A stretch of 64,000 nt of DNA from Candidatus Poribacteria bacterium (GTDB lineage Bacteria > Poribacteria > WGA-4E > WGA-3G): the NCBI GenBank assembly GCA_963665235.2, contig CAXXLX010000001.1, positions 1,792,001-1,856,000 on the forward strand. The letters run 5' to 3'. Position numbers and translations under genes: made by a program. Below, piece by piece: positions 1 to 64,000 of this stretch. How positions within the stretch are numbered: position 1 is the first letter of the stretch; the number at the start of each line of letters is the position of its first letter. The notes beneath the pieces were generated by a model. That model searched no databases. It was not told the DNA's origin and saw only the letters and a list, made by a program, of their open reading frames with translations.

Positions 1-279
1 CTGACTTCCGAAGTCGCCGAGGTTTGTTAAGTTAACGTAATCTTCTGCTCCATCAAATTCTAAGGCATCGCCTACCTGTCCAGTGACAATTTTTGGCTCG
101 CCAACGATTGTGCCGTCGTTGTTTCCCCAGACATCTTTGACTGTGTTATCTGTAATATCCTGTTCGTCAAATGTCCAATAACTTACGAGTCCATCGGTTA
201 CAATTGTCTGAGCAGTGGCGTTAAAAACGACCGGGGCAATAATCATCAGAAACGTAAGAAGATAGCGCAATTTTTTCAT
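1..279 (-). CDS. LamG-like jellyroll secreted protein (partial, runs off window start)
   Basis: Manual translation from ATG at 279: MKKLRYLLTFLMIIAPVVFNATAQTIVTDGLVSYWTFDEQDI...DVWGNNDG...GDALEFDG; paralogous to 554..1435. Confidence 0.85.
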   Translation of the reverse strand, partial: MKKLRYLLTFLMIIAPVVFNATAQTIVTDGLVSYWTFDEQDITDNTVKDVWGNNDGTIVGEPKIVTGQVGDALEFDGAEDYVNLTNLGDFGSQ

Positions 280-437
280 GAGTATACTCCTTGGAAATAC
301 GGTTTGTGTAAAATATTTTTAACGATTATACCATTTTTTACGGTGTTCTGCAATATATAATTTTGGCGGGGGAGGGGAATCGCGTGCACAGCACGCGATT
401 GAGGAGCGGAGGGAATGCATCCGTTCCAAGAATATTA

Positions 438-553
438 TACCATTTTTATTAATTATTCTATCATTACCGGTTGTTAGAAATGAAACGGAGAACGGAAGAC
501 ACAAACTGGAAGTTTATGCTACAAGAAAGAGACATTTTCAATTAGAAATGGTA
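438..553. mobile_element. MITE family A (TIR TACCATT/AATGGTA, 3-bp TTA target duplication), one REP-like unit
   Basis: TTA|TACCATTTTT...AGAAATGGTA|TTA; near-identical copies at 37218-37463 and 61240-62755. Confidence 0.85.
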
Positions 554-1435
554 TTATCTTGCCTTTAGTGCACCCCATACCGTGGATAACTTCTGGGTAG
601 GTTGAACAGCGAGACCGATTTTGGACCTGAAATTGCGAAGGACTTCCGCGTCACTGAGCGCACGATTGTAAACCCTTACTTCATCCATACTTCCCTGAAA
701 AAATTCTCGTGCCTTCCCATTATGGTTGACAGCCCCGAGGTAGATAGGCAGCGTATACGGCGTAACATCGTTACGATTAAGTCCGCGCCCTTTCCACCTT
801 CTGACCTGATTGCCATCTATATAGAGGACTGTTTCTCCCAACCTCGGTCCAGGTGTATCTGCAAACATCGAGCCTCTTACATAAACAATATGATGCCATT
901 TCCCATCTGAAATTGGGTGCCGAAATGCAGATGAGCTGCCGCCACCACATTCACCTTCTCCCCGATCAAGGAGTATGATATCCTTCCATTTAATAACTGG
1001 AGCCCCTCGCTCTATTTCACCGCGCGTAGCATTGATCAGAATCCCAGAACCCCGGTCCGAGTCACCTATGTCACACTCAGTAATCTTGTAAATTGCGGTC
1101 CAATATCCCTTATAGCTGGTTTTGAGCCAAACTTCAAAAGAATAGGGACCGAGTTGCTGGCTAAAATTGCCGAGATTTTCCAAAATCACATAATCCCCAA
1201 GACCACCAAGCTCGAGGGCTTCCCTTAGATAACCAACGGTTATTTCCGGATTGCCCTTAATCACAGCATCGTTTTCACCCCAAACATCTCTAGCGATTTT
1301 ATCGTCAATATCGTGTCGGTCGAAAGTCCAATAACTGACCAACCCATCGGTCACAATATCTCCAGCAGGTGCCTCGACAGGAAACAGAAAGATAACTACC
1401 GTGAACGTTAGGAAGTAGCCCAGCTTTTTCATCAC
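554..1435 (-). CDS. LamG-like jellyroll domain secreted protein
   Basis: Signal peptide; GLVSYWTFD, DGKWHHIV, LYIDG, GSMDEVRVYNRALS motifs; C-terminal LAVQPTQKLSTVWGALK. Confidence 0.9.
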   Translation of the reverse strand: MMKKLGYFLTFTVVIFLFPVEAPAGDIVTDGLVSYWTFDRHDIDDKIARDVWGENDAVIKGNPEITVGYLREALELGGLGDYVILENLGNFSQQLGPYSFEVWLKTSYKGYWTAIYKITECDIGDSDRGSGILINATRGEIERGAPVIKWKDIILLDRGEGECGGGSSSAFRHPISDGKWHHIVYVRGSMFADTPGPRLGETVLYIDGNQVRRWKGRGLNRNDVTPYTLPIYLGAVNHNGKAREFFQGSMDEVRVYNRALSDAEVLRNFRSKIGLAVQPTQKLSTVWGALKAR

Positions 1436-1621
1436 AAATTCTCCTTTTGTGCAGATGTGTTTACGGTATATGCAATTTTTATGCCAGCATCCGAGCCTAC
1501 GCCTTATACAGATTTGCTAGTTGCACAACCGATAATTTGCACGAAAAGGGACATTTTCTGTTTCGCGCTGCACGAAAAAGGACATTTTCTGTTTCAGACG
1601 ATGAACCGGATGTTCCTGAAT

Positions 1622-2422
1622 TTAACAAGCACCCAATTCTTTTAGAATGCGGTTGACTACCTGTTTCTGTTGTCCACGAACTGCGGGCTGTTCCAACTCG
1701 TAGACCTCATCCGAAATCATATCTCTATGGGATTCTATCGGTAGGCCACCGTGTGTACCGTTATCAATGTACCGGTTGAATACGGTAAAACGGGGATACG
1801 TCTCTGTCCAACGTCTTGCCCCGTGATAGAGTGCTTCCGTGAAGATGACACAATCGCCTGCATTGACAGGCACGTTGATTACTGTGGGGGGGCCGTCGTA
1901 AATTGAGAGCGTGTCGGGGGGTTCAAAGTTACGCTTGTGACTCCCGGGTAGGCAGACGAAACCGGTGTCTTGTGGCACGTCAACTAGTGAGGTGGCGGCG
2001 TTAAGAAATCCTGCATGGGGTTCGGATTCTTCGATGCCGTAGTCCTTGCCAGAAGCGTGGAAACCGATGTCATCGGAGGTCGTGTAGTTTTTAGTTAGGG
2101 CACAGTCGACGAGGCAAGGCGTGGCACGTGTGAGCGCGATGATGACGCGCATAATTTCTACGTTGAGCACTAACCGCTGGAAGACTTCATCGCCGTATTG
2201 CACATGATTAATCCAATGGGCAATAGTGGGCGAAGTGTTGCCACGCTTCGACGTAGAGGTTAGTGGCGAGGGTAATTCGGCTAGCGGCATGTCGTGCCAT
2301 CGGTTACCCAATTCAATCATCAGTTGGATATCTTCGGGTGGGACAACTTGGCGTAGGATAATGAAGCCGTGGTGGTCGAAAAACCATTTTTCTTCAGGTG
2401 TGAGCATGCTGATTCCTTTCAA
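1622..2422 (-). CDS. Phytanoyl-CoA dioxygenase (PhyH) family protein
   Basis: FDHHGFIILRQV, GFVCLPGSHK, AGDCVIFTEALYHG motifs. Confidence 0.85.
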   Translation of the reverse strand: MKGISMLTPEEKWFFDHHGFIILRQVVPPEDIQLMIELGNRWHDMPLAELPSPLTSTSKRGNTSPTIAHWINHVQYGDEVFQRLVLNVEIMRVIIALTRATPCLVDCALTKNYTTSDDIGFHASGKDYGIEESEPHAGFLNAATSLVDVPQDTGFVCLPGSHKRNFEPPDTLSIYDGPPTVINVPVNAGDCVIFTEALYHGARRWTETYPRFTVFNRYIDNGTHGGLPIESHRDMISDEVYELEQPAVRGQQKQVVNRILKELGAC

Positions 2423-3026
2423 GCCATGTGTTGAATTCTGCTATGGATGTAACCTTCTCTGTAAGAACTGCCCGATAGACTGCCATGCTGTTATAGACAT
2501 CTCCACGGTAATCGGGCCGTTGACAGATAGCATGTTTGATACGTAGAATTGCAAGGCGGTCTGCCTGCTGGAGTTGGCGGTGCAGGGTGTTAAATTCAGC
2601 GATATGTGTTCGGTAATCCGCTTCGCCATATCCCCACAAATCAATTTTCCACTCGCGTTCAGCATAATTGAGCCGAATTCCCCAGTAAAGCCCATGGTCA
2701 AACCCTGGGAAGTTCCGAATAAAGTGGTTTGAATACGACATCTTTGTTACCTGAAACTTCGTTGCGATTTTTTTGCCGATTTCACAGAAAAGTTCAACAT
2801 CCTGTTCATGCGGCAGTTCTAGGCTAATATCAAGGTCGGGCCATGTCATCGTATCCAACGTATAGCTGCCGATGACCTGAGTGGGACAGCGGAGTTTAAG
2901 CATCAGGAGCAAGCCATCTCTATAAAGGAGTTGGTTTGCTTCTTGCCGTAGCAAACGTGAATGGGCGACAATCTCTTTATCGTTCATAGATAATTCCTCT
3001 GAGTAGCGGCAAGTGTGTTGGTTCAC
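2394..3026 (-). CDS. Hypothetical protein, nucleotidyltransferase-like fold
   Basis: GSYxLDxxxxxDLDI motif plus a downstream KIDLW strand resembles Pol-beta-type NTases. Confidence 0.55.
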   Translation of the reverse strand: MNQHTCRYSEELSMNDKEIVAHSRLLRQEANQLLYRDGLLLMLKLRCPTQVIGSYTLDTMTWPDLDISLELPHEQDVELFCEIGKKIATKFQVTKMSYSNHFIRNFPGFDHGLYWGIRLNYAEREWKIDLWGYGEADYRTHIAEFNTLHRQLQQADRLAILRIKHAICQRPDYRGDVYNSMAVYRAVLTEKVTSIAEFNTWLERNQHAHT

Positions 3027-3754
3027 GCGAAATACGGTTCGGGGTTTCGCTCCACTTCTGTGAGTAGGGTGTCAATGTATGTCTTAATGTGAAACAGGCG
3101 GCAGTCTGAATCTCCCACCTTTCCTTGGTTCAAATTGCCGAGTGCATCCCAAAATGCACCGAGTTTCGGACGGTTTAAGCCGATAAATGTTGCGTTTGCA
3201 TCATCGAGGAGCTGTCTATTCCAATGAATCACCTCAACGAGATGAATATAGGTTGAAGTCTGATAATCTACACCGAGCATCAGAAGTTTGGCATCCGCTT
3301 TGTAGGCGCGGAACATCGGTGAGTGTGTGCCGTAGGTTTTTCCCCAAGGCGGGTAATCCCATGGGGATTGATACCCGTCCTGTCGAAGATGGTCAGCGAC
3401 AAACGTTTTGGCACCGCGTCCACGCGCAGCAACAGCATGTGAATAGTGGTCGGAACGATAGGTGCCGGGCATCTGCCGAAAAAATTCTGTCAACCACCCT
3501 ACGGTGGATGGTGTGTTATCAACATCCCAGGATGCCACGCGTTCTTCACGACTCGGTAAAAGGTTGAAAGTAGGCATCAAAATCAAACCGTTTTGTCCGA
3601 GGATTTCTTCCAGTGCAGCAATAACTGTGCCTGCCCCGCCATCAACGGGCCCCAAGCTTTTGAAGGACGAATGGATAAAGAGGGTGTCCGCTTTCCCAAC
3701 GCCGAGGTCGGTAAAATCTTGAATGAGTTTTTGACGTGTGGACGGTATTTTCAT
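3023..3754 (-). CDS. AAC(3)/YokD-family N-acetyltransferase
   Basis: LFIHSSFKSLG, LMPTF, RSDHYSHAVAARG, LLMLGV...TYIHLVE motifs. Confidence 0.88.
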   Translation of the reverse strand: MKIPSTRQKLIQDFTDLGVGKADTLFIHSSFKSLGPVDGGAGTVIAALEEILGQNGLILMPTFNLLPSREERVASWDVDNTPSTVGWLTEFFRQMPGTYRSDHYSHAVAARGRGAKTFVADHLRQDGYQSPWDYPPWGKTYGTHSPMFRAYKADAKLLMLGVDYQTSTYIHLVEVIHWNRQLLDDANATFIGLNRPKLGAFWDALGNLNQGKVGDSDCRLFHIKTYIDTLLTEVERNPEPYFA

Positions 3755-4921
3755 TTAAACCGCTCCATATTTTTGTAATAACCGAACTATTTCCGCGCTG
3801 TCTGTTCTTCGCAACTGCTGTGCAACCTGTAGCGGTGCTAATCCTTTCCTATTTTTAGTATTCGGGTTCGCCCCTTGAATGAGGAGTGTTTCTAGGGCGG
3901 TCCGCTGCTTTTCACGATTTTTTATTGTGGAGCGGATTGCCTCAAACAGCGCGGTTTCGCCATCATTACCGACAGCGTCAATCGCCGCCCCTTTTTTTAT
4001 AAGGAGGCTGATAACATTGATAAAACCTGCCTTTGCTGCATAATGCAGGGCAGTTTTCCCTTTGCTATTCCGAACGTCTATATCCGCACCGAGTTTGAGA
4101 AGTCGTTCAACTTCCTCTGGGTGTTCCCCCTTGTCGCCGCGGCATGCGTAAACGAGTGGGGGCCACCCCATACCGTTCCTGGCGTTTATATCTCTGGGCG
4201 GAACACCGTGTGCCTTGAGGAGTCGGCTCATTTCGGAATTGTCATCGTAGATGTGTGGGGCTTCGTCCGGATTCGCGCCGTTTTCAAATAACAACCTGAC
4301 AATGTCTACCCGCCCTTCCGAAACCGCGTGATCAAGTAGAAGTTCACTGTGCGGTTCAATTGTCGCCCCGCTCATGATAAGCAATGCAACAATATCTATA
4401 TTACCTCCGACGATGGCATAACAGAGCGGTGTTGCCCACTCCTCGTATCGATGCTCAACTGTTATCGGGCCGCCTGATGGTAACATTACAGATTGAAGGT
4501 ATCCGGTATTGACAAGACTCTCATCGCTATCAAGGCATGCGCGTGCTGTCTCGTAATCGCCGAGGTAGGCGGCAGTATGGATGTCAACCTTCGCGCCGTG
4601 TTCAAGCAGATATTCCGCCACCGCGTCACGTCCTTCGTGCCGTGCGACACAGTAGGGGGTTATCTCAAGCGCGTGCCTGCTGAGATGGCACCCGGGAAGG
4701 TGGACATCGGCACCCCGCGCCACTAAAAATTCAACGACAGGCAACTTTCCGCGATAGGCGGCTTCCCATAACATGGTTCTGCCGTGTGAGCCGATGGTGT
4801 GAATCCACTCTGGTTTGACATCTAGCAGGTATTGCACAACGTCAAGGTCGCCTCGGCCTGCTGCGGCGACAACGATTTTAAGGAAATCGCTCTGTTTTCC
4901 TGTGAGTTGGACGGTTGCCAT
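3755..4921 (-). CDS. Ankyrin repeat protein
   Basis: Repeated GxTALHxAAxxG motifs. Confidence 0.92.
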   Translation of the reverse strand: MATVQLTGKQSDFLKIVVAAAGRGDLDVVQYLLDVKPEWIHTIGSHGRTMLWEAAYRGKLPVVEFLVARGADVHLPGCHLSRHALEITPYCVARHEGRDAVAEYLLEHGAKVDIHTAAYLGDYETARACLDSDESLVNTGYLQSVMLPSGGPITVEHRYEEWATPLCYAIVGGNIDIVALLIMSGATIEPHSELLLDHAVSEGRVDIVRLLFENGANPDEAPHIYDDNSEMSRLLKAHGVPPRDINARNGMGWPPLVYACRGDKGEHPEEVERLLKLGADIDVRNSKGKTALHYAAKAGFINVISLLIKKGAAIDAVGNDGETALFEAIRSTIKNREKQRTALETLLIQGANPNTKNRKGLAPLQVAQQLRRTDSAEIVRLLQKYGAV

Positions 4922-4935
4922 TCATACCCCCTATC

Positions 4936-5670
4936 TCAATTGGTTTCTATGACACGCGGTCGTCCGCCGATGGAGGGTGGCAGCAACATCCGTTTCTGCT
5001 GTTCTGTCAACTCGCCGTATCTGCTGATGTCATAGTAATTCCCTGACCACGCTGAATGGCCCGGGCTATATTTGTATAACAGGGCGCGACGTTGGTTTGC
5101 AGCTTTCCACGGCATTGTGCCGTGCACAAGTGCTTCGGTGAAAAATAGCACATCTCCCGCTTCAAGGGCCGGTTGGACAACATAATGCACTGGACGTTGA
5201 AAGCTGCGAACGTCTGACGGGATTTCTTTCAGGAAATTGCTTTTATGGCTTCCCGGAATACATGCGAATCCGCCTGCACCTTCGGGTGCTGGTGCCAAGT
5301 TGTATGTCATTACGCACAAGCCGTTGCGCATGATGCCGTCCCGATACTTATACCAGTGGTCGCCTTCGGGACCGCCCGGTCTTCCGCCATCTTCGCCACC
5401 GTGTAAACGGCCCCGTCCATCGCCACTGTTCATGAATATAGGATAATCGTGGTCAAGGCGTACATTCGGTCCCAGCATCTCAACGAGATAGGGCAGGATT
5501 GTGGGATGGTCAATCAGCCGTTTAAACGGGTCACCCCAGAGACTCGGCGGGCCATTCATGTCCCCGTTGTCAATAAAGGCGTTCATTTCAGCCAATTCGG
5601 CCTCGGTTAGCACGTTCTTTATGATGAGATAGCCTTCTAGGTCTACTGTAAATTTTTCTTCACCTGTCAT
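4936..5670 (-). CDS. Phytanoyl-CoA dioxygenase (PhyH) family protein
   Basis: GYLIIKNVL, LHGG, IPGSHKSN, AGDVLFFTEALVHG motifs. Confidence 0.9.
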   Translation of the reverse strand: MTGEEKFTVDLEGYLIIKNVLTEAELAEMNAFIDNGDMNGPPSLWGDPFKRLIDHPTILPYLVEMLGPNVRLDHDYPIFMNSGDGRGRLHGGEDGGRPGGPEGDHWYKYRDGIMRNGLCVMTYNLAPAPEGAGGFACIPGSHKSNFLKEIPSDVRSFQRPVHYVVQPALEAGDVLFFTEALVHGTMPWKAANQRRALLYKYSPGHSAWSGNYYDISRYGELTEQQKRMLLPPSIGGRPRVIETN

Positions 5671-5696
5671 GAGAGAAATTCCTTCTGTTGTAATGT

Positions 5697-6434
5697 TTAC
5701 GGGTTTTTGTCAAGAACCGGTGGTCTTCTACCGATAGAAGGAGGCATAAGCAACCGTCTCTGCTGTTCTGTCAACTCACCGTATTTACTGATGTCGTAGT
5801 AATTTCCGGACCACGCGGAGTGTCCGGGGCTATATTTATAGAGTAGGGCACGCCGCTGATGTTCTGCCTGCCACGGCATCGTGCCGTGAATGAGGGCCTC
5901 GGTGAAAAATAGCACATCTCCCGCTTCAAGCGCAGGTTGGACGACATAATGTGCGGGCCTCTCAAAGTTTCGTACGTCCTGCGGGATTTCCGGTACAAAG
6001 TTGCTCTTATGGCTCGCTGGAATGCATGCGAACCCACCTGCACCTTCCGGTGCGTCTGTCAAATTATACGTCATCACAGAGAGTCCGTTACGTATGATAC
6101 CGTCACGGTATTTGTACCAATGATCGCCGACGTGTCCGCCGGGTCTGCCGCCATCCTCGCCGCCGTGTAATCTGCCCCGTTTTTCCCCTTGCTTCATAAA
6201 CAGCGAGTAATCGTGGTCTAGTCGGACATGGGGCCCTAGTAATTCAATGAGATAGGGCAAGATTTTGGGGTGGTCAATCAGCCGTTTAAACGGTTCACCC
6301 CAGAGACTCGGTGAGCCTTGAGTGTTACCTTCATCGATAAAGGCGTTCATTTCAGCCACTTCATCAGGGGTCAACACGTTCTTTATGATGAGATAGCCTT
6401 CAAGGTCTACCTGAAATTTTTCTTCGCCTGTCAT
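5697..6434 (-). CDS. Phytanoyl-CoA dioxygenase (PhyH) family protein, tandem paralog
   Basis: Highly similar to 4936..5670; start placed at MTGEEKF (ATG 6434) by comparison with the paralog. Confidence 0.9.
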   Translation of the reverse strand: MTGEEKFQVDLEGYLIIKNVLTPDEVAEMNAFIDEGNTQGSPSLWGEPFKRLIDHPKILPYLIELLGPHVRLDHDYSLFMKQGEKRGRLHGGEDGGRPGGHVGDHWYKYRDGIIRNGLSVMTYNLTDAPEGAGGFACIPASHKSNFVPEIPQDVRNFERPAHYVVQPALEAGDVLFFTEALIHGTMPWQAEHQRRALLYKYSPGHSAWSGNYYDISKYGELTEQQRRLLMPPSIGRRPPVLDKNP

Positions 6435-6608
6435 GTATGGAAACTCCTTTGGAGATGTGCGGTTTTTGCTCTTGTGAAAATGATAACATATTTGTTGAGG
6501 GGATGTCAAAGTCAAATGGGAATGGAAGGGTGGAAGAGTGGAAGGATGGATTTGGCGTGTGTGTTGACTATCTCGTCAACTTTTTTTTGGCGAAGGTATT
6601 GTTATTTA

Positions 6609-7097
6609 TCACTCATAACATTCCAGCACCCAAGATTCCAAAGCACCAAAAATTCTGTCCGCTTCCGTTTGGATATCTTGAAGTTTGTTATATGCGTTCC
6701 CCCGCGTCCGTGAAACGATGGTAATCTTCAGTTTCTGCTCGGCAATCCAGTTAAGCAATCTTTGTTGCACCAAGTTTTCTACGGCTTCGCGGTATGCCGG
6801 ACTATCAATTTGGAACATCCTCACCGGTGTAAATCGGACAGCTACAAACTCAACTTTCTCCAGCGGTACCTCTTCGTAGTGATAAAGATCGGAAAGACGT
6901 TGAAGGTAGGTATTGCCATACGTATCAGACAAGTGTTGGGTGAGCCTACCCAGGGGCCCTGCCTTTGCTCGTGTCTGTCCGACGTAAAGCGTTGCATGAT
7001 TTTCCAGAATTCCGTAAATCGTATACAAAAACTGGCTTTGTTTCGCGGTTGTAGCATCGAAAATTGTTGCCAGCACATGTTCCACAGCATCTCTCAT
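6609..7097 (-). CDS. Putative GIY-YIG-like nuclease
   Basis: FLYTIY...LYVGQT...GRLTQH...EAVE pattern; start overlaps the stop of the upstream ATPase. Confidence 0.6.
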   Translation of the reverse strand: MRDAVEHVLATIFDATTAKQSQFLYTIYGILENHATLYVGQTRAKAGPLGRLTQHLSDTYGNTYLQRLSDLYHYEEVPLEKVEFVAVRFTPVRMFQIDSPAYREAVENLVQQRLLNWIAEQKLKITIVSRTRGNAYNKLQDIQTEADRIFGALESWVLECYE

Positions 7098-8800
7098 ACG
7101 TCCGCCAAAAAGTCTGTTAGATTAAGCCTACGGATAATATCTAAAAGCGTTCCCCCAACCTGCTCTCGATACTCTGCCATAATTTCCTCAATTTCATCAT
7201 CATCGTGTTCTGATTTATAAACGAGGTCGTACTCACCTCTGGCAATTGCGAAGAAGAGAATGTCTATTATCTTCAGTAGATTACCGTTCTCCGAAACAGT
7301 CTCCAAAATGTTTCGGCAAAAACTGTGCGATCTATTGACTCGGACGATGAGTCCATGCGTTGGGTCGTGGGCTCTTTCCCACAGTTGGTTATTTTCTAGC
7401 GTATCAACATAGAGCACGCGATCTCCCGTTTTGTCAATCTGCTGTTTGTCTTCAGTAGTTATCGGTTTTGCACTAACGGCTTTTGTGCGGCGTTGTTTCA
7501 ACTGCTCTCTTTCGTCGGAAGGGGCAACTTCCTCATCCCGTTTCTGTTCATCGTCTTGAAGGCGTGAAATCCGATTTAATTCCTGATTTGCTGTATCGTG
7601 TTGGCTTTGTGTGGATGCCCCTACTGTAACGCGATGCGCGGTTTTCCAAGCAGTTCGGCTCTTTTTTACCGCATCCGGAATTACAGATTCAAGATGGTCT
7701 TGGGCAAGCTCCGAAAGATGGATACGACTTTTCGTGACATCAATGTTTAAAATGTCATCAGCATCGCTGTTGATTAGCAACCGACCACGAAAGGCGTATA
7801 AGTCTTGATCTTGCGGGACAAAACCGAGACTCTCTGCCCACGAAATCAAACGCCAATTCCGATAAATGTAAAAACCGTAATTCCCGGCTTCAATAAGATA
7901 ATGGGCGCGGCACTGATTTCGACTCATGAGGCCTTTCCGCTGTACGCTCGGTGGATGCGGAAGTTGTGTTATCTCAACTCGCGCAGATGTCATGCCAGTG
8001 GGGTCAAGTTGAATCGCTTGTGACTTTGTAATCCACTTTGGGTGAAGACCATTCCACCTATGCTCGTTTAAATCCGCGTTATCAGTGTCAATTTCATCTA
8101 CAAATAGTGGATCGATAGGGACAACATCATCATCGTCAATTGCCAACGAGAGGCATCCAGATCCTTCAGCGATGCCTTTCAAATAGTAATAATAGATGAC
8201 ACCCGCTTTACGTTTTAAGCCATCAACAATTTCAGGAGCACGGGGTAAAGAATCAGTCCGTAACTTAGTAATGCGGATTAACGTCCCAGATTTTCCTTGT
8301 GCACATACATCTAACGCTTTTAAATCTTCTGGTGTGGGAGGGATTAAGTCGTAAACATATTCCCCTGTTTCAACAATTGAATCTTGATCCAACACAACTT
8401 TGCGGACGTTATCTAAGTCATCTTCAGAACGGGATACGATTTCAAGTCGCTTCCCTAGTGATGCTGTAGCAGTCTTCAAGCCCATCCCAAATTTGGAAAG
8501 CGTGTTTTCAGGATATAGTTCAGATGAGGATCCTAAGGTAAGCGCGTTCGCTAGCCCCTTTTCATCCATACCGCAACCGTTATCTGTAATGACAAACGAT
8601 TTTAAAATTGCTTTTGGACGACCGCGTTGCTGTTTTTGTTGTTCTTGTCGTTCTTGATTAACTTTGATGGCAACATAAGTCGCGCCTGCAGATACTGAAT
8701 TGTCTACAAGGTCCAATAAGGCAGATACTGGAGCGTATCCTATGCGTCCTAAAGCTTGAAATACACGTACGGCATCCCAATTCCCATCTTTTCTGATCAT
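7094..8800 (-). CDS. GHKL/MORC-type ATPase (HATPase_c_3)
   Basis: DLVDNSVSAGA, ITDNGCGM, SKFGMGLKTA, SGTLIRI, GFYIYRNWRLI, LNIDVTKS motifs. Confidence 0.88.
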   Translation of the reverse strand: MIRKDGNWDAVRVFQALGRIGYAPVSALLDLVDNSVSAGATYVAIKVNQERQEQQKQQRGRPKAILKSFVITDNGCGMDEKGLANALTLGSSSELYPENTLSKFGMGLKTATASLGKRLEIVSRSEDDLDNVRKVVLDQDSIVETGEYVYDLIPPTPEDLKALDVCAQGKSGTLIRITKLRTDSLPRAPEIVDGLKRKAGVIYYYYLKGIAEGSGCLSLAIDDDDVVPIDPLFVDEIDTDNADLNEHRWNGLHPKWITKSQAIQLDPTGMTSARVEITQLPHPPSVQRKGLMSRNQCRAHYLIEAGNYGFYIYRNWRLISWAESLGFVPQDQDLYAFRGRLLINSDADDILNIDVTKSRIHLSELAQDHLESVIPDAVKKSRTAWKTAHRVTVGASTQSQHDTANQELNRISRLQDDEQKRDEEVAPSDEREQLKQRRTKAVSAKPITTEDKQQIDKTGDRVLYVDTLENNQLWERAHDPTHGLIVRVNRSHSFCRNILETVSENGNLLKIIDILFFAIARGEYDLVYKSEHDDDEIEEIMAEYREQVGGTLLDIIRRLNLTDFLADV

Positions 8801-8877
8801 CTTTCCCTCTTATTTTTGTAACACTGCTATACGAGTGGAAATTATTGAGTTCCCCACGAATGAAATTTTTCCCAGCA

Positions 8878-8999
8878 TCATTTATGACAAATTAGACAAG
8901 GCATCTCATCGTCCTCATCATCATGGACATCGGTGAGGATCTCTTGGGTTTCGCAGCTTTCTTAAATGCCATCGCCTTTTCGGCGTTTGCTTTAATCTG
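8878..8999 (-). pseudogene. Degenerate copy of the 3' end of the PAPS-reductase (sspD-like) gene
   Basis: Encodes QIKANAEKAMAFKKAAKP/(small deletion)/ILTDVHDDEDDEMPCLICHK*, matching the C-terminus of 23251..24087. Confidence 0.9.
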
Positions 9000-9067
9000 A
9001 CCTAATATGTGTCCTTTTCCACAGTCCGTTTTTTGGAGTCTTAATCGTTACTACACCCTAAAATTTA

Positions 9068-9096
9068 ATTATACTACACTTGTGCAAAAAAGTCAA
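9068..9096 (-). promoter_or_regulatory. sigma70-type promoter
   Basis: TTGACT-17 bp-TATAAT on the minus strand. Confidence 0.75.
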
Positions 9097-9563
9097 AAAA
9101 TATTTTTACAAGGGTGTGTAAAGTTTTTGTACTTATGTTACATCTTTTTTTTCAGAATCGCGGATTAGCGCAGAGGACACGGATTGCACGGATTATCTCT
9201 CTTGTCAGAATCGCGGATTAGCGCAGAGGACGCGGAGAACGCGGATTTTAAGATGCGTAACAAGCCAAGTTTAGTGATTATAAGCTGACTATCGTCTAAG
9301 TCCGAGGGTTTGTAACCATGACTCCAAACGGTGTGGGACCGCCTACAGGGTGTGTAAAGTTTTTGTACAATGTTATGCAGCTTTTGTGTACAGAGCGATG
9401 TTCGTAGCAGCACACTTCATTGCCCATCAGAGACCCGTTCGTAGTAGGGCAATTTATTGCCCGTTCTTCCGTTCAGTATTCGGGCAAACAGCCCGTTCTT
9501 CGTAGGGAAACCATTTATTGCCCGTTCAAAACTTTACAAATACAATAGAACGCCTTACCGTTA

Positions 9564-9993
9564 CTATAGTTTGGACAATATCTATGAACCTGATGCCCCA
9601 TTCGCAAAGCATTTCACATTTTCCTCACTGTTGCACACACATACAAAGCGGAGAAAATAGGCTCCAATGTGCCAAAGCGCAGCCCCAGCGGGACGATATG
9701 TTTATAGAAACACACAACGCCAACGCCATCAGCCCCGTAGGGGCGATATGTTTATAGAAACACACAACGCCTCACCTCTTAACCCCAGCGGGGCGATATG
9801 GTTATTGGGAAGACAATGCTGTCCGCCACAAGTCAAAAAAACACATACCCTTAATCACAAAACCTTGAGGCATACATATCTTAAAATCCGCGTTAATCCG
9901 CGATAATCCGCGATTTGCGGCGTATTCGCCCAAATGCGACGTGTATTCAGACAACACCGCGAATCCAAACTCACAAAATTGTCCAAAGTTTAG
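9564..9993. mobile_element. MITE family C (imperfect TIR CTATAGTTTGGACAAT / ATTGTCCAAAGTTTAG) with GCCCC-N3-GGGGC REP-like units
   Basis: Both ends shared with 51532-52227; no ORF of recognisable function. Confidence 0.7.
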
Positions 9994-10009
9994 TAATAGT
10001 ATCACACAT

Positions 10010-10123
10010 CAGGACTTACGCAAATTTAGCAGGACCATCGTAGGGGCGAGGTCACCTCGCCCGCTAGGTCTCACTTTAAATCCCATTATCTATGGACTTT
10101 ATCAACGCGCTGCGTAAGTCCTG
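10010..10123. mobile_element. MITE family D (TIR CAGGACTTACGCA) with internal GTAG-type hairpin
   Basis: CAGGACTTACGCA...TGCGTAAGTCCTG; siblings at 36725-36862 and 63575-63689. Confidence 0.8.
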
Positions 10124-11410
10124 CTCATAAGAAAATGGGAAGGCGCGTTACCTTCCCATTTTTTGATGTTCACTGTTTCCGAGGCTAAATATCCAGCAAG
10201 TCATTCAGGGAATCAAAGACTTTTTGGAAGCACTCAAGTTCTGGGTCGGTCAGATGGGTTTTAAGTGCATCAACGTTCGCACTGAAGTAGCGAGCGGGCC
10301 GGTAATGGTTGAACTTTGCTCCGTTTGGAAGTGGGTTATTCTTAAAGTAATCTTCAAGGCGACAAACAATACGCGGGGAACCCTGTTGTAGATTGTTCAC
10401 GCCCAAAGATGTCTCAAATTCCTCATTTACTAACCTCAGATAAAAATCAGGAGCAAACATATCCTCGATATCGGCTTCAGTGTTTCCTACAAAGTCAGCA
10501 TAAGTGAGGACCTGATTCTTCTTAAGTAATTTCTTCTTGTAAAGGCCTTCAATGCTTTGCCGATCTTTCTTCTGATAGTCAATGAGAGTCGCAATATTCA
10601 AATTCGTATTGGCCCCGATCAGGGCAACGAAGGTTGGGACTTTATCAGATCCTCCAACAGGCGTGATGGTCCAATCGTTACTGAGACCAGCTTTACCCTG
10701 TTGTTGGAGAAGGGCGGACATGATTTGGATATAAAGTAGATCTGATACCCCTTCTACAACAAGATTGTTCGGGCCAATAAAAAGCGTCTGATAAATTTCG
10801 TAACCGAGAGCACCTTGAAGTGGAAAAAGACTGTCCGGTATAGCTTCAAGCACTTCGGTGATAACTTTAGTCCCCTGCTGCTCATCCGAGAGGTTATCAG
10901 AGTCTGACTCAATGCTCAAGTCTTGCACAATTCGCACACGATCGAAATGCTTGGGGTCAACCATAAAGGGCGAATGGGTTGTATAGATGAGTTGATGATG
11001 AGGCGCGAGTTCTTCTTCAAAGTAGCGCAGAAGATCGCCTTGAGCTTTTGCATGAAGCGAGAGGCCTGGCTCATCCAAAAGCAGTATGAGATTTTGATTT
11101 TCTGAACGAAGTTTTTGATACCAAGCGAGAAAAGAGAAAAACCAAACAAAGCCGCGCGATCGAGTTCCAAGTAGAGTGCTGACGTAGTGTTTGGTGTCTT
11201 CTACACGGCCCCAGATATTTGTTCCGCTAGTCATATTTTGTGGATCTTCAGAGTGTGCTGGGCGAATGTCAAACTTCATACGAAGATGTTTGTTCTGAGA
11301 CCAATAAGGGAGCACATTTTCTGTGAGGGAGTTTCCAGCAGCTTCAAGTCGCGCAATTAGTGATTCTGTCTCAGGTGTTTTAATGATCTGGTCAAGTTTT
11401 AAACCTGCTA

Positions 11411-12641
11411 GTGCTAAGTCATGCGGTAATTGACGGATAAAGTTTTTTGGGTTTTATACGTGCATCGTCAGTTGTAAACCGCCAACTTATATCGGCACGT
11501 TGTTCGTTTCTTCGGTCTTGCCACGCCCGGATCTCCTTCTTTAGGGTCTCTTGGTCAGCAATACGCTTTGAAAGACAACCTCGAGATAGCACGGAGAGTT
11601 CAATCTCCGCCATATTCAACCAACTGCCATGCTTCGGGGTATAGTGAAACTCAAGTTTTTTCGCAATACGCCGGGCTTCATCGGGTTGAAAAGCTTTATA
11701 CAGCGAAGCGGTTTTATGTGTGTTGAGATTGTCACAAACGAGTGTAATCTTTTCAGCCTCCGGAAAATGGACATCAACTAAGTCTCGGCAAATGATGGCA
11801 AAGTCAATGCTTGTGCGTCTGTCGGTTACCTCAACGTGCCGAAATCCGTCAAAGGGTGCGAAAATCATGAACAGATTACTCACACCATTTCGCTGGTATT
11901 CATAATCATATCGGAGCGGAGCCCCTTCAACCATTGGTAAAGGACTTCGGGTTTCTTTGATGTGTTGTTTACTTGTTTCATCAACACAAACTACAGGATT
12001 TTTGGTATCTTGTGGACGCTGATAGACTTCGAGAACATCCTCCATCGCCGCAACGAACGCCGCATCTGCTTCCGGGGGAATACACCATTGCTTTTTTAGC
12101 CAAGGTCTAAGTTCGTTTTTTTTAGGACCCGGCGGATGGTCTCGTGAGATATGCTATCAAAATGTTCCAACTCTACCATCTTTTCCGCTAACAGTCGAAG
12201 CGTCCATCTCGCACACCCCTCTGGAGGTTCCGAGCAAACTAAAGCGATTAGATGCGCTTCTTTTTCACCATCAAACTTTTTGCCTGGGGTGTCTGAACGC
12301 TTCTTCGGGTTGAGTGCCGCGGTGAGATTTTCAAGCACAAAGGCTTTACGGGTTCTCTCAATAGTCGGTATTGAGACTTCAACAGCCTCTTTTATTTTAT
12401 CATCGGTGTAGGCGGGTACGAACTCGCCTTCATCGGCTTTCAAGAGGATCCTGGCACGGGTAAGTTTGCGTGCCGATTCTTTCCCAGAAGATATCAGAGT
12501 AATGAGATAATCTCGTTGGGACTTATCAAGCTTGACTTGATATTGTTTTGCTGCCATAATAGACTCCAAGTTATGAATAATCTTTTGAGTCTCATTATAC
12601 CATTTTTATCAATAACTATCAAACAGCTGTTGACTAAACAC
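11411..12641 (-). mobile_element. IS630-family insertion sequence
   Basis: TA target duplication (11409-11410 / 12642-12643); imperfect IRs GTGCTAAGTCA / TGACTAAACAC. Confidence 0.92.
11419..12569 (-). CDS. IS630 transposase in two ORFs (HTH 12096..12569; DDE 11419..12045), probably joined by a -1 frameshift
   Basis: VCVDET, DNLNTH, WLNMAEIE DDE motifs; A8 slippery run near 12116-12123. Confidence 0.9.
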
Positions 12642-13305
12642 TAGATGAATTAGCCCAAGTAGGGGATGGTCTGATTCATTAAGCGTATTATTTGCCTCTC
12701 GTTTTATGAGGCCCTCAATGTTTTCATGCCCCTTCAGTTGGTAGTACTCGTCGAAATAGAGGAACTTAGGAACGCGGGCAGTGAGATATTTCAAACCGGA
12801 CTCAGAGTTTGTACTTAAGCCATAGTATGTATTTTCGTCAGCGTTTACACTTAAGTCCTTGTCTACGAATTCTCTATTACTTATATATGAACTATTATAG
12901 ATAAGTTTGTTTGAGTATCCTTTATGAAGGGTAATGTTTGATAGTTTATCTTCAGGATATTCGGGTCCACAAAGTTCTTTAAGAGTATCTATCTCCTCGG
13001 AATCAAGTGTGTATGTGGCTTGGACAACTTCTGCTGGAGGTTCACCATCATCAATAGTCCTCTCGTAAGTCCTCAAGGTGCGGCGCGGATAGTCGACTAT
13101 AGCGGTGAAGTCTCCATCTTCCTCGTTGATTGGATTCAAACGGTAGAGTGCCTTTAGTAGGGCAGTCTTGCCTGATTCATTTTTCCCTACCAAGCAGGTA
13201 ACATCATCAATACTAAATTCAGTTGAGTCTTGAATGCTCTGAAAATTCGTAATACGGACCTTAGTAAGTTTCATGTTTTACCTCCAACTAACTCTGTTTT
13301 GCGGA

Positions 13306-14196
13306 TTACAATTCCCGGTAATCCCCTTTAAACACTTCTTTGACGTGCCAACCTATGAATTCTAATTCCGGGTAATAGGACTGTCTTTGTGGAAAGTTGA
13401 TTTTTTGCCCGTGGAAATCCATAAGCCACTCCTTAAAACCCTTTGTGCCATGTGCATCATCCGATACAAGAATTTCTAGATGTTTGGACAATGTAAAGGC
13501 TCCAAGGTCAAATAGTTTATGATGTAAGATACAAAGGGCTAATCCATTCACTTCTTTGTTAGGCCCACCATGTGATTTCCATTTGATATGAGCGGCTTCT
13601 AAGGCAAGAGGCATGGTTCCCAATTTTACATCAAAACCACAGACAGCACATTTATATTCGTAGGCTCTGATAACATTTATTCGGAAGTTGGATGGCCATA
13701 TTCTTGTGTCAAAACCTTGAAGTGGAAATTCAATACCAACGGCTTGTAAAATATCTTCGTGCAGTGAGGCAGTGAAGTGAGTGTTTAATAGGATCCGGAC
13801 TATTTCAAATGTCAGTTCAGAGTCATTTTGAAGATGCTCGAAAACAGTTTCGTTGAAACCTCCAGAAACATTATAGTTCCTTAAATCGGTTATGTATGCG
13901 TCCCCACTGGATGTTTGGCGAATTCTATTGGCATCGGATACTTCCCAAATTCCATCATTTTGTAGCCGCCAAAACGGGAATTGAGGGTTATAACGATCTC
14001 GTCTAGGCCCAAACTCTCTCAGTAGATTTTCGAGATTTTCCTCTATATCATCAGTATAAGAAATAAGTCTATCTTCACCCCGTAACAATTTGCCAATGGC
14101 GTACAGGATCAACAACGGTTTATGTGGTGCTCTTTCGTCTCCGCTTATCGACTGTCGCAGCGTTTGAAATCTCTGAAGAATTTGGTCCCTGGTCAT
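13306..14196 (-). CDS. SBD-HNH endonuclease (phosphorothioated-DNA-binding restriction endonuclease-like)
   Basis: N-terminal APHKPLLIL and PFWRLQNDGIW (sulfur-binding-domain-like); CAVCG...EAAHIK...NGLALCILHHKLFDLG HNH. Confidence 0.85.
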   Translation of the reverse strand: MTRDQILQRFQTLRQSISGDERAPHKPLLILYAIGKLLRGEDRLISYTDDIEENLENLLREFGPRRDRYNPQFPFWRLQNDGIWEVSDANRIRQTSSGDAYITDLRNYNVSGGFNETVFEHLQNDSELTFEIVRILLNTHFTASLHEDILQAVGIEFPLQGFDTRIWPSNFRINVIRAYEYKCAVCGFDVKLGTMPLALEAAHIKWKSHGGPNKEVNGLALCILHHKLFDLGAFTLSKHLEILVSDDAHGTKGFKEWLMDFHGQKINFPQRQSYYPELEFIGWHVKEVFKGDYREL

Positions 14197-14212
14197 TGGT
14201 AATCCCTAAGTA

Positions 14213-14332
14213 TTATTTATGACAAATTAGGCATAGTTCCTCATCGCCCTCATCATTGTGGACATCGGAATTTTTATCAGGCGACGATTCGGTTTCGCCT
14301 TTTTCCGGATTTGCCTTAACCTAACCTAGCAT
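14213..14332 (-). pseudogene. Degenerate copy of the sspD-like 3' end with its own RBS and ATG
   Basis: GAGGA-ATG then MLG*VKANPEK...DVHNDEGDEELCLICHK*. Confidence 0.85.
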
Positions 14333-14371
14333 GTGTCCTCTTCCGTAGGTTGATACTATACATCTTACGAA

Positions 14372-14400
14372 ATTATACCACATATATGCAAAAGAGTCAA
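14372..14400 (-). promoter_or_regulatory. sigma70-type promoter (extended -10)
   Basis: TTGACT-17 bp-TATAAT with TG; homologous to 9068-9096. Confidence 0.75.
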
Positions 14401-14416
14401 AAAATATTTTTACAAA

Positions 14417-15155
14417 GGGTGTGTAAAGTTTTTGTACAAAACCGGTGTAAATGTTACACTTTTGACACAAAGTGTAACATTTACTTCTCAGTGCTGCAGT
14501 CGCACAAACTCACGCCACGTCTATGTTTTCAAGCGGTTTCGACCCGTCTTTTTCACAACACAAAAAAAATGAAGTGTGTCATTTCGACCACCGGTTTTCG
14601 TTTATCAGTTCTGCCTACTTTTCTTACCGATGTGTCTGCTATTTTTCTCTGCCGCTCCGGTGTAAATGTTACACTTTTGACACAAAGTGTAACATTCGCT
14701 TCTCGGTGCTGCAGTCGCACAAACTCACGCTACGTCTATGTTTTCAAGCGATTTACCCCTATCTTTTTCGCAACACAAAAAAAACAAAATGTGTCATTTC
14801 AACCGCAGATTTCAGGTATCAGTTCTGCCTACTTTTCTTATCGTTCTGCCTCCTATTTTTTGTGCTATTTGTGTGCAAATGTTACACTTTCGACACAAAA
14901 TGTAACATTTGGTTCTCGGTGCTGAATGTGCCCAAACGCCTGACCCATCTATGTTTGTCTGCCGTTTACACCCCCCCTTGGACGATTTTCAAAAAAAAGA
15001 AATGTGACACTTTCGCTATCGATGTCTGGTCAGGTGAGTTGCAAACCGTGCCGCTTTCCTCCGAAAAATGTTTTGGTTCTCTGTTATGTTAGTTGCAAAT
15101 GGTTTGATTTTTCTTCATAAAAAATATCGCAGACGTACAAAAACTTTACACACCC
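14417..15155. mobile_element. MITE family B (TIR GGGTGTGTAAAGTTTTTGTAC) with internal ~220-bp tandem repeats
   Basis: 21-bp TIR; TTTTACAA on both flanks (likely TSD); first ~200 bp nearly identical to 57365-57590. Confidence 0.8.
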
Positions 15156-15348
15156 ATTTTACAAATGATTTTTTTCTTCTGTTGAAAACAGAATTGAAAA
15201 TCTGAATAGCGGATTATTGCATAGTAGTTTGGTATCGGAATAGGTTTCTCTGCTGGGTTCTGTGCTTGTCTTTCTATGTGAAAAAGGTTGCCGCCGTTCG
15301 CGACGGCGGCGATTCTTCTGGGCCATATTCTGCAATTGGTTGCTTCGT

Positions 15349-16434
15349 TCAACTTAACGCTTGCTCCAGTTTTGCCCCAGTACTTTCAGGCGGCAGCCTA
15401 CGAATCATGTCATCTGCCATAGCTTTTCCGCCAACTTCCCCAGTCCTGCCTTTGTATTCTCCATCCTTACGCCAGTCTATTCCGGACACAGCTTCGACGA
15501 GCCGCTTAACGTTGTCCCAATTCATACCCATCTCCTCGCTATAACTACGCGAAAAAATGTGTGCCCCTGTATGCGCCCACGCTATGAAACCTGTTAACTC
15601 AAGCAGTTTATACTTGAAGGCATACCTTGGGCTGCCCTTTATTTCGGGATTATCGAGTTTCTCAATATCCGACCATTCCTCATAAAGCTGGTCAGCAATT
15701 ATCGTCCAAAACCGGGACATGAATTCAATCTTTTGACTAACATCTAAGTCTTGAACAGCCCCAATAGAAAACAAGCGTTTAACCTGCTTTTCTACACTAT
15801 TAAGATTGAAAAGATGCATGCGCTGCATGCTAGTACGGGTAATCCTTCCCTTAAATAGACTGTCGGATTCTTCGTTGAGCCCCCACCCAACTTGCACTTC
15901 ATCTGTATCTTCTAGATATGCAGTCAGTGCCTTAGGCACTCCCTTTTGGGAGTTATTGACGACGACAAACTCCTGCTTTTCCTGCTCAAGAGTGAGATCA
16001 GGCAAAAGGATGAAGGAGATGTCACGTACATCGTCTTCGGATTCATACAAATCCACAAAACCACCAAGACGATGCTGCCCATCAACAATAGCTGCCCGCG
16101 CTTGGATGATAAGCCGCCCCGAATCTTGTTCATGTCCGCCGGGTTCAAATTGCCAATTTCCGCGTCCAGAAAGAAGGACCGGCGGCACCACGCTGTTTGG
16201 GTTCTCCTTAAGGAACCGGGCGAAGGCTCTCATTCGCGATAGTGAGCCGGGCCGCTGGTAACCTTCTTCTACAACCTCATTAAGACATGTCTTGGAACTG
16301 GGTTCAATGACCGGAACAAAAGTCACGTTCTTAACCTTATCTGAAGGAATTGTCCCAAATAGGTACTTCTGGTCCCCTTGAGTCTTCTGGATGACTCCGT
16401 TAATTTCGCCAATTCCGTTAATCTCGTTGTTCAT
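15349..16434 (-). CDS. DGQHR domain protein (DndB-like)
   Basis: GYQR and IVDGQHRL motifs; F..VNNSQKGV. Confidence 0.88.
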   Translation of the reverse strand: MNNEINGIGEINGVIQKTQGDQKYLFGTIPSDKVKNVTFVPVIEPSSKTCLNEVVEEGYQRPGSLSRMRAFARFLKENPNSVVPPVLLSGRGNWQFEPGGHEQDSGRLIIQARAAIVDGQHRLGGFVDLYESEDDVRDISFILLPDLTLEQEKQEFVVVNNSQKGVPKALTAYLEDTDEVQVGWGLNEESDSLFKGRITRTSMQRMHLFNLNSVEKQVKRLFSIGAVQDLDVSQKIEFMSRFWTIIADQLYEEWSDIEKLDNPEIKGSPRYAFKYKLLELTGFIAWAHTGAHIFSRSYSEEMGMNWDNVKRLVEAVSGIDWRKDGEYKGRTGEVGGKAMADDMIRRLPPESTGAKLEQALS

Positions 16435-16437
16435 TAT

Positions 16438-17802
16438 TTAACTCCTTTCAACCCGAAGGTTTGGAATATACGATAGTACAACTACAAAAAAAGATTCGTC
16501 GTCTTGATACTCAAATAACCATTCATTCCTTTTACGTAAGTTTGCAGCGAATCCGCTATGGCGGAAATCCCAGCAGATTACGAGGTTTACTTGATTATGA
16601 GGATGGTTATGATCAAAAAAGCTCTCAAAATAATGCTCCACTTCGATTGCTACGAACATAGATTGAACGTCAACTTCTCTTATTTGGTATGACGCTATTG
16701 CATCTATTCCTGATCGGGCCGTGTATTCCCATAAGCAAAATTCATGAAAAGGAAGTGCATTAAGGGCTTCTAGTTTGGCTAACAAAACAAGCACCTCATT
16801 CTCATTTGAAGGTACGAGCATCACCGGTTTATCATTAAAGATAATTCTGTCTCCTTTCCGTGCTCGTTCCTGCCTTTGCTTCAGGCTATCCGCGGCTCTA
16901 CTTTGTCGTTCCCACTGAATTTTTTGCTCATAGTCCTTGAAACAATTTGATTCTGTAACTAAAATTAGAGCACTTCTAACAGAATCAATCAATTTGTTAA
17001 TAAGCTCACTTGTGCGATCTAGCTGCACTGCGGTCTGCCTTAAGTTTTCGCTGCTGACTTCCACAATCCAATGTGCACTTTCAGTATCACTTGTCAGCCA
17101 GTTCTTCTGTTCCGGGACAAGTGGGCCGGACCTGGTGTATATCTCATCATCTTTAAGCAATGGAGAAGTATAAAAATTAGCCTGCCCTATATGTTTCCCA
17201 TTTGTATCGGACAAATTTACCTGGGTAGTGAAACTGTCTGTGGCTCCCAATTTAATTTTGTATCGACTTTCCGGGTGGATCAATTGCTCATTCCCAAACA
17301 CCTGCCAACGAATGGAGTACTCTGATTCTGCAAAATCTGACGACCCGAACCAAGTGTTTTCCAAAAAGTAGGAATGAACAGCGGAATCTTTTTGGATTTC
17401 TGATGGTACAGAGTTGGACTGCCAAAATCCCTCTAATCTTAAGAGAAAATTTTCTTTCAAATCCGAATGCTGAAGTGTCATTAAATTTAAGGCTGGTGGA
17501 TTCTTGAGAAGCTCGGTAGTATTTCCAGTGAAATATTTTCCCATTTGACGCAAATAGAATGCATCAGCAAAAAAAATTTCTTCCAACGAACCATCAAGTA
17601 ATATCAGAGCATCCTCGTCAGAAACAGTGGTATCACAGTTGATTTTCACGGTTGTTCGGCCCAGACCATCAAAAGTGAATTTAAAGGTCCAGCAGCATGG
17701 CGGAAAGCGATTGACGAGTTCAGCTATCCGTAGTGGATTAGAATTATTATTGAGATGCTCAGAAATTTCAGACCAAGTTCGCTTTAGATTTAACTCAATC
17801 AT
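16438..17802 (-). CDS. Hypothetical protein with putative C-terminal PD-(D/E)XK-like nuclease
   Basis: PSNENEV...GIDAI...IEVE...HNHP...VICWD resembles restriction-fold domains. Confidence 0.55.
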   Translation of the reverse strand: MIELNLKRTWSEISEHLNNNSNPLRIAELVNRFPPCCWTFKFTFDGLGRTTVKINCDTTVSDEDALILLDGSLEEIFFADAFYLRQMGKYFTGNTTELLKNPPALNLMTLQHSDLKENFLLRLEGFWQSNSVPSEIQKDSAVHSYFLENTWFGSSDFAESEYSIRWQVFGNEQLIHPESRYKIKLGATDSFTTQVNLSDTNGKHIGQANFYTSPLLKDDEIYTRSGPLVPEQKNWLTSDTESAHWIVEVSSENLRQTAVQLDRTSELINKLIDSVRSALILVTESNCFKDYEQKIQWERQSRAADSLKQRQERARKGDRIIFNDKPVMLVPSNENEVLVLLAKLEALNALPFHEFCLWEYTARSGIDAIASYQIREVDVQSMFVAIEVEHYFESFFDHNHPHNQVNLVICWDFRHSGFAANLRKRNEWLFEYQDDESFFVVVLSYIPNLRVERS

Positions 17803-18086
17803 TCCAACTCCTCAATCTCGTATCTTGCCATCGAATTCCCGCTCTCTTTACGAATACGTAACTTAATTCCCTTAAAGAGGTCTGAGCTTTTCAGCAGTTC
17901 TTCGAGCGGTTCACTTAACGACTTCGCTGATATGTAAAATAGATACTCAACACTTGTTCTAATCTTCTGGACATGCAGAATAGGAACATACCCCTTAAAT
18001 GTTAAGACGACATTGGGTTCATATATGATTTCAAGTTCTATCTAGCCTATGCCGACTTTTAGTGAGCTCGGATTTTCATTTGACAT
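17799..18086 (-). pseudogene. ~95-codon small gene with a premature TAG at codon 15 (absent from the ORF track)
   Basis: GGAGGG RBS, ATG at 18086, TAG at 18042-18044, then open to a TGA overlapping the ATG of 16438..17802. Confidence 0.7.
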
Positions 18087-18194
18087 AGCTATACCCTCCG
18101 ATTTTATAAACAGGCCTTGTACAAGAGGAGACTCACAGGATTGAACGCAACCGTTATTACAAACGACATCATCTCCTGCCTACACATCCCATTG

Positions 18195-18704
18195 TCATGC
18201 TCCACTGAGTACTGCAACAAGTCTGCTATCATCCGGGGGGTCCTTCACAGAATCCTCAGAGCACAATAGGTCATCAAGTGCATCAGAGAGATTCCATATT
18301 GGCGGTTGATTGCCCTCGCGTAGCATTTCCACAACGTAGGGAACCCCAGCTGCAGCCAGAGCGTTGGCAATATCCATCATCCGGCGCGGTTCTTGGACAA
18401 TCTCAAGGTTTCCATCAATAGCTATAGCAACAAGCATTATCGCCTGCGCTTGCCAACCATCTGTGTTGAAGATTGCACCGTTAATAATATCAACAGTTTC
18501 CTGCTTTTTTAAATCAACCGGTTCAAGATTCTTACGCGCAGCAAGTGAGAATCCCGTGAACCAGAGATCTACCTTCCGTGGAAAGGGACTTTGATTAGGA
18601 GTTGTACGTCCGCCTGCCTGACAGTAGCGGTCATAATCAGCACGCTGCGCACTAGGTGCGGTTAGTTGCATGTTGACGAAAGGATTGCTGTCTTGATGTG
18701 TCAT
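18195..18704 (-). CDS. Hypothetical protein (DndE-like position, partner of the SMC-like ATPase)
   Basis: AGGAGG RBS; 169 aa; directly downstream of the ATPase; function inferred from position only. Confidence 0.6.
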   Translation of the reverse strand: MTHQDSNPFVNMQLTAPSAQRADYDRYCQAGGRTTPNQSPFPRKVDLWFTGFSLAARKNLEPVDLKKQETVDIINGAIFNTDGWQAQAIMLVAIAIDGNLEIVQEPRRMMDIANALAAAGVPYVVEMLREGNQPPIWNLSDALDDLLCSEDSVKDPPDDSRLVAVLSGA

Positions 18705-18721
18705 ATTGTCCTCCTAATAGC

Positions 18722-20848
18722 CTAGTTTTGGTTTCCCTCAACATCTACTCGCCGCTTGCATAATTCACATTCCTGGCGGTGGTTACACTCGCAGCGCAAC
18801 GCCTGCTGCGCTTCCACCTGCGGCTTATTCACTAATATTTTGGGATAATGGGCGGAATTTGTCAGTGTTATTACCTGTCCAACTTCGGCATCCAAGATAT
18901 CTTCGCAGCCTGCAATCTCTGCGCGCGTCAGAAATAAGATAAGTTGTGAACTTTCGCGGATAGCGGTTTTGAGCACTGATCTCTTGACATAACCACTCAT
19001 CATTCCGAGCGGTGTGTCGATTATATTGGGTGCTTTGACTTCACTCACCTTTGTCAGTGCAAGAATAAAGGCAATAGTCAGCGCGCGGCGTGAAGCTCCA
19101 TTCAGGTCTCGGTCAGGGTTTAGAGACGTGTTATTGGGTCCGGAGACCAAAATATCAAACGCTTCGCTGATCTCCGCTTTCCGAATAATTGCCCCCTGTT
19201 CCGGATCGGCACCAATCATCTCCAAGAAGATAGCGTTCATCAATGTACCTACCTTAGCCAATTCCTCATCTGTAATTCGGTTGCAGGAATTCTGAAGTGC
19301 CTGTTCTACATCTCGCGCTACATATAGCCTAGCTAAAGTGAGATTACCTTTCCTTTGCTTAGCGATAAGGTTGTTACGCTCTGCGGTCAAAGACCTATGC
19401 TTTTTCTGTAGAACTTGAAGATCAACTTCACATTCTCTAAGGGTGTTATTGAAGCGAGTTTGCTGCTCAACACATTGCTGTTTATGCAAGCGGAGTTCTT
19501 GAATGTCAATATCCCCTATACCCTCAAGTTTAACTTCAAGTGCCTTGCGCCTTTTCTCTGCCTCTTCGCGTGGTCTTTCAAGTTCATCGCGGCGATTTGA
19601 GATTTCAGCGTACTCAGCAACCCAATCCTCATTAGCGTTCATCTTATTTGGATTTAGGTCCAACGAGCGGTAATAAAGATCCGTGAGCCTCCTTTGGAGT
19701 TCGTCTGCTTTTTGACTTTCCTCAATCAGATGCTGAATATGGTTTCTTCGCTGCTTTCCATTATTTGAAAGTTCATTAAGTGATTCGCCGCAGATACACG
19801 TACTACCCAGGAGACGCTCCTCGAGCACAGGAATCGTTGCACTAGGAAGTTTACCTTCGGCTCGCAACGCGTCTAACTTCTCAAAGCTTTTTGCTAAGAG
19901 CGGTGCAAGCAGATCTCGGGATAAGGAGAGGTTTCTAAACAATTGTGAATGTGCTTTTTCTATATCAGCTTCCAGCTCTGCAATCCGTTTTAGTTTTGAC
20001 GCTGTCTGCTTTAGTTCACGTTCAAGCTCTTCTCGGTTTCCCCTAAGTAATGCTGCTTCAATGTCTTTATCAATTTCGGGCAGCCTATGAGTTACCTTGT
20101 CGAGTTGTAATTTCGCGTCATCCCTTTTTTTCTCAAGGTCCAAGATTTTCTTATCTAGTTGTTCCAATTCTGTAGCGGTTTCCGCGAGTTCCGCTTTATC
20201 GGAATCCAAATTCTTTGCATCCTTGTTAAGCTCAGCAGCCGCTCCTTTCAAATGCTTAAGGGCGGCTTCAATCGCTTCAATTCCCAACAGTGATCGAATT
20301 GCTTTCCGAACCTGATTACGCTTGTCCGTTAGCGATTCCGCCTCAATAAAACTCAGTGCTCGGTCGCCATCAGTGAAAAACACTTCCCGTAACTCAAAAC
20401 GTAGTAGTTCATTCTGAATCCAAGCATCAGGTGGATCTATAGGTTCAGCACCAATATCTGTTATCTTAAACAACTTTACTTCTGATGTCGGGTTTGCACC
20501 ATTTAGTGTCTGCTCCCGTATAATACGGTATTGACTCACGGTTTCTCTTGAGTTTATATTCCGGCTCAATTGAGATGTCTTTTTCTCAAAGTCAACCTGT
20601 ACGGATATCGTAATTTTGCTTCCTTTTGACGTATCCCAATCGATCGGATGTAGGCGGTACTTCTTGCCCTTTTCCGGCAATACGGCGTTACCGTAGAAAG
20701 CCCATTGGAGTGCGTTTAAAATCGTGGTTTTCCCGGTGTCATTTTCCGCTCGAATAACCGTTAGTTTTTTCTCACTATCTGTTGAGAAATCTAATCTTAA
20801 GTCTCGGAGCAGCCGAAAATTTTTAAATTCCGCGCTGATGAGTTTCAT
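18722..20848 (-). CDS. SMC/Rad50-like coiled-coil ABC ATPase (DndD-like, CxC type)
   Basis: AENDTGKTT Walker A; long coiled coil with CICG hook; LNGASRR signature; IIDTPLG Walker B; C-terminal CECNHRQECELC. Confidence 0.88.
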   Translation of the reverse strand: MKLISAEFKNFRLLRDLRLDFSTDSEKKLTVIRAENDTGKTTILNALQWAFYGNAVLPEKGKKYRLHPIDWDTSKGSKITISVQVDFEKKTSQLSRNINSRETVSQYRIIREQTLNGANPTSEVKLFKITDIGAEPIDPPDAWIQNELLRFELREVFFTDGDRALSFIEAESLTDKRNQVRKAIRSLLGIEAIEAALKHLKGAAAELNKDAKNLDSDKAELAETATELEQLDKKILDLEKKRDDAKLQLDKVTHRLPEIDKDIEAALLRGNREELERELKQTASKLKRIAELEADIEKAHSQLFRNLSLSRDLLAPLLAKSFEKLDALRAEGKLPSATIPVLEERLLGSTCICGESLNELSNNGKQRRNHIQHLIEESQKADELQRRLTDLYYRSLDLNPNKMNANEDWVAEYAEISNRRDELERPREEAEKRRKALEVKLEGIGDIDIQELRLHKQQCVEQQTRFNNTLRECEVDLQVLQKKHRSLTAERNNLIAKQRKGNLTLARLYVARDVEQALQNSCNRITDEELAKVGTLMNAIFLEMIGADPEQGAIIRKAEISEAFDILVSGPNNTSLNPDRDLNGASRRALTIAFILALTKVSEVKAPNIIDTPLGMMSGYVKRSVLKTAIRESSQLILFLTRAEIAGCEDILDAEVGQVITLTNSAHYPKILVNKPQVEAQQALRCECNHRQECELCKRRVDVEGNQN

Positions 20849-21107
20849 GAGATTTCTCCTTTTCTATTTCGGATATGTTCAGCTTCTCCATGAGAAAATC
20901 GCCTGCCTTGTAGCATATCTCGTTTACTTGTTTCTGAATATGTGTGCTTTGCACAAGATTTTTCTTCTCTGCCTGAAGGATTTCGACTATAACATCAACA
21001 AGTTTTTTCTCATATCCTTCATACCTCTCCTCAAGGAATTCACACTCCCTGAGAATAAGGTTTGCCATCTTTTGCGGGTTGAATGACATAATTCCCCCTT
21101 TATCCAT
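20823..21107 (-). CDS. Small helical protein associated with the CxC ATPase
   Basis: Overlaps both neighbours (operonic); ~90 aa. Confidence 0.65.
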   Translation of the reverse strand: MDKGGIMSFNPQKMANLILRECEFLEERYEGYEKKLVDVIVEILQAEKKNLVQSTHIQKQVNEICYKAGDFLMEKLNISEIEKEKSHETHQRGI

Positions 21108-23217
21108 TGATTGCTTTAATCAACCGATCGATAGTGCTCAATGGCCCATCAGGTCTGGCATAATTCGTTGCAAGGCTAGCAAATGCTTGCACTCGCTTGA
21201 GTTCTGATCGAATCAAAGTCCGAGCCTTACTGTCAAGATTATCCAGGTCCGGCGGTAAAGCGATAAAGTCGTGAATTTCGCTGTGCGTTTTGTCAGTTTC
21301 ACGACATGTCCGGAGAAGCCTTCCACGACGCTGGACCCACTGTCGTTCTACTGTTGTGCTCGCTAGGATGAACGCCCTTTCAATCTGTGGTATGTTGACT
21401 CCTTCATCAAGCACACGTTTTGCAGTCAGAATTCCCAATGTTCCATCTTGAAAGGATTGGATAATCTGCGTCGTTTTTTTATGTTTACTTGTTTCATCAC
21501 AAGTGAGTTGATGGAAAAGCACCCCGCTGTCTTTCAGTAAAGCGTTGACCGCTTCAAGTTGCTGCGGTGCCTTGTCAGAGGCATAAATCAACGTGTATCG
21601 GAGGTTCCGCAAACCTTCATGGTTCAAAACCTCTTTTAGCGCGTCAATTTTATTTTTCGCGTTCTCCAGAATCGCGCGCCGGGCTACGAGTAGCTTGGTC
21701 AGATACTCATCAGGGTCATCGTCCTTCTGTTGCCAGGCATTTTTCTGGATTTTCTCTGTGATAGCATACCATTTCTCCATCTCGCTCTCCGTGAGTTCCA
21801 CAGAGTGGACATAGTACTCGTATTCAACGAGGCATCGCCCGATGGCCTCCTCAAGCGTGAATTGAAAAACGATAGGCCCGAAAAACGCAAATAACTGCTC
21901 CGTTCCCAGCTCATCATACTGACGAATAGGCGTTGCTGACAACCCCAACCTATAATCGAAAAAAGAGGGCGGTTCCGTTATGAATCCCTCGCTGCCGAGG
22001 TTGTGTACTTCGTCTGCAATGAGCAAGGTATTACAGCTAAACTTTTCAAGTTCGGTTTTAAACTCACTCTTGCAAAGCGTCTTGTGAGACACCACGACAA
22101 TCTCAACGTCGCTTACTTCTGCTTGGAATCGGTGTTTAATGCGCTTGAGTTCATGTGCCCATCCACTTGCACCGCCTGCTTTAGTAAGGTTGACCGCGGT
22201 GAGTCCAAAAGGTTCAATTTCATCACACCACTGTTGAATGAGTGGAATATACGGTGCCGCCACAACGATAAGAAGCGGTTTGTGCGTTTTGTAGAGTCTG
22301 TGTGCACATATCATAGCGGCAATTGTCTTGCCAGATCCAGTTGCCATTTCCAAAACACCTTGATATCCAGCCTCACACCACGCACTGACCGCTCTACCTT
22401 GATGTTCAAACGGCCCCTCCTCAAATTGAAGTTCCGAAGGTATAGCAAATTCTGGACGTGATACTCTGAAATTGTTAGTTGCCTCGCCTATTTGCATCGT
22501 CCCTACCGCTTTTTTGTAGAGTTTACCGAGTTCATCCTCTGTTGGCGGCGTATCTGAACGGTAATTTTTCAATAGATTTTCCTCAATGGCTTTAGGCATC
22601 GGAATGACAATGCAATTCTCATCCTGATTTGCCCAGAGCTGTTTGAACTCTTCACAAAATTTTTCCGTAATATAGTGCTGGTTGGCATCTTCCCACGATT
22701 TAGAAATGGAAATCTGCTCAATATTTTTCTGAACCCCAGCGTACGTCATATTACTGGAACCATGCGCTGCTATCACGTCATCCCCTTCGCGAAAGAGCCA
22801 GACTTTTGGATGGAACAAGGCATCTTGCATCAACGCAATTTTGATTTCAATGCGTCCGTTGTGCAATAACCACGTAAGACATTTCAAGGTATGTTGCGCG
22901 ACAGCGGATTCTGTGACAACAAAACCCTCTAAAGCGGTACTAGCGATATCTTCTGGCGCAGCTACGCCTTCCACGATTGCCTCCCTATCTTCCGTTCGGA
23001 GTAGTGGACTAATAATCAAGCGTAAACTTCCGTTTGAGCAGTTTACGAAGGTTGCTAAGCCTGGGGCGAGCGACACAAGGATTTCGCTTGAAAAGAAACC
23101 CATCATGCAATTAATTTGAGTGGCAGCGCGGAAGCACGGAATAAGTACGTCCTCTACCACCGGCTCTCTTGGGAGCATATAGAGTGGTCGAATATCAGGC
23201 ATTGCCCGGAGCATCAT
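21100..23217 (-). CDS. PLD-nuclease/SF2 helicase fusion (phosphorothioation-associated restriction enzyme-like)
   Basis: FHPKVW...HGSSNMT PLD motif; MATGSGKT, DEVH, LSATP, LDEGVNIP, QRRGRLLR helicase motifs. Confidence 0.88.
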   Translation of the reverse strand: MMLRAMPDIRPLYMLPREPVVEDVLIPCFRAATQINCMMGFFSSEILVSLAPGLATFVNCSNGSLRLIISPLLRTEDREAIVEGVAAPEDIASTALEGFVVTESAVAQHTLKCLTWLLHNGRIEIKIALMQDALFHPKVWLFREGDDVIAAHGSSNMTYAGVQKNIEQISISKSWEDANQHYITEKFCEEFKQLWANQDENCIVIPMPKAIEENLLKNYRSDTPPTEDELGKLYKKAVGTMQIGEATNNFRVSRPEFAIPSELQFEEGPFEHQGRAVSAWCEAGYQGVLEMATGSGKTIAAMICAHRLYKTHKPLLIVVAAPYIPLIQQWCDEIEPFGLTAVNLTKAGGASGWAHELKRIKHRFQAEVSDVEIVVVSHKTLCKSEFKTELEKFSCNTLLIADEVHNLGSEGFITEPPSFFDYRLGLSATPIRQYDELGTEQLFAFFGPIVFQFTLEEAIGRCLVEYEYYVHSVELTESEMEKWYAITEKIQKNAWQQKDDDPDEYLTKLLVARRAILENAKNKIDALKEVLNHEGLRNLRYTLIYASDKAPQQLEAVNALLKDSGVLFHQLTCDETSKHKKTTQIIQSFQDGTLGILTAKRVLDEGVNIPQIERAFILASTTVERQWVQRRGRLLRTCRETDKTHSEIHDFIALPPDLDNLDSKARTLIRSELKRVQAFASLATNYARPDGPLSTIDRLIKAING

Positions 23218-23250
23218 CCCATTATCTTTCTCCTTTCAAATACGCTCAAG

Positions 23251-24087
23251 CTATTTATGGCAAATCAGGCACGGTTCCTCGTCGTCCTCGTCGTCGTGGA
23301 CATCGGTGAGGATTTCTATGAGTCGACGATTCGGTTTCGCCGTTTTCTTAGATGCTATCGCCTTTTCAGCGTTTGCCTTAATCTGCGCTATTCGTTCGGG
23401 TTGCGACAACTCTTCTAAACTTTCACCTTGACACCATGTAAACCTTTCGCCTGTTTCCGGATTAAATTTCTCGTAATCCTTGGCGAGTTCGAAAAGGTCG
23501 GGATGCTGCTCTAAAAGCCCTACCCACTCAGATTTGCGTTGGAAGAAGCAGAAATAACATCCGGAACGCGTCCGCCACTGGTAATAATCGGGCAAGCCAA
23601 GGCCACTTTCCTCCAGAATTCGGTAGACATCCTCTTTAGTAATGCCATCCTCTTTGAAGGGATATTTCGGTTCAATATTACCCAGGCCGGAGGTCGTTGG
23701 AGGCTTATAGCCGATTCGGTCTTCGTCGGCGCGGATAGCGATGTAGTGATACGCTTTGTCATCGCCGACGTATTCCTCAAAAGGTCTTATTTTGAGGTTA
23801 ACAGTGCACCAACGGACTTGCGGCGATGGCAGCAGACCTCCCAAAAGCGTCAACCAGTGATCGAAATCTCGGTTTTTGTGGGAATCGGTATCCATGTTGA
23901 GGCGTTCAATCTTTTTGCCGAGAAATGCCTCTAACCGGTCGAGAAATTCGTAGGTCTCCGGCAATTCCTTACCGGTATCAGAAAAGAAGTATTCCATCTG
24001 TGGTACTCTGTCTCGCATGTAAACTGCAAGTGCGGAGCTATCTTTTCCGCCGGAAAGCCCAAGGAGATGCCGTATTTTTTGTGCCAT
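23251..24087 (-). CDS. sspD: PAPS reductase family protein (SspD/DndC-like)
   Basis: SGGKDS PP-loop; RWCTVNLKI; RSGCYFCFFQ; C-terminal CLICHK. Confidence 0.85.
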   Translation of the reverse strand: MAQKIRHLLGLSGGKDSSALAVYMRDRVPQMEYFFSDTGKELPETYEFLDRLEAFLGKKIERLNMDTDSHKNRDFDHWLTLLGGLLPSPQVRWCTVNLKIRPFEEYVGDDKAYHYIAIRADEDRIGYKPPTTSGLGNIEPKYPFKEDGITKEDVYRILEESGLGLPDYYQWRTRSGCYFCFFQRKSEWVGLLEQHPDLFELAKDYEKFNPETGERFTWCQGESLEELSQPERIAQIKANAEKAIASKKTAKPNRRLIEILTDVHDDEDDEEPCLICHK

Positions 24088-24098
24088 GTTTTCTGCTC

Positions 24099-27000
24099 CT
24101 ATTTTTCAAGTTCCTGCATCCATTTTTGTGAAATTCGCGCCAAAATAGCGATGTGAAGTTCAGGATTATCGGCGACGTTATGAGTATCAAAAATCTTCCT
24201 GATTTCAGTCGCTATCTGCGTAGCCTGTTCATCAGCGGTTGATGGTAAGGTTACAACGCGTTCCTGCTCAGACTGGTTTGGTGCGGTGATACCTACGCGA
24301 ATAGGTTCACCCGCTGCCAATTCAGGATGTTTCCGTTTTTCGTAAGAGACCGCTTCAAAATGCCTAAATTTTCTGGCAAGTTGAGAGAGATTGCTTTCGA
24401 ATCGTGCTTTATCCAAGTCTACCCACGACAGAGGTGGTTTTTTAGCGAGATAGGTTGCAATCGCCTCAAGCCAGCTACTAAAATCGTGCCCACCGCTGCA
24501 AACTTGGACTAAAAATCCTTTGAGCTCGGTTTCAACTGCTATTGTTAACAGTGGTTCAGCCCTATCGGCTAATTCAGCACGGAGTTTTTCCCTTGATGGT
24601 GTTAAAGTGAAGGCTTCCACCAGCATCCGCTCTATGGAATTCAGCAAGACCTCGTAAGCCTGTTCTAATTCGGACAAGGCATCTTGTAACGTGTCGAAAA
24701 ATTCTGAAATTAGTTTTGGATTTAATGTCTGCGCGCCAAAAGCAGAAAATCCGAATGCTTCCGGGAGTTGTTTAAAGAGGAGTTCGTCGGGTTCACGTGC
24801 GCTCAGAACAGTTTTACGGAGATTTTTCGCATTATCACTCAATTCTTGTGTTGACAGAGTGTACTTCGGAAGTTGAGCAATAGCGCGTATGAGCGGGGTG
24901 ACGACAGTCAACAAATCTGGGTTTTCGGTTTCCACCGGTTGGTTGAGCATCTGTAGAAGTTGCGCCAACAGATCAGCACGGATACCTGACATCCGAAATC
25001 GCTTCAGTTCAAATTGTTGTGGTGCCTTAAGCAGCCGTTCAAAGACAGGCATTGACCACTCCGCTACGAAGGAGCCGTTTTCATAGAGGGCAATTTCTGT
25101 TTTGTAGTGGAGTATCACCGCACATAAGAGAATAGGCAGGGGACCACGCCGCACACCGTAAGGGGGTGCCATCAGGTGTTCATAGAGTTCCGAAATGGGC
25201 TGTCGTTCACCTTCACATTTTTCAAGAAAAACCTCAATTGCTTTCCACGTCGGTGCCATTCTGTTTGCGTCAGCGGTTTCCGGCGGGTGAAATCCACGGT
25301 ACCTTGAAACCTCACGATGTATTCCGGTATTCCGTAAGAGAGAGCGGTAGATGCTCATTTCGGCAGGATACCCAGTAATACCGAGGTTTTTCCTATCTCC
25401 ATTTTCAAGCATTCGTTGAATTAATTTCTTTCGAGCGGTCGTTGCAGCCCCGGAGATTTTACGCCGATTAATCAGTTCGTTTTGAATGCAAGGGGTTTTG
25501 TGATAAACTGCATCACAGATATTTGACAGGTATGCGTTTCTTGTCCCTTGAGAGTCAATAGTCCCTACAGATTGTCCTTTATGATACCATATACAAGTGT
25601 CTTTCTTAGTCCCACCAAAAATTGCTGTTAATCTATGAGATATTTCTTGTTCCGCTTGACGCTGCTGGACTGAAAGTTCATCTCTTGCCACTGGGTCGCC
25701 TTCTAATTCCGGGGTGTTTTCGGAAACCCAACGTAGACTGGCGAGTTGCGTAACAGTCTCTTGTAGTGTGCCAATAGCGCGTGGAATTGCAATCAATACC
25801 TCTTTGCGTTCTGCGAGTTTGGAACTGCTCGCCTTTTCGGTGAGCTGCTTGACTTCATGTTCGTTTGCGGGCAATGCATAAAGCACAAGGCCATCTGCAT
25901 CCTCAGGGGGCTCCTCTAAATCGGCATCAAAATTTTCGAGCTCGGTATACCGGACGACAAAGTATCGCAAAGTACCCGTCTCAAATAGGTGTCTTCGTGC
26001 AACGAGCGGGCGCGTCGGCAAATAACGTGCCAGCTCGGCGGCGAGAGCACCTTGCATGTCAATATGCCTTTCCGCTTCGCGGAGTTTTGCCTCAATGTCA
26101 ATATCGCTCCCTTCCCAAAGCGCGTAAGCCTTATTGTAGCGGCGATAGATGACAATTGAACGTTTTCTTAGCATAGTGAGTGCTTCCTCAAATTCACTGA
26201 TAAACCCCTCTGTCCTAACATCTAAGGCGGAACGGAGGAGTTGCCCTGAGGCTTTCAGATTCGGCAGGACTTCACCAACAATATTAAGGACACCAATCGT
26301 CTTAATCAATTGAATCGGCACAGGAGAGGGGTCTGGTAGTCGGTCTAATGCTGATTCAATTTCTGCCCATTTCTTGCCGTTGCGTGAGGCGTACAACCGA
26401 TGTTCCATGTTAGTCTTAAGATAGTCGTAAAGGTTGGCGATTGAAAACAGCGGCGAAAAGGTTCCATTGCAATTTTGGGTAGAGAGGAAGTCTTGTAGGC
26501 CATAAGGTTCACTTGAGCTGAGAAAAGCGAAGAGCGAACGTTCGTTTTGCGCGAATCGTCGGAAAATTGGATTTATAACAAGGGCGACTATTGGGTGCAG
26601 GGGCAGACAATTTTTCAGAAGTTCGCCAAACTCGTCCTCGGTAAGTTGGCTCGGTTTAAGGTCGAATTCAATAGGCAAGGATAAATTTTCTTCCTTATCC
26701 TCTGAAGTCCTTTCGATAGCAGAACCGATGAGGCGAAGAATCTGTTCTGTGGGTTCTATAAAAGCTATATCTTCAAACCGTCCCTGTACCTTTGCCCACT
26801 CCTCCTGTTGTGATTTTGCTAATTTGTTAGCGTATTGTTCAAAGGCTTGGTGCAGAATCGTCAGAAAAAGGAGAGGTGTCTGCTTACTTCGCGTAGCCAA
26901 TTCAGCAAGGGTTTGTAGCACGAACACATCGCCTTGTGCAGGCTCTTGTGCGGCGTACTCAAGGAACTTTCCAAGTTCATCAATTACCAATAACAAACCG

Positions 27001-27590
27001 TGTCCACCCTTTTTCTTGATAGCACGCGTTGCTGATTCAAAAAGATATGTAATTTCAGACGCTTGCAGCGGCGTATCCGTTCACATCGATTTTTCAAGAG
27101 TTTCCCTGATTTTTCGCTGAAGTGAACTATTAGAAGGGACTCCGAAAGTCCTGAGTCCATTCTCCAAACCGCGCAGTAGGGCAGTCGAGAGTGGGGCACG
27201 TTCACCAGAGATAAGCACAGGACAGAAATCTGATAGCGGTTGTCCATTCCCATTTGTACTTGTGAATCTTTCGTATAACGAAACGTCGCCGCCCTTCAAC
27301 AAATTTAGAGCTTGTTGGGTTGTCGAAGTGCTGGGATCTCCGAGCAGCTTCGCGGCAAAAAGCGCGAATGCCGATTTTCCTGAGCCATAGGGCCCCGTAA
27401 TCGACCACGCCCTTGATGTCGCTCCATTTTCAAGCGTTGAAATGACACGCGATAACATCTCCCGAGCTGTAACGGTCAGGACGTACCCATCTAAGACGTT
27501 CCTTGTATCATAGAAATCGCGTTCCAGATGAACCGAGCGGTGGAAACGTCCTTTAACCTGATAGAGATGTGACAAAGGAATATTATCCAT
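24099..27590 (-). pseudogene. sspC: Large ATP-binding protein (SspC/BrxC-like) with a single in-frame TGA at 27081-27083
   Basis: GPYGSGKS (Walker A) upstream and LLVIDELGK (Walker B) downstream are in the same frame: ...EKSM*TDTPLQASE... Confidence 0.8.
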
Positions 27591-28509
27591 AATACCTTTC
27601 TAAAAGTTCCGTTGAGTCTAAATCTTTGTGTCTATAAACCTGTTTTAAACCAGCCGTTTCATCGTATTGCAACGCACCTTCGGTGAGTTCGTTGAGGGAT
27701 TCAAGGTAAGTAGTCATTGTGTCCTCGTCTAATCTAAAAATTCGGCCCGGACTTAATGGTGCGTACATCAGTTCTGAAAACGGTAATTCATTTCTTTTAT
27801 GGAAACTTGCATCCCAAAAGGCGACAAGTGTCGAGGCAAACATTTCAACCGGCAGCGTCTCTTTTTCGCCGCGTTGGAACTCATATCCGTTGTTTTCTGG
27901 CAATTCTGTGATTAAATTGAGTTCAACAAGTGGACAGTCAAAACTCTCCTCAACGATTGTAGTGGTGTGACGTGACTGACAATAGGTTCGGATAAAACAA
28001 CGGATATCCCGTTGAAGTGTATTTTCAGAGACAGGACGCATAGCTGGTTTCTGTTGTCGTGCCCATTCGGACAATTGTTTTTTAAATATGTCAGGTGTGA
28101 ATTGATTTTCTCTGAAAACGTTAAATGCCCAATACCACAAGGTTGCATGATTCATATTAGTCGCAATCTTCCAGTGAATCAACCATAACGTGGCGGGGTC
28201 GTCAAGGTACGGGTCAAATCCGTTGTCGTCGTTAAAAATGTCTCTGCCGAGCGGCGTGAAAACGAATCGCCCACGTTCACGGCCGTCCGCTTTGATCAGC
28301 CCAGCAACACTACACCAGTGCCGGATGGAGGCCACCATATTTTTCCCCACACCTAAAGTAACGGAGACGTTCTCTGCCGAAAAGACAGTCGGATCTTCTC
28401 TGACAGCATCGACCCCCTTCTTCAGCCATGTGTACCGAAACGGAAAAGTTTGGTGGCCGGAGAAGGATAGATTAATTATCTGTGGTGAAGTGCTATACAC
28501 AGTGTTCAA
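27583..28509 (-). CDS. sspB: DUF4007 family protein (SspB-like)
   Basis: FSGHQTFPFRYTWLKKG, LGVGKNMVASIRHW, DPYL...TLWLIHW, CPLVELNLI, ETAGL motifs; GGAGGT RBS. Confidence 0.88.
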   Translation of the reverse strand: MNTVYSTSPQIINLSFSGHQTFPFRYTWLKKGVDAVREDPTVFSAENVSVTLGVGKNMVASIRHWCSVAGLIKADGRERGRFVFTPLGRDIFNDDNGFDPYLDDPATLWLIHWKIATNMNHATLWYWAFNVFRENQFTPDIFKKQLSEWARQQKPAMRPVSENTLQRDIRCFIRTYCQSRHTTTIVEESFDCPLVELNLITELPENNGYEFQRGEKETLPVEMFASTLVAFWDASFHKRNELPFSELMYAPLSPGRIFRLDEDTMTTYLESLNELTEGALQYDETAGLKQVYRHKDLDSTELLERYYG

Positions 28510-28923
28510 ATCTTACCTCCCAGAAATGGACCGGCCCCCGATGCAAAAAACAACGTAGGCGAAAAAGGGGAGTTTAGATCGAAGGGGTGAATAGTCGGTA
28601 ACGAAAAGTGCCCGCGGCGAGAACCATTGGGCAAAATAGTCCTCGCGCAGGCACAATGATAGTGCAAAATGCCGAGAAAATTTATTTGGTTTTTACTTAA
28701 CAGATGTGGGGTAGAAGGGGGGGGTAAAACGCAATTTCAGTGCCGCAATCCCTGTTGGAGCTTAGCACAGCAAGCGAGCGACACGGACCAATTCCGCCAA
28801 AATGGCAAGCATCCGGGGTGTTTATTCTCTCAATTGGGGTGTTAGCATGTCCATATATCATTAGCGTTCCCTGTGTGTTGCAAAAAGGAGCTGTGTATCG
28901 CGGCGATGTAGTATTATTTTTTA

Positions 28924-28952
28924 ATTATACTACATTTTGACGCGTTTGTCAA
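28924..28952 (-). promoter_or_regulatory. Consensus sigma70 promoter of the sspB operon
   Basis: TTGACA-17 bp-TATAAT. Confidence 0.8.
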
Positions 28953-29013
28953 GTTAAAATTCGTTAGTTCTGCATAGATGTCATGAAAAAATAACGTTAA
29001 GCACCCCGTCATA

Positions 29014-30003
29014 TTACTGTTTCAGAACTTCTTCACGGTGCCACGCCAAAGCATCTTGAGCAGGATAATGTTGTGTGTTTCTAGGTTGCCATATAAGCTT
29101 GTCACGTAATTCGGTTAACATCGAACTCGTTGGCCCTCGCTCGGACATGCAGGGTGAGACAATAATTTGGTATGTTTCACTTAAAGAAATTAATCCAGCG
29201 TCAAAAGCCCAGTGGTGCGATTTGCAGAGAGAAATTCCATTCCGGACATCGTCATTATATGAAACAGAAAACGGAATGATGTGAGCAGCATCAGTCAAGC
29301 TCTCTCCGCTCGATGCACGGACGTGTAATTCACAAACTGCACAGGTGTGTTTGTAGATTTCCATAATCCTCTTGCGGAAACCTGCACTCCGAATTGGAGT
29401 GCCTACTTGAATTGCCTCTGCTTTTTTATGAGATGAAAATGGGCGTCCGGCATCTTCTAGCAATGATTCGCTGTATTCTTCGATGTCCTTTTCAATCTCT
29501 TTTTCCGCGGTTCTTCGTTGTTCTTCAATTACCTTTTCAACTTCATACCTAATATTTGAAAAATAGTGGCTGATAATAGTTTCGCGGAATATTTCCCGAT
29601 ATTCAGGTATAGCTAGTAAAACACAAAGAGGATCATCTAGCTTAGCTGCAGCGTTAACACTAAGAAGTTGATTAGGTGAGGGGGTTGTCCCAGCAGATCT
29701 TGATTGCAGTTTTTGTGGCTTAAGAAACCAGAAACCCTTAGTTTTTAAATGAAAAAACGGATTATTAATACTGGGGTGCCGGTCCTCCGATTCATTTGAT
29801 TTATTGAAAACCTCAATCAGCTCTTCAAAAAAAGAAGATTTATTCTTGTAAATTTCACTAAAGGGAATATTATTTTCGTAGAGTTCACCGCTTTCAATCA
29901 TCTCAATGATTATTAACAAGAGAAACGGTCTGTGAGGGAACTGTCTTTTATCCTGCAAATTCTTAATCTTTTCGATATATTTTTGTAGGACACTGTTAAC
30001 CAT
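29014..30003 (-). CDS. SBD-like + HNH endonuclease
   Basis: PHRPFLLL and PFFHLKTKGFW (SBD-like); CAVC...AAHIIPFS...NGISLCKSHHWAFDAG. Confidence 0.85.
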   Translation of the reverse strand: MVNSVLQKYIEKIKNLQDKRQFPHRPFLLLIIIEMIESGELYENNIPFSEIYKNKSSFFEELIEVFNKSNESEDRHPSINNPFFHLKTKGFWFLKPQKLQSRSAGTTPSPNQLLSVNAAAKLDDPLCVLLAIPEYREIFRETIISHYFSNIRYEVEKVIEEQRRTAEKEIEKDIEEYSESLLEDAGRPFSSHKKAEAIQVGTPIRSAGFRKRIMEIYKHTCAVCELHVRASSGESLTDAAHIIPFSVSYNDDVRNGISLCKSHHWAFDAGLISLSETYQIIVSPCMSERGPTSSMLTELRDKLIWQPRNTQHYPAQDALAWHREEVLKQ

Positions 30004-30041
30004 TTCTCTGTGAGACTCCTATAGTAAGTCCTCTTGTATTC

Positions 30042-30095
30042 TTTATGGCAAATCAAACACGGTTCCTCGTCATCCTCGTCGTGGACATCGTGAGG
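30042..30095 (-). pseudogene. Third degenerate copy of the sspD-like 3' end
   Basis: Encodes DVHDEDDEEPCLICHK. Confidence 0.85.
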
Positions 30096-30159
30096 CTTTC
30101 TGTTTTGGTGATGCCGCCCTTCTATTCTGAATAAATTTTAGCACAAATCTTGCTATTTA

Positions 30160-30188
30160 ATTGTACCATATTTCGACGCATTTATCAA
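30160..30188 (-). promoter_or_regulatory. sigma70-type promoter homologous to the sspB promoter
   Basis: TTGATA-17 bp-TACAAT; spacer aatgcgtcgaaatatgg vs aacgcgtcaaaatgtag at 28930-28946. Confidence 0.65.
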
Positions 30189-30402
30189 GTTAAAATCGCG
30201 TTTTTTACCTAACATAGATCTTCTATCTTCTCACACTTCTCTTCAAAAAGAGGGGTTTGAGACATATTCATCTTTTAACTTGACAGCTTAGCAAAAATGC
30301 ATTAGACTTAAGGACATGCAAACCGGTATCATACCAAATTAATTTCTGATGTTACCCCGAATGGGTTGCCTACGAGAAAAATATGTCTGAGGACACCACG
30401 CC

Positions 30403-31209
30403 ATGAAAAAACGAATTCTGCTTATTGTCTGCCTTGTGCTCCTATCTCTATTCAGTGCGGTTTTTCTTTACCGGTTTCGAACGGAAGAGGATGCGCGCGT
30501 CGGAAAAACACCGACAGCACAAGCTGAACCTTTTAGTCACGCACTATTTGAGCAGGTCTTGCAGGAATATGTGGATACCGATGGAAATGTGAATTATGCC
30601 GCGCTGAAGGCAAATCCGGATACACTAGAAGCGTATCTGGACAAATTAGCGGTTGCTGCACCAACAGAGATGTCGTATAACGCACAGATGGCATTTTGGA
30701 TTAACGCTTACAATGCACTCGTTATAAAAGGGGTTGTCGACCGGTACCCAACGACAAGTGTACGGAAACTCAAACCGCTGAGAGGGTTTTTCTCCCGGCT
30801 TAGGTTTCAGGTTGCAGGTAAAACCTATACACTCAATCAAATTGAGGATGATATTATCCGGATGGAGTTTGTTGATGCTCGCATTCATTTTGCACTTGTC
30901 TGCGCGTCACGGGGATGCCCACCTTTGGAAAAAAGGGCATTTTTGCCCGAAACAATTGAGACACAGCTGGATGACGTAACACTCAAATTTGTCACGAATC
31001 CAGCAAAGGTCCGGCTTGACCGCAGCGCGCGACGGGTGTCCCTCTCAAAAATTTTCGAATGGTACGCTGACGATTTTACGGAAGGTTATACCGGGGTGGC
31101 AGATTTTCTGTCGGATTACCTGTCCCCTGAAGATGCTGACTTCGTGTCGGCGGAGGATGTTTCATTTCACTACCTTGATTATGATTGGACACTGAACGAT
31201 AAACGTTAA
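30403..31209 (+). CDS. DUF547 domain protein
   Basis: AFWINAYNA, RIHFALVCASRGCP, LSKIFEWY, YDWTLN motifs. Confidence 0.9.
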   Translation: MKKRILLIVCLVLLSLFSAVFLYRFRTEEDARVGKTPTAQAEPFSHALFEQVLQEYVDTDGNVNYAALKANPDTLEAYLDKLAVAAPTEMSYNAQMAFWINAYNALVIKGVVDRYPTTSVRKLKPLRGFFSRLRFQVAGKTYTLNQIEDDIIRMEFVDARIHFALVCASRGCPPLEKRAFLPETIETQLDDVTLKFVTNPAKVRLDRSARRVSLSKIFEWYADDFTEGYTGVADFLSDYLSPEDADFVSAEDVSFHYLDYDWTLNDKR

Positions 31210-31221
31210 AGGAGTATATCT

Positions 31222-32259
31222 ATGATAAATACTGCTGTTATTGGATACGGATATGCAGGCCGAGCTTTTCACTCCTATCTTGTCGGATTGGCAGATGGGT
31301 TAAATCTTTACGCAATTGCTACACGGAATGCGGAACGCCGCAATGCCGCCCGCGAAGCATATCCAAACACACAGATATATAAAACGATTGGCGAGGTGGT
31401 GGCAGACGATGCAGTTGACCTGGTCGTGTTAGCTACGCCACACGATACGCACGCGGAACTGGCTATTCAAGCGATGGATGCGGGGAAACACCTCGTCACG
31501 GATAAAATCATGGCGATGAATGCTGTAGAGGCAGACGCGATGATTGCTGCCAGCGAACGAAATAACGTCATGCTGAGCGTGTTTCACAACCGCCGATGGG
31601 ATTGGGATTACCTGACAGTCAAAAAGGTTATCGCAGACGGTTTACTCGGCACCCCCTACCTGTTTCAGGTGGCGATTATGCGTTACGGGGCACCGGGCGG
31701 ATGGCGTGGTGTTAAAAGTCAAAGCGGCGGCATTCTCTACGATTGGCCCGCACACTTCGTCGATCAGGCGTTGCAATTCGGTACTGCCCCCGTCGAATCT
31801 GTTTTTTGCGATATTCACTACAACACAAAATGGGACACCGACATCGGCAACTATGGGAATCTGATTATTAAGTTCGCAGACGATGTGCGGTATCAAATTG
31901 AGATTAGCAATCTTTCTAAAGCGGAGAAACCGCGCTGGTATGTTGTCGGGGAATTGGGCGGATTAATCAAGTATGGACTCGACCCACAGGAGGGCCCGAT
32001 GCGAAATGGTGATATCGATTCGGCTGAGCAAGACCCGGCAAACTACGCGAAGGTTTGGACTGAAGCGGGCGGACGAAACCGAGAATTGGTCATTGAGAGC
32101 GTGCGCGGCACCTGGAAATCCTACTATCAGAACATCGCTGATGTTTTGAATAAGGGAGCGGAGCTGGTTGTCAAACCTGAAGAGATGCGCAAAGTTATGC
32201 AGGTATACGATGCAGCGATGCAGTCTGCCGAGACAGGCGAAACGGTGCGGTTAGGTTAA
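31222..32259 (+). CDS. Gfo/Idh/MocA oxidoreductase
   Basis: IGYGYAG, ATPHDTH, FHNRRWD motifs. Confidence 0.9.
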   Translation: MINTAVIGYGYAGRAFHSYLVGLADGLNLYAIATRNAERRNAAREAYPNTQIYKTIGEVVADDAVDLVVLATPHDTHAELAIQAMDAGKHLVTDKIMAMNAVEADAMIAASERNNVMLSVFHNRRWDWDYLTVKKVIADGLLGTPYLFQVAIMRYGAPGGWRGVKSQSGGILYDWPAHFVDQALQFGTAPVESVFCDIHYNTKWDTDIGNYGNLIIKFADDVRYQIEISNLSKAEKPRWYVVGELGGLIKYGLDPQEGPMRNGDIDSAEQDPANYAKVWTEAGGRNRELVIESVRGTWKSYYQNIADVLNKGAELVVKPEEMRKVMQVYDAAMQSAETGETVRLG

Positions 32260-32279
32260 AAAGATAGGAGATTTTAACG

Positions 32280-32585
32280 ATGGCTGAAACAGTAAGAACG
32301 GACATTAAGGGCATTGAGCGGTTTATCTTTGAAGCAGGGGCCGATCGGGAACAGCTGCATCTCCACATTTCGGAGGTGGCCCCTGGGACCCGGGCGCATC
32401 CGCCACACCAGCATGAGGGGCAGGAGATTTTCTATGTCTTTTCTGGTGAAGGTGAGGTGGTTTTTGGGGAGCAGACGCACCATCTCACGGATAATCAAGC
32501 TATCCATGTGGACTGTCGCGTCTTGCATGGTATTCGGAATGTAGGGGAAACACCGCTCCGCTATGCGGTTATTATAGCACGTTAG
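32280..32585 (+). CDS. Cupin domain protein
   Basis: HPPHQHEGQEIFYVFSGEG...HGIRN. Confidence 0.88.
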   Translation: MAETVRTDIKGIERFIFEAGADREQLHLHISEVAPGTRAHPPHQHEGQEIFYVFSGEGEVVFGEQTHHLTDNQAIHVDCRVLHGIRNVGETPLRYAVIIAR

Positions 32586-32693
32586 CGATTAGCAATTAGC
32601 AATTGGCGATTAGCAAGATGTTGTGATTCTAAGCAGGTTTCTGACGCGCTTGCATCTACCTTTTCCTCTTGCCATAAGCCATAAGCCAAAAAG
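32583..32693. repeat. ~110-bp element with heptamer-repeat ends
   Basis: Reverse-complement homolog of 60487-60597 and 60705-60826. Confidence 0.6.
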
Positions 32694-32754
32694 CAATGAA
32701 TGGTTTCCCTACTACGAACGCGGCTGTGTAGTATGAGGAGCGTTGCCCTGTATG

Positions 32755-33186
32755 CTATTCAACGGGTTCCGTTTGCGGGTTTTTGAGCAATTCTACAATT
32801 CCGTAAAGACCGCCTATAACTAGGAAAATGCCAATCCCGGCTACACCTCGCCGCACCCAAACAGGATGCAGGATTTGTGAGACACCGAGCAATGAAAGCG
32901 GTTGTAGCAGCTTAGATACGCCGATATTGACATAAAACGCGCCGTAAGCGATTAGGCACAATTCACTGAGAAACCGCTGTTTGAAAGGGTTTACGGGCAT
33001 GCCAAATAGGTTAATCAGGTAATCCCCAGAGAGAATGAGGGTTACCCCAATGACAACAAAGGTGAAAGGGACAGCAATTAGCTGTGTGGATTTCCAAAGC
33101 ATGACAGCTAGGAGTACACTGACAGCCCCTAAGATAAGACTAATTACGCCTTGAAAGATTTGAAGTGCTCTGCTTTTTTCTATCAT
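32755..33186 (-). CDS. Small membrane protein (about 4 TM helices)
   Basis: Hydrophobic segments; TAATG coupling to the upstream gene. Confidence 0.7.
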   Translation of the reverse strand: MIEKSRALQIFQGVISLILGAVSVLLAVMLWKSTQLIAVPFTFVVIGVTLILSGDYLINLFGMPVNPFKQRFLSELCLIAYGAFYVNIGVSKLLQPLSLLGVSQILHPVWVRRGVAGIGIFLVIGGLYGIVELLKNPQTEPVE

Positions 33187-34292
33187 TAGAATGAATATAT
33201 CGCTGTTAGGGAAATTAATGGCCCGAATTCAAAAGCGTCCCTTTCTTCATACCGACCCTCTAAAAAGGCATCGGTGTTATCGTAGAGCATCTCCTGTTGC
33301 AAAGGCAACATAACCGTAATGGCTATTGGGAGGCTGTAAGGGGTTGCAATAACCGTTCCAAGTGATGCCATGCTGTAACGGAGTCCGGTATTGAAGTCAA
33401 GTTCACCATCCCAATAAGCATAGTGTTGATAAAATCCGAGGTAGCTCGCTTGAAATAAAAACCATTTGTTGAGGCGATAATTCAACCCGGCTGTGTAGGT
33501 GATTTCCCTAGAGCCTCGGTAGGTTTTGCTATTCTCATAGAACGGTAATTTCGTTCGGATGCTCATATTCGCGCCCAATCCGTTGTAGAGGGGCAGGCTA
33601 TAATGCAGGTCAGCGATAGGGTTGAAAGTGCCTGTCCCAAATTGGATATGGAGATGTTTAAGCCCCGCATCGCCTAATTTCCAGGGGTCTTCCTCCGTTT
33701 TTCCTGTGGGAATTGTGGTGCCGATGCGGCCTAACAAAAAATCACTCTTCCTGAAAATTCCGTGTAAATGATGTCCTATCAATACATCCAAATCGGTGGG
33801 GCCGGTGTAGGTTTCACTCCGATGATGATTATGGCGATTGCGGAGGATAGCTTGCCACTGTTCATCTGTGACCGCTTCAATCTTCTCAATAGTCGCCTCC
33901 TGCGCTTTAACTTCGTAAGGGATGTTCAATTCAAGCACAAAACGGGGGCCGAAGTAGTATTTTAATCCTAAGTCCACGCGATAGATGTTCAACGTCACGT
34001 GATGCCGATGGAGTGGGACAGTTTTCACGGTCGGTTTTCCATTTCCATCTAGGAAAATGCCTTTTGTTTCAAGGTGTCCGCCTTGTGCGTCGAACCATCG
34101 CATGGTACTGAAAGCGATCTGAAATTTTTTTGCTTCTGAAGCCAAACTGGATTCACCTATCCCGCCTCGTGGGATTGCGGGATTGCTTCACCCACCTCAA
34201 CCTTCTTGGGCAAATACACCGCTGTGTAAAATGCCGAATGTAAGCAAAATAAGTTGTAAGACAAGTATTGCGTAGAAGTTTCGGATTTTCAT
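33186..34292 (-). CDS. Secreted/outer-membrane beta-barrel-like protein, candidate selenoprotein with U32-G-G-U35
   Basis: ATG at 34292 is in frame with the listed ORF; signal peptide ...GVFA|QEG; TGA at 34197-34199 and 34188-34190; PTG and QFGTG motifs; terminal YSF. Confidence 0.7.
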
Positions 34293-34339
34293 GGTGTTTT
34301 TGTGTGCTCCTGTTTTTAGCGACACGCGGCGTGTGCCTG

Positions 34340-35281
34340 CTACTTTTCTGTCTCTAGATTTAGCCATGCCATTTCGTCATCAGAGAGGTCAAGCGTTAGC
34401 GCGCCTAGGGATGAGTGCATCTCATCTAGGGTCACCGGGCCGATAATCGGAAAAATGGGGAACGGGAGTTTTGCGCAGTAAGCAAGCGAAACCTGTATAG
34501 GAGAATAACCGTATTTTTCTGCCAGCTGTTTTGCGCGTGTAAGTCTTTCAAAGTTATCATCGTTATAATAGACCCGCACCATGGCCCCGTTGCTTCGATC
34601 ATCTTGGGTGAATGCACCGCTGAAGAAGCCGCGGGCTTGCGAGGACCACGGCATCAATGGGAATTGGCTCTCCTGATGCCATTGGCGTGCGGCATCGTCA
34701 ACACAGACACACCCGCCCCACATCGGTTCCATCGGTACAGCGAGGCTGATATTGTTGCTACACGCCACAAATCCGCTTAACCCGTTTTCGGTGGCATAGG
34801 CGTTGGCTTCGACAATGCGCTGCGGATACCAGTTAGAGGCGGCAATCGCTCGGATACGTCCGGCAGTTATTTCTTCGTTTAAGTAATCGATGATAGTGCT
34901 AACAGGGATGTTCGGGTCGTCTCGATGGAGCATATAAAGGTCTATGTAGTCGGTTTGGAGTCGGTCGAGACTTTCGTCAAGGTCTTTTTTTACTTGTTCT
35001 GGGGCAAGGCGGGGCCCCGGTATTCCACCTTGTGGGTGTCCGCCTTTATCTATCAAGATGACCTCATCTCTGTTTTTGCGTTGTTGCATCCATATTCCGA
35101 TGAACTTTTCACTACCCCCTCCAGCATAGATATGTGCTGAGTCGAGGATATTTCCGCCTGCATCAAAGAAAGCGTCGAGCATTTCGGCACCGAAGTCGAA
35201 TTTGTCCGGTGAAAATATCATGGTCCCTAGAATCAATTGTGAAATATCTCGGTTGAATCCAGGAATTTTTATCCGCTTCAT
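34340..35281 (-). CDS. Aldo/keto reductase
   Basis: LDSAHIY, SLDRLQTDYIDLYMLHRD; start placed at MKRIKIPG. Confidence 0.9.
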   Translation of the reverse strand: MKRIKIPGFNRDISQLILGTMIFSPDKFDFGAEMLDAFFDAGGNILDSAHIYAGGGSEKFIGIWMQQRKNRDEVILIDKGGHPQGGIPGPRLAPEQVKKDLDESLDRLQTDYIDLYMLHRDDPNIPVSTIIDYLNEEITAGRIRAIAASNWYPQRIVEANAYATENGLSGFVACSNNISLAVPMEPMWGGCVCVDDAARQWHQESQFPLMPWSSQARGFFSGAFTQDDRSNGAMVRVYYNDDNFERLTRAKQLAEKYGYSPIQVSLAYCAKLPFPIFPIIGPVTLDEMHSSLGALTLDLSDDEMAWLNLETEK

Positions 35282-35551
35282 GAAACATTTTTCCTTCTGT
35301 GTAGCCTCAAGCCGCTGCTTAAAACCCACCGTTTTTTCTTTTTTATATTTCGGCACGCGTGCTTTGTGCATGCCATCTTTAAGAAATTATATCACAAAGG
35401 CCGTGAAAAGTCCAGATTAAATTTTCGATGAATGGAAGGAGGGAAGATTGGAAGAAGTGAATGGGGGATGAGGCACGTTTAGATAGGCTGACGGTGTAGG
35501 CGCGATTGCGAAGTACGCCTACACTGTCAGGGGACAGCACGTTTGCACAGG

Positions 35552-36511
35552 TTATATCTGATTTCGATAAATCGCTTCAACCAGCTCCATTGTCTTGATT
35601 GCATCGGCAAAGCAGGTTGACGGCTCCTGGTCTTGCAGGATAGACTCAACAAAATGACGGGTTTCGCCATAAAATCCGTAGGTTTTGTACGTTTTATCGG
35701 AATCAGCGGCGGACTCTGGTGTGATTTGGGTTGTGCCTTCGGGTGTGTGGACCGTTGCACCTTTACCAGCATCCGGGTTGATATAGGCGGAAATGCCGCG
35801 CGCGTGCATCTCAAACGTATGAATGCGTGTACCAACTGCCCAATTGGTACAGAGATAGCCGGATGCGCCGCTTGTGAATTTGACAATTGCGTTGAAACTG
35901 TTCTCTCGCTCCGAATAGAATCGGTTGACATCGCTTGCGACAGCCTTCACCTCTCCGCCGCCGAGCCATCGGAGCGCGTCCACAGCGTGAATTGCATCAC
36001 ACGTCAAGACATCTATGACCCCATCGTAATAGAGTGCATTCGGTGCGTTTTTGTGGAAGGTGGCCATGCACTGGAGAATGGGCCCGTTTTCTTCAACTAT
36101 CGCCTTAACCTTTTGTAGGAGCGGTATGAAGCGGCGGTTGAAACCTACCATCGTTTTGCAGCCATGTTTTTCGGCAGCTAACGCCATCTCCGTGGTTTGA
36201 TGCCGCGTTATGCCGGGCGGTTTCTCGATAAAAACGTGGCACTGCTGTGAGAGACAGTGGATAACAAGCGGAAATAGGTGTTGTGGCGGCATCAAGATAT
36301 AGACAGCCTCCGGAGCGGTTTTCTCCAGCATCTTCCGATAGTCGGTGAAGGTCTGTTCTATCTCAAACTTTTCTGCGGTAACGTGAAGTTTTGACTCTAC
36401 CAAATCACACAAACCGACAAGGTTCACGTCTTCAGATTCGGCGAGCGAAGGGTAATGGACACTGTTTGCCATACCCCCTGCTCCGATTAAGGCGATATTA
36501 ACTTTTTTCAT
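35552..36511 (-). CDS. Gfo/Idh/MocA oxidoreductase
   Basis: IGAGGMA, FIEKPP, GFNRRF motifs. Confidence 0.9.
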   Translation of the reverse strand: MKKVNIALIGAGGMANSVHYPSLAESEDVNLVGLCDLVESKLHVTAEKFEIEQTFTDYRKMLEKTAPEAVYILMPPQHLFPLVIHCLSQQCHVFIEKPPGITRHQTTEMALAAEKHGCKTMVGFNRRFIPLLQKVKAIVEENGPILQCMATFHKNAPNALYYDGVIDVLTCDAIHAVDALRWLGGGEVKAVASDVNRFYSERENSFNAIVKFTSGASGYLCTNWAVGTRIHTFEMHARGISAYINPDAGKGATVHTPEGTTQITPESAADSDKTYKTYGFYGETRHFVESILQDQEPSTCFADAIKTMELVEAIYRNQI

Positions 36512-36724
36512 CTAGAATCCTCCTAACGGTTCTTTTCTCTTGCATATTATAACTTAAGTTTTGGAAAGAAGGTTTGAGATGAATGTCCGCTCTTTTGGTC
36601 TGAAGCATGAGGGGTTTGAAAGTTTGAAAAATAAATTTGACTTTTTCCCGCAAATGTCCTATAATTTCTTAGGATTTATGCAAGTGTGCGATAAATCGTT
36701 ACGTTAGCAACTTAAGACATTTAA

Positions 36725-36862
36725 CAGGACTTACGCAAATTTATCAGAAACCTCAGTATTCGGGCAAGCAGCCCGCTCTTAAGGGCGGGGTCTCCCCGCC
36801 CGCTATGTCTCGCTCTATATCCTACTATCATTAGGGTTTATCAACGCGCTGCGTAAGTCCTG
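36725..36862. mobile_element. MITE family D
   Basis: CAGGACTTACGCA TIRs; ATTTAA direct repeat on both flanks. Confidence 0.8.
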
Positions 36863-37217
36863 ATTTAATTCATAAATTTCGAGAGTGTAACGATTTATAG
36901 TAGCACAATTCATTGCGTAAACCCTAATGGAATCACGCTTTAAAGCGATCAGCTGATTCACATTTTGGTGAAGTAGGTCATTGATCTTTAGAGAGTACCG
37001 ACTCTGTTCGCCAGAGGATCGCCGAGTCCTCAAAAAATGAGGGTGCATTTATAATGCTTTGAGAGTACCGACTCTACCTCCAAGCGACTAACAATTAAGA
37101 GGGGGAAACAATCATCCCCCTCTTACATCATATAGAACTTACGCATATCCCCCTGGCTCTGATAAGGCGGGATAAAAGGAGTTAAAATCCTATTAAACCC
37201 GAAAAATATAGATATAA

Positions 37218-37463
37218 TACCATTTCTAATTGAAAATGTTTCTTTATCGTAGCACTTAAACTTCCAGTTTGTGCGTTTTATCGTAGCATAAACTTCCAGT
37301 TTGTGCTCTTTATTGTAGCATAAACTTCCAGTTTGTGCTCTTTATTGTAGCATAAACTTCCAGTTTGTGCTCTTTATTGTAGCATAAACTTCCAGTTTGG
37401 GTCTTCCGTTCTCCGTTTCATTTCTAACAACCGGTAATGATAGAATAATTAATAAAAATGGTA
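37218..37463. mobile_element. MITE family A (reverse orientation) with 5 REP units
   Basis: TAA|TACCATTT...AAATGGTA|TAA; 32-bp units containing GTAGCATAAACTTCCAGTTTGTGC. Confidence 0.85.
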
Positions 37464-37499
37464 TAACCTGAATCTGCGTAGGGCCTAAACGACAATACC

Positions 37500-39089
37500 A
37501 TGAACACCGACCCAATCAAACTCGAACTTTACAAAAATATGCTAACCTCTGTTGCGGAGGAGATGGGTGTGACGCTACAACGCACCGCCTTCTCGCCTAA
37601 CATCAAAGAGCGGCTGGATTTCTCATGCGCTGTATTTGATGGCACAGGACAGATGGTCGCACAAGCTGCCCACATCCCCGTACATCTCGGCTCTATGCCC
37701 CTCTCCGTTTTAGCAGCGATTGAACATACCTCTATGACACCGGGGGATATGATCGCGCTCAATGACCCGTACCGAGGCGGAACGCATCTCCCCGATATTA
37801 CGCTCGTTGCCCCTGTTTTCGGAGATGCATCGGCAAGTTCACCGACCTTTTTTGTTGCGAACCGCGCACATCACGCCGATGTCGGGGGGATGACCCCCGG
37901 TTCAATGCCCTTGGCAACGAGTGTGATTCAGGAAGGTATCCGTATTCCACCTGTCAAACTTATCCGTGGCGGAGAATTGGACACCGACCTCTGGGAACTC
38001 ATTCTCGCGAACGTCCGCACCCCGGAGGAACGCAGTGGCGATATAGAGGCACAACTCGCCGCGAATCGTATCGGTGAACGCCGGCTAACGGAAATGGTAA
38101 CCAAATACGGCACTACAGAAATTGAGACGTATATGCAAGAACTGTGTGCGTACAGTAGCCGGATGGTCCGCGCGTTCCTGCAAGAAATTCCGGATGGGGT
38201 TTACGAATACACAGATTTTTTAGATAATGACGGTATTACCGATGCCCCCGTTGAAATTCGGGTAGCTATCCGTATCAAATCGGATACGGCGGTAGTCGAT
38301 TTTACTGGCACTGCCGAGCAGGTGCGCGGCTCTGTGAATGCCATTTACGCCATCACGCTCTCTGCGGTTTTTTATACCTTCCGCTGCGTTGCAGGCATGG
38401 ATATCCCTGCCAACGCTGGATGCTTGGAGCCGATTCAGGTTATCGCGCCGGAGGGCACTGTGGTCAACGCGAAATTTCCGGCAGCAGTTGCTGGTGGAAA
38501 CGTTGAAACCTCCCAGCGAATTGTGGACGTGCTGCTCGGTGCACTATCGGTAGCATGTCCGGAAAGAATTCCGGCGGCCAGCTGCGGCTCTATGAATAAC
38601 GTGACAGTTGGAGGTTATGACGCGGGGCGGGGAAGGGATTTTACGTATTACGAAACCATCGCCGGGGGCATGGGTGCGCGGCCCTCCTCTGATGGTATCC
38701 ATGCCATCCACACCCACATGACCAATACGATGAATACCCCCATAGAAGCAATTGAGACAAGTTATCCGATGCAGGTAGTGCAGTACGCAATTCGCCGTGG
38801 CACAGGTGGGGCAGGTGAATTCCGAGGTGGTGACGGGGTTGTCCGCTCTCTGCGGTTTCTCACCGATGCAGAGGTTACCCTCCTGTCAGAACGACGCGAA
38901 CGGGGACCTTACGGTTTGCAAGGTGGTGCAGCAGGAACACCCGGACAGAATGTGCTGCTTCGTGCTGGCGAGGAACACCCACTCCCCGGAAAGGTGACGG
39001 TTTCTGTGCATGAAGGTGATGTCGTTCAGATTGAAACGCCGGGGGGTGGGGGTTATGGGAAAACCTCTGCGATGCCTGACAAAAAATGA
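37500..39089 (+). CDS. Hydantoinase B / 5-oxoprolinase family protein
   Basis: SPNIKERLDFSCA, HIPVHLGSM, NDPYRGGTHLPD, ETPGGGGYG motifs. Confidence 0.93.
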   Translation: MNTDPIKLELYKNMLTSVAEEMGVTLQRTAFSPNIKERLDFSCAVFDGTGQMVAQAAHIPVHLGSMPLSVLAAIEHTSMTPGDMIALNDPYRGGTHLPDITLVAPVFGDASASSPTFFVANRAHHADVGGMTPGSMPLATSVIQEGIRIPPVKLIRGGELDTDLWELILANVRTPEERSGDIEAQLAANRIGERRLTEMVTKYGTTEIETYMQELCAYSSRMVRAFLQEIPDGVYEYTDFLDNDGITDAPVEIRVAIRIKSDTAVVDFTGTAEQVRGSVNAIYAITLSAVFYTFRCVAGMDIPANAGCLEPIQVIAPEGTVVNAKFPAAVAGGNVETSQRIVDVLLGALSVACPERIPAASCGSMNNVTVGGYDAGRGRDFTYYETIAGGMGARPSSDGIHAIHTHMTNTMNTPIEAIETSYPMQVVQYAIRRGTGGAGEFRGGDGVVRSLRFLTDAEVTLLSERRERGPYGLQGGAAGTPGQNVLLRAGEEHPLPGKVTVSVHEGDVVQIETPGGGGYGKTSAMPDKK

Positions 39090-39161
39090 AGCCGATGAGA
39101 GGATTTGAACCTCCGACCTACTGATTACGAATCAGTTGCTCTTCCACTGAGCTACACCGGC
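39090..39161 (-). tRNA. tRNA-Thr(CGT)
   Basis: Cloverleaf; anticodon arm CTGAT-TCGTA-ATCAG; T-loop GTTCAAAT. Confidence 0.93.
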
Positions 39162-39191
39162 ACTGGACTATAAAACGTTGCAATAGAAAAA

Positions 39192-39264
39192 TGCCGAGAG
39201 GCAGAATCGAACTGCCGACACGTAGATTTTCAGTCTACTGCTCTACCGACTGAGCTATCTCGGC
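39192..39264 (-). tRNA. tRNA-Phe(GAA)
   Basis: GCCGAGATAGCTCAG...GTAGA-CTGAAAA-TCTAC...GTTCGATT. Confidence 0.93.
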
Positions 39265-39332
39265 ACGAAAATAACTAATATTATTATAATACCACAAAAT
39301 TAAACCGTTGTCAAGTTTTTTTGCAGAAAAAT

Positions 39333-40292
39333 TTACTCTTTTTCGGGCCAGATGTCGATTTCCTTGTAAAAACGGATGGCACCGGGGTGAAAAGGTGTAC
39401 CTGTATCCTTGATAACATTTTTTGGGTGGATGGCTTTCCCAGCAGCATGTCGCTCGACAACCTCCGCGCGGTGTGTATACAAGGTCTTCGTAAATTCATA
39501 AACCATGCTCTCATCCGCTGTCTCGGCGGTGATGAGATGCATCGCACCGACGTTCATACTCGCGAACGGCTCCGTCTGCCCTTTATAGGTATTCGCGGGG
39601 ATAGTTATCGGATTAAAAAAGGGATACTTTTCGAAAAGGGTCTGTTTTGCCGCTTCATCGAACGGAACGAAAAAGATGTCTTGAGACGTGCTGGCTTGCG
39701 TAGCCGCGGGTGTCGGAATTGCCCCCCCGACGAATGCAGCGGCAGCGGTACCATCGGCTAACTGAGAGACCGCCCCGACATAAGTGCTGTTAATCGGTGT
39801 GAAATCGTCGTAGGTCACACCGTGGGCTGCTAATATCGGTTTAAGGAAATACTCAAAACCTGCCCCTGACGGCCCAACGACAATCCGTTTTCCTGCGAAA
39901 TCTTGAATTGTACGAATCTCGGTGGACTGTGGTGTAAGAAACAGGCCGACATTAGGTGCAAGCGTCATGACGGTCCGGATAGCGTGTTCGGTTTCCCACG
40001 CGCCTTCGCCGCGCACCGCAAAATAGGAGATTGCGGCGTTAGCGAGTGCAAACTCCAATTCACCACGGACGATGCGGCGGATATTTTCCTGCGTGCCTTT
40101 AGTGGCTTCGGCAGTCACCGTCCAGTTCTCCTCTGGAACGTTACCGTTGACGACCTCGGCGATTGCGGAGCCGACAACAAAAAATGCACCTCCGGCAGGG
40201 GCCGTGCCGACGCTAATGTGGCGGCGTTTCGAATCGCACCCTACGGCGAAGATAATACAGATAATAGCAAAGTAGGACATAATCGATTTCAT
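39333..40292 (-). CDS. TAXI-family TRAP transporter solute-binding lipoprotein
   Basis: Lipobox AVGC; GTAPAGG, ATKGTQEN, PFHPGA motifs. Confidence 0.9.
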   Translation of the reverse strand: MKSIMSYFAIICIIFAVGCDSKRRHISVGTAPAGGAFFVVGSAIAEVVNGNVPEENWTVTAEATKGTQENIRRIVRGELEFALANAAISYFAVRGEGAWETEHAIRTVMTLAPNVGLFLTPQSTEIRTIQDFAGKRIVVGPSGAGFEYFLKPILAAHGVTYDDFTPINSTYVGAVSQLADGTAAAAFVGGAIPTPAATQASTSQDIFFVPFDEAAKQTLFEKYPFFNPITIPANTYKGQTEPFASMNVGAMHLITAETADESMVYEFTKTLYTHRAEVVERHAAGKAIHPKNVIKDTGTPFHPGAIRFYKEIDIWPEKE

Positions 40293-40331
40293 AAATAGTC
40301 TCCTTCTGTTTAGAGATGGTGGATATGTTGA

Positions 40332-41618
40332 TTAACTGAGCGGCACTTCAGGTGGAAGCGGGCACATCTCTGCCATCGCTGGGAAGATGTGCGTTACATC
40401 TCTCCGAAACACATCGCCGCTTAAAATATCAACGATGCCTCCCTGATGCTCCGGGTATTGCGACAAAAACCGCGCAAAACTGAATTCCTTTGTATAAAAA
40501 GCATAGACAAGTTTCCGAAACGCCTCCATCCCCTTTACAAACGCCGGACCGAAACTGCCTAGCTGTGCTTCAGAAAAATCTGTTTTTTCAAACGCTTCCA
40601 CAATTGTATCGGCTGCCATCTCACCCGATTTAAGAGCTAAAAACAGACCCGTTGAATAAACTGGGTCTAAAAATCCGAACGCATCCCCTACCAAAACCCA
40701 GTGTTGCCCGGCAATTCGGCTTGCACGATAGGAGAAGTCCTTGGTTGTTTGAATCGGGAAGAGCTGCTTTGCCCCTTCAAGCCGTTGCTTCAAAGGCTGG
40801 CATTTCTCTAATTCCTCGTTAAAAATCTTCTGTGTGTTCAGTTTGCCGTTCCCTTCTCTTCGGTTTTGGAGCAGATAGTTCAACTCGCCGACAACCCCGA
40901 TGCTGGTACGATTGTACGGCAGCGGAATTGACCAGAACCAGGAATCTTTCATTTCGGTATGCATAATGAGCGTCGCGCCTTCGTCAAGTCCGGTGTCCCG
41001 ATGTCCGCCTTCGTAATGTGTAAAGAGCGATGCCATCTTCAGGTTAGGTTCCGTTGTGTTCAGGTTCAGCTGTCTTCCGATGAGTGAACGTTGACCTGTG
41101 GAATCCACGATAACAGTGCCGTGTAATGTTTCAAGGGAATCATTTTTTCCGTTTTGTGTGGCAACCCCGACTGCCTTATCTCCATCAAAAAGCACTTTGC
41201 GGACACTGACCCCTCGGCGGACCTCTACGCCTTTCTCTATTGCATTGTCCAGAAGCATCTGGTCAAATTCGCTCCGCAACACCTGCCATGTGACAGCACT
41301 TTCATGCGGGTTGGTTTCAAAGAAGTAGAACGGCATGGAGGCTTTACCGGTGCGTGAATAGAACTGTACACTGAACTTCTGTGGAAAATGGCTCGCTTGC
41401 AGTTTGTCGAGCATACCGAGTCGTTTGAAGGTCCAGTATGTAGCGGGAATTAGCGATTCGCCTATTTTGAAACTGGGTTCGGATTCCCGTTCGAGGAGCA
41501 GGACGCGGTGGCCGTGCTGTGCAACCAGTGTTGCAACAGTGCTGCCAGCGGGCCCGCCCCCGATAACGATGATGTCGTAGTTTTGATGTTTGTTCATTTC
41601 GTTATTACTGTTTTTCAC
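40332..41618 (-). CDS. FAD-dependent oxidoreductase, flavin-dependent halogenase-like
   Basis: GGGPAG, IGESL, WFWSIP (WxWxIP), GDAFGFLDPVYSTG. Confidence 0.85.
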   Translation of the reverse strand: MKNSNNEMNKHQNYDIIVIGGGPAGSTVATLVAQHGHRVLLLERESEPSFKIGESLIPATYWTFKRLGMLDKLQASHFPQKFSVQFYSRTGKASMPFYFFETNPHESAVTWQVLRSEFDQMLLDNAIEKGVEVRRGVSVRKVLFDGDKAVGVATQNGKNDSLETLHGTVIVDSTGQRSLIGRQLNLNTTEPNLKMASLFTHYEGGHRDTGLDEGATLIMHTEMKDSWFWSIPLPYNRTSIGVVGELNYLLQNRREGNGKLNTQKIFNEELEKCQPLKQRLEGAKQLFPIQTTKDFSYRASRIAGQHWVLVGDAFGFLDPVYSTGLFLALKSGEMAADTIVEAFEKTDFSEAQLGSFGPAFVKGMEAFRKLVYAFYTKEFSFARFLSQYPEHQGGIVDILSGDVFRRDVTHIFPAMAEMCPLPPEVPLS

Positions 41619-41712
41619 TAAGTTGTTAAAGTGGTGAAATCGAAAAATTTTCTTACAACAATTATAACATAGAGGTTGTAGTGCACGTTTCCATTATAAC
41701 ACAATTTATTTA

Positions 41713-42359
41713 AACGTGAGTTTGAAAAAAGTTTTTACCTAGTATGAGGAGCGGGAAACCGTTTGTCCGAATACTGGGCGATAAGTTCACGCCTTAGGGA
41801 CGATATGTTTATAGAGAGCCGTTTCCGTCCCGCCGCTTAGTCCCGTAGGGACGATATATTTATAGAGAGCCGTTTCCGTCCCGCCTTAGTCCCGTAGGGA
41901 CGATATGTTTATAGAGAGCCGTTTCCGTCCCGCCGCTTAGTCCCGTAGGGACGATATATTTATAGAGAGCCGTTTCCGTCCCGCCGCTTAGTCCCGTAGG
42001 GACGATATGTTTATAGAGAGCCGTTTCTGCCCCGCCGCTTAGTCCCGTAGGGACGATATATTTATAGAAGCCGTTTCCGTCCCGCCGCTTAGTCCCGTAG
42101 GGACGATATGTTTATAGAGAGCCGTTTCTGCCCCGCCGCTTAGTCCCGTAGGGACGATATGTTTATAGAGAGCCGTTTCCGTCCCGCCGCTTAGTCCCGT
42201 AGGGACGATATATTTATAGAAGCCGTTTCCGTCCCGCCGCTTAGTCCCGTAGGGACGATATATTTATAGAGAGCCGTTTCCGTCCCGCCGCTTAGTCCCG
42301 TAGGGACGATATGTTTATAGAGGTTAGGGAAAACGGACATTTATTATCAAACTCACGTT
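41713..42359. mobile_element. MITE family E (TIR AACGTGAGTTTGA, 5-bp TSD ATTTA)
   Basis: ATTTA|AACGTGAGTTTGA...TCAAACTCACGTT|ATTTA. Confidence 0.8.
41794..42322 (+). repeat. Tandem array of ~11 units of ~51 bp with GTCCC-GTA-GGGAC hairpin (REP-like)
   Basis: TTAGTCCCGTAGGGACGATATRTTTATAGAGAGCCGTTTCCGTCCCGCCGC; near-identical linkers. Confidence 0.9.
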
Positions 42360-42411
42360 ATTTAAAGGATTGCGTAAATCCTACATATTAACAAAGAGCA
42401 GGGCGTTTTAC

Positions 42412-43662
42412 TCACGAGGCGCGCTCATCAGTAAATCGCCTTGATTTCAGTTCATATCTCGGCAATGTTCCGAGTGGGACAGCCTTCACAACAGCGCGCA
42501 GTCCCAAAACGTCTCGGATAGCTGAAGCGACAGCAGCCGCGGTATCAGCAGGACGCAGGTTTGTAGACTCAATCTGAATTTCAAGTTCATCAAGCGTCTC
42601 CGTCCCGTATACACGTCCGGCAAACTCTTGGACCTCCGGAAACTTGAGGATAATGTTTTCAAGCGTAGCAGGATACACGTTCAGACCGCGAATAATAAGC
42701 GCGTTGTCTAGTCGTCCAATGACACCTCCATCAAGTACACGGTGCACGCTGCCACATTCACACGGCGCGGATTTAAGTTTGACATGGTCCCCCGTACGAT
42801 AACGGATGACCGGCATACCGATTCGACCTAAATTGGTGATGACTAATTCGCCTTCATTTGCCTGCGTCCCTGTGTCCGGGTTGAGCACTTCACAGATAAA
42901 CTCGTCTTCGTTGAGATGAACGCCTGCCTGTGGTCTACACATAACCCCCCATGCGCCAACTTCGGTTGCCCCTGCATGGTCGTAAGCACGCGCGCCCCAG
43001 CCGGTTTCAATCCGTTGTTTCGTTGCGGTCAAGCTTGCCCCCGGTTCACCTGCGTGAATTGTTACCTTGACTTCCGACTCACGACTGAGGTCAACGCCCA
43101 TCTGTTTTGCGACTTCAACGAGGCGCAACGCGTAAGTCGGTGTAGCAATTAGCACCGTCACACTGTTGCTGAGGATAGCACGTATCCGCTGCTCGGAGGT
43201 CAACCCGCCATTTGCAATTGTGAGCGCGCCGAGCTGTTGTGCCCCGTGGTAAGCACTCCAGAAACCGATGAACGGACCGAACGAAAACGCAATCATGAGC
43301 CGCTCGGAAGCGGTGACACCTGCAGCACTATAAATATCTCGCCAGCACTTTCCCCACCAATCCCATGATTCTCTAGTGTCCAACCATCGCAAAGGTGCAC
43401 CTGTTGTGCCTGAGGTTTGATGGAGACAGGTGTACTGTTCTAGTGGAAAGGTCCGATTTGTGCCGTAAGGCGGGTGTAATACCTGGTCGGCACTGAGTTC
43501 ATCTTTTGTGGTAAAGGGCAGCTTCCGGTAATCCGCTAGTGTTTGCACATCATTTGGGTGTGTGAGCCCGGCTTCAGTGAGTTTTTGCTTATAGAAGGCG
43601 TTTGTTTTTAATATTGGCGCGAGCATTTCGCGGAATCGGTTTAATTGTGTTTGTATCCCCAT
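42412..43662 (-). CDS. Phenylacetate-CoA ligase-like adenylate-forming enzyme
   Basis: TSGTTG, AGEPG, GATE, IRYRTGD motifs. Confidence 0.88.
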   Translation of the reverse strand: MGIQTQLNRFREMLAPILKTNAFYKQKLTEAGLTHPNDVQTLADYRKLPFTTKDELSADQVLHPPYGTNRTFPLEQYTCLHQTSGTTGAPLRWLDTRESWDWWGKCWRDIYSAAGVTASERLMIAFSFGPFIGFWSAYHGAQQLGALTIANGGLTSEQRIRAILSNSVTVLIATPTYALRLVEVAKQMGVDLSRESEVKVTIHAGEPGASLTATKQRIETGWGARAYDHAGATEVGAWGVMCRPQAGVHLNEDEFICEVLNPDTGTQANEGELVITNLGRIGMPVIRYRTGDHVKLKSAPCECGSVHRVLDGGVIGRLDNALIIRGLNVYPATLENIILKFPEVQEFAGRVYGTETLDELEIQIESTNLRPADTAAAVASAIRDVLGLRAVVKAVPLGTLPRYELKSRRFTDERAS

Positions 43663-43683
43663 GTTTTTTGCATGTAATGTTGT

Positions 43684-45024
43684 TTAGGTATATCGCGTGT
43701 TCTGGTATTCCGGGGCATAGAACGCTGGGAGTAAGCTATCCACCTGGAGCAATCCCCGCTGTGTCAATTGGATTTCATCTGCTGCAGCGTTGACCTGTAA
43801 CATACCGTCATTTTGCAGTTTTTCGTAGGCATCGGCGTAAATAGTGAGGATATCCGCCTGAAACTTCTCTTGAAAATAGGAGGGCCGAATTTTTCCTATC
43901 TTCAGCTGAAGTATCATCTCTCTCGTCAATTTCTCTGCTTCCGTGGGTTTCAACGCCCGGTAGAGAGGGAGTTTATTTGCCTCAAGGCTGCTGAGATAGT
44001 CTCCCCATAAAGGGGCGTTTTGAAAGTGAACGCCACTGAGATGTGAAAAAGAGGCAACGCCTGTGCCTATCATATCGCTTCCCTGCCACACAGCGTCACG
44101 ATAAACGAACTGATACGGCTTGTCTTTCTTGAGCATTGTGTAAGCACTCGATTGCACATAACCGGCTATCGCAAATTGCTCAAAGGCGTATTGATGCCAT
44201 TCCCGCTTCAGTTTCCAATCTGCGACAGGCAGCGTGTCGCCGCCAAGGATGTCTTTGGAGTAAACAGTATTGAAGGGCAGCTCCAATTGATAGACAGTAA
44301 TACTGTCCGGCTCAAGTGCGATTGTCCTTCTCACTGTGTCGCGCCAGCTGTCCCAGGTTTCTCCAATCATACCTGAGATGAGGTCAATGTTAACCTGCTC
44401 GAATGCCAACGTTTTTATCCAGGGGGCGATGCGGTAGACCTCTTTTGAGAGGTGCGCGCGGCCGTTTTCAGCAAGGATATCGTCATTCAGATTTTCAACG
44501 CCGAGGCTCAATCGGGTTACCCCAATTGCTTTGATCGCTTCTAATTTCTTTCGTGTAAGTGTGCCGGGTTCACATTCAAATGCGACCTCTTCGGCAGCGT
44601 CCCACGGCATGACCTGTTTCACCCTGTCAACCAAGGTTGTTAGGTGTTTAACGCTAATATAAGAGGGGGTGCCACCGCCGAAATAGACGAACCGCAACGG
44701 TCGACCCGCAATTGCTGGTTGACTGCTGTAGAGTTCAATTTCTTTTGCAAGCGCGTTCAGGTACGTGTCAATTTCCGAGCTGTTTTTATCGGTATAGACG
44801 CGAAAATAGCAGAACTTGCACCGTTTGCGACAGAAGGGGATGTGCAAGTAAAGTCCAAGCGTGGTATCACCGCGCGGTTTTTCCGAGAGGGCACGGTGCA
44901 CCTCTGGGACAGCGGATTCGTTCCATGTAGAATACGGTGGATAGTTGGACACGAAAACGCTTCCAACTGTTGTCTGTTTTGATTCTATACCTGCTGTTGC
45001 AGGTTCCGGTTTTGTTTTAGACAT
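43684..45024 (-). CDS. HemN-like (class C) radical SAM protein
   Basis: LYLHIPFCRKRCKFCYF, YFGGGTPS, RLSLGV motifs. Confidence 0.9.
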   Translation of the reverse strand: MSKTKPEPATAGIESKQTTVGSVFVSNYPPYSTWNESAVPEVHRALSEKPRGDTTLGLYLHIPFCRKRCKFCYFRVYTDKNSSEIDTYLNALAKEIELYSSQPAIAGRPLRFVYFGGGTPSYISVKHLTTLVDRVKQVMPWDAAEEVAFECEPGTLTRKKLEAIKAIGVTRLSLGVENLNDDILAENGRAHLSKEVYRIAPWIKTLAFEQVNIDLISGMIGETWDSWRDTVRRTIALEPDSITVYQLELPFNTVYSKDILGGDTLPVADWKLKREWHQYAFEQFAIAGYVQSSAYTMLKKDKPYQFVYRDAVWQGSDMIGTGVASFSHLSGVHFQNAPLWGDYLSSLEANKLPLYRALKPTEAEKLTREMILQLKIGKIRPSYFQEKFQADILTIYADAYEKLQNDGMLQVNAAADEIQLTQRGLLQVDSLLPAFYAPEYQNTRYT

Positions 45025-45130
45025 TATCTGTTATCCTTATTTTCAAAGCGTGGCAAAGGTAGAGAAAGTATGTACAAATTTTACCTTATGTTCGCCTAGA
45101 AAAACAAATTTTTTGTGTAATTGGCAATTG

Positions 45131-46375
45131 TTACTTTTTTTCTCCGAAGCAGTAGAGGATTCCATCCTCAGTCCCGATGTAAATTCTGCCATCGGCAACG
45201 CTCGGTGATGCGACAATAGGTGAACCGGTCGCAAATTCCCACACCAGCTCCCCTGTGTCGATATCTAGTGCGATAAACATCCCGCGAGTAGTGCCGAAAA
45301 AGACGCGCTTCCCCACGATAACCGGCGAGGATTCAATTCGGGATTTCGCAGTATAGGTCCATTGCGGTTCACCTTTTTCTGACGAGAGGGCATGCACTAA
45401 CTTATCGCGTCCCCCAATAATTATAACCGATTCCGTTATGGCAGCTGAGGCAAAAAATGGAAACTGCCGGACCGGGTGTTCATACCGCCATAAGATTTCA
45501 CCTGCTGTGAGGTCAACTCCTAAAACTTCGTTCCCGTACGTTCCGCAATAGACGCGAACAACAGATGTCCGTTGCGGCGCAGGCGCAATTTGTCGGGTTT
45601 CGCTGTGTTCAATCTGACCTGCTAAAATGGCAGGACTCGCGCCGACATAAGCTCCCATGTCTATCTGTTCTACTTGGGTGCCATCGGCGATATTGATGAC
45701 GCGCAAATAGCTATCGCATCCCGTGACAATCACGAAATTGGCAGCATTCGGAGAGTGCCCATTACCTTGCGTCCAAACCCCCGGGGTGCCATGGACATAT
45801 CCCTCCGTTTCAAACTTCCAGAGTAGGTCCCCGTTTTGTAGGTTGAGACAGTAGAGAAATCCATCATACGAACCGAATAGCACACGGTTATCCACAAAAT
45901 TTGCCGATGAGATAATTTCCCCGCCTGTAGTGAACTGCCATCTCTTTTCCTGCGTTCTGCTATCCACTGCATGAAAGACCCCGGCACTATCACCAAAGTA
46001 GATAACCCCCTCATGAATAGCCGGGGAGGCTTTGATTGAATCGTTCGCCTGATAGGTCCATCTCTTTTTGCCGGTTTTTGCATCAATGACGTAGAGGAGC
46101 CCATCCAACGCGCCGACATAGACAGTGCCATCAACGACTGCGGCGGTAGATTCAATTATATCCCCTATATCAAAAGTCCAGAGCACTTCAAGCTTATCCG
46201 GAAGCTGCGAGTCTGCTACCCCGGTGAGTTGTGGGTTGCCACGGAAGCTTGCCCAATCGCCAAAAGCGGGAGGCATCGCGTGAATCAACAGAAAAACGAG
46301 GAGATTCCAATATAGTAATGACTTCAGCCCTTTAAAAAATGTGCTCATATAATCTGATAAAATCCTGTATAGCAA
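45131..46375 (-). CDS. PQQ-like beta-propeller (BamB-like) secreted protein
   Basis: FRGNPQLTG and repeated W-docking blades. Confidence 0.85.
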   Translation of the reverse strand: MLYRILSDYMSTFFKGLKSLLYWNLLVFLLIHAMPPAFGDWASFRGNPQLTGVADSQLPDKLEVLWTFDIGDIIESTAAVVDGTVYVGALDGLLYVIDAKTGKKRWTYQANDSIKASPAIHEGVIYFGDSAGVFHAVDSRTQEKRWQFTTGGEIISSANFVDNRVLFGSYDGFLYCLNLQNGDLLWKFETEGYVHGTPGVWTQGNGHSPNAANFVIVTGCDSYLRVINIADGTQVEQIDMGAYVGASPAILAGQIEHSETRQIAPAPQRTSVVRVYCGTYGNEVLGVDLTAGEILWRYEHPVRQFPFFASAAITESVIIIGGRDKLVHALSSEKGEPQWTYTAKSRIESSPVIVGKRVFFGTTRGMFIALDIDTGELVWEFATGSPIVASPSVADGRIYIGTEDGILYCFGEKK

Positions 46376-47495
46376 GAGAACGCGGGTTAAACTGGGCAGT
46401 CCATTGTGCTGCAGCCTCCTTTGCTAGTTCAGCTATATCTGTCGAGCTTACAGAAGATTGGACAGAACAATTCTGTAGTGTGTTCGGTAAATCGGCCATT
46501 TGCATTAACGCTTCAACTCTATCTGCTAAATTTCCATCCGGGTAAAGCGCACAATACGATTTATCTGCGACCGTTTCGTTAAATCGAATGACGTGCGGTA
46601 ACATCAGGGCAACAGCGATGCCGTGGGGAATGCCGTATTCGGCTGTCAGCGGATTCGCGCAAGCGTGTGCTGCCCCTAGCATCGAATTTTCAATTGCGAC
46701 ACCTGCGAGATACGCGCCGAATAACATCTTGCCGCGCGTCTTACTGTTTTCTATTTGTAGCGCCATTTCAAAATTAGTGTCTAACAGCTGCCAAGCGTGC
46801 AGCGAGAACATTTGTGACATCGGAGTGCGTTTCGTTGAAACGAAGCTTTCAATAGCATGTGAAATTGCATCTATACCGGTCACTGCTGCTACCGGTCTCG
46901 GTAGCGTTTCGGTGAGCGTTGGGTCTAAGATTACTGTCCTGAATCGTGCTTTTTTGTCGCCGCATGCCATTTTGATATGTGTCCCTTCTTGTGCAATCAA
47001 GGCGTAAGATTGCGCCTCACTTCCTGTGCCAATCGTTGTCGGAATGCCGATAGTGGGGAGCATAGGGTGTGTTGCTTTGTTCGTTCCCCAGTAGTCCTCC
47101 ATTTTGCCGCCGTTGGTGAGCAGAAAATTCGCACCTTTCGCGCAATCCATCGCGCTTCCTCCGCCGAGCCCAATAATAAGGTCAATCGGGGTGTTAGCTT
47201 TGGCAAATTGAACGGCAGCCTCAACATGCTGTGTCGTCGGGTTAGACGCGATGTCGGAAAAAACGTGGGGGTTAAGCTGCTCACTCTCTAACGCTGCACA
47301 CGCGCGTGAGAGAATGCCTGCCTTTTGAATACCGGGGTCTGTTACAATTAGCGGTCGGGTGCCGCCCAGTATTTTCGTCAACTCGCCCAATCGTTCAATA
47401 CTGTTTTCACCAAAGATGACGCGTTGCGTCGATTCGAAATCAAAAGTTTCCATAACATCCCTGCGTTGTGGCACAGTCATTCTAACTTTTGCCAC
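46332..47495 (-). CDS. Iron-containing alcohol dehydrogenase
   Basis: GGGSAMDCAK, PTTIGTGSE, DAISHAIE, HACA, HGIA motifs. Confidence 0.92.
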   Translation of the reverse strand: MAKVRMTVPQRRDVMETFDFESTQRVIFGENSIERLGELTKILGGTRPLIVTDPGIQKAGILSRACAALESEQLNPHVFSDIASNPTTQHVEAAVQFAKANTPIDLIIGLGGGSAMDCAKGANFLLTNGGKMEDYWGTNKATHPMLPTIGIPTTIGTGSEAQSYALIAQEGTHIKMACGDKKARFRTVILDPTLTETLPRPVAAVTGIDAISHAIESFVSTKRTPMSQMFSLHAWQLLDTNFEMALQIENSKTRGKMLFGAYLAGVAIENSMLGAAHACANPLTAEYGIPHGIAVALMLPHVIRFNETVADKSYCALYPDGNLADRVEALMQMADLPNTLQNCSVQSSVSSTDIAELAKEAAAQWTAQFNPRSLAIQDFIRLYEHIF

Positions 47496-48811
47496 GGCAC
47501 ACCCCCCGCCTTCTGTGTTTCCGCCTGAAGCAGAGATTGCATCTCTTTAAAGATTGCTGTTTGTGTCTCGGCAGCGTTTGTCGTTTCCAGCGGGTCGCTC
47601 GATAGGTCATAGAGTGATAGCGGCTCAAATGGACTGTTGTGTAGCAACTTGATGTCGCCGCGCCGAACTGCATGTTGAGATTGCCCAAGAAACCGTTGTC
47701 CTCCCTCTCGCCGCAGCCAATAAAGGGACCGTTCGGATAAGTCCTGCTGTTCACCTTGGAGCGTCTGATAAATGGAACGTCCCTCAATTTCGTGTGTGAT
47801 AGGGATGCCAGCGATGTCACACAGGGTCGGAAAGAGGTCCATGAGCAACGCGACCTGTTCTGTGACATGCCCGGCGGGGATATGCCCTGGCCACATTGCA
47901 CAAGTCGGGACTCGGATGCCGCCTTCGTACATCTCACCCTTTTGTCCACGCAACGGACCATTGTTTGCCCCAACCTGCATCGCACCGCCGTTGTCAGAGG
48001 TGTAAATAACAAGTGTATTGGAGAGCTGCCCGGTTTCATCAAGCGTATCCAGGACGCGACCGATACCGGCATCCATGTGTTCAACGAGGGCAACATATTT
48101 TGCTCGCTGGGGAGAGATGTCCGGTTCACGTTGTTTCACCCGTTCCACCCAATCGTCAGGCGGTTGGATTGGCGTGTGAGGAGCATTATATGCAAGGTAT
48201 AGGAAAAAAGGCTGTGCCGACTGCGCTTGCGCCCGAATGAACTCCACACTCCATTCCGTGAAGAGAGATGTCGCATGTCCATTTGGCGTAATGGTGTCAA
48301 AACCGTTCCGCATGTAGTTTATATTATGCCGGCGGTGTGTGTAATAGTCGTCCATCATATCGCCGAGGAATCCGTGAAAATGGTCAAACCCGCGTTTGAT
48401 AGGATGATTCTCCGGTTCAAGCCCGAGGTGCCATTTTCCGATAAGTGCTGTGTGATACTCTTTCCGTTTCAACATTGATGGGAGCGTGATAGCGTCCTGT
48501 CGAAAATAGCCCCAGTTGTTTTGTGAATGGGTGCGAATCACCCCCGGTACGCCGACCCGGTCCGGGTAACGTCCGGTCATAAGGGCTGCACGGCTTGGCG
48601 AGCAGACAGAGGAATTTGCATAAAATTGGGTAAAGCGCGTCCCCTCCGCAGCGATTCTATCAATGTTCGGCGTTTGAATCGATGGACCGTTGTGTGCTGA
48701 AATATCACCATACCCGTGGTCGTCAGCGAGAATGAGGAGTATATTCGGTAATTTTGCCATAGTTTTCTCCATATAGGGGTAGAAACGCGACTTCAAAGGG
48801 TATGCGGTCAA
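47477..48811 (-). CDS. Sulfatase (formylglycine type)
   Basis: ADDHGYGD, CSPSRAALMTGR, GKWHLG motifs. Confidence 0.93.
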   Translation of the reverse strand: MTAYPLKSRFYPYMEKTMAKLPNILLILADDHGYGDISAHNGPSIQTPNIDRIAAEGTRFTQFYANSSVCSPSRAALMTGRYPDRVGVPGVIRTHSQNNWGYFRQDAITLPSMLKRKEYHTALIGKWHLGLEPENHPIKRGFDHFHGFLGDMMDDYYTHRRHNINYMRNGFDTITPNGHATSLFTEWSVEFIRAQAQSAQPFFLYLAYNAPHTPIQPPDDWVERVKQREPDISPQRAKYVALVEHMDAGIGRVLDTLDETGQLSNTLVIYTSDNGGAMQVGANNGPLRGQKGEMYEGGIRVPTCAMWPGHIPAGHVTEQVALLMDLFPTLCDIAGIPITHEIEGRSIYQTLQGEQQDLSERSLYWLRREGGQRFLGQSQHAVRRGDIKLLHNSPFEPLSLYDLSSDPLETTNAAETQTAIFKEMQSLLQAETQKAGGVPWQKLE

Positions 48812-49968
48812 GCCACGAACTCACACCATACCGCGGGAACACCCATCGGTATACCGACTGGCATAATCTGAAGGTCTGTTGCATTTTCGACCGGTACATC
48901 AGCGGTTATCATTGAAAGATTGGCACGTGCCGCTGCTAAGTCATCGGCCTCGAGTGCGGCACTGAATTCTGCAATTGCAGCATCCCGTTTTCCTTGTTGA
49001 TAGTAGACAACTCCAAGATTGTTTCGCGCTTCAGCTAACGCGCCCGCCTTTTGGTAGGAAGCAATTGCCGCCGCAAGTCTATCTTGTCGGAAATGGACTA
49101 TACCGAGGTTGGTGTGTACCTCAGCAAAATCCGGTGCGATGCGGTGCACACGAGTTAGTATCACCTTCGCTTCATCAAGTCTATTTTGACAGATATACGC
49201 GAAACTGAGGTTGAGCTGCACCTCTACTGAATCCGGGGCCATATTTAATGCTTCCTTATGGAGCGCAATTGCCTCGTCATGTTTCTCTTGCCAACTGTAG
49301 AGCAATCCAAGGTTGGTATGCGGCTCTTCCCCACCATGAAGTTCAATTGATGTCTGAAAAGCCGAGGTTGCCTGTTCAAAGTCGCCTTGCAACAGATAGA
49401 CAAGTCCAAGGTTGTTGTACGGTTCCGCTAGGGTTGAATCGGTTTCAATTGCTTTTTTATAACATGCCACAGCTTCCTCTAATCGGCCTTGCCACGTGTA
49501 GATTAATCCGAGGTTAAGCTGTGCTTCTCCGCCATCACCGAGTCGAATCGCTTCCTTAGAGGCGGCTATCGCAGCGTCAAGCTCACCGCTGCAGATATAG
49601 ACGAACCCTAAATTGGTATGGGCTTCAGCAGAATTCGGATTGCGTTCTAGGGCTGCGTTAAGGGAGTGTAGGGCTGCATCGAGCTGCCCCTGCCAGGCGT
49701 AAACCACAGCTAAATTGGTATGAGGTGCTGAGAGACTGGAGTCCAGACGAGATGCTTTGAGATGCAAAGCGATTGCTTCATCTAATTCACCTGCCCAACA
49801 GTGCAGAACACCCAAATTGGTGTGTGGTGCTGCTAAATTGGGAGCAAGCTGAATCGCTTCAATTAAGGCAACTTGCGCTGCACCAAGCTGTCCCTGAGAG
49901 ACATGATGGCATGCCTGACGGTTCAGTTCTTGCGCGTGCTTGATATTCTCTGTCTTATTTTTTTTCAT
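48808..49968 (-). CDS. Tetratricopeptide repeat protein
   Basis: Repeated HTNLG TPR motifs; start placed at MKKNKT, immediately beyond the IsrB element end. Confidence 0.88.
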   Translation of the reverse strand: MKKNKTENIKHAQELNRQACHHVSQGQLGAAQVALIEAIQLAPNLAAPHTNLGVLHCWAGELDEAIALHLKASRLDSSLSAPHTNLAVVYAWQGQLDAALHSLNAALERNPNSAEAHTNLGFVYICSGELDAAIAASKEAIRLGDGGEAQLNLGLIYTWQGRLEEAVACYKKAIETDSTLAEPYNNLGLVYLLQGDFEQATSAFQTSIELHGGEEPHTNLGLLYSWQEKHDEAIALHKEALNMAPDSVEVQLNLSFAYICQNRLDEAKVILTRVHRIAPDFAEVHTNLGIVHFRQDRLAAAIASYQKAGALAEARNNLGVVYYQQGKRDAAIAEFSAALEADDLAAARANLSMITADVPVENATDLQIMPVGIPMGVPAVWCEFVA

Positions 49969-49969
49969 C

Positions 49970-51230
49970 AATCTTCGGTGTGGAGACCCCGTTGCTTTAG
50001 CACGGGGAGGAAACACCGCTCCTATATTGAAAGTTCAAGCGTGTTAGGACTTGAAAATCTGTGCGTTTCGCACCCGTTGTTAATCGGTGTCCATCTTTTG
50101 AATAGACAGAGAATAGTCCTTTAGCATTAACACCCGCAAGGCGTGTTAGTCCATATTTGTCGTGCTTTATCAATGTGTTTTTAACGAGTCCATCGCCTAA
50201 TAAGGTGCCACCATATCGCGGACGATTGCCACCTTTCTGCGGATTTTGTCTGTGGAGTTGTCGCCTGCGTATCGGTATCGGTGAGATACAGAATATATCG
50301 GTATTGTCGGGTATCTCTAAACCGCCCACGGTGTGATAGGCCAAGCACCAGCTATCAACGCAATGTGCCTCAAAGGTTTCAGCTAACTTCTTTGACGACT
50401 TGTTGAGACCCAGACGCTCGCGTATCTCTTTGGTTTCAAACCCTTGTAATGTCAGGAGTTTCCATCGCTTTTCTACCTCTGAATAGAACCAGTGCTTGCC
50501 GACTTCCAAAGGACTAAAAGCCTGATTCCACTGCTTTTGATACTGTTTTGTTTGCGCCTTAATGTCCTCAACACAGACGTGTGTAACAGGATAGAGGTTA
50601 GACAACCAATCTAATATGCGAAGTTTCCAATCCCATCTCGCACGTGTGCCTGCGGGAATACGCTTCCGGTTCGACAGGTTGTGATGCTTCTTTTTCCGAT
50701 TCGGACATTTCCGTGTGCGTCTGCCTCTCCGCAGCGTCCGCCGCTTTTCGATTTTCTTTCCAACCTTGTTGTGAGCGTCTGCTTGCACATTCAGGTAGGT
50801 ATGTGCCTCGCTTTTGACGGTAAAGCCTTCCTTCTTACTGCCAGGGTCTACGCCTACACATATCTCTTGGAAGTATCTATCCGAAGGAGCAGCGTTAAGG
50901 CGCACACAAAAAACGCCATTCTTCCAAAAGGGTGTCGCTTTCTTTTCTTGTATCCACTTCCTTGCCCGCGAAGGCTTTGTTGGCATCAGTGGATTTTGGT
51001 TTTTGTCAACGACAGGAACAAACATAGTTTGTAATTCTCCGTAGAGTTTGTATTTCCCCATCCAGATCGGTATATCAGCGTTTACATCGGACTTGGGGAG
51101 CATCCGAAACACCGTTGTGCACCACCACAGATATACCGATATATGACTGTAGTGAAGAACTTAATCTTTGACAGGGAACGTGTGGTTACGCTATGTCAAA
51201 GCACCCATGCTTTAGCAGGGTGATCTTTAC
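49970..51230 (-). mobile_element. Non-autonomous IS200/IS605-superfamily element encoding IsrB and omegaRNA
   Basis: Related subterminal hairpins CACCCTGCTAAAGCATGGGTG and CCCCGTGCTAAAGCAACGGGG; no tnpA; followed by ATGA. Confidence 0.75.
49997..51025 (-). CDS. isrB: IsrB-like RNA-guided nickase (PLMP + split RuvC, no HNH)
   Basis: MFVPVV...PLMP; VDPGSK (RuvC-I); RRTLRRGRR bridge helix; VEDIK (RuvC-II); HCVDS (RuvC-III); 342 aa. Confidence 0.8.
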   Translation of the reverse strand: MFVPVVDKNQNPLMPTKPSRARKWIQEKKATPFWKNGVFCVRLNAAPSDRYFQEICVGVDPGSKKEGFTVKSEAHTYLNVQADAHNKVGKKIEKRRTLRRGRRTRKCPNRKKKHHNLSNRKRIPAGTRARWDWKLRILDWLSNLYPVTHVCVEDIKAQTKQYQKQWNQAFSPLEVGKHWFYSEVEKRWKLLTLQGFETKEIRERLGLNKSSKKLAETFEAHCVDSWCLAYHTVGGLEIPDNTDIFCISPIPIRRRQLHRQNPQKGGNRPRYGGTLLGDGLVKNTLIKHDKYGLTRLAGVNAKGLFSVYSKDGHRLTTGAKRTDFQVLTRLNFQYRSGVSSPC

Positions 51231-51250
51231 TGTAACCTGACACTAATTAT
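51040..51250 (-). ncRNA. Putative omegaRNA (5' guide from flank + scaffold)
   Basis: Structured ~190-nt leader upstream of isrB with CGGATGCTCCCCAAGTCCG hairpin and complementary GATGGGGA; boundaries approximate. Confidence 0.65.
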
Positions 51251-51340
51251 CGCAAAACGATTGATACGCTTTTTCATTTCTATCTCTTGAAGGTGAAGTT
51301 TTTCTGTTGTGAAAATATGAACTTGAACAATACATCCTTA

Positions 51341-51369
51341 ATTTTAACACAATTTCTTTTTCAAGTCAA
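51341..51369 (-). promoter_or_regulatory. sigma70-type promoter reading into the IsrB element and TPR operon
   Basis: TTGACT-17 bp-TAAAAT. Confidence 0.55.
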
Positions 51370-51531
51370 ACAAAATTCGGGAACAGAATGATTCTGATTT
51401 TTTCTTTGACACCTTTTCGGATTTATGTTACTATAGTTTACCTAAGTTGCCACATAGTAGCATAATCTTCCAGATTGTGCATATTTGTGTGCAAATTGGA
51501 AGTGAACGGGACAAATATTAGCTAATTATCA

Positions 51532-52227
51532 CTATAGTTTGGACAATTTCTGTGAGCCTGATGCCCGATTTTCAAAGCCTTTCTGATTTTTCTCAAAGTT
51601 TCTCACACAAGGACAAATAGTAGAAAATGGGCACAGTATTCGGGTAAGAAGTCCGCCTCTCCTGCGAAAACGCAGCCCCGTAGGGGCGGTATGTTTATAG
51701 AAGTCCACAACGAACCCACAAACTAGCCCCGTAGGGGCGGTATGTGTAAAGATGTCCTAGTCTTCCGCCGTGCCGAACATAAGCTTATGTTTTTAATTTG
51801 ACTTTTGCGGTCATGGTTGTAACCGCCACCAATGTTGAAGTTCCGAACCTCAACCTATGGTAGGGTTGTTTGATGTTCTGACCCATTACCATTTTTGTGC
51901 AATGCTTTGTATCCAAAAGACCCCATTGGATACCAAAGCACTGATTCACAAGCATAAAGAAGGTGCGAAGCACGAGGGCAATTGTCCTTTGAGTTAGGGG
52001 CAGTAAGACTTCAAGCATTGTTGACGTTCACACGTCTGAAAACCACAATAATAGCTAACGCGTAGCGGAACGCCCTCTTTGCTGGGAGAGTATGTCAAGA
52101 ATTACCGAGTGAACCCCTAAAGTCATAATCACAAAACCGCGCATCTTAAACTCCGCGCCCTCTGCGTTCTCATCCGCGATTCAGACAACACCGCAAATGC
52201 AAACTCATAAAATTGTCCAAAGTTTAG
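51532..52227. mobile_element. MITE family C
   Basis: Same ends as 9564-9993; contains GCCCCGTAGGGGC units. Confidence 0.7.
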
Positions 52228-52332
52228 GATTTATGTTAGACTTCAATAATTGAACGAAGATAGGAATAGAGCGTTATCAAGGACATCTATCTAATCGCTA
52301 TTTCAACGAAGACCTCTCAAGGAGATATTATC

Positions 52333-52925
52333 TTGAAAAGAACAGCTTTAATGCTAACGATTTTGTTTGTGCTCCTAACGGTTGCACCAAACATCTTCGC
52401 TATAGACTACACACAATGGAACTTGCCTGAAGTGGCTAAAGCACGACTCGGTAAAGGTAGTATAAATGATATAAAGTTTTCAGTAGATGGCACGCGGTTA
52501 GCCGTTGGTAGCAGTATCGGGATTTGGATTTACGATGTCCAGACAGGGGAAGAACTCAATCTATTTACAGGACATACGGATTCGGTCGGTAGCGTGTCGT
52601 TTAGTCCAGATGGGAACACCATCGTTAGTGGAAGTTATGACAAGACTATTCGTCTATGGGACCCAAACACCGGGCGACTTATCAGAACATTCACGGGACA
52701 TACGGGGCAGGTCCTTAGCGTATCGTTTAGTCCAGATGGAAATACCATCGTTAGTGGGGTGATGACAACACTCTTCATCTATGGGATATTAGCATAGGAG
52801 AACTTATCAGAACACTCACAGGACATACGGGGCGGGTCCTTAGCGTGTCGTTTAGTCCTGATGGTAGAACACTTGCCAGTGGGAGTGTGGATGGCACTAT
52901 TCTGTTATGGGAACTTGACCTTTAA
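52333..52925 (+). pseudogene. Secreted WD40-repeat protein with a 1-nt deletion near 52759
   Basis: GHTxxVxSVSFSPDG repeats continue in a shifted frame (DDNTLHLWD...GHTGRVLSVSFSPDG...WELDL*). Confidence 0.8.
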
Positions 52926-52970
52926 GCGTGCTGCGTATTGGAACGGTAAGAACCGGGGCAGGACATCGGA

Positions 52971-53711
52971 TTATACCGCTGCAAACCGTTCCGGATAATT
53001 TGAGGTAATACCGTGGACACCGAACCGCTTCAGTTCACGCATACGTGCAATATCGTCCACTGTCCAACACCATAAGGTAATACCGCGCCGTCTTACCTGA
53101 TATGCAAATTCTGACGTTATCATAAGGTGATTGACATTCAGGATTCTGCTGCCTAATGTACACAATTGCTCACACAGCTGTGCAGGCGACGCATCACTGT
53201 CTTGACTCCCTATGAGCCACCCTGTCGAGATGTACGGCTCCATCTCGCGAACGGTTTTTAAAACAGATGCATGAAAAGAGATAATAATAACCCTTCCAAG
53301 GATGTTTATTGGATTTCCCCCGTTTTGTACAGATAATTCGAACTCGCGAATCTTTTCTATAACTGCCTCACCAATGTCGGGCTCTTTAATTTCTAAAACG
53401 GGCAATGTTTTAAGTGCTATACATTCCAGGGTTTCAGTCAGCGTTGGAATCGGTTCACCGGTGAACTCGACATCGAACCATGCCCCAGCATCGGCACGTT
53501 TGATATCCACTAAAGTTGCTTGGTTAACCGGACCGTGGAGGTTGGTCGTTCTATCTAGGGTAGCATCATGTATTGCAACAATTTCGTCATCAGCGGTGCG
53601 GTGCAGGTCAAGTTCAACCGCGTCTGTACCAATTTCAATTGCCTTTTTGAATGCTGCAAGCGTATTTTCGGGGGCACTCCCTGATGCACCCCGATGTGCA
53701 ATCCGAATCAT
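52971..53711 (-). CDS. Glycerophosphodiester phosphodiesterase
   Basis: AHRGAS..APENTL, ELDL, HD, WTVDD motifs. Confidence 0.92.
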   Translation of the reverse strand: MIRIAHRGASGSAPENTLAAFKKAIEIGTDAVELDLHRTADDEIVAIHDATLDRTTNLHGPVNQATLVDIKRADAGAWFDVEFTGEPIPTLTETLECIALKTLPVLEIKEPDIGEAVIEKIREFELSVQNGGNPINILGRVIIISFHASVLKTVREMEPYISTGWLIGSQDSDASPAQLCEQLCTLGSRILNVNHLMITSEFAYQVRRRGITLWCWTVDDIARMRELKRFGVHGITSNYPERFAAV

Positions 53712-53724
53712 AGCACCCTGGCTC

Positions 53725-55182
53725 CTATTTATCGTTTTGCTGTTTAATCTTCTTCATGAGTGTCGTTCGACTCATGCCTAACAATTCCGCTGTTTTGCTA
53801 TAATTGCCTTTGCATTCATCCATCACTAATTCTATAATCACCTTATCCAGTGCTGTGGTAACATCATCGTAAAAGTGTTGATTTTCGCTGGCAATAGCTG
53901 ACTTTGTAATCCGTTGTAAGATCGATTTGAAGGACGCTTCAAGTCGTAACGTATCGGCAGTGGTGCCCCTATAAGCCGCGCGGATTTCTAGGGGGAGGTC
54001 CTCCGGCAGAATAACATCGGCTCTGGAGAGTGCTGCTGCGCTTCTGAGGCAGTTCTCTAACTCCCGAACATTGCCTGGCCAGCTGTAGTTCTGTAGCAGT
54101 GCCATCCCCTCTTCAGAGATACCGCGAATCGGTTTGCCGAGTTCATCTTGAATTAGCAGTAGAAAGTGCGTAATGAGCAGCGGAATATCTTCTTGGCGTT
54201 CCCGCAAGGGGGGCAGCTGAAGTGTGATACGCTTGAAACGGTAATAGAGGTCCTCGCGGAACTGTCCAAGTTTAATCATTTCCCCGAGTTCCCTATTGGT
54301 CGCAGCGATGACGCGTACATCCACTTTAATCGTTTGGGTGCTCCCTAGTCTCTCAATTTCCTGTGTTTGCAAGGCGCGTAGCAACTTTACTTGCAATGCG
54401 GGGCTCATATTCGCGACCTCGTCAAGGAAGAGTGTGCCCCCGTTTGCCAGCTCAAATCGCCCCGGTTTTCCTTCCGTTTTTGCACCAGTGAATGCCCCGG
54501 CTTCATAACCGAACAGTTCGCTTTCCAGAAGTTCATCGGGCAGTGCGCCGCAATCCACCGGCACAAACGGCTCGGTTTTTCGCGCGCTGCCTTTGTGAAT
54601 AGCGCGTGCGACCAGGTCCTTTCCGGTCCCCGTTTCCCCTTCAATCAGCACTGTCATCGTATTGCTTGCCATTGTGCCGATGAGTTTGTAAATTTCTCGC
54701 ATCTGCTCACTTTTTCCGACAAGTCGATGTCCCCGTTCACTTCCTGCCGAAGCGTCTGGTGTCTCTAAGGGAAGGGTGCTGCGGATAGATTGCGTCCGGA
54801 AGGCACGCACAAGCACGTTTTTCACGATAACCAAATCGATAGGTTTCGGAACGAAATCGAACGCTTGGAGGCGCATCGCTTCTATTGTCGTATCCACATC
54901 GTCGTAAGCGGTGATGATAACGACAATTACCTCCGGGTGGAGGGTGTTTATTTTCGCCAACGCCTCTAAACCGCTCATCCCCGGCAACTTGACATCGAGA
55001 AAAACGACACTCGGCTTGTCCGAAGCGATGCAGCGTAATCCCTCCTCGGCACTGTTCGCGATGCTGGCATTATAACCTTCACCTTCCAGAAATTGCTGAA
55101 ACGCCCAACAAATTTTCTCGTCGTCGTCAATTACCAGTACATTTTCCATGGTGTCTTTCCTTCGGCTGTTTTGCGTTTTCAT
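53725..55182 (-). CDS. NtrC-family sigma54-dependent response regulator
   Basis: REC domain; GETGTGKD, GAFTGA, WPGNVRELEN; Fis-type HTH. Confidence 0.93.
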   Translation of the reverse strand: MKTQNSRRKDTMENVLVIDDDEKICWAFQQFLEGEGYNASIANSAEEGLRCIASDKPSVVFLDVKLPGMSGLEALAKINTLHPEVIVVIITAYDDVDTTIEAMRLQAFDFVPKPIDLVIVKNVLVRAFRTQSIRSTLPLETPDASAGSERGHRLVGKSEQMREIYKLIGTMASNTMTVLIEGETGTGKDLVARAIHKGSARKTEPFVPVDCGALPDELLESELFGYEAGAFTGAKTEGKPGRFELANGGTLFLDEVANMSPALQVKLLRALQTQEIERLGSTQTIKVDVRVIAATNRELGEMIKLGQFREDLYYRFKRITLQLPPLRERQEDIPLLITHFLLLIQDELGKPIRGISEEGMALLQNYSWPGNVRELENCLRSAAALSRADVILPEDLPLEIRAAYRGTTADTLRLEASFKSILQRITKSAIASENQHFYDDVTTALDKVIIELVMDECKGNYSKTAELLGMSRTTLMKKIKQQNDK

Positions 55183-56462
55183 GTTTCGTGCCGTTTGCCG
55201 CCCTCTATTGAAATCAGAAATTTTTTCCCATCATCACCTATCCCGTTTTCAGTTGCTTGCGCCGCGCGCGCCTCCCGTTTTTTCCGGAGAACCGGATAAG
55301 CGTCCACAATCGGGATGTCGCTGAGGTGTGTCAAAGGCGGTTTACGCGCTTCGGCTGCGGCAACCGCTTCAGCAAAACGTTCGTTTTTGCGGGCGACTTG
55401 CACAGCGTCTCGCGCTTTGAAATCAGGTAAAACCGTCTCCGCAAAGAGTTCTAACGATTCACATATATCTTCATGGCGATTTGCACCCGCCTGCTGAATA
55501 AAAACAACCTGATCTACCCCGACCTCTTCCATTACTAATAGATGTTCGCGAATCTGAGCAGGGGTACCAATACCTGCTCGTCCCCCAGCAGGGGTTTGTG
55601 GTGACTGCTTATACAACTGCCAAATATCTGTTCTGCCGGGAATCTGTGAGCCGCCGTGATAGTAATGGGCAAGGGCAAATCGGAAAAAACGTAAACCGTC
55701 TAACCCACGGGCAACCGCTGTCTCCTCATCGGTGTGACAGGAAAACCCTGACACCATGGCGATGTTGGGATTGACCCGCTGTGTTAAAGGTGTGCACTCC
55801 TTCTCAAAGATTTCATAATACTCCTCTACCCAGAATTTTGCTTCACTTGCATCGACAAATGCGAAGGTTAGCGCGCCGAGGCCGTACCTTGCTGCATATC
55901 TGAGACTATCGCGGCTGGAACAGGCAACCCAGGGCGGTGGGTGCGGTGTTTGCAACGGTTTCGGCACGACATTACGCACCGGCATAGAAAAATACTGTCC
56001 ATCATATCCAGCATAAGGCGATTGCACCATCATTTTCGCTGTTTCCTGCGTACATTCCGCCCACATCTCGCGTTTAGACTTCGGGTTAATGTTGAACCCG
56101 CCGAGTTCCATGTGCGATGCAGATTCACCTGTCCCCCACTCTACGCGTCCATTTGATACCAGGTCAAGTGTCGCGATACGTTCGGCTACCCGTGCCGGGT
56201 GATTGTAAGCCGGGGGCATCAAGACAATTCCATGCCCTAGCCGAATCTGCTTCGTGCGTTGACTGCACGCCGCAAGGAATACCTCCGGTGCCGAAGAGTG
56301 TGAATACTCTTCAAGGAAGTGATGTTCTACCTCCCAAATATAGTCAAACCCGAGGGTGTCCGCCAATTCTACTTGCTCCAAAGCATCTTGGAAGAGCTTA
56401 TGTTCTGCCCCTTCATGCCAGGGACGGGGGATTTGGTGTTCATAAAACAGCCCGAATTTCAT
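55179..56462 (-). CDS. LLM-class (luciferase-like) flavin-dependent oxidoreductase
   Basis: EHHF, HPARVAERIATLDLVSNGR, PKPLQ motifs. Confidence 0.92.
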   Translation of the reverse strand: MKFGLFYEHQIPRPWHEGAEHKLFQDALEQVELADTLGFDYIWEVEHHFLEEYSHSSAPEVFLAACSQRTKQIRLGHGIVLMPPAYNHPARVAERIATLDLVSNGRVEWGTGESASHMELGGFNINPKSKREMWAECTQETAKMMVQSPYAGYDGQYFSMPVRNVVPKPLQTPHPPPWVACSSRDSLRYAARYGLGALTFAFVDASEAKFWVEEYYEIFEKECTPLTQRVNPNIAMVSGFSCHTDEETAVARGLDGLRFFRFALAHYYHGGSQIPGRTDIWQLYKQSPQTPAGGRAGIGTPAQIREHLLVMEEVGVDQVVFIQQAGANRHEDICESLELFAETVLPDFKARDAVQVARKNERFAEAVAAAEARKPPLTHLSDIPIVDAYPVLRKKREARAAQATENGIGDDGKKFLISIEGGKRHET

Positions 56463-56525
56463 GCGTTTGTCTCATATCCTTTCGTCATAGCCTATCCCGA
56501 AGTTTGCGGTGCATCAGGGACGTTT

Positions 56526-57296
56526 CTAAGCCGCTTCGAAGCTCTGCATCTCCGCTTCTGTTAATTGCCATTCGAAGATATCTAAATTCTCCTGTAGATG
56601 CGGCACCGAACCGGATTTCGGAATTGCAATAATCCCTTTCTGAATTAACCACCGTAAGGCTACCTGTGCTGCTGTTTTTCCGTGTTTGTCTCCGATTGCT
56701 TTTAATGCTGTGTCGCCAGCAAGGTTTCCAACGGCAAGCGGTCTATGTGCGGTGATAGGGATGTTGCGTGCTTCACAATAATCTCGTAGGGTTTCCTTGT
56801 TGTTACGGACATGATACTCAACCTGATTCGTGCAAATTGGTAGGTCCGATACCTCACACGCCCGTTCAACCTGCGCGATGCTAAAATTGCTAATACCGAC
56901 GCTTTTCACCTTACCTGCGTCGTAGATTTCTTGGAAAGCAGCGAACGTTTCCTCAAACGGCACAGTGTCGCTCGGCCAATGGATTAGCAACAAATCAACA
57001 TAGTCCATCTGTAAATCGCTTAAACACACCTCAAACTGCTCTAAAACGTCGGCATGTTTGAGATGGGTATTCCAAATTTTGGTCGTAATAAAGAGTTGCT
57101 CACGTTCAACACGTATATCTTGAAGTGCATCCCCAATTGCACGCTGGTTTTGATACATCCACGCCGTGTCAATATGGGTGTACCCCAATTCAATCGCTTT
57201 TTTAATAATCCGTTTGCACTGTCTGCCTTTTAGCTGCCAGGTGCCAAGACCTAGCATCGGCATGTCGTGTCCAGATGCAAGTTTGATATTTTTCAC
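56526..57296 (-). CDS. Aldo/keto reductase (2,5-DKG reductase-like)
   Basis: GLGTW, DTAWMY, LLIHWP, GISNF, IPKS motifs. Confidence 0.92.
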   Translation of the reverse strand: MKNIKLASGHDMPMLGLGTWQLKGRQCKRIIKKAIELGYTHIDTAWMYQNQRAIGDALQDIRVEREQLFITTKIWNTHLKHADVLEQFEVCLSDLQMDYVDLLLIHWPSDTVPFEETFAAFQEIYDAGKVKSVGISNFSIAQVERACEVSDLPICTNQVEYHVRNNKETLRDYCEARNIPITAHRPLAVGNLAGDTALKAIGDKHGKTAAQVALRWLIQKGIIAIPKSGSVPHLQENLDIFEWQLTEAEMQSFEAA

Positions 57297-57674
57297 AGCC
57301 CGGCCCTCCTTTTTTTATATCATGATAACGGATTTCGAAAAAAAGTCAAGAAAAATATGAGACAGGGTGTGTAAAGTTTTTGTACAAAACCGGTGTAAAT
57401 GTTACACTTTTGACACAAAGTGTAACATTTACTTCTCAGTGCTGCAGTCGCACAAACTCACGCCCCGTCTATGTTTAGAAGCATTTTCGACCCGTCTTTT
57501 TCACAACACATAAAAAATGAGTTGTGACATTTCGACCTCCGATTTTCGTTTATCAGTTCTGCCTACTTTTCTTATCGTTCTGCCTCCTACTTTTTGAGAC
57601 CGTTCCGATTTATCGGATTTCTCGGATTTTAAGCAATAGAAGGTTTGTGATTATGAGCTAGGGTGTTGTGTTTT

Positions 57675-58007
57675 CTATAAATATACTGCCCGGATGGGGC
57701 TAGCTTGTCTGGCACCCGCGCTTCTATAAATATACCGCCCCGCTGGGGCTAGCTTGTGTTGTGTTGTTGTGTTTTCTATAAATATACCGCCCCGCTGGGG
57801 CTAGCTTGTGTTGTGTTGTTGTGTTTTCTATAAATATACCGCCCCGCTGGGGCTAGCTTGTGTTGTGTTGTTGTGTTTTCTATAAATATACCGCCCCGCT
57901 GGGGCTAGCTTGTCTGGCCCTCGCGCTTCTATAAAGATACCGCCCGGATGGGGCTAGCTTGTCTGGCACCCGCGCTTCTATAAAGATACCGCCCGGATGG
58001 GGCTGGC
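57675..58007 (-). repeat. ~7 REP-like units (AGCCCCAGCGGGGCGGTATATTTATAG)
   Basis: Tandem units of 49-53 bp. Confidence 0.85.
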
Positions 58008-58044
58008 TTGTCTGGCGTTCACATTAAACATGTTGCCCCGATAC

Positions 58045-58545
58045 CCCTAGTCCCGTAGGGACGATATATTTATAGAAGCAGATGTGTCTGGCGTTCACAT
58101 TAAACATGTTGCCCCGATACCCCTAGTCCCGTAGGGACGATATATTTATAGAAGCAGATGTTTCGACAACCCCTAGTCCCGTAGGGACGATATATTTATA
58201 GAAGCAGATGTTTCGACAACCCCTAGTCCCGTAGGGACGATATATTTATAGAAGCAGATGTTTCGACAACCCCTGGTCCCGTAGGGACGATATATTTATA
58301 GAAGCAGATGTTTCGACAACCCCTAGTCCCGTAGGGACGATATATTTATAGAAGCAGATGTTTCGACAACCCCTGGTCCCGTAGGGACGATATATTTATA
58401 GAAGCAGATGTTTCGACAACCCCTAGTCCCGTAGGGACGATATATTTATAGCAGATGTTTCGACAACCCCTAGTCCCGTAGGGACGATATATTTATAGCA
58501 GATGTTTCGACAACCCCTAGTCCCGTAGGGACGATATATTTATAG
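58045..58545 (+). repeat. 10 REP-like units (TAGTCCCGTAGGGACGATATATTTATAG), ~50-bp period
   Basis: Same core as 41794-42322 with a different linker. Confidence 0.9.
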
Positions 58546-58611
58546 AGATTAGTGAAAACGGACATTTATTTTCAAACTCACGTTTAAGTACAAAAATTTT
58601 ACACACCCATC

Positions 58612-58640
58612 TTGACATTCCCTCGGAAAAAAGGTATACT
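58612..58640 (+). promoter_or_regulatory. sigma70 promoter of the SDR gene
   Basis: TTGACA-17 bp-TATACT. Confidence 0.7.
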
Positions 58641-58713
58641 TAATTTTGTAGGTCGGGTTGGATTTTCAGAGAAACCCGACACCGTTTTAATATCTATTTT
58701 TTGAAGGGATGTT

Positions 58714-59505
58714 ATGAACCTCGGACTCACAGACAAAATTGCAGTAGTAGGCGCGTCAAGTAAAGGACTTGGACGTGCAATCGCGCTCGGTTTAGCACAG
58801 GAAGGGGCGAAGGTCACTATCTGTGCACGTAATAGGGACACGTTGGAGGCAACGGCGCAAGAGATTCGGAACCTGACCGGCACAGACGTATTGGCGGTAC
58901 CGACTGATGTTAGCGAGCCTGAACAGATTGAAGTGCTTATTAACACAGCACTATCACACTTCGGAGGTATCGATATTTTAGTGAATAACGCAGGTGGACC
59001 GAGGGCGGGCAGATTTGATGACCTGTCAGCCGAAGATTATCGAGATGCGGTCCAGCTGAACTTGATGAGCACCATAAACCTATGCCGTGCTGTTGTGCCG
59101 ACGATGCAGGAGCGAGGCGGCGGACGTATTATCAATCTCACCTCTGTTTCCGTTAAACAGCCGGTAGATGGTCTAATGTTATCAAATATGGCTCGGACCG
59201 GGGTTATAGGTTTTGCAAAGACGCTTGCAACGGAATTAGCTCCTGACAAAATTTTAGTTAACAATGTCTGCCCCGGTATTATTTACACCGACCGGATTCA
59301 GCAATTAGCGACTGTCCGTGCAGAAGAGGCGGGCATCACGTTTGATGAAGCCCTCGCCAACATGACAGCGAATATTCCGCTCGGCAGAATCGGGAAGCCT
59401 GATGAATTTGCTGCCCTGGTCGTATTTCTTGCCTCAGAACAGGCAAGCTATATAACAGGCACCACAATTCAGGTGGATGGTGGCATGGTAAAATCCTTGC
59501 TTTGA
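58714..59505 (+). CDS. SDR family oxidoreductase
   Basis: GASSKGLG, LVNNAGGP, YITGTTIQVDGG. Confidence 0.92.
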   Translation: MNLGLTDKIAVVGASSKGLGRAIALGLAQEGAKVTICARNRDTLEATAQEIRNLTGTDVLAVPTDVSEPEQIEVLINTALSHFGGIDILVNNAGGPRAGRFDDLSAEDYRDAVQLNLMSTINLCRAVVPTMQERGGGRIINLTSVSVKQPVDGLMLSNMARTGVIGFAKTLATELAPDKILVNNVCPGIIYTDRIQQLATVRAEEAGITFDEALANMTANIPLGRIGKPDEFAALVVFLASEQASYITGTTIQVDGGMVKSLL

Positions 59506-59598
59506 TCGGCTATTGATGCTTTGGCTATCGGTAGTTGAAAATTGTTAGAAAAGGGGGTATCGGGAAGATAGCTCTTGTAACCGATAACCGAACCGACG

Positions 59599-60336
59599 AT
59601 GTTAGTATCTGTAATCATTCCTGCGTTCAATGAAGAAGGCACAATTCAACAGGTTGTGGAGGCGGTAAGGGCACTTCCGTTTGATAAACAGATTATCGTT
59701 GTCAACGACGGGTCAACCGACAGTACGCGTGTGATTCTTGACGAACTGAACCGTAATGACACGTTGACTGTCGTGCATTGCGAAGAGAACCGCGGGAAAG
59801 GTTTCGCTATTCGGAGGGGGTTGTCTTCCGTTAAAGGGGAAGTCGTTGTAATTCAGGATGCGGATATGGAGCTCTGCCCCGATGACCTTGTGCCGCTTTT
59901 GGAACCCTTGAAAAAAGAGAAGATTCATGTTGTTTACGGTTCAAGATTCTTGAACGGCCGTGGGAATGCAAGTCTCCACAACTTCATAGCGAACCGTCTT
60001 CTTGCAATATATACCAATCTTCTCTACGGTTGTCATATCACAGATGAATCTACAGGTTATAAAGCGTTTTCAGCGGAGCTGATAACACACTTAGAGTTAA
60101 CTTGTGAGGGGTTTGAATTTTGCCCGGAGGTTACAGCGAAACTATTGCGTGCTGGGTATCACATCCATGAGGTACCGGTCTCCTATTTTCCACGTACGAA
60201 AAAGGAGGGCAAAAAACTCAGGTTTTGGTCGGATGGATTTTTGGCGGCATGGACACTGCTGAAGTACCGATTTATCTCGAAAACTGCTCTCTTCAAAAAC
60301 CGAACGCAACGTCAGGTCCCTCATCCCAGGGGATAG
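59599..60336 (+). CDS. Glycosyltransferase family 2 (DPM synthase-like)
   Basis: IPAFNEE, VNDGSTD, QDADME, VYGSRF. Confidence 0.92.
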   Translation: MLVSVIIPAFNEEGTIQQVVEAVRALPFDKQIIVVNDGSTDSTRVILDELNRNDTLTVVHCEENRGKGFAIRRGLSSVKGEVVVIQDADMELCPDDLVPLLEPLKKEKIHVVYGSRFLNGRGNASLHNFIANRLLAIYTNLLYGCHITDESTGYKAFSAELITHLELTCEGFEFCPEVTAKLLRAGYHIHEVPVSYFPRTKKEGKKLRFWSDGFLAAWTLLKYRFISKTALFKNRTQRQVPHPRG

Positions 60337-60485
60337 CGAGTCTATTTCGTTAGGAGAAGAGAATTAGAGATAAACAAGGTTATTTAGTTTAAGATAGAAG
60401 CACAGAAAGCTCACACTTCCTGTCAGAAACTGGACACACTCGGCAAAAAAAGTTTGCCATGTTTTGTCAAATTGTGTTATACTAA

Positions 60486-60919
60486 AATGGCTATTGGCTA
60501 TTGGCTTATGGCAATTGGCAAGAGAAAGAGGACTCTGACGCGCGTCAGATATGTGCTTAGAATCACAACCTCTTGCTAATTGCTAATTGCTAATTGCCAA
60601 ATTGTGTTATACTAAACTTGTCTATTTTACTTGACGACACTGTTTAATTCCTAAGGAACTGAGAGGAAAGATGGCAGAGGAAACGAAAGAAACGAACGCC
60701 CCAAATGGCTATTGGCTATTGGAAACCGTTGGCAAGAGAAAGAGGACTCTAACGCGCGTCAGATATGTGCTTAGAATCACAACCTCTTGCTAATTGCTAA
60801 TTGCTAATTGCTAATTGCTAATTGCCAAATTGTGTTATACTAAACTTGTCTATTTTACTTGACGACACTGTTTAATTCCTAAGGAACTGAGAGGAAAGAT
60901 GGCAGAGGAAACGAAAGAG
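60486..60919 (+). repeat. Direct duplication (~210 bp) of the rpn promoter/RBS/first codons, each copy with a heptamer-ended element
   Basis: 60486-60690 ~ 60703-60919, both ending GAGAGGAAAGATGGCAGAGGAAACGAAAGA. Confidence 0.8.
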
Positions 60920-61469
60920 ACAACCGCTCTCAATGATTTACTCGGTGGAAAGGTCGCACACTTTTCAGACAGAAGCCTGCGCTGGTTGCTTCAAAGACCG
61001 AGAAACGTTCAGGGGTTGGTAGAAATTGCTGCTCCCGGCCTTGCGGAAAGTATCAACTTTAGCGGGCTTGAGCGGCTTAGCACGAGTTTCATTCCGAGAG
61101 ACTTACGGGAACGAGAGGCGGATATTTTGTATCGCGCCCCTTTTCAAACATCGGATAAAGCCGATGAAGTCATAATCCATATCCATATCGAACACCAATC
61201 GACGGTGGACGAGACGATGGGGTTTCGTTTTCTATCTTATACCATTTTTATTAATTATTCTATCATTACCGGTTGTTAGAAATGAAACGGAGAACGGAAG
61301 ACACAAACTAAAAGTTTATGCTACAAGAAAGAGCACAAACTGGAAGTTTATGCTACAAGAAAGAGCACAAACTGGAAGTTTATGCTACAAGAAAGAGCAC
61401 AAACTGGAAGTTTATGCTACAAGAAAGAGCACAAACTGGAAGTTTATGCTACTACAAAGCACAAACTGG

Positions 61470-62710
61470 ATGAAGATTAATTTATTAATTCGGTAATAAT
61501 CCGACATAGCGTAGCAATGCTTGTGAGCCGCCTCTAAACTGTGTCATAAAGTCAAGCACCTTGTCTTTGAGGGTCTCCCACTCATCGCAGAGGCGATGGA
61601 TATGCAGAACCGATTGCCGCACCCATCGCCATAACTTCTCAATCGGATTTGTCCACGGCGCATAAGTCGGCAGCTGCACTATTTCAATCGGGAGTTTTGT
61701 CAGTTCACCGATTTTCTCGGAAAGTTTTCCGGTCCAATTCGGCGGGGTCGGTTTCACAAAGGAGACCGATTGCGGCAGCAGTGCCTCCATCAAATTGGCG
61801 TGAAAATGTATCGCCCGATTATCTTGGATAAGATAAATCCGTTGCTTGTCGGGATAGCGTTGGCAAATCTCGGTATAAAATGTATGGAGGGCTACAACTG
61901 TGCAGCTTGGCACTTGCTGATAAACAACGTCTCCTGTATGGGGGTTCATAGCACCGATACCATAAATAGTTTTATCCGATTGATAACTCTGATGGGCTAA
62001 TGGCGTTTTTGTCCCTGTCTGTGCCCAGTCTTTTGCTATAGTGGGGTTTCGGTAAAATGAGAACTCATCTTGATAAAGCACAGCCGTGTTCTGTGGGTTT
62101 TGATGGGTCTCTTCTAAAACTTGCTGTATCCGTTCGATTTTCTTGGCATAGTCTGTATCCGGACTCTGCAAATACAGTCTAGCACGCTTATAGCTGATGC
62201 CCAGGCGTGAGAAGATTTGATGGATACCCGGCACAGAGATATTAGCAAGCCACGGCACAACCTCGCCAACCGTGCGAAGCGTCCAGCGCGTTTGATGTGC
62301 CTTGACTTGTCCCGGGTCTTGTCCTATAGCCGTCAACGCCTCGGTTTCTGCTTCTTCGGGGGATTTGGGGGCGAACGCGGGTTTGCGGCCACGGCCCGGT
62401 CTATGAAACAATCCTTGAATGCCCTCTTCTTGGTATCGGCGAAGCCAGGCATAAACAGTGTCCGGATCTCGCTTCTTTAGCAGCCCTTTGAGGGCGATTT
62501 TGTGTGGAGAAGTTCCCGCGGCTATCTTTAGCAGGGCAGCCGCACGTTCCCGAAGATAAGCGGGTTCCCCTGTATCGCGGAGTTCAATCAGTCTTTGGCG
62601 TTCATCTTTACTGAGTTCAAGTTCATGGCGTTTTGACATAAGACAATACCTCCTGGGACAATAGGATAACATAAAAACAGAAATTACCGAATTAATTTCT
62701 TAATCTTCAT
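61470..62710 (-). mobile_element. IS630-like element with 28-bp IRs
   Basis: ATGAAGATTAAnnnATTAATTCGGTAAT IRs (25/28). Confidence 0.85.
61485..62639 (-). CDS. IS630-family transposase
   Basis: HTH, GRGRKP, YQDE, QDN, LPTYAPWTNPIEKLW; GGAGG RBS. Confidence 0.9.
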   Translation of the reverse strand: MSKRHELELSKDERQRLIELRDTGEPAYLRERAAALLKIAAGTSPHKIALKGLLKKRDPDTVYAWLRRYQEEGIQGLFHRPGRGRKPAFAPKSPEEAETEALTAIGQDPGQVKAHQTRWTLRTVGEVVPWLANISVPGIHQIFSRLGISYKRARLYLQSPDTDYAKKIERIQQVLEETHQNPQNTAVLYQDEFSFYRNPTIAKDWAQTGTKTPLAHQSYQSDKTIYGIGAMNPHTGDVVYQQVPSCTVVALHTFYTEICQRYPDKQRIYLIQDNRAIHFHANLMEALLPQSVSFVKPTPPNWTGKLSEKIGELTKLPIEIVQLPTYAPWTNPIEKLWRWVRQSVLHIHRLCDEWETLKDKVLDFMTQFRGGSQALLRYVGLLPN

Positions 62711-63574
62711 GAAGTTTATGCTACTACAAAGAGACATTTTCAATTAGGAATGGTATTACATGGTATCGATATGGGACGCAGAAATCAGACGATGGGAGAA
62801 AGACAAGCCTCCCAAAAGTGAACGCCGCTTGTCCCCGATTCTGCCGATACTCTTTTACACAGGCGACCAGAGCTGGAACGTTCCGCTGACCCTGGAAGCA
62901 CTCATGAACCTCCCGAAGGAGCTGGAACGTTTTATTCCCAAGTTTGAGACGGTGCAGCTGGATGTCAAAGAGACAGAGGTGGAAGTGCTAACGCAGACAG
63001 AACATCTGATAGGTTGGCTGCTTACGGTGCTGCAAAAGGAGCGTGCAAGCCCAGAGGAGCTAAGGCGTGCCTTAGTTGATATGCTAATGCACACGGATAC
63101 GCTTCCTGCGGGACAGGCGGCTGAGAAACGTGAGGCGATTCAATATATCCTATCGCTTATCATGCATCGCCGGCCTCCGGCGGAGCATGAAGCGTTGATA
63201 GAACTTGTTGATAAACATACCCCTACTTTGGAGGTAAATTCAATGACACGCACAATAGCACACGAATTGATGGAACAAGGTATAGAAATCGGTGAACAGC
63301 GCGGTATAGAAATCGGTGAACAGCGCGGTATAGAAATCGGTGAAAAACGCGGTGAACAGCGCGGTCTGGTTCGTGCGAAGTGGGAGGCTATCCTGAAAGT
63401 GCTATCTTCCCGTTTTAGCGATGTTCCTGATACCCTCACCCGTAAAATCGGCAGAATGCACAGTCTCCAACGTCTAGATTCAATCCACACACAAGCGTTA
63501 GAGGTGCAAGCCATAGAGGATATAGAGTGGTAATGTGTTGGGCTGCCTATAGGATAAAGTGAGACAGAAGTACA

Positions 63575-63689
63575 CAGGACTTACGCAAATTTATCAGGAG
63601 TCTCGTAGGGGCGGGGTCTCCCCGCCCGCTATGTCTCCCCCTATGCTCCCATTATCATAAGGGTTTATCAACGCACTGCGTAAGTCCTG
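63575..63689. mobile_element. MITE family D inserted at a family B end
   Basis: GTACA|CAGGACTTACGCA...TGCGTAAGTCCTG|GTACA. Confidence 0.8.
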
Positions 63690-63870
63690 GTACAAAAACT
63701 TTACACACCTGATTATAGATTTTTTTTGACATCTTTCTGAAAATTTGGTATCCTTTTAATCGTTGGCGGGCAGCTTGCCCCCCTACTGTAACATCATGCA
63801 TGGTAGTAGGCATTCTCCGAATGCTGTCCTGCTAAAAACATACACAACTCTGGAGGTTAAATTACGAACT

Positions 63871-64000
63871 ATGTCCAAACAAATAACCTATTCTCTATTG
63901 ACGCTTTTATTGATATGCGGTCTGTCCTTCTCTGCTTTCGGGCACGGCGATGTTTCTTCGCTTTTAGAGGATATCAACAAAGACGGTGTAGTGAACATCC
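63871..64000 (+). CDS. Secreted protein with dockerin/EF-hand-like motif (partial)
   Basis: GGAGG upstream; MSKQITYSLLTLLLICGLSFSAFG...EDINKDGVVNI. Confidence 0.7.
   Translation, partial: MSKQITYSLLTLLLICGLSFSAFGHGDVSSLLEDINKDGVVNI

Follow-up and report, generated by a model that had tools for sequence, protein, structure and literature searches.

Orphan sspD 3' ends head displaced effector modules beside a variable slot in a Candidatus Poribacteria defence island

The window analysed here is a stretch of 64,000 nucleotides from a Candidatus Poribacteria bacterium (GCA_963665235.2, contig CAXXLX010000001.1, positions 1,792,001 to 1,856,000); coordinates below are positions within it, and the genes, sspD tails and promoter-like sites described lie on the minus strand. 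Among the Ssp modification genes, sspB (27583-28509; DUF4007, PF13182, 305 bits) is present and sspD (23251-24087), which encodes a PAPS-reductase-like protein, is present and intact at full length (PADLOC SspD, 382 bits), with 75-91% identity to the sspD genes of relatives. Between them lies sspC (24099-27590), homologous to the ~1160-aa SspC that 52 relatives encode as a single ORF. Although its sspD is intact, the locus has a defect in sspC, whose frame contains a single in-frame TGA (27081-27083); this TGA may be a sequencing error.

Directly 3' of the intact sspD is an effector operon (15349-23217) with the same gene order as in relatives. It encodes a PbeA-like PLD-helicase (21100-23217; PADLOC PbeA, 671 bits), a small ORF (20823-21107), a PbeC/DndD-like ATPase (18722-20848; PADLOC PbeC, 178 bits), ORFs of 169 aa (18195-18704) and 454 aa (16438-17802), and a DGQHR/DndB-like protein (15349-16434). 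Both PbeA and PbeC of a Pbe-type restriction module are thus matched; the 169-aa and 454-aa ORFs gave no PADLOC, Pfam or NCBIfam match, and no PbeB or PbeD equivalent was found among them. The next module comprises a 296-aa SBD-HNH nuclease (13306-14196) of the phosphorothioated-DNA-binding restriction endonuclease family (NF045808, 335 bits against a curated cut-off of 180 bits) and an AAA_15 ATPase (10185-13274), which is split into 12609-13274 and 10185-11315 with an IS630-type element (11419-12569) inside. This ATPase had been labelled OLD-like, a label we rejected because the split protein is of the AAA_15/AAA_21 type and gave no match to a Toprim domain; the unsplit SBD-ATPase pair stands directly behind sspD in relatives L101 and L110. 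A further pair (6609-8800) consists of a MORC/MzaB-like HATPase_c_3 protein (7094-8800) and a 162-aa partner (6609-7097). The label GIY-YIG-like, originally given to this partner, was also dropped, as Pfam, NCBIfam and PADLOC scans and BLASTP against a GIY-YIG protein of relatives were all empty. Upstream of sspB lies a 329-aa HNH_2 nuclease (29014-30003; PF13391). The initial annotation listed it as a second SBD-HNH; the HNH_2 domain is there, but the NF045808 score of 128 bits lies below the cut-off, making it a divergent relative of SBD-HNH, and among its closest homologs, at 35-60% identity, there is no case of an sspD gene within 3 kb. Canonical SspE (DUF262 + DUF1524) was not matched by any of the 10 window proteins scanned. 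The right flank of the slot (3755-6515) is conserved and encodes an ankyrin-repeat protein together with two paralogous dioxygenases of the PhyH type; these families also flank the slot in genus g6. As initially proposed, the island appears to do without an integrase: among 17 island ORFs scanned, the only match to a recombinase family was one IS630-type DDE transposase. We also considered an integron or other site-specific cassette system and rejected it, given this result and the lack of a conserved recombination site in the sspD tail.

Besides the intact gene, the island contains three orphan copies of the sspD 3' end, the source sequence being the last 40-50 codons of sspD. Tail 2 (8878-9004; codons ~233-278) lies ahead of the MORC pair and has a 13-nt deletion that shifts its frame; tail 3 (14213-14335; codons ~234-278), ahead of the SBD-HNH and ATPase genes, has deletions of 20 and 4 nt and a TAG three codons after a retained ATG; tail 4 (30042-30101; last ~17-20 codons), ahead of the HNH_2 nuclease gene, has lost its stop codon and is 93% identical to the intact tail over 41 nt. 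The four copies are 74-93% identical and each has its own indels. A whole-genome DNA search with the sspD 3' end found exactly these four copies in the 5.3-Mb genome (E 1e-76 to 2e-14; next match E 0.39), all in the window and all on the minus strand, and a profile built from 66 intact tails matched tails 2, 3 and 4 at E 3e-26, 7e-19 and 9e-13. Alignment, repeat families and this search bear out the original description of four tail copies, with none scattered elsewhere and with each orphan heading a different set of effectors. The effectors are separate genes that begin 16-77 nt downstream of the former tail stop. One tail had been credited with a mini-ORF of its own, and in tail 3 the frame is indeed open from the ATG to the CLICHK codons except that the fourth codon is TAG; no intact mini-ORF exists among the three tails. 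The CLICHK codons are present in all three and every change there is synonymous, which speaks against a relic origin unless these changes are older than pseudogenisation, as they may be.

Upstream of each orphan tail is a near-consensus promoter-like site, as first described, and each was the top score of its scan: TTGACT-17-TATAAT for tail 2 (9096-9068) and tail 3 (14400-14372), with 11/12 matches each, and TTGATA-17-TACAAT for tail 4 (30188-30160; 10/12 matches). The sspB promoter-like site itself (28952-28924) has 12/12 matches and is followed by a leader of ~400 nt. Both promoter homologies proposed at the outset were recovered. The tail 4 site (30156-30196) is 85% identical to the sspB promoter (28920-28960) over 41 nt (E 1e-6), an upstream unit end thus being kept at the head of tail 4, and 9067-9132 aligns with 14371-14437 at 91% identity over 67 nt; for the latter pair, however, 18 of the 67 nt belong to a repeat dispersed through the genome in 285 copies. 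At tail 2, this 18-mer (9112-9129) lies just upstream of the promoter, the two together covering 9068-9129; at tail 3, inverted copies bound a MITE-like insert (14417-15155) with 214-nt tandem repeats inside. In tails 2 and 3 promoter, leader, ribosome-binding site and ATG are collinear with the start of the intact sspD of relative G155.

For comparison, we examined 87 loci of relatives, 67 at first and 20 more from two sister families. What follows sspD varies from locus to locus: directly behind 66 intact sspD genes at least 13 gene families occur, no gene there is invariant, the 20 sister-family loci display the same variety, and homology between loci ends exactly at the sspD stop codon, in agreement with the slot initially proposed. 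SBD-HNH occupies this position in 18/66 cases, the PbeA-type operon in 13/66, canonical SspE (scoring 817 bits in relatives) in 4/66 and MORC in 3/66, the last also in 5/20 sister-family loci. The three effector types found behind tails in the window also stand directly behind intact sspD elsewhere. In L068, L081 and L107 the MORC pair follows intact sspD with the same intergenic sequence, and the sequence after tail 2 matches that after the intact sspD of L081. Modules in relatives are stacked up to three deep.

Orphan tails are likewise found in relatives, 15 in 13 genomes, with 10 in the 67 loci and five in the 20 sister-family loci, one of the latter weak at E 0.005. Every one of them keeps the 3' end (reaching profile positions 141-149 of 150), while the codon at which they begin differs, sequences vary and lengths grade from 17 to ~150 codons. 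A promoter, the sspB start or the sspD start is kept upstream of several of them, pointing to internal deletions. Full units stand in tandem in G091, where a second full-length sspD precedes a GIY-YIG and DndB-like pair, and in G099, where the second unit begins inside sspC. Shortened forms include sspD aa 1-51 joined to 150-278 (G081), DNA from upstream of sspB joined to sspD aa 2-42 and a tail (G144), sspD aa 125-272 joined to a fragment of a DndB-like gene (G094), a 71-aa PbeA N-terminus fused to a tail (L149), sspD aa 1-31 upstream of SBD-HNH (L158) and, in L059, L097, L099 and L112, an sspB start fused ahead of intact sspD with loss of sspC. Module borders are also marked by SBD-HNH 3' ends, DndB-like fragments and PbeA heads.

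We suggest that the three orphan tails of the window are probably non-coding relics of extra sspD genes, left after the addition of units and subsequent deletion. In this bacterial family the sspBCD genes stand beside an apparently integrase-free slot filled by interchangeable defence modules, a module usually beginning right after the sspD stop codon and probably being co-transcribed with sspD. New sspD-effector or whole sspBCD-effector units would be added beside the resident unit by recombination with the DNA of relatives, producing tandem units from which the redundant modification genes would then be deleted. Because such deletions would survive only if they spared the effector along with its ribosome-binding region and left it a promoter, the remainder would consist of a promoter, the sspD 3' end and the effector, and the tail would be whatever lies from the point of deletion or junction up to the effector. 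We infer the order of these events, the entry by recombination with relatives and the selection on effector expression that would preserve the 3' end. The initial annotation had offered repeated gain of Ssp units, reduced to promoter, tail and effector, as an alternative to its main reading of the tail as anchor or cis-element, and this alternative is now the better supported of the two based on the sspB-type promoter at tail 4, the collinearity with G155 and the relatives, among which each intermediate stage of the collapse is represented. Of note, simple decay alone does not explain tails 2 and 3, which have one common truncation junction but different effectors downstream, or G030 and G031, which have a common c53-tail junction followed by PbeA and SBD-HNH, respectively; further duplication, conversion or exchange would be needed.

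These two cases keep alive the idea that the sspD 3' end, intact or orphan, is a homology anchor, with tails actively helping effectors to be captured, stacked and swapped in the absence of a recombinase. A module with an sspD tail on both sides could then be moved by homologous recombination into any sspD locus, the nearest precedent being the Rhs/CDI orphan cassettes. Consistent with this, the same head precedes different effectors in both of the cases just given, the SBD-HNH and ATPase module of the window stands between two copies of the same head, and homology between loci with different effectors stops exactly at the stop codon. Moreover, sspD pairs with the same effector are only 0.011-0.021 more identical than pairs with different effectors in every 90-nt bin, so that sspD is almost unlinked to effector type, suggesting frequent exchange at or inside sspD. 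In G079 and L108 a promoter element that usually precedes flank gene c9 lies just upstream of the tail, as would be expected if a fragment composed of sspD, module and flank start had joined a resident sspD. Nevertheless, linkage between sspD and effector shows no gradient towards the sspD 3' end and the tail shows no nucleotide-level constraint; the junction of tails 2 and 3 is found in 1/176 genomes; the metagenome contigs yielded no usable alternative sspD-effector joint, joints being found only at repeats and with sides of <30 nt; and perfect matches of the intact tail to the orphan tails of the genome are at most 15-18 nt long, below the ~25 nt usually quoted as the minimum for RecA recombination. 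Because 19 of the 25 modules that stand second or later in relatives lack a tail, a need for the tail in capture or stacking is not supported. We therefore consider an active anchor function unlikely as a general explanation, although the two cases with the same head and different effectors allow that tails may sometimes act as recombination anchors.

The tail could instead be functional in its own right, as a leader that stabilises or regulates the mRNA or as a mini-gene for a short acidic CxxC peptide acting with the effectors, and for this we see very little likelihood. The retained CLICHK codons and the frame from the ATG of tail 3 would fit, as would the strict consensus promoter found within 220 nt upstream of 5/10 orphan tails (40-90 nt upstream) compared with ~0.7% of random 75-mers; this excess fits selection, but could also reflect an organised promoter-tail unit. 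Against it stand the TAG, the frameshift and the lost stop codon of the window tails, the variable length and sequence of tails, their absence from most stacked modules and the lack of any Rfam match in 5000-31000. Along sspD, pairwise identity per 90-nt bin is 0.75-0.85, with 0.75-0.80 in the last two bins, and in the last 60 nt synonymous sites vary freely, revealing no nucleotide conservation of the tail beyond coding constraint. Because of this and because orphan copies decay, these comparisons do not support the tail as a required or conserved cis-element, the role that the initial annotation had considered. Finally, the copies might be assembly artefacts from mis-joined contigs of co-occurring strains: the genome is reported to be 92.6% complete with 5.65% contamination, and breaks in metagenome contigs fall at repeats and, within the sspD tail, at 23282-23284. 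However, the copies are diverged rather than identical, and the promoter-tail-effector architecture recurs in single-contig genomes of relatives (e.g. G105, G100, G048, G051, G031 and G047). Contigs from runs X1, X2 and X3 run from the MORC gene across tail 2 and its promoter (8001-9219), differing at 0-1 positions, bridging that is not independent proof of the assembly as these runs come from one study and may include the genome's own sample. An artefactual origin is, accordingly, highly improbable.

Among known systems, the tails resemble, by analogy, the orphan cassettes of Rhs and CDI loci, in which orphan toxin-immunity modules headed by fragments of the conserved part lie behind a full-length main gene, rhs or cdiA (PMC3967940). 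There, as here, displaced modules lie behind a complete main gene and carry a fragment of its conserved part at their head, the orphan module of one strain is the main module of another, and the conserved fragment provides homology for recombination with the main gene. In contrast, the conserved fragment and the toxin form one reading frame in Rhs/CDI and the orphans lack start signals (PMC3967940), while in the sspD array the fragment is what is left of the end of another gene, sspD, and is not fused in frame to the module, and the effectors are complete with starts of their own and consensus promoters upstream. Recombination between main gene and orphan has been demonstrated experimentally for Rhs (PMC3967940) and is hypothetical for the sspD array. 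The reported Ssp systems SspBCD-SspE and SspBCD-SspFGH (PMC8092258) also combine an sspBCD core with alternative adjacent effector modules; compared with what is described there, the differences are that a single bacterial family has at least 13 gene families immediately following sspD, with SspE at only 4/66, the modules up to three deep and the dead sspD ends at some borders. Integrase-free defence hotspots, such as the core hotspots of Pseudomonas aeruginosa (PMC10250203) and those of the E. coli defence-island repertoire (PMC10121019), likewise have a fixed site, conserved flanks and strain-variable systems without a dedicated recombinase. In the present locus, sspD forms the left flank and is a defence gene in its own right, the boundary coincides with its stop codon and the modules join the sspD operon. 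The phosphorothioate-linked PbeABCD and ScoMcrA-type SBD-HNH nucleases, matched in the window by 21100-23217 (PbeA), 18722-20848 (PbeC) and 13306-14196 (NF045808), are placed beside Dnd-type modification genes in the relevant part of PMC10853773, and behind sspD here.

How defence islands gain and shuffle systems without mobile-element genes is an open question, and this locus is a readable record of the process, consisting of a conserved modification core, a stop-codon-exact border, at least 13 alternative effector families and dead gene ends at joins and cuts. It also provides candidate new Ssp partners that stand directly behind sspD in several genera, namely a MORC-like ATPase with a small partner, GIY-YIG with a DndB-like protein, DUF262-HNH, SBD-HNH and the Pbe-type operon. 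These candidates are of interest because a restriction partner is known for only a minority of sspBCD clusters; according to PMC8092258, sspE adjoins only 199 and sspFGH only 196 of 2678 clusters. We also offer, as a speculation we doubt more than we trust, that the sspD end forms the constant left boundary of a cassette system needing no recombinase, in which double-tailed modules could be carried behind any sspD or orphan tail of related strains by ordinary homologous recombination, with promoter-bearing heads keeping displaced modules expressed. If so, the arrays would be working stores of phosphorothioate-linked effectors sharing one modification module, and the defence-island counterpart of Rhs/CDI orphan toxin arrays. 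If the tails are used as anchors, they would represent a simple and general route to building defence arrays; if not, the locus would still document in detail how reductive decay can spare effectors.

The island reads on the minus strand throughout. Its right end begins with a promoter-like site (30188-30160), an orphan 3' end of sspD (tail 4, 30042-30101) and an HNH_2 nuclease gene (29014-30003), followed by the sspB promoter (28952-28924, with a leader of ~400 nt), sspB (DUF4007; 27583-28509), sspC (24099-27590) and the intact sspD (23251-24087), the PAPS-reductase-like gene of the phosphorothioate modification system. A six-gene operon starting 33 nt past the sspD stop codon encodes a PbeA-like PLD-helicase, a small ORF, a PbeC/DndD-like ATPase, ORFs of 169 and 454 aa, and a DGQHR protein. 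Beyond a repeat-filled insert (14417-15155) lie a promoter (14400-14372), tail 3 (14213-14335), an SBD-HNH nuclease gene (13306-14196) and an AAA_15 ATPase gene split by an IS630-type element and followed by repeats; then come a promoter (9096-9068), tail 2 (8878-9004), a MORC/MzaB-like ATPase gene (7094-8800) with a 162-aa partner, and, as the conserved flank that ends the slot behind sspD, genes for PhyH-type dioxygenases and an ankyrin protein. The IS630-type element (11419-12569; HTH_32 and DDE_3 ORFs) interrupts the ATPase gene behind SBD-HNH, and its many differences in contigs of other runs point to related copies elsewhere. Spacers between modules are filled by tandem repeats of 53, 50 and 214 nt (9142-9247, 9680-9829 and 14442-15025), and metagenome contigs end at them. 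The 162-aa partner has no similarity to a GIY-YIG protein of relatives, and an Rfam scan of positions 5000-31000 gave zero matches. Of note, a cyanobacterial origin of the genome (G+C 47.7%) was ruled out by only five HIP1 sites and the absence of phycobilisome and photosynthetic reaction-centre families.

The four copies of the sspD 3' end that the initial annotation had recognized are real: they are mutually alignable, with E values of 1e-76 to 2e-14 while the next match in the 5.3-Mb genome has an E value of 0.39, and rather than being scattered genome-wide all four lie in the island. Homology to the intact gene ends at the former stop codon in each of the three orphan tails. A 13-nt deletion splits tail 2 between two frames, tail 3 stays in frame from an ATG yet has TAG as its fourth codon, and tail 4 has lost the stop codon; the tails are pseudogene pieces.

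As had been proposed, promoter-like sites stand upstream of the tails, and they are the top-scoring sites in their regions. The suggested homology of the 30160 site to the sspB promoter stands (85% identity over 41 nt), and so does that between the 9068 and 14372 promoters, which share a head; reading the latter two as plain copies of the sspB promoter failed, with just 63% identity over 41 nt. Beside the tail 4 promoter, a 21-nt stretch resembles the -10 region of relatives' sspB promoters (marginal, E 0.02), and this head fits a deletion from just past a unit's promoter to approximately codon 260 of sspD. Compared by BLAST with the DNA upstream of sspB in 38 relatives, the 9068 and 14372 promoters had no convincing match; they resemble the promoter before the intact sspD of a relative's genome (G155) more than the sspB promoter, although a dispersed 18-mer accounts for part of that resemblance. 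Tails 2 and 3 have one common junction and a common head of ~130 nt, which runs from a dispersed 18-mer through a consensus promoter, a short leader and an RBS-like GGA(A/G) stretch to ATG/ATA, and which is collinear with the DNA ahead of the intact sspD in G155. This head fits an internal deletion of sspD codons ~3-232, with moderate support, since the dispersed 18-mer contributes 18 of the bases that match. Among 176 genomes searched, the junction was found in one, the window's own.

The dispersed 18-mer has 285 copies in the genome (≤2 mismatches; reversed control, 0), seven of them in the window (9112-9129, 9348-9365, 14417-14434, 15138-15155, 57365-57382, 58591-58608 and 63693-63710). Copies often form inverted pairs 0.3-1.4 kb apart flanking repeat-rich inserts, an arrangement that looks MITE-like. 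A strict sigma-70-type promoter lies ≤75 nt past the 18-mer in 63 of the 285 copies, compared with 0.7% of random 75-mers, and its offset is 15-17 nt in 33 of these 63. Because of these offsets, and because the DNA beyond the 18-mer is mostly unique, it may be an element end or a putative binding site ~16 nt upstream of -35 boxes.

A match to sspD at E ≤ 0.01 is present in 99 of 111 genomes of the family, with full-length matches listed for most. We compared 60 loci of ~20 kb around intact sspD, six special loci and the window, bearing in mind that relatives are non-independent samples; the borders of the gene families are approximate, since ORF calling simply took the longest ORF and clustering relied on single linkage of BLASTP matches. 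The proposal that the position behind sspD is variable was borne out. For 66 intact sspD genes, the gene that comes next encodes an SBD-HNH (18) or PbeA-type helicase (13), a DUF262-HNH protein or a 200-aa protein with a DndB-like partner (5 each), a 640-aa HATPase protein (cluster c53) or canonical SspE (PADLOC, 817 bits; 4 each), a GIY-YIG protein with a DndB-like partner, a MORC-like protein or an 820-aa HATPase_c_3 protein (3 each), a type ISP/IIG enzyme (2), TIR-STAND, another type of GIY-YIG plus DndB-like pair or an IS1595 transposase (1 each), or a singleton (3). Deeper in the slot, relatives carry systems that include pAgo and Dpd-like ones. A conserved flank closes the slot; in one genus and in the window it is made up of PhyH, ankyrin and additional genes, in a second genus of a different gene set. 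Two sister families (20 loci) have equal variety behind sspD, and in 8 of these loci the order is sspD, effectors, sspB, sspC, placing the variable slot inside the Ssp cluster. Loci listed with this order are L145, L146, L152, L155, L159, L162 and L163, and also L153 and L160; tail 4, nuclease, sspB and sspC follow the same order at the right end of the window. Many relatives have sspD and effectors at the locus without sspB/sspC there (L055, L059, L063, L097, L099, L104, L106, L111, L112, L144, L147, L149 and L158), and some of them retain only the first codons of sspB.

When sspD 3' ends of 60 nt, together with the 70 nt that follow, were sorted by effector, loci were alike up to the sspD stop codon and specific to the effector family from the first base beyond. 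The orphan tails retain this effector-specific junction, the sequence past tail 2, for example, being that past the intact sspD of locus L081, supporting that they are true remains of sspD-effector units. Within sspD, pairs with the same effector are merely 0.011-0.021 more identical than others in every 90-nt bin, with no gradient of effector linkage towards the 3' end, and conservation in the last bins does not exceed that elsewhere in the gene. By this measure sspD is nearly unlinked to effector type.

The Ssp system taken as intact in the window is not fully so: sspC, one open frame in 52 relatives, has a single in-frame TGA at 27081-27083, after codon 169. This leaves two readings, an inactive modification module in this strain or an error in the sequence; a 1-nt deletion variant at 27077 is present in contigs of three runs. 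The sspB leader of ~300-450 nt (28510-28923 in the window) occupies the same place in relatives L114-L133, where a conserved poly-C tract is followed by a ACTTTACAAAC-like sequence, and it matches no Rfam family. The closest relatives of the 29014-30003 nuclease, 44-60% identical, are in MAGs of uncultured bacteria in a species-level genome collection, and eight loci outside the family, a small sample, all lack sspD within 3 kb; the gene may have been imported recently and set behind an sspD. Of 20 family loci extended on the upstream side, 12 resemble the window in having an SBD-HNH gene immediately before sspB, but in these no tail precedes it.

Searching with a profile built from 66 tails, we found 10 orphan tails in the 67 loci (G094, G081, G144, G079, G070, G105 and G100 have one each, the window three) and 5 more, one of them weak, in the 20 sister-family loci; a weak match in L072 (E 0.33) was left out. 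All 15 extend to the 3' end of sspD, while the codons at which truncation starts vary. A whole-genome DNA search matched 46 of 65, 34 of 40 and 4 of 5 genomes of relatives, mostly once, by the intact gene, and so did not show tails to be common; because it missed two short or diverged tails found by the profile, its counts are lower bounds. The G070 tail (L093, 14005-14067) is ~2 Mb from the ssp locus of that genome and ~650 nt upstream of a gene for a 1412-aa LRR/lamin-tail-domain protein, with no recognisable defence gene adjoining. Relatives also contain two complete tandem units or near-units (G091, G099), half sspD genes joined to part of the module before them (G094, L149), internal deletions sparing both sspD ends (G144, G081, L158), and operons that have lost sspC and have the first codons of sspB joined upstream of an intact sspD (L059, L097, L099, L112). 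Module borders also carry scraps of other genes, including DndB-like pieces, PbeA heads and SBD-HNH 3' ends. The last (G094, 3559-3635; L108, 10206-10284 and 5437-5511; G079, 2503-2578 and 388-450) are a second kind of orphan gene end.

It had been suggested that the tails act as anchors for effector capture by recombination, and several arrangements are consistent with this. Two independent pairs have a common head but diverge in effector from the last codons onwards: tails 2 and 3, and G030 and G031, where the end of the c53 gene and a tail are shared but one continues with PbeA and the other with SBD-HNH; and in G079 and G100 the DNA right before the tail is the promoter element that usually precedes the flank gene, as expected if an incoming sspD-module-start of flank had joined the resident sspD and pushed the old module behind the tail. 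Moreover, a strict consensus promoter occurs no more than 220 nt away from 5 of the 10 orphans, compared with a frequency of 0.7% among random 75-mers. However, a tail is not required for stacking: counting modules with a head-family list without IS1595 (c64) and singleton families, 21 of 64 loci with intact sspD have two or three modules, which gives 25 modules in second or later place; 19 of these lack a tail, 5 carry one and 1 carries a full sspD. Also, perfect identity between the intact tail and the orphans of this genome runs for 15-18 nt at most, a length generally considered short for homologous recombination to be efficient. A search of metagenome contigs for alternative junctions or circles gave joints at repeats only, with sides of 18-40 nt; the three RNA runs contain merely 5-7% of the sampled words. 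We consider an active role of the tails in recombination unlikely. That they serve as a cis-element or encode a peptide is far less probable still, because they are frameshifted, stop-bearing or without a stop and are under no constraint greater than the former coding constraint. An assembly artefact is hardly credible: the copies differ from one another, the same architecture exists in single-contig relatives, and contigs of three runs span tail 2 with 0-1 differences, which is weak support because the runs come from one study and possibly the source sample.

Neither orphan sspD ends nor a variable slot behind sspD turned up in the open-access literature searched. The nearest parallel is the orphan module of Rhs and CDI loci, which starts with a piece of the conserved main gene (PMC3967940); here, by contrast, the piece stems from a distinct gene lying upstream, and each effector is a whole gene. 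Accretion followed by reduction is the best-supported account of the tails, and we regard it as probably correct. It corresponds to an alternative already raised in the initial annotation, the collapse of Ssp units to promoter, tail and effector, and the graded truncation series in relatives speaks for it. We infer the following order and route of events: units starting with sspD would join next to the resident system, surplus modification genes would then be deleted, and the survivors would consist of a promoter, the last part of sspD and an effector.

Follow-up and report, generated by a model that had tools for sequence, protein, structure and literature searches.

Two conserved in-frame UGA codons in a Poribacteria gene predicted to encode an exported outer-membrane barrel selenoprotein

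The stretch of DNA analysed here, referred to as the window, comprises 64,000 nucleotides from the genome of a Candidatus Poribacteria bacterium. A gene on its minus strand (33186..34292) has 368 codons, two of which are TGA, followed by a TAA, and translation with TGA read as selenocysteine (Sec, U) yields what appears to be the precursor of an exported barrel selenoprotein. The frame opens at the ATG at 34292-34290 with MKIRNFYAILVLQLILLTFGILHSGVFA, continues directly as QEG-TGA-GG-TGA-SNPAIPRGG, and runs on into a 319-residue open reading frame (translation table 11; 33186..34145) that ends in TAIYSF-TAA. Read from the translation, a 28-residue signal peptide (34209..34292, minus strand) ends in GVFA and is followed by Q-E-G. 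The predicted mature protein (33189..34208, minus strand) has 340 residues, made up of a U-G-G-U arm and a barrel of approximately 12 long strands with seven invariant histidines. The two in-frame UGAs, both read as Sec, are codons 32 (34197..34199) and 35 (34188..34190) of the same strand. The initial annotation had proposed an outer-membrane protein with two Sec residues, and its description of the gene was borne out: the read-through translation places a signal peptide and two TGAs in frame upstream of the 319-residue frame, with the TGAs at codons 32 and 35 at CxxC-like spacing, and contains the segments LHRHH and NRHNHH and the C-terminal YSF.

A 143-residue membrane ORF lies immediately downstream (32755..33186, minus strand), its ATG overlapping the TAA of the barrel gene by one base (TAATG). 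It matches DUF981 weakly (25 bits, below the cut-off of 29). The coupling of the barrel to this small membrane protein that had been suggested earlier did not hold, as the ORF is a neighbor in only 7 of 60 loci and is thus a lineage-specific feature and no partner of the family. In one study, three metatranscriptome runs yielded contigs that cover parts of the barrel gene, one of them (258 nt) spanning both TGAs and part of the leader; these are contigs of RNA libraries in which DNA is possible, so that they demonstrate neither transcription nor translation, and the stretches they leave uncovered carry no information.

To see how the two UGAs behave in relatives, we compared 71 related loci, drawn from four families within the order, at 37-72% identity. 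The motif reads UGAU at 59 loci, UGGU at 1, and C[PGAS]AU at 11; the first position is accordingly TGA in 60 of the 71 and TGC or TGT in 11, and the second is TGA in all 71. Throughout these relatives both the leader and the barrel stay in frame around the UGAs, and the leader architecture (a hydrophobic leader, AQ[ED]S, then the motif) is common to 59 of the 60 loci L012-L071. In a search of phylum genomes, relatives matched residues 1-368 of the read-through protein with two TGAs inside. The family was matched in 140 of the 176 genomes, with one to four matches per genome, and among the matches listed (a further 113 lie beyond these) six carry one in-frame TGA, one carries three, and the rest carry two. 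The three other families of the order were matched in 28/28 genomes, giving 29 near-full-length matches at 37-51% identity, 24 with two TGAs and 5 with one.

These data bear directly on the most trivial reading of the locus, namely that nonsense mutations have broken the gene and separated a leader ORF from the annotated protein of 305-319 residues, or that two genes are present. Such a split is just what gene callers predict, and irregular copies do occur: a third TGA, at a conserved Trp, is present in one relative, and another copy is in fragments (L030 and L068). Against this, the same two TGAs recur at the same spacing in over 140 genomes, even where identity falls to 37%, in a frame that is otherwise free of stops; the leader, the motif, and the SNPxIP stretch remain in frame; the barrel protein could not be exported without a signal peptide; and the forms of the gene that carry Cys at the motif are single continuous genes. 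The comparative data in practice refute a broken gene, which we regard as next to impossible. That two such TGAs are improbable by chance, as argued earlier from the window, is shown by the conserved TGA pair among the relatives and not by the window alone.

The homologs among the 120 database matches listed all measure 291-327 residues and are missing the N-terminus, which is what gene callers halting at the TGAs would produce. Outside the order there are full-length Cys forms that have both a signal peptide and CPAC-SNP, among them those of two Bacteroidota metagenome-assembled genomes (MAGs), and CPAC occupies the motif site in the full-length representatives as well as in 26 loci from Bacteroidota or metagenomes. 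The metagenome scan for Cys forms used a narrower alignment; the broad Cys-form alignment was too diverse. Aligned homologs keep TGA at both codons within the order and have Cys at both outside it. The U-x-x-U is probably the selenium version of an ancestral C-P-A-C motif.

The genome of the window encodes the machinery for Sec insertion, with selA, selB, selC, and selD all found. The tRNA-Sec scores 78 bits and has the anticodon UCA, SelA is matched at 520 bits, the SelB gene adjoins that for tRNA-Sec, and SelD (359 bits) itself has a TGA/Sec at the canonical Sec site. The same genome also encodes three HMA domains with Sec in GMT-U-G-x-C. Co-occurrence with SelA was non-discriminating as a test, since SelA is present in 164 of the 176 phylum genomes; a SelA match is absent from 7 of the 140 family-bearing genomes, all seven being drafts of 140-730 contigs. 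An alternative genetic code in which TGA encodes Trp or Gly was considered separately and ruled out: TGA terminates 9 of the 39 long frames in the window, and the TGA of SelD at its canonical Sec site also speaks against such a code.

One or both UGAs might be decoded otherwise than as Sec, either as Cys by a tRNA-Sec-like Cys tRNA (tRNA-ReC) or by near-cognate read-through. According to the accessible part of a study of UXXU hydrogenases (PMC13582414), genes resembling tRNA-ReC are enriched in genomes that encode these enzymes, and either UGA there might specify Cys; this enrichment favors such decoding, as does the fact that decoding of two UGAs 9 nt apart is so far no more than a prediction for the barrel family. 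However, only a single tRNA-Sec-like gene exceeds the Rfam cut-off in this 92.6%-complete genome, and the five best sub-threshold hits checked (L002, L003, L005, L007, and the tRNA-Sec locus L001) coincide with ordinary tRNAs, among them those for Leu and Ser. In addition, UGA is retained at the second position in 71/71 loci while Cys codons occur freely at the first (11 loci), which argues that UGA provides something beyond Cys. We consider decoding as anything other than Sec improbable. Based on the comparative, genomic, and RNA-structure data, the gene is very probably a genuine Sec-decoding gene.

Two conserved RNA hairpins follow the UGAs. Hairpin 1 (34159..34183, minus strand; AUCCCGC, an 11-nt loop, GCGGGAU) starts 13 nt after the first UGA and 4 nt after the second; the initial annotation had described it, with its distance from the second UGA, but it is just one of two. 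Hairpin 2 (34138..34154, minus strand; GAAUCCA, GUU, UGGCUUC) has a short stem, with one U.C mismatch in the window copy, and a triloop that begins with G. A 76-nt stretch around hairpin 1 folds at -28.3 kcal/mol, compared with -19.2 +/- 2.9 for 200 shuffled sequences (z = -3.1), 2 of which fold as stably as the native one. Over 58 distinct sequences hairpin 1 is 82.5% paired, and the 30-nt windows at +12..+21, which correspond to it, are the most stable of 330 windows over 59 genes. Hairpin 2 is 94.2% paired, with compensatory changes at three of its seven pairs. When the 59 Sec-form genes were folded as single sequences, the two hairpins gave the highest local stability (-11.4 and -8.4 vs -3.65 +/- 1.45). 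Both carry compensatory changes and both are kept even where the encoded peptide differs. In 21 Cys-form genes neither hairpin stands out; this set replaced a control of two loci that was ambiguous since one of them had a stable local hairpin. Pairs were counted on the named structures, and sequences were folded singly, because clades use different registers; RNAalifold, run on the 59-sequence alignment, gave 4 pairs, zero covariation, and no useful consensus. A search of the RNA region against Rfam gave no match beyond a chance hit to DsrA (E 6).

A G at loop position 1 or 2 is found in 68/70 distinct sequences of hairpin 2 and in 30/70 of hairpin 1. The loop of hairpin 2 begins 33-46 nt after the second UGA, compared with 17 nt for SelD and approximately 23 nt for the HMA elements of the same genome. 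Neither hairpin is thus a textbook SECIS alone, hairpin 2 on account of this distance and hairpin 1, although suitably spaced from the UGA, because its loop lacks the G in 40/70 sequences. Hairpin 2 is closer in appearance to the genome's other SECIS elements than hairpin 1 is.

It is conceivable that hairpin 1 alone serves both UGAs and that hairpin 2 has another role. The sequence of its 5' arm occurs twice (AAUCCC..AAUUCC, 8 nt apart), and after the ribosome has advanced by 9 nt the 3' arm could pair with the second copy instead, restoring a hairpin at 11 nt from the second UGA; the SECIS of SelD in this genome has the same spacing. Of all cells, 90.5% allow this alternative pairing, its outer pair being of five types, and a single downstream SECIS for both UGAs has been proposed for the UXXU hydrogenases in the part of PMC13582414 that is accessible. 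The two 5' arms encode Asn-Pro and Ile-Pro, however, so that conservation of the peptide could by itself produce the repeat; the conserved G is missing from the loops of both hairpin 1 and its alternative; and hairpin 2 is under selection at the RNA level, is peculiar to Sec forms, and has a loop similar to those of the genome's other SECIS elements. We regard a sole role for hairpin 1 as unlikely.

The AlphaFold2 model of the protein (pLDDT 80.7, pTM 0.77) shows a barrel of approximately 12 long strands, preceded by a flexible arm (residues 1-24 of the model) with pLDDT < 50. The seven invariant histidines are H45, H67, H69, H128, H129, H185, and H187. The best Foldseek matches are FapF (E 8e-12) and a COG4313 channel (E 3e-10), with TM scores of 0.55-0.74; the comparison with PDB entry 4RL8 (E 3.3e-10, TMq 0.55, TMt 0.69) indicates the same barrel fold as in the PF13557 channels. 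The predicted fold is that of an outer-membrane barrel, as proposed from the sequence before, and on this model the product is very probably such a protein. No Pfam family was assigned to the window's protein at E values up to 1, and the PF13557 cut-off was not reached; 7 of 36 members match PF13557 weakly (best E 1.5e-3), all below the gathering cut-off. Both the COG4313/Phenol_MetA_deg channel (PDB 4RL8) and the FapF amyloid-secretion channel (PDB 5O65/5O67) are barrels of approximately 12 strands like the model, in which the N-terminal segment lies outside the barrel wall. These two channels share 11-15% identity with the window's protein and, unlike it, have no CxxC/UxxU arm, His cluster, selenium, or metal-gene context.

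Indications of function come from the surroundings of the Cys forms. In 23 of 24 metagenome loci the gene immediately upstream of the Cys form encodes an HMA-thioredoxin protein; no more than 4 kb away, 7 of these 24 have a MerTP-like gene and 2 a MerA-like gene. In one Bacteroidota MAG the gene order is merTP, HMA, merA (501 bits, above the cut-off of 454), HMA-Trx, barrel, and the clusters of the Cys forms L089 and L097 include both merA and a gene for a mercury transporter. Fusions also occur, to an HMA domain in one relative and, after His/Asp-rich linkers, to thioredoxin in four. The three Sec-bearing HMA domains of the window's genome belong to the same functional context. No mer cluster was found at the window's gene, whose neighbors are unrelated; in its genome, MerA scores 382 (cut-off 454), MerT has no match, and an ortholog of the HMA-Trx protein is absent. 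The neighbors of Sec forms vary by genus (an aldo-keto reductase, a CDF transporter, a BlaI/BlaR pair, a TonB-dependent receptor), with no conserved operon within 1.5 kb. Given that these neighbors are genus-specific, the link to mercury comes from the Cys forms only. The metal or redox site postulated in the initial annotation is supported indirectly, through the association of the Cys forms with HMA, thioredoxin, and mer genes; a soft-metal function of the barrel protein is somewhat favored, and mercury specifically is a tentative candidate for the metal handled.

The same context can be read differently, with a real di-Sec barrel whose chemistry is redox and not metal transfer, that is, an outer-membrane or periplasmic oxidoreductase acting on sulfur or selenium species, peroxides, or substrate disulfides in the channel. 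UxxU and CxxC are classic redox motifs, and predicted prokaryotic selenoproteins are mostly thought to be redox proteins (PMC13188914), which we count in favor of this reading. A thioredoxin domain is part of the protein that constantly accompanies the Cys form, the thioredoxin fusions of four distant relatives point the same way, and mer genes are missing from the Sec-form genomes. On the other hand, the thioredoxin partner is always fused to HMA and one relative is fused to HMA alone, merTP and merA share clusters with Cys forms, the barrel has its seven invariant histidines, and the linkers of the thioredoxin fusions are rich in His and Asp. A purely redox role seems to us an unlikely reading.

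Our preferred explanation, to which we assign a probability of roughly 85%, is an exported di-Sec barrel whose UGAs are recoded by SelB and tRNA-Sec, with a soft-metal role that we infer. Cleavage of the signal peptide would leave a mature N-terminus with two Sec residues in U-x-x-U. Recoding of both UGAs by the genome's SelB/tRNA-Sec system would be steered by the next ~65 nt, which hold the GC-rich hairpin and then the short hairpin with its G-first triloop. The flexible diselenol arm and the seven-His cluster may bind a soft metal, most likely Hg(II) and possibly Cu(I), Zn, or Cd, which the protein would deliver, at the outer membrane or through it, to exported proteins that bind metal. In this way the relay of Cys pairs in mer systems (MerP, MerT, MerA) would reach the outer membrane. 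A joint reading goes further and combines a missing outer-membrane component of the relay, a diselenol upgrade, and a previously undescribed bipartite decoding signal; taken as a whole it is speculative and rather doubtful. It envisages a dedicated channel in which the metal would pass from the His cluster to the Cys-pair arm and on to exported HMA proteins, and in Poribacteria the diselenol arm may have removed the need for the thioredoxin partner. A spacer hairpin able to collapse, with a G-triloop hairpin that binds SelB behind it, could put one SECIS within reach of both UGAs, which are 9 nt apart.

Several known systems resemble parts of this arrangement. NF041115, a UxxU metal-binding (seleno)protein with an HMA fold of the "putative mercuric reductase" N-terminal type, and NF045683, which comprises MerT/CopZ-type heavy-metal selenoproteins (both PMC13188914 Table 1), have two Sec in UxxU, or Sec in the Cys-pair motifs of Hg/Cu proteins, so that Sec replaces Cys in a soft-metal pair; these are small HMA or inner-membrane proteins, whereas the window's protein is a barrel without an HMA domain. 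The proteins of the mer relay (MerP, MerT/MerTP, MerA), like the Cys forms, bear a Cys pair on a segment that is flexible or exposed, and the Cys forms share clusters with merTP and merA. In the accessible parts of two mer reviews, mercury crosses the outer wall by diffusion and no outer-membrane protein is named; with the Cys form and the HMA-thioredoxin protein as a constant two-gene module in mer clusters, the assumption of outer-membrane diffusion of Hg(II) becomes testable. Precedents for Sec in exported barrels are the GSU2204/MtrB-PioB family (NF041027) and the FCYXU-type TonB-dependent receptor (NF049945), both outer-membrane barrel selenoproteins (PMC13188914 Table 1); they are unrelated to the present family and have one Sec each, and two Sec in an exported outer-membrane protein are a rare case. 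As far as the accessible part of PMC13582414 goes, the UXXU-type Group 4 [NiFeSe] hydrogenases also carry a pair of UGAs at a distance of three codons, placed in a CxxC motif of metal ligands and with CXXU intermediates, and raise the same question of how one downstream RNA serves both UGAs; they are cytoplasmic subunits with one predicted SECIS, whereas the barrel family is exported and has two conserved hairpins. These two Sec-specific hairpins offer a concrete system for studying how bacterial SelB handles UGAs three codons apart, and the series CPAC, CPAU, UGAU is suited to asking what advantage selenium has over sulfur at a site for metal or redox chemistry.

Judged against Pfam, NCBIfam, and a 2026 table of 119 selenoprotein families, from all of which it is missing, this appears to be a new selenoprotein family, which the larger selenoproteome screens (PMC13188914 refs 61-65) could already list. 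It is widely conserved in sponge-symbiont Poribacteria, and every member is truncated in public annotation. The NCBIfam search, which included NF041115, NF041027, and NF049945, assigned no family to the read-through protein or to ten Cys-form relatives, the only exception among the latter being the fused HMA domain of P0138.

The gene at 33186..34292 (minus strand) starts with an ATG at 34292-34290, which opens a typical signal peptide (MKIRNFYAILVLQLILLTFGILHSGVFA). After this peptide, the frame reads Q-E-G, a first in-frame TGA (UGA1, 34199-34197), G-G, a second TGA (UGA2, 34190-34188), and S-N-P-A-I-P-R-G-G, and then runs without a further stop to its end, TAIYSF-TAA, at 33186. Translation confirmed the initial annotation, in which the 319-aa ORF listed under table 11 is in frame with the upstream leader and the two TGAs; the His-rich stretches and C-terminal YSF described there are both present in the read-through protein. 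The hairpin that had been reported, AUCCCGC / 11 nt / GCGGGAU, lies at 34183-34159 on the minus strand, 3' of both TGAs (hairpin 1). Folding of the 76 nt around it gives −28.3 kcal/mol versus −19.2 ± 2.9 kcal/mol for shuffled sequences (z = −3.1; 2 of 200 shuffles are as stable). Comparative sequence evidence argues that this double-Sec barrel represents a true selenoprotein family that had escaped annotation and has two predicted selenocysteines (Sec, U).

A word-indexed search yielded 515 relatives of the read-through protein. Among the matches listed, all 120 database relatives lack the N-terminus (291–327 aa, covering 83–89% of the read-through protein), which is the pattern expected from gene callers halting at TGA, and the few named ones are all Candidatus Poribacteria. 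In six-frame searches of the phylum, with stops read through, 140 of 176 genomes had a match, the counts by family being 111/111 (f1), 11/11 (f2), 10/29 (f3), and 7/7 (f4). Every match listed contains an in-frame TGA (one in six rows, three in one, and two in the rest; 113 further matches lie beyond those listed). Across f2–f4 (28/28 genomes), 24 of 29 near-full-length matches, with identities of 37–51%, have two TGAs and five have one.

Frames were read in 72 loci, 60 from the phylum and f2–f4 searches and 12 additional paralogs. In 71 of these, the leader is followed by AQ[ED]S and a motif of constant x-x spacing; 59 loci have UGAU, one (the window copy) has UGGU, and 11 have C[PGAS]AU. TGA or Cys is thus kept at codons 32 and 35, the homolog check that the initial annotation had proposed, with TGA at the second position in 71/71 loci. 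The genome of the window carries a second family copy (60% identity) with the motif UGAU. The exception, L068 (G039:C56), consists of three match pieces over several frames, the frame lacking the motif, and is for these reasons probably a decayed copy. Another locus, L030 (G119:C5), has a third in-frame TGA where Trp is otherwise conserved (MMRUFDAQ versus MMRWFDAQ), which could reflect read-through, a nonsense mutation of recent origin, or an error in sequencing.

Among 1.84 billion representatives, a profile built from 36 mature proteins matched 482 at E ≤ 1e-3, 368 of them at E ≤ 1e-10. Representatives whose match begins at the first positions of the profile are full-length, possess a signal peptide, and carry Cys at both Sec positions. 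The motif is Q[AG]-C-P-A-C-S-N-P in six proteins and A-C-x-x-C-[QTGSR]-N-P in seven more distant ones. Two Bacteroidota/Flavobacteriales metagenome-assembled genomes (MAGs) and 24 metagenome loci have the CPAC form, and CPAU is a paralog in one Poribacteria genus. These sequences suggest the order CPAC, CPAU, UGAU, in which the second Cys would have been replaced first. Two public entries (P0166 and P0167) have their TGAs translated as Trp (WGAW, CSLW) because the genes were called under a TGA=Trp code. In four distant barrel relatives (P0217, P0222, P0223, and P0241), the called protein lacks the N-terminal Cys arm and has a C-terminal thioredoxin domain after long His/Asp-rich linkers; several begin abruptly and could have upstream TGAs at their true N-termini.

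All four components of the Sec machinery, the presence of which had been left to be checked, were found in the window's genome. The tRNA-Sec scores 78.1 bits (cut-off 47) and was called tRNA-SeC with anticodon TCA by ARAGORN. A SelB match lies immediately upstream (L001, L011, G000:C1:2395025-2395331), with the tRNA starting some 77 nt past its end on the same strand. SelA scores 520 bits, and SelD (L072, G000:C1:3841015-3841941; 359 bits, cut-off 125) itself contains an in-frame TGA at the canonical site K-C-A-G-U-A-S-K. SelA in 164 of the phylum's 176 genomes is consistent with Sec use and not discriminating. Of the 39 long frames in the window, 9 are closed by TGA, which indicates the standard code. 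Only one tRNA-Sec-like gene in this genome exceeds the cut-off and the sub-threshold matches checked are ordinary tRNAs; hence, these matches give no sign of a Cys-charging look-alike.

Three of the genome's four heavy-metal-associated (HMA) domain matches have a TGA in the metal motif, G-M-T-U-G-[GS]-C. Two of them, L095 and L094 (G000:C1:2948995-2949168 and 2949488-2949658), are neighboring lipoprotein-like genes with this motif in a C-terminal HMA domain and a common downstream hairpin, GUGCA-GGA-UGCAC, and are likely Sec-containing MerP/CopZ-like proteins. The third, L096 (G000:C1:2847216-2847395), lies in a frame of about 540 aa in which a CxxCH heme motif and WD40-like repeats accompany the C-terminal HMA domain (G-M-T-U-G-G-C), an architecture unusual for a selenoprotein.

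Sliding 30-nt folds were calculated for 59 Sec-form genes (330 windows each), with 21 distinct Cys-form genes as control. In the Sec forms, the most stable windows lie at +12 to +21 (mean −11.4 kcal/mol) and +33 to +45 (−8.4) from the first TGA, against a gene-wide mean of −3.65 (SD 1.45). The Cys forms show nothing comparable, with −4.1 to −5.5 and −2.1 to −3.1 at these places versus a mean of −2.83 (SD 1.17), which ties both hairpins to UGA rather than to the protein family. Hairpin 1 starts 12–13 nt after UGA1 and 3–4 nt after UGA2 and is paired at 82.5% over 58 distinct sequences. The third base of its first Pro codon, opposite an invariant G, is C or U in 57/58, and that of the second Pro codon is in the loop and variable in the alignment. 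Distant clades keep a hairpin at this place despite a different sequence, register, and peptide (RVETGE, QMGTDR).

Hairpin 2 (34138..34154, minus strand) is paired at 94.2%, with two-sided changes at three of seven pairs; the closing pair changes from A-U to G-C in 17 sequences, and the second paralog has U-A in place of C-G. The stem has 7–8 bp in 59 of 70 distinct sequences. According to the available part of PMC13582414, a SECIS has a G at apical-loop position 1 or 2; this G is found in 68/70 sequences for hairpin 2 (GUU in 53) and in only 30/70 for hairpin 1. In SelD, the hairpin AGCUCC-GGG-GGAGCU begins at a distance of exactly 11 nt from the UGA and serves as reference for the SECIS style of the organism. 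The usual spacing of a SECIS is 11 nt, with a range of 16–37 nt for its placing. The loop of hairpin 2 starts 33–46 nt after UGA2, compared with 17 nt in SelD and about 23 nt in the HMA genes. In loop and stem, the style of hairpin 2 matches these other predicted recoding hairpins.

Three models may be considered. Hairpin 2 could be the SelB site, with hairpin 1 as a compact spacer bringing both UGAs closer. Alternatively, hairpin 1 could serve both UGAs, its 3' arm perhaps re-pairing with a second 5' arm, a pairing found at 90.5% and located 11 nt after UGA2; or each UGA could have one hairpin. Hairpin 2 of the window copy contains one U·C mismatch, and at 34151 run contigs carry, as a variant, the G found there in other family members. 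Short high-depth contigs from RNA and DNA runs match only the 33-nt stretch 34133-34165 (the hairpin 1 3' arm plus hairpin 2), with three differences, which fits conservation of the region at nucleotide level among the paralogs and related strains that these samples contain.

Neither Pfam nor NCBIfam has a family for the read-through protein, and the 36 members gave only weak, sub-threshold matches, to outer-membrane barrel families (OMP_b-brl in 12, Phenol_MetA_deg in seven). The proposed barrel was borne out by AlphaFold2 (36-sequence alignment; pLDDT 80.7, pTM 0.77), which predicted about 12 long strands and two short helices; the N-terminal arm (residues 1–24) is modeled with low confidence. 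In Foldseek, the model matches the FapF channel (E 8e-12, TM 0.56–0.74) and the COG4313 channel (4RL8, E 3e-10) best, followed by FadL and TodX. Seven His are invariant in the alignment (GGH, HRH, IHHR, HLHIQFGTGT), as are further loop motifs. Based on strand order and the usual topology of such barrels, most invariant motifs would be in loops facing outward or folded into the lumen, and the arm would start on the periplasmic side.

A 2026 review (PMC13188914) lists 119 prokaryotic selenoprotein families. UxxU occurs there in a Prx-like family, the HMA-type metal-binding protein NF041115, and an FmdB-family protein, and outer-membrane barrels comprise MtrB/PioB-type NF041027 and the TonB-dependent receptor NF049945; its Table 1 has no counterpart of the double-Sec barrel. 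The family is likewise not described in the available parts of PMC9312934, PMC2398784, and PMC13582414 or of the literature on bacterial UxxU, Poribacteria, and outer-membrane selenoproteins, the supplementary tables of which could list it. The Sec-specific hairpin pair and the mer-cluster context of the Cys forms merit follow-up.

In one Bacteroidota MAG, one strand carries, in this order, merTP (288 bits, cut-off 180), a gene for an HMA protein, merA (501 bits, cut-off 454), a gene for an HMA-thioredoxin fusion, and the CPAC barrel gene; the order in the Flavobacteriales MAG is HMA, HMA-thioredoxin, barrel. Among the 24 metagenome Cys-form loci (five with <600 nt upstream, and near-duplicates included; 21 distinct genes), an HMA-thioredoxin gene ends just ahead of the barrel gene in 23 and a MerTP-like gene takes this place in the 24th. 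Within 4 kb, MerTP-like genes occur in 7/24 and MerA-like genes in 2/24, one MerA-like match reaching 85% over 495 aa. One representative combines barrel and HMA domain (43 bits, cut-off 24.8) in a single fusion protein, and four are barrel-thioredoxin fusions through His/Asp-rich linkers. From this context and these fusions, we infer that the family may handle soft metals, with Hg(II) as leading candidate; the arm would provide an additional ligand pair in a Mer-type relay. In the available parts of two mer reviews (PMC8261052, PMC3466566), the outer wall is shown as crossed by diffusion, and no outer-membrane protein is named.

The metal link of the Sec forms is indirect. In the window's genome, no MerA match reaches the cut-off, and neither a MerT match nor an ortholog of the HMA-thioredoxin protein is present; its two Sec HMA lipoproteins are, speculatively, possible partners. 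Neighbors of the Sec forms vary by genus: over 60 loci, they include an aldo-keto reductase (30), the small membrane ORF (seven; 32755..33186, minus strand, in the window), a CDF cation-efflux gene (five), a BlaI/BlaR pair (three), and a TonB-dependent receptor (three). In one genome, a CAAU and a UGAU copy (L042 and L070, G055:C1:6235489-6239058) share a strand and are separated by about 2.5 kb, and the CDF cation-efflux gene, common to five loci of that genus, is directly upstream of the UGAU copy.
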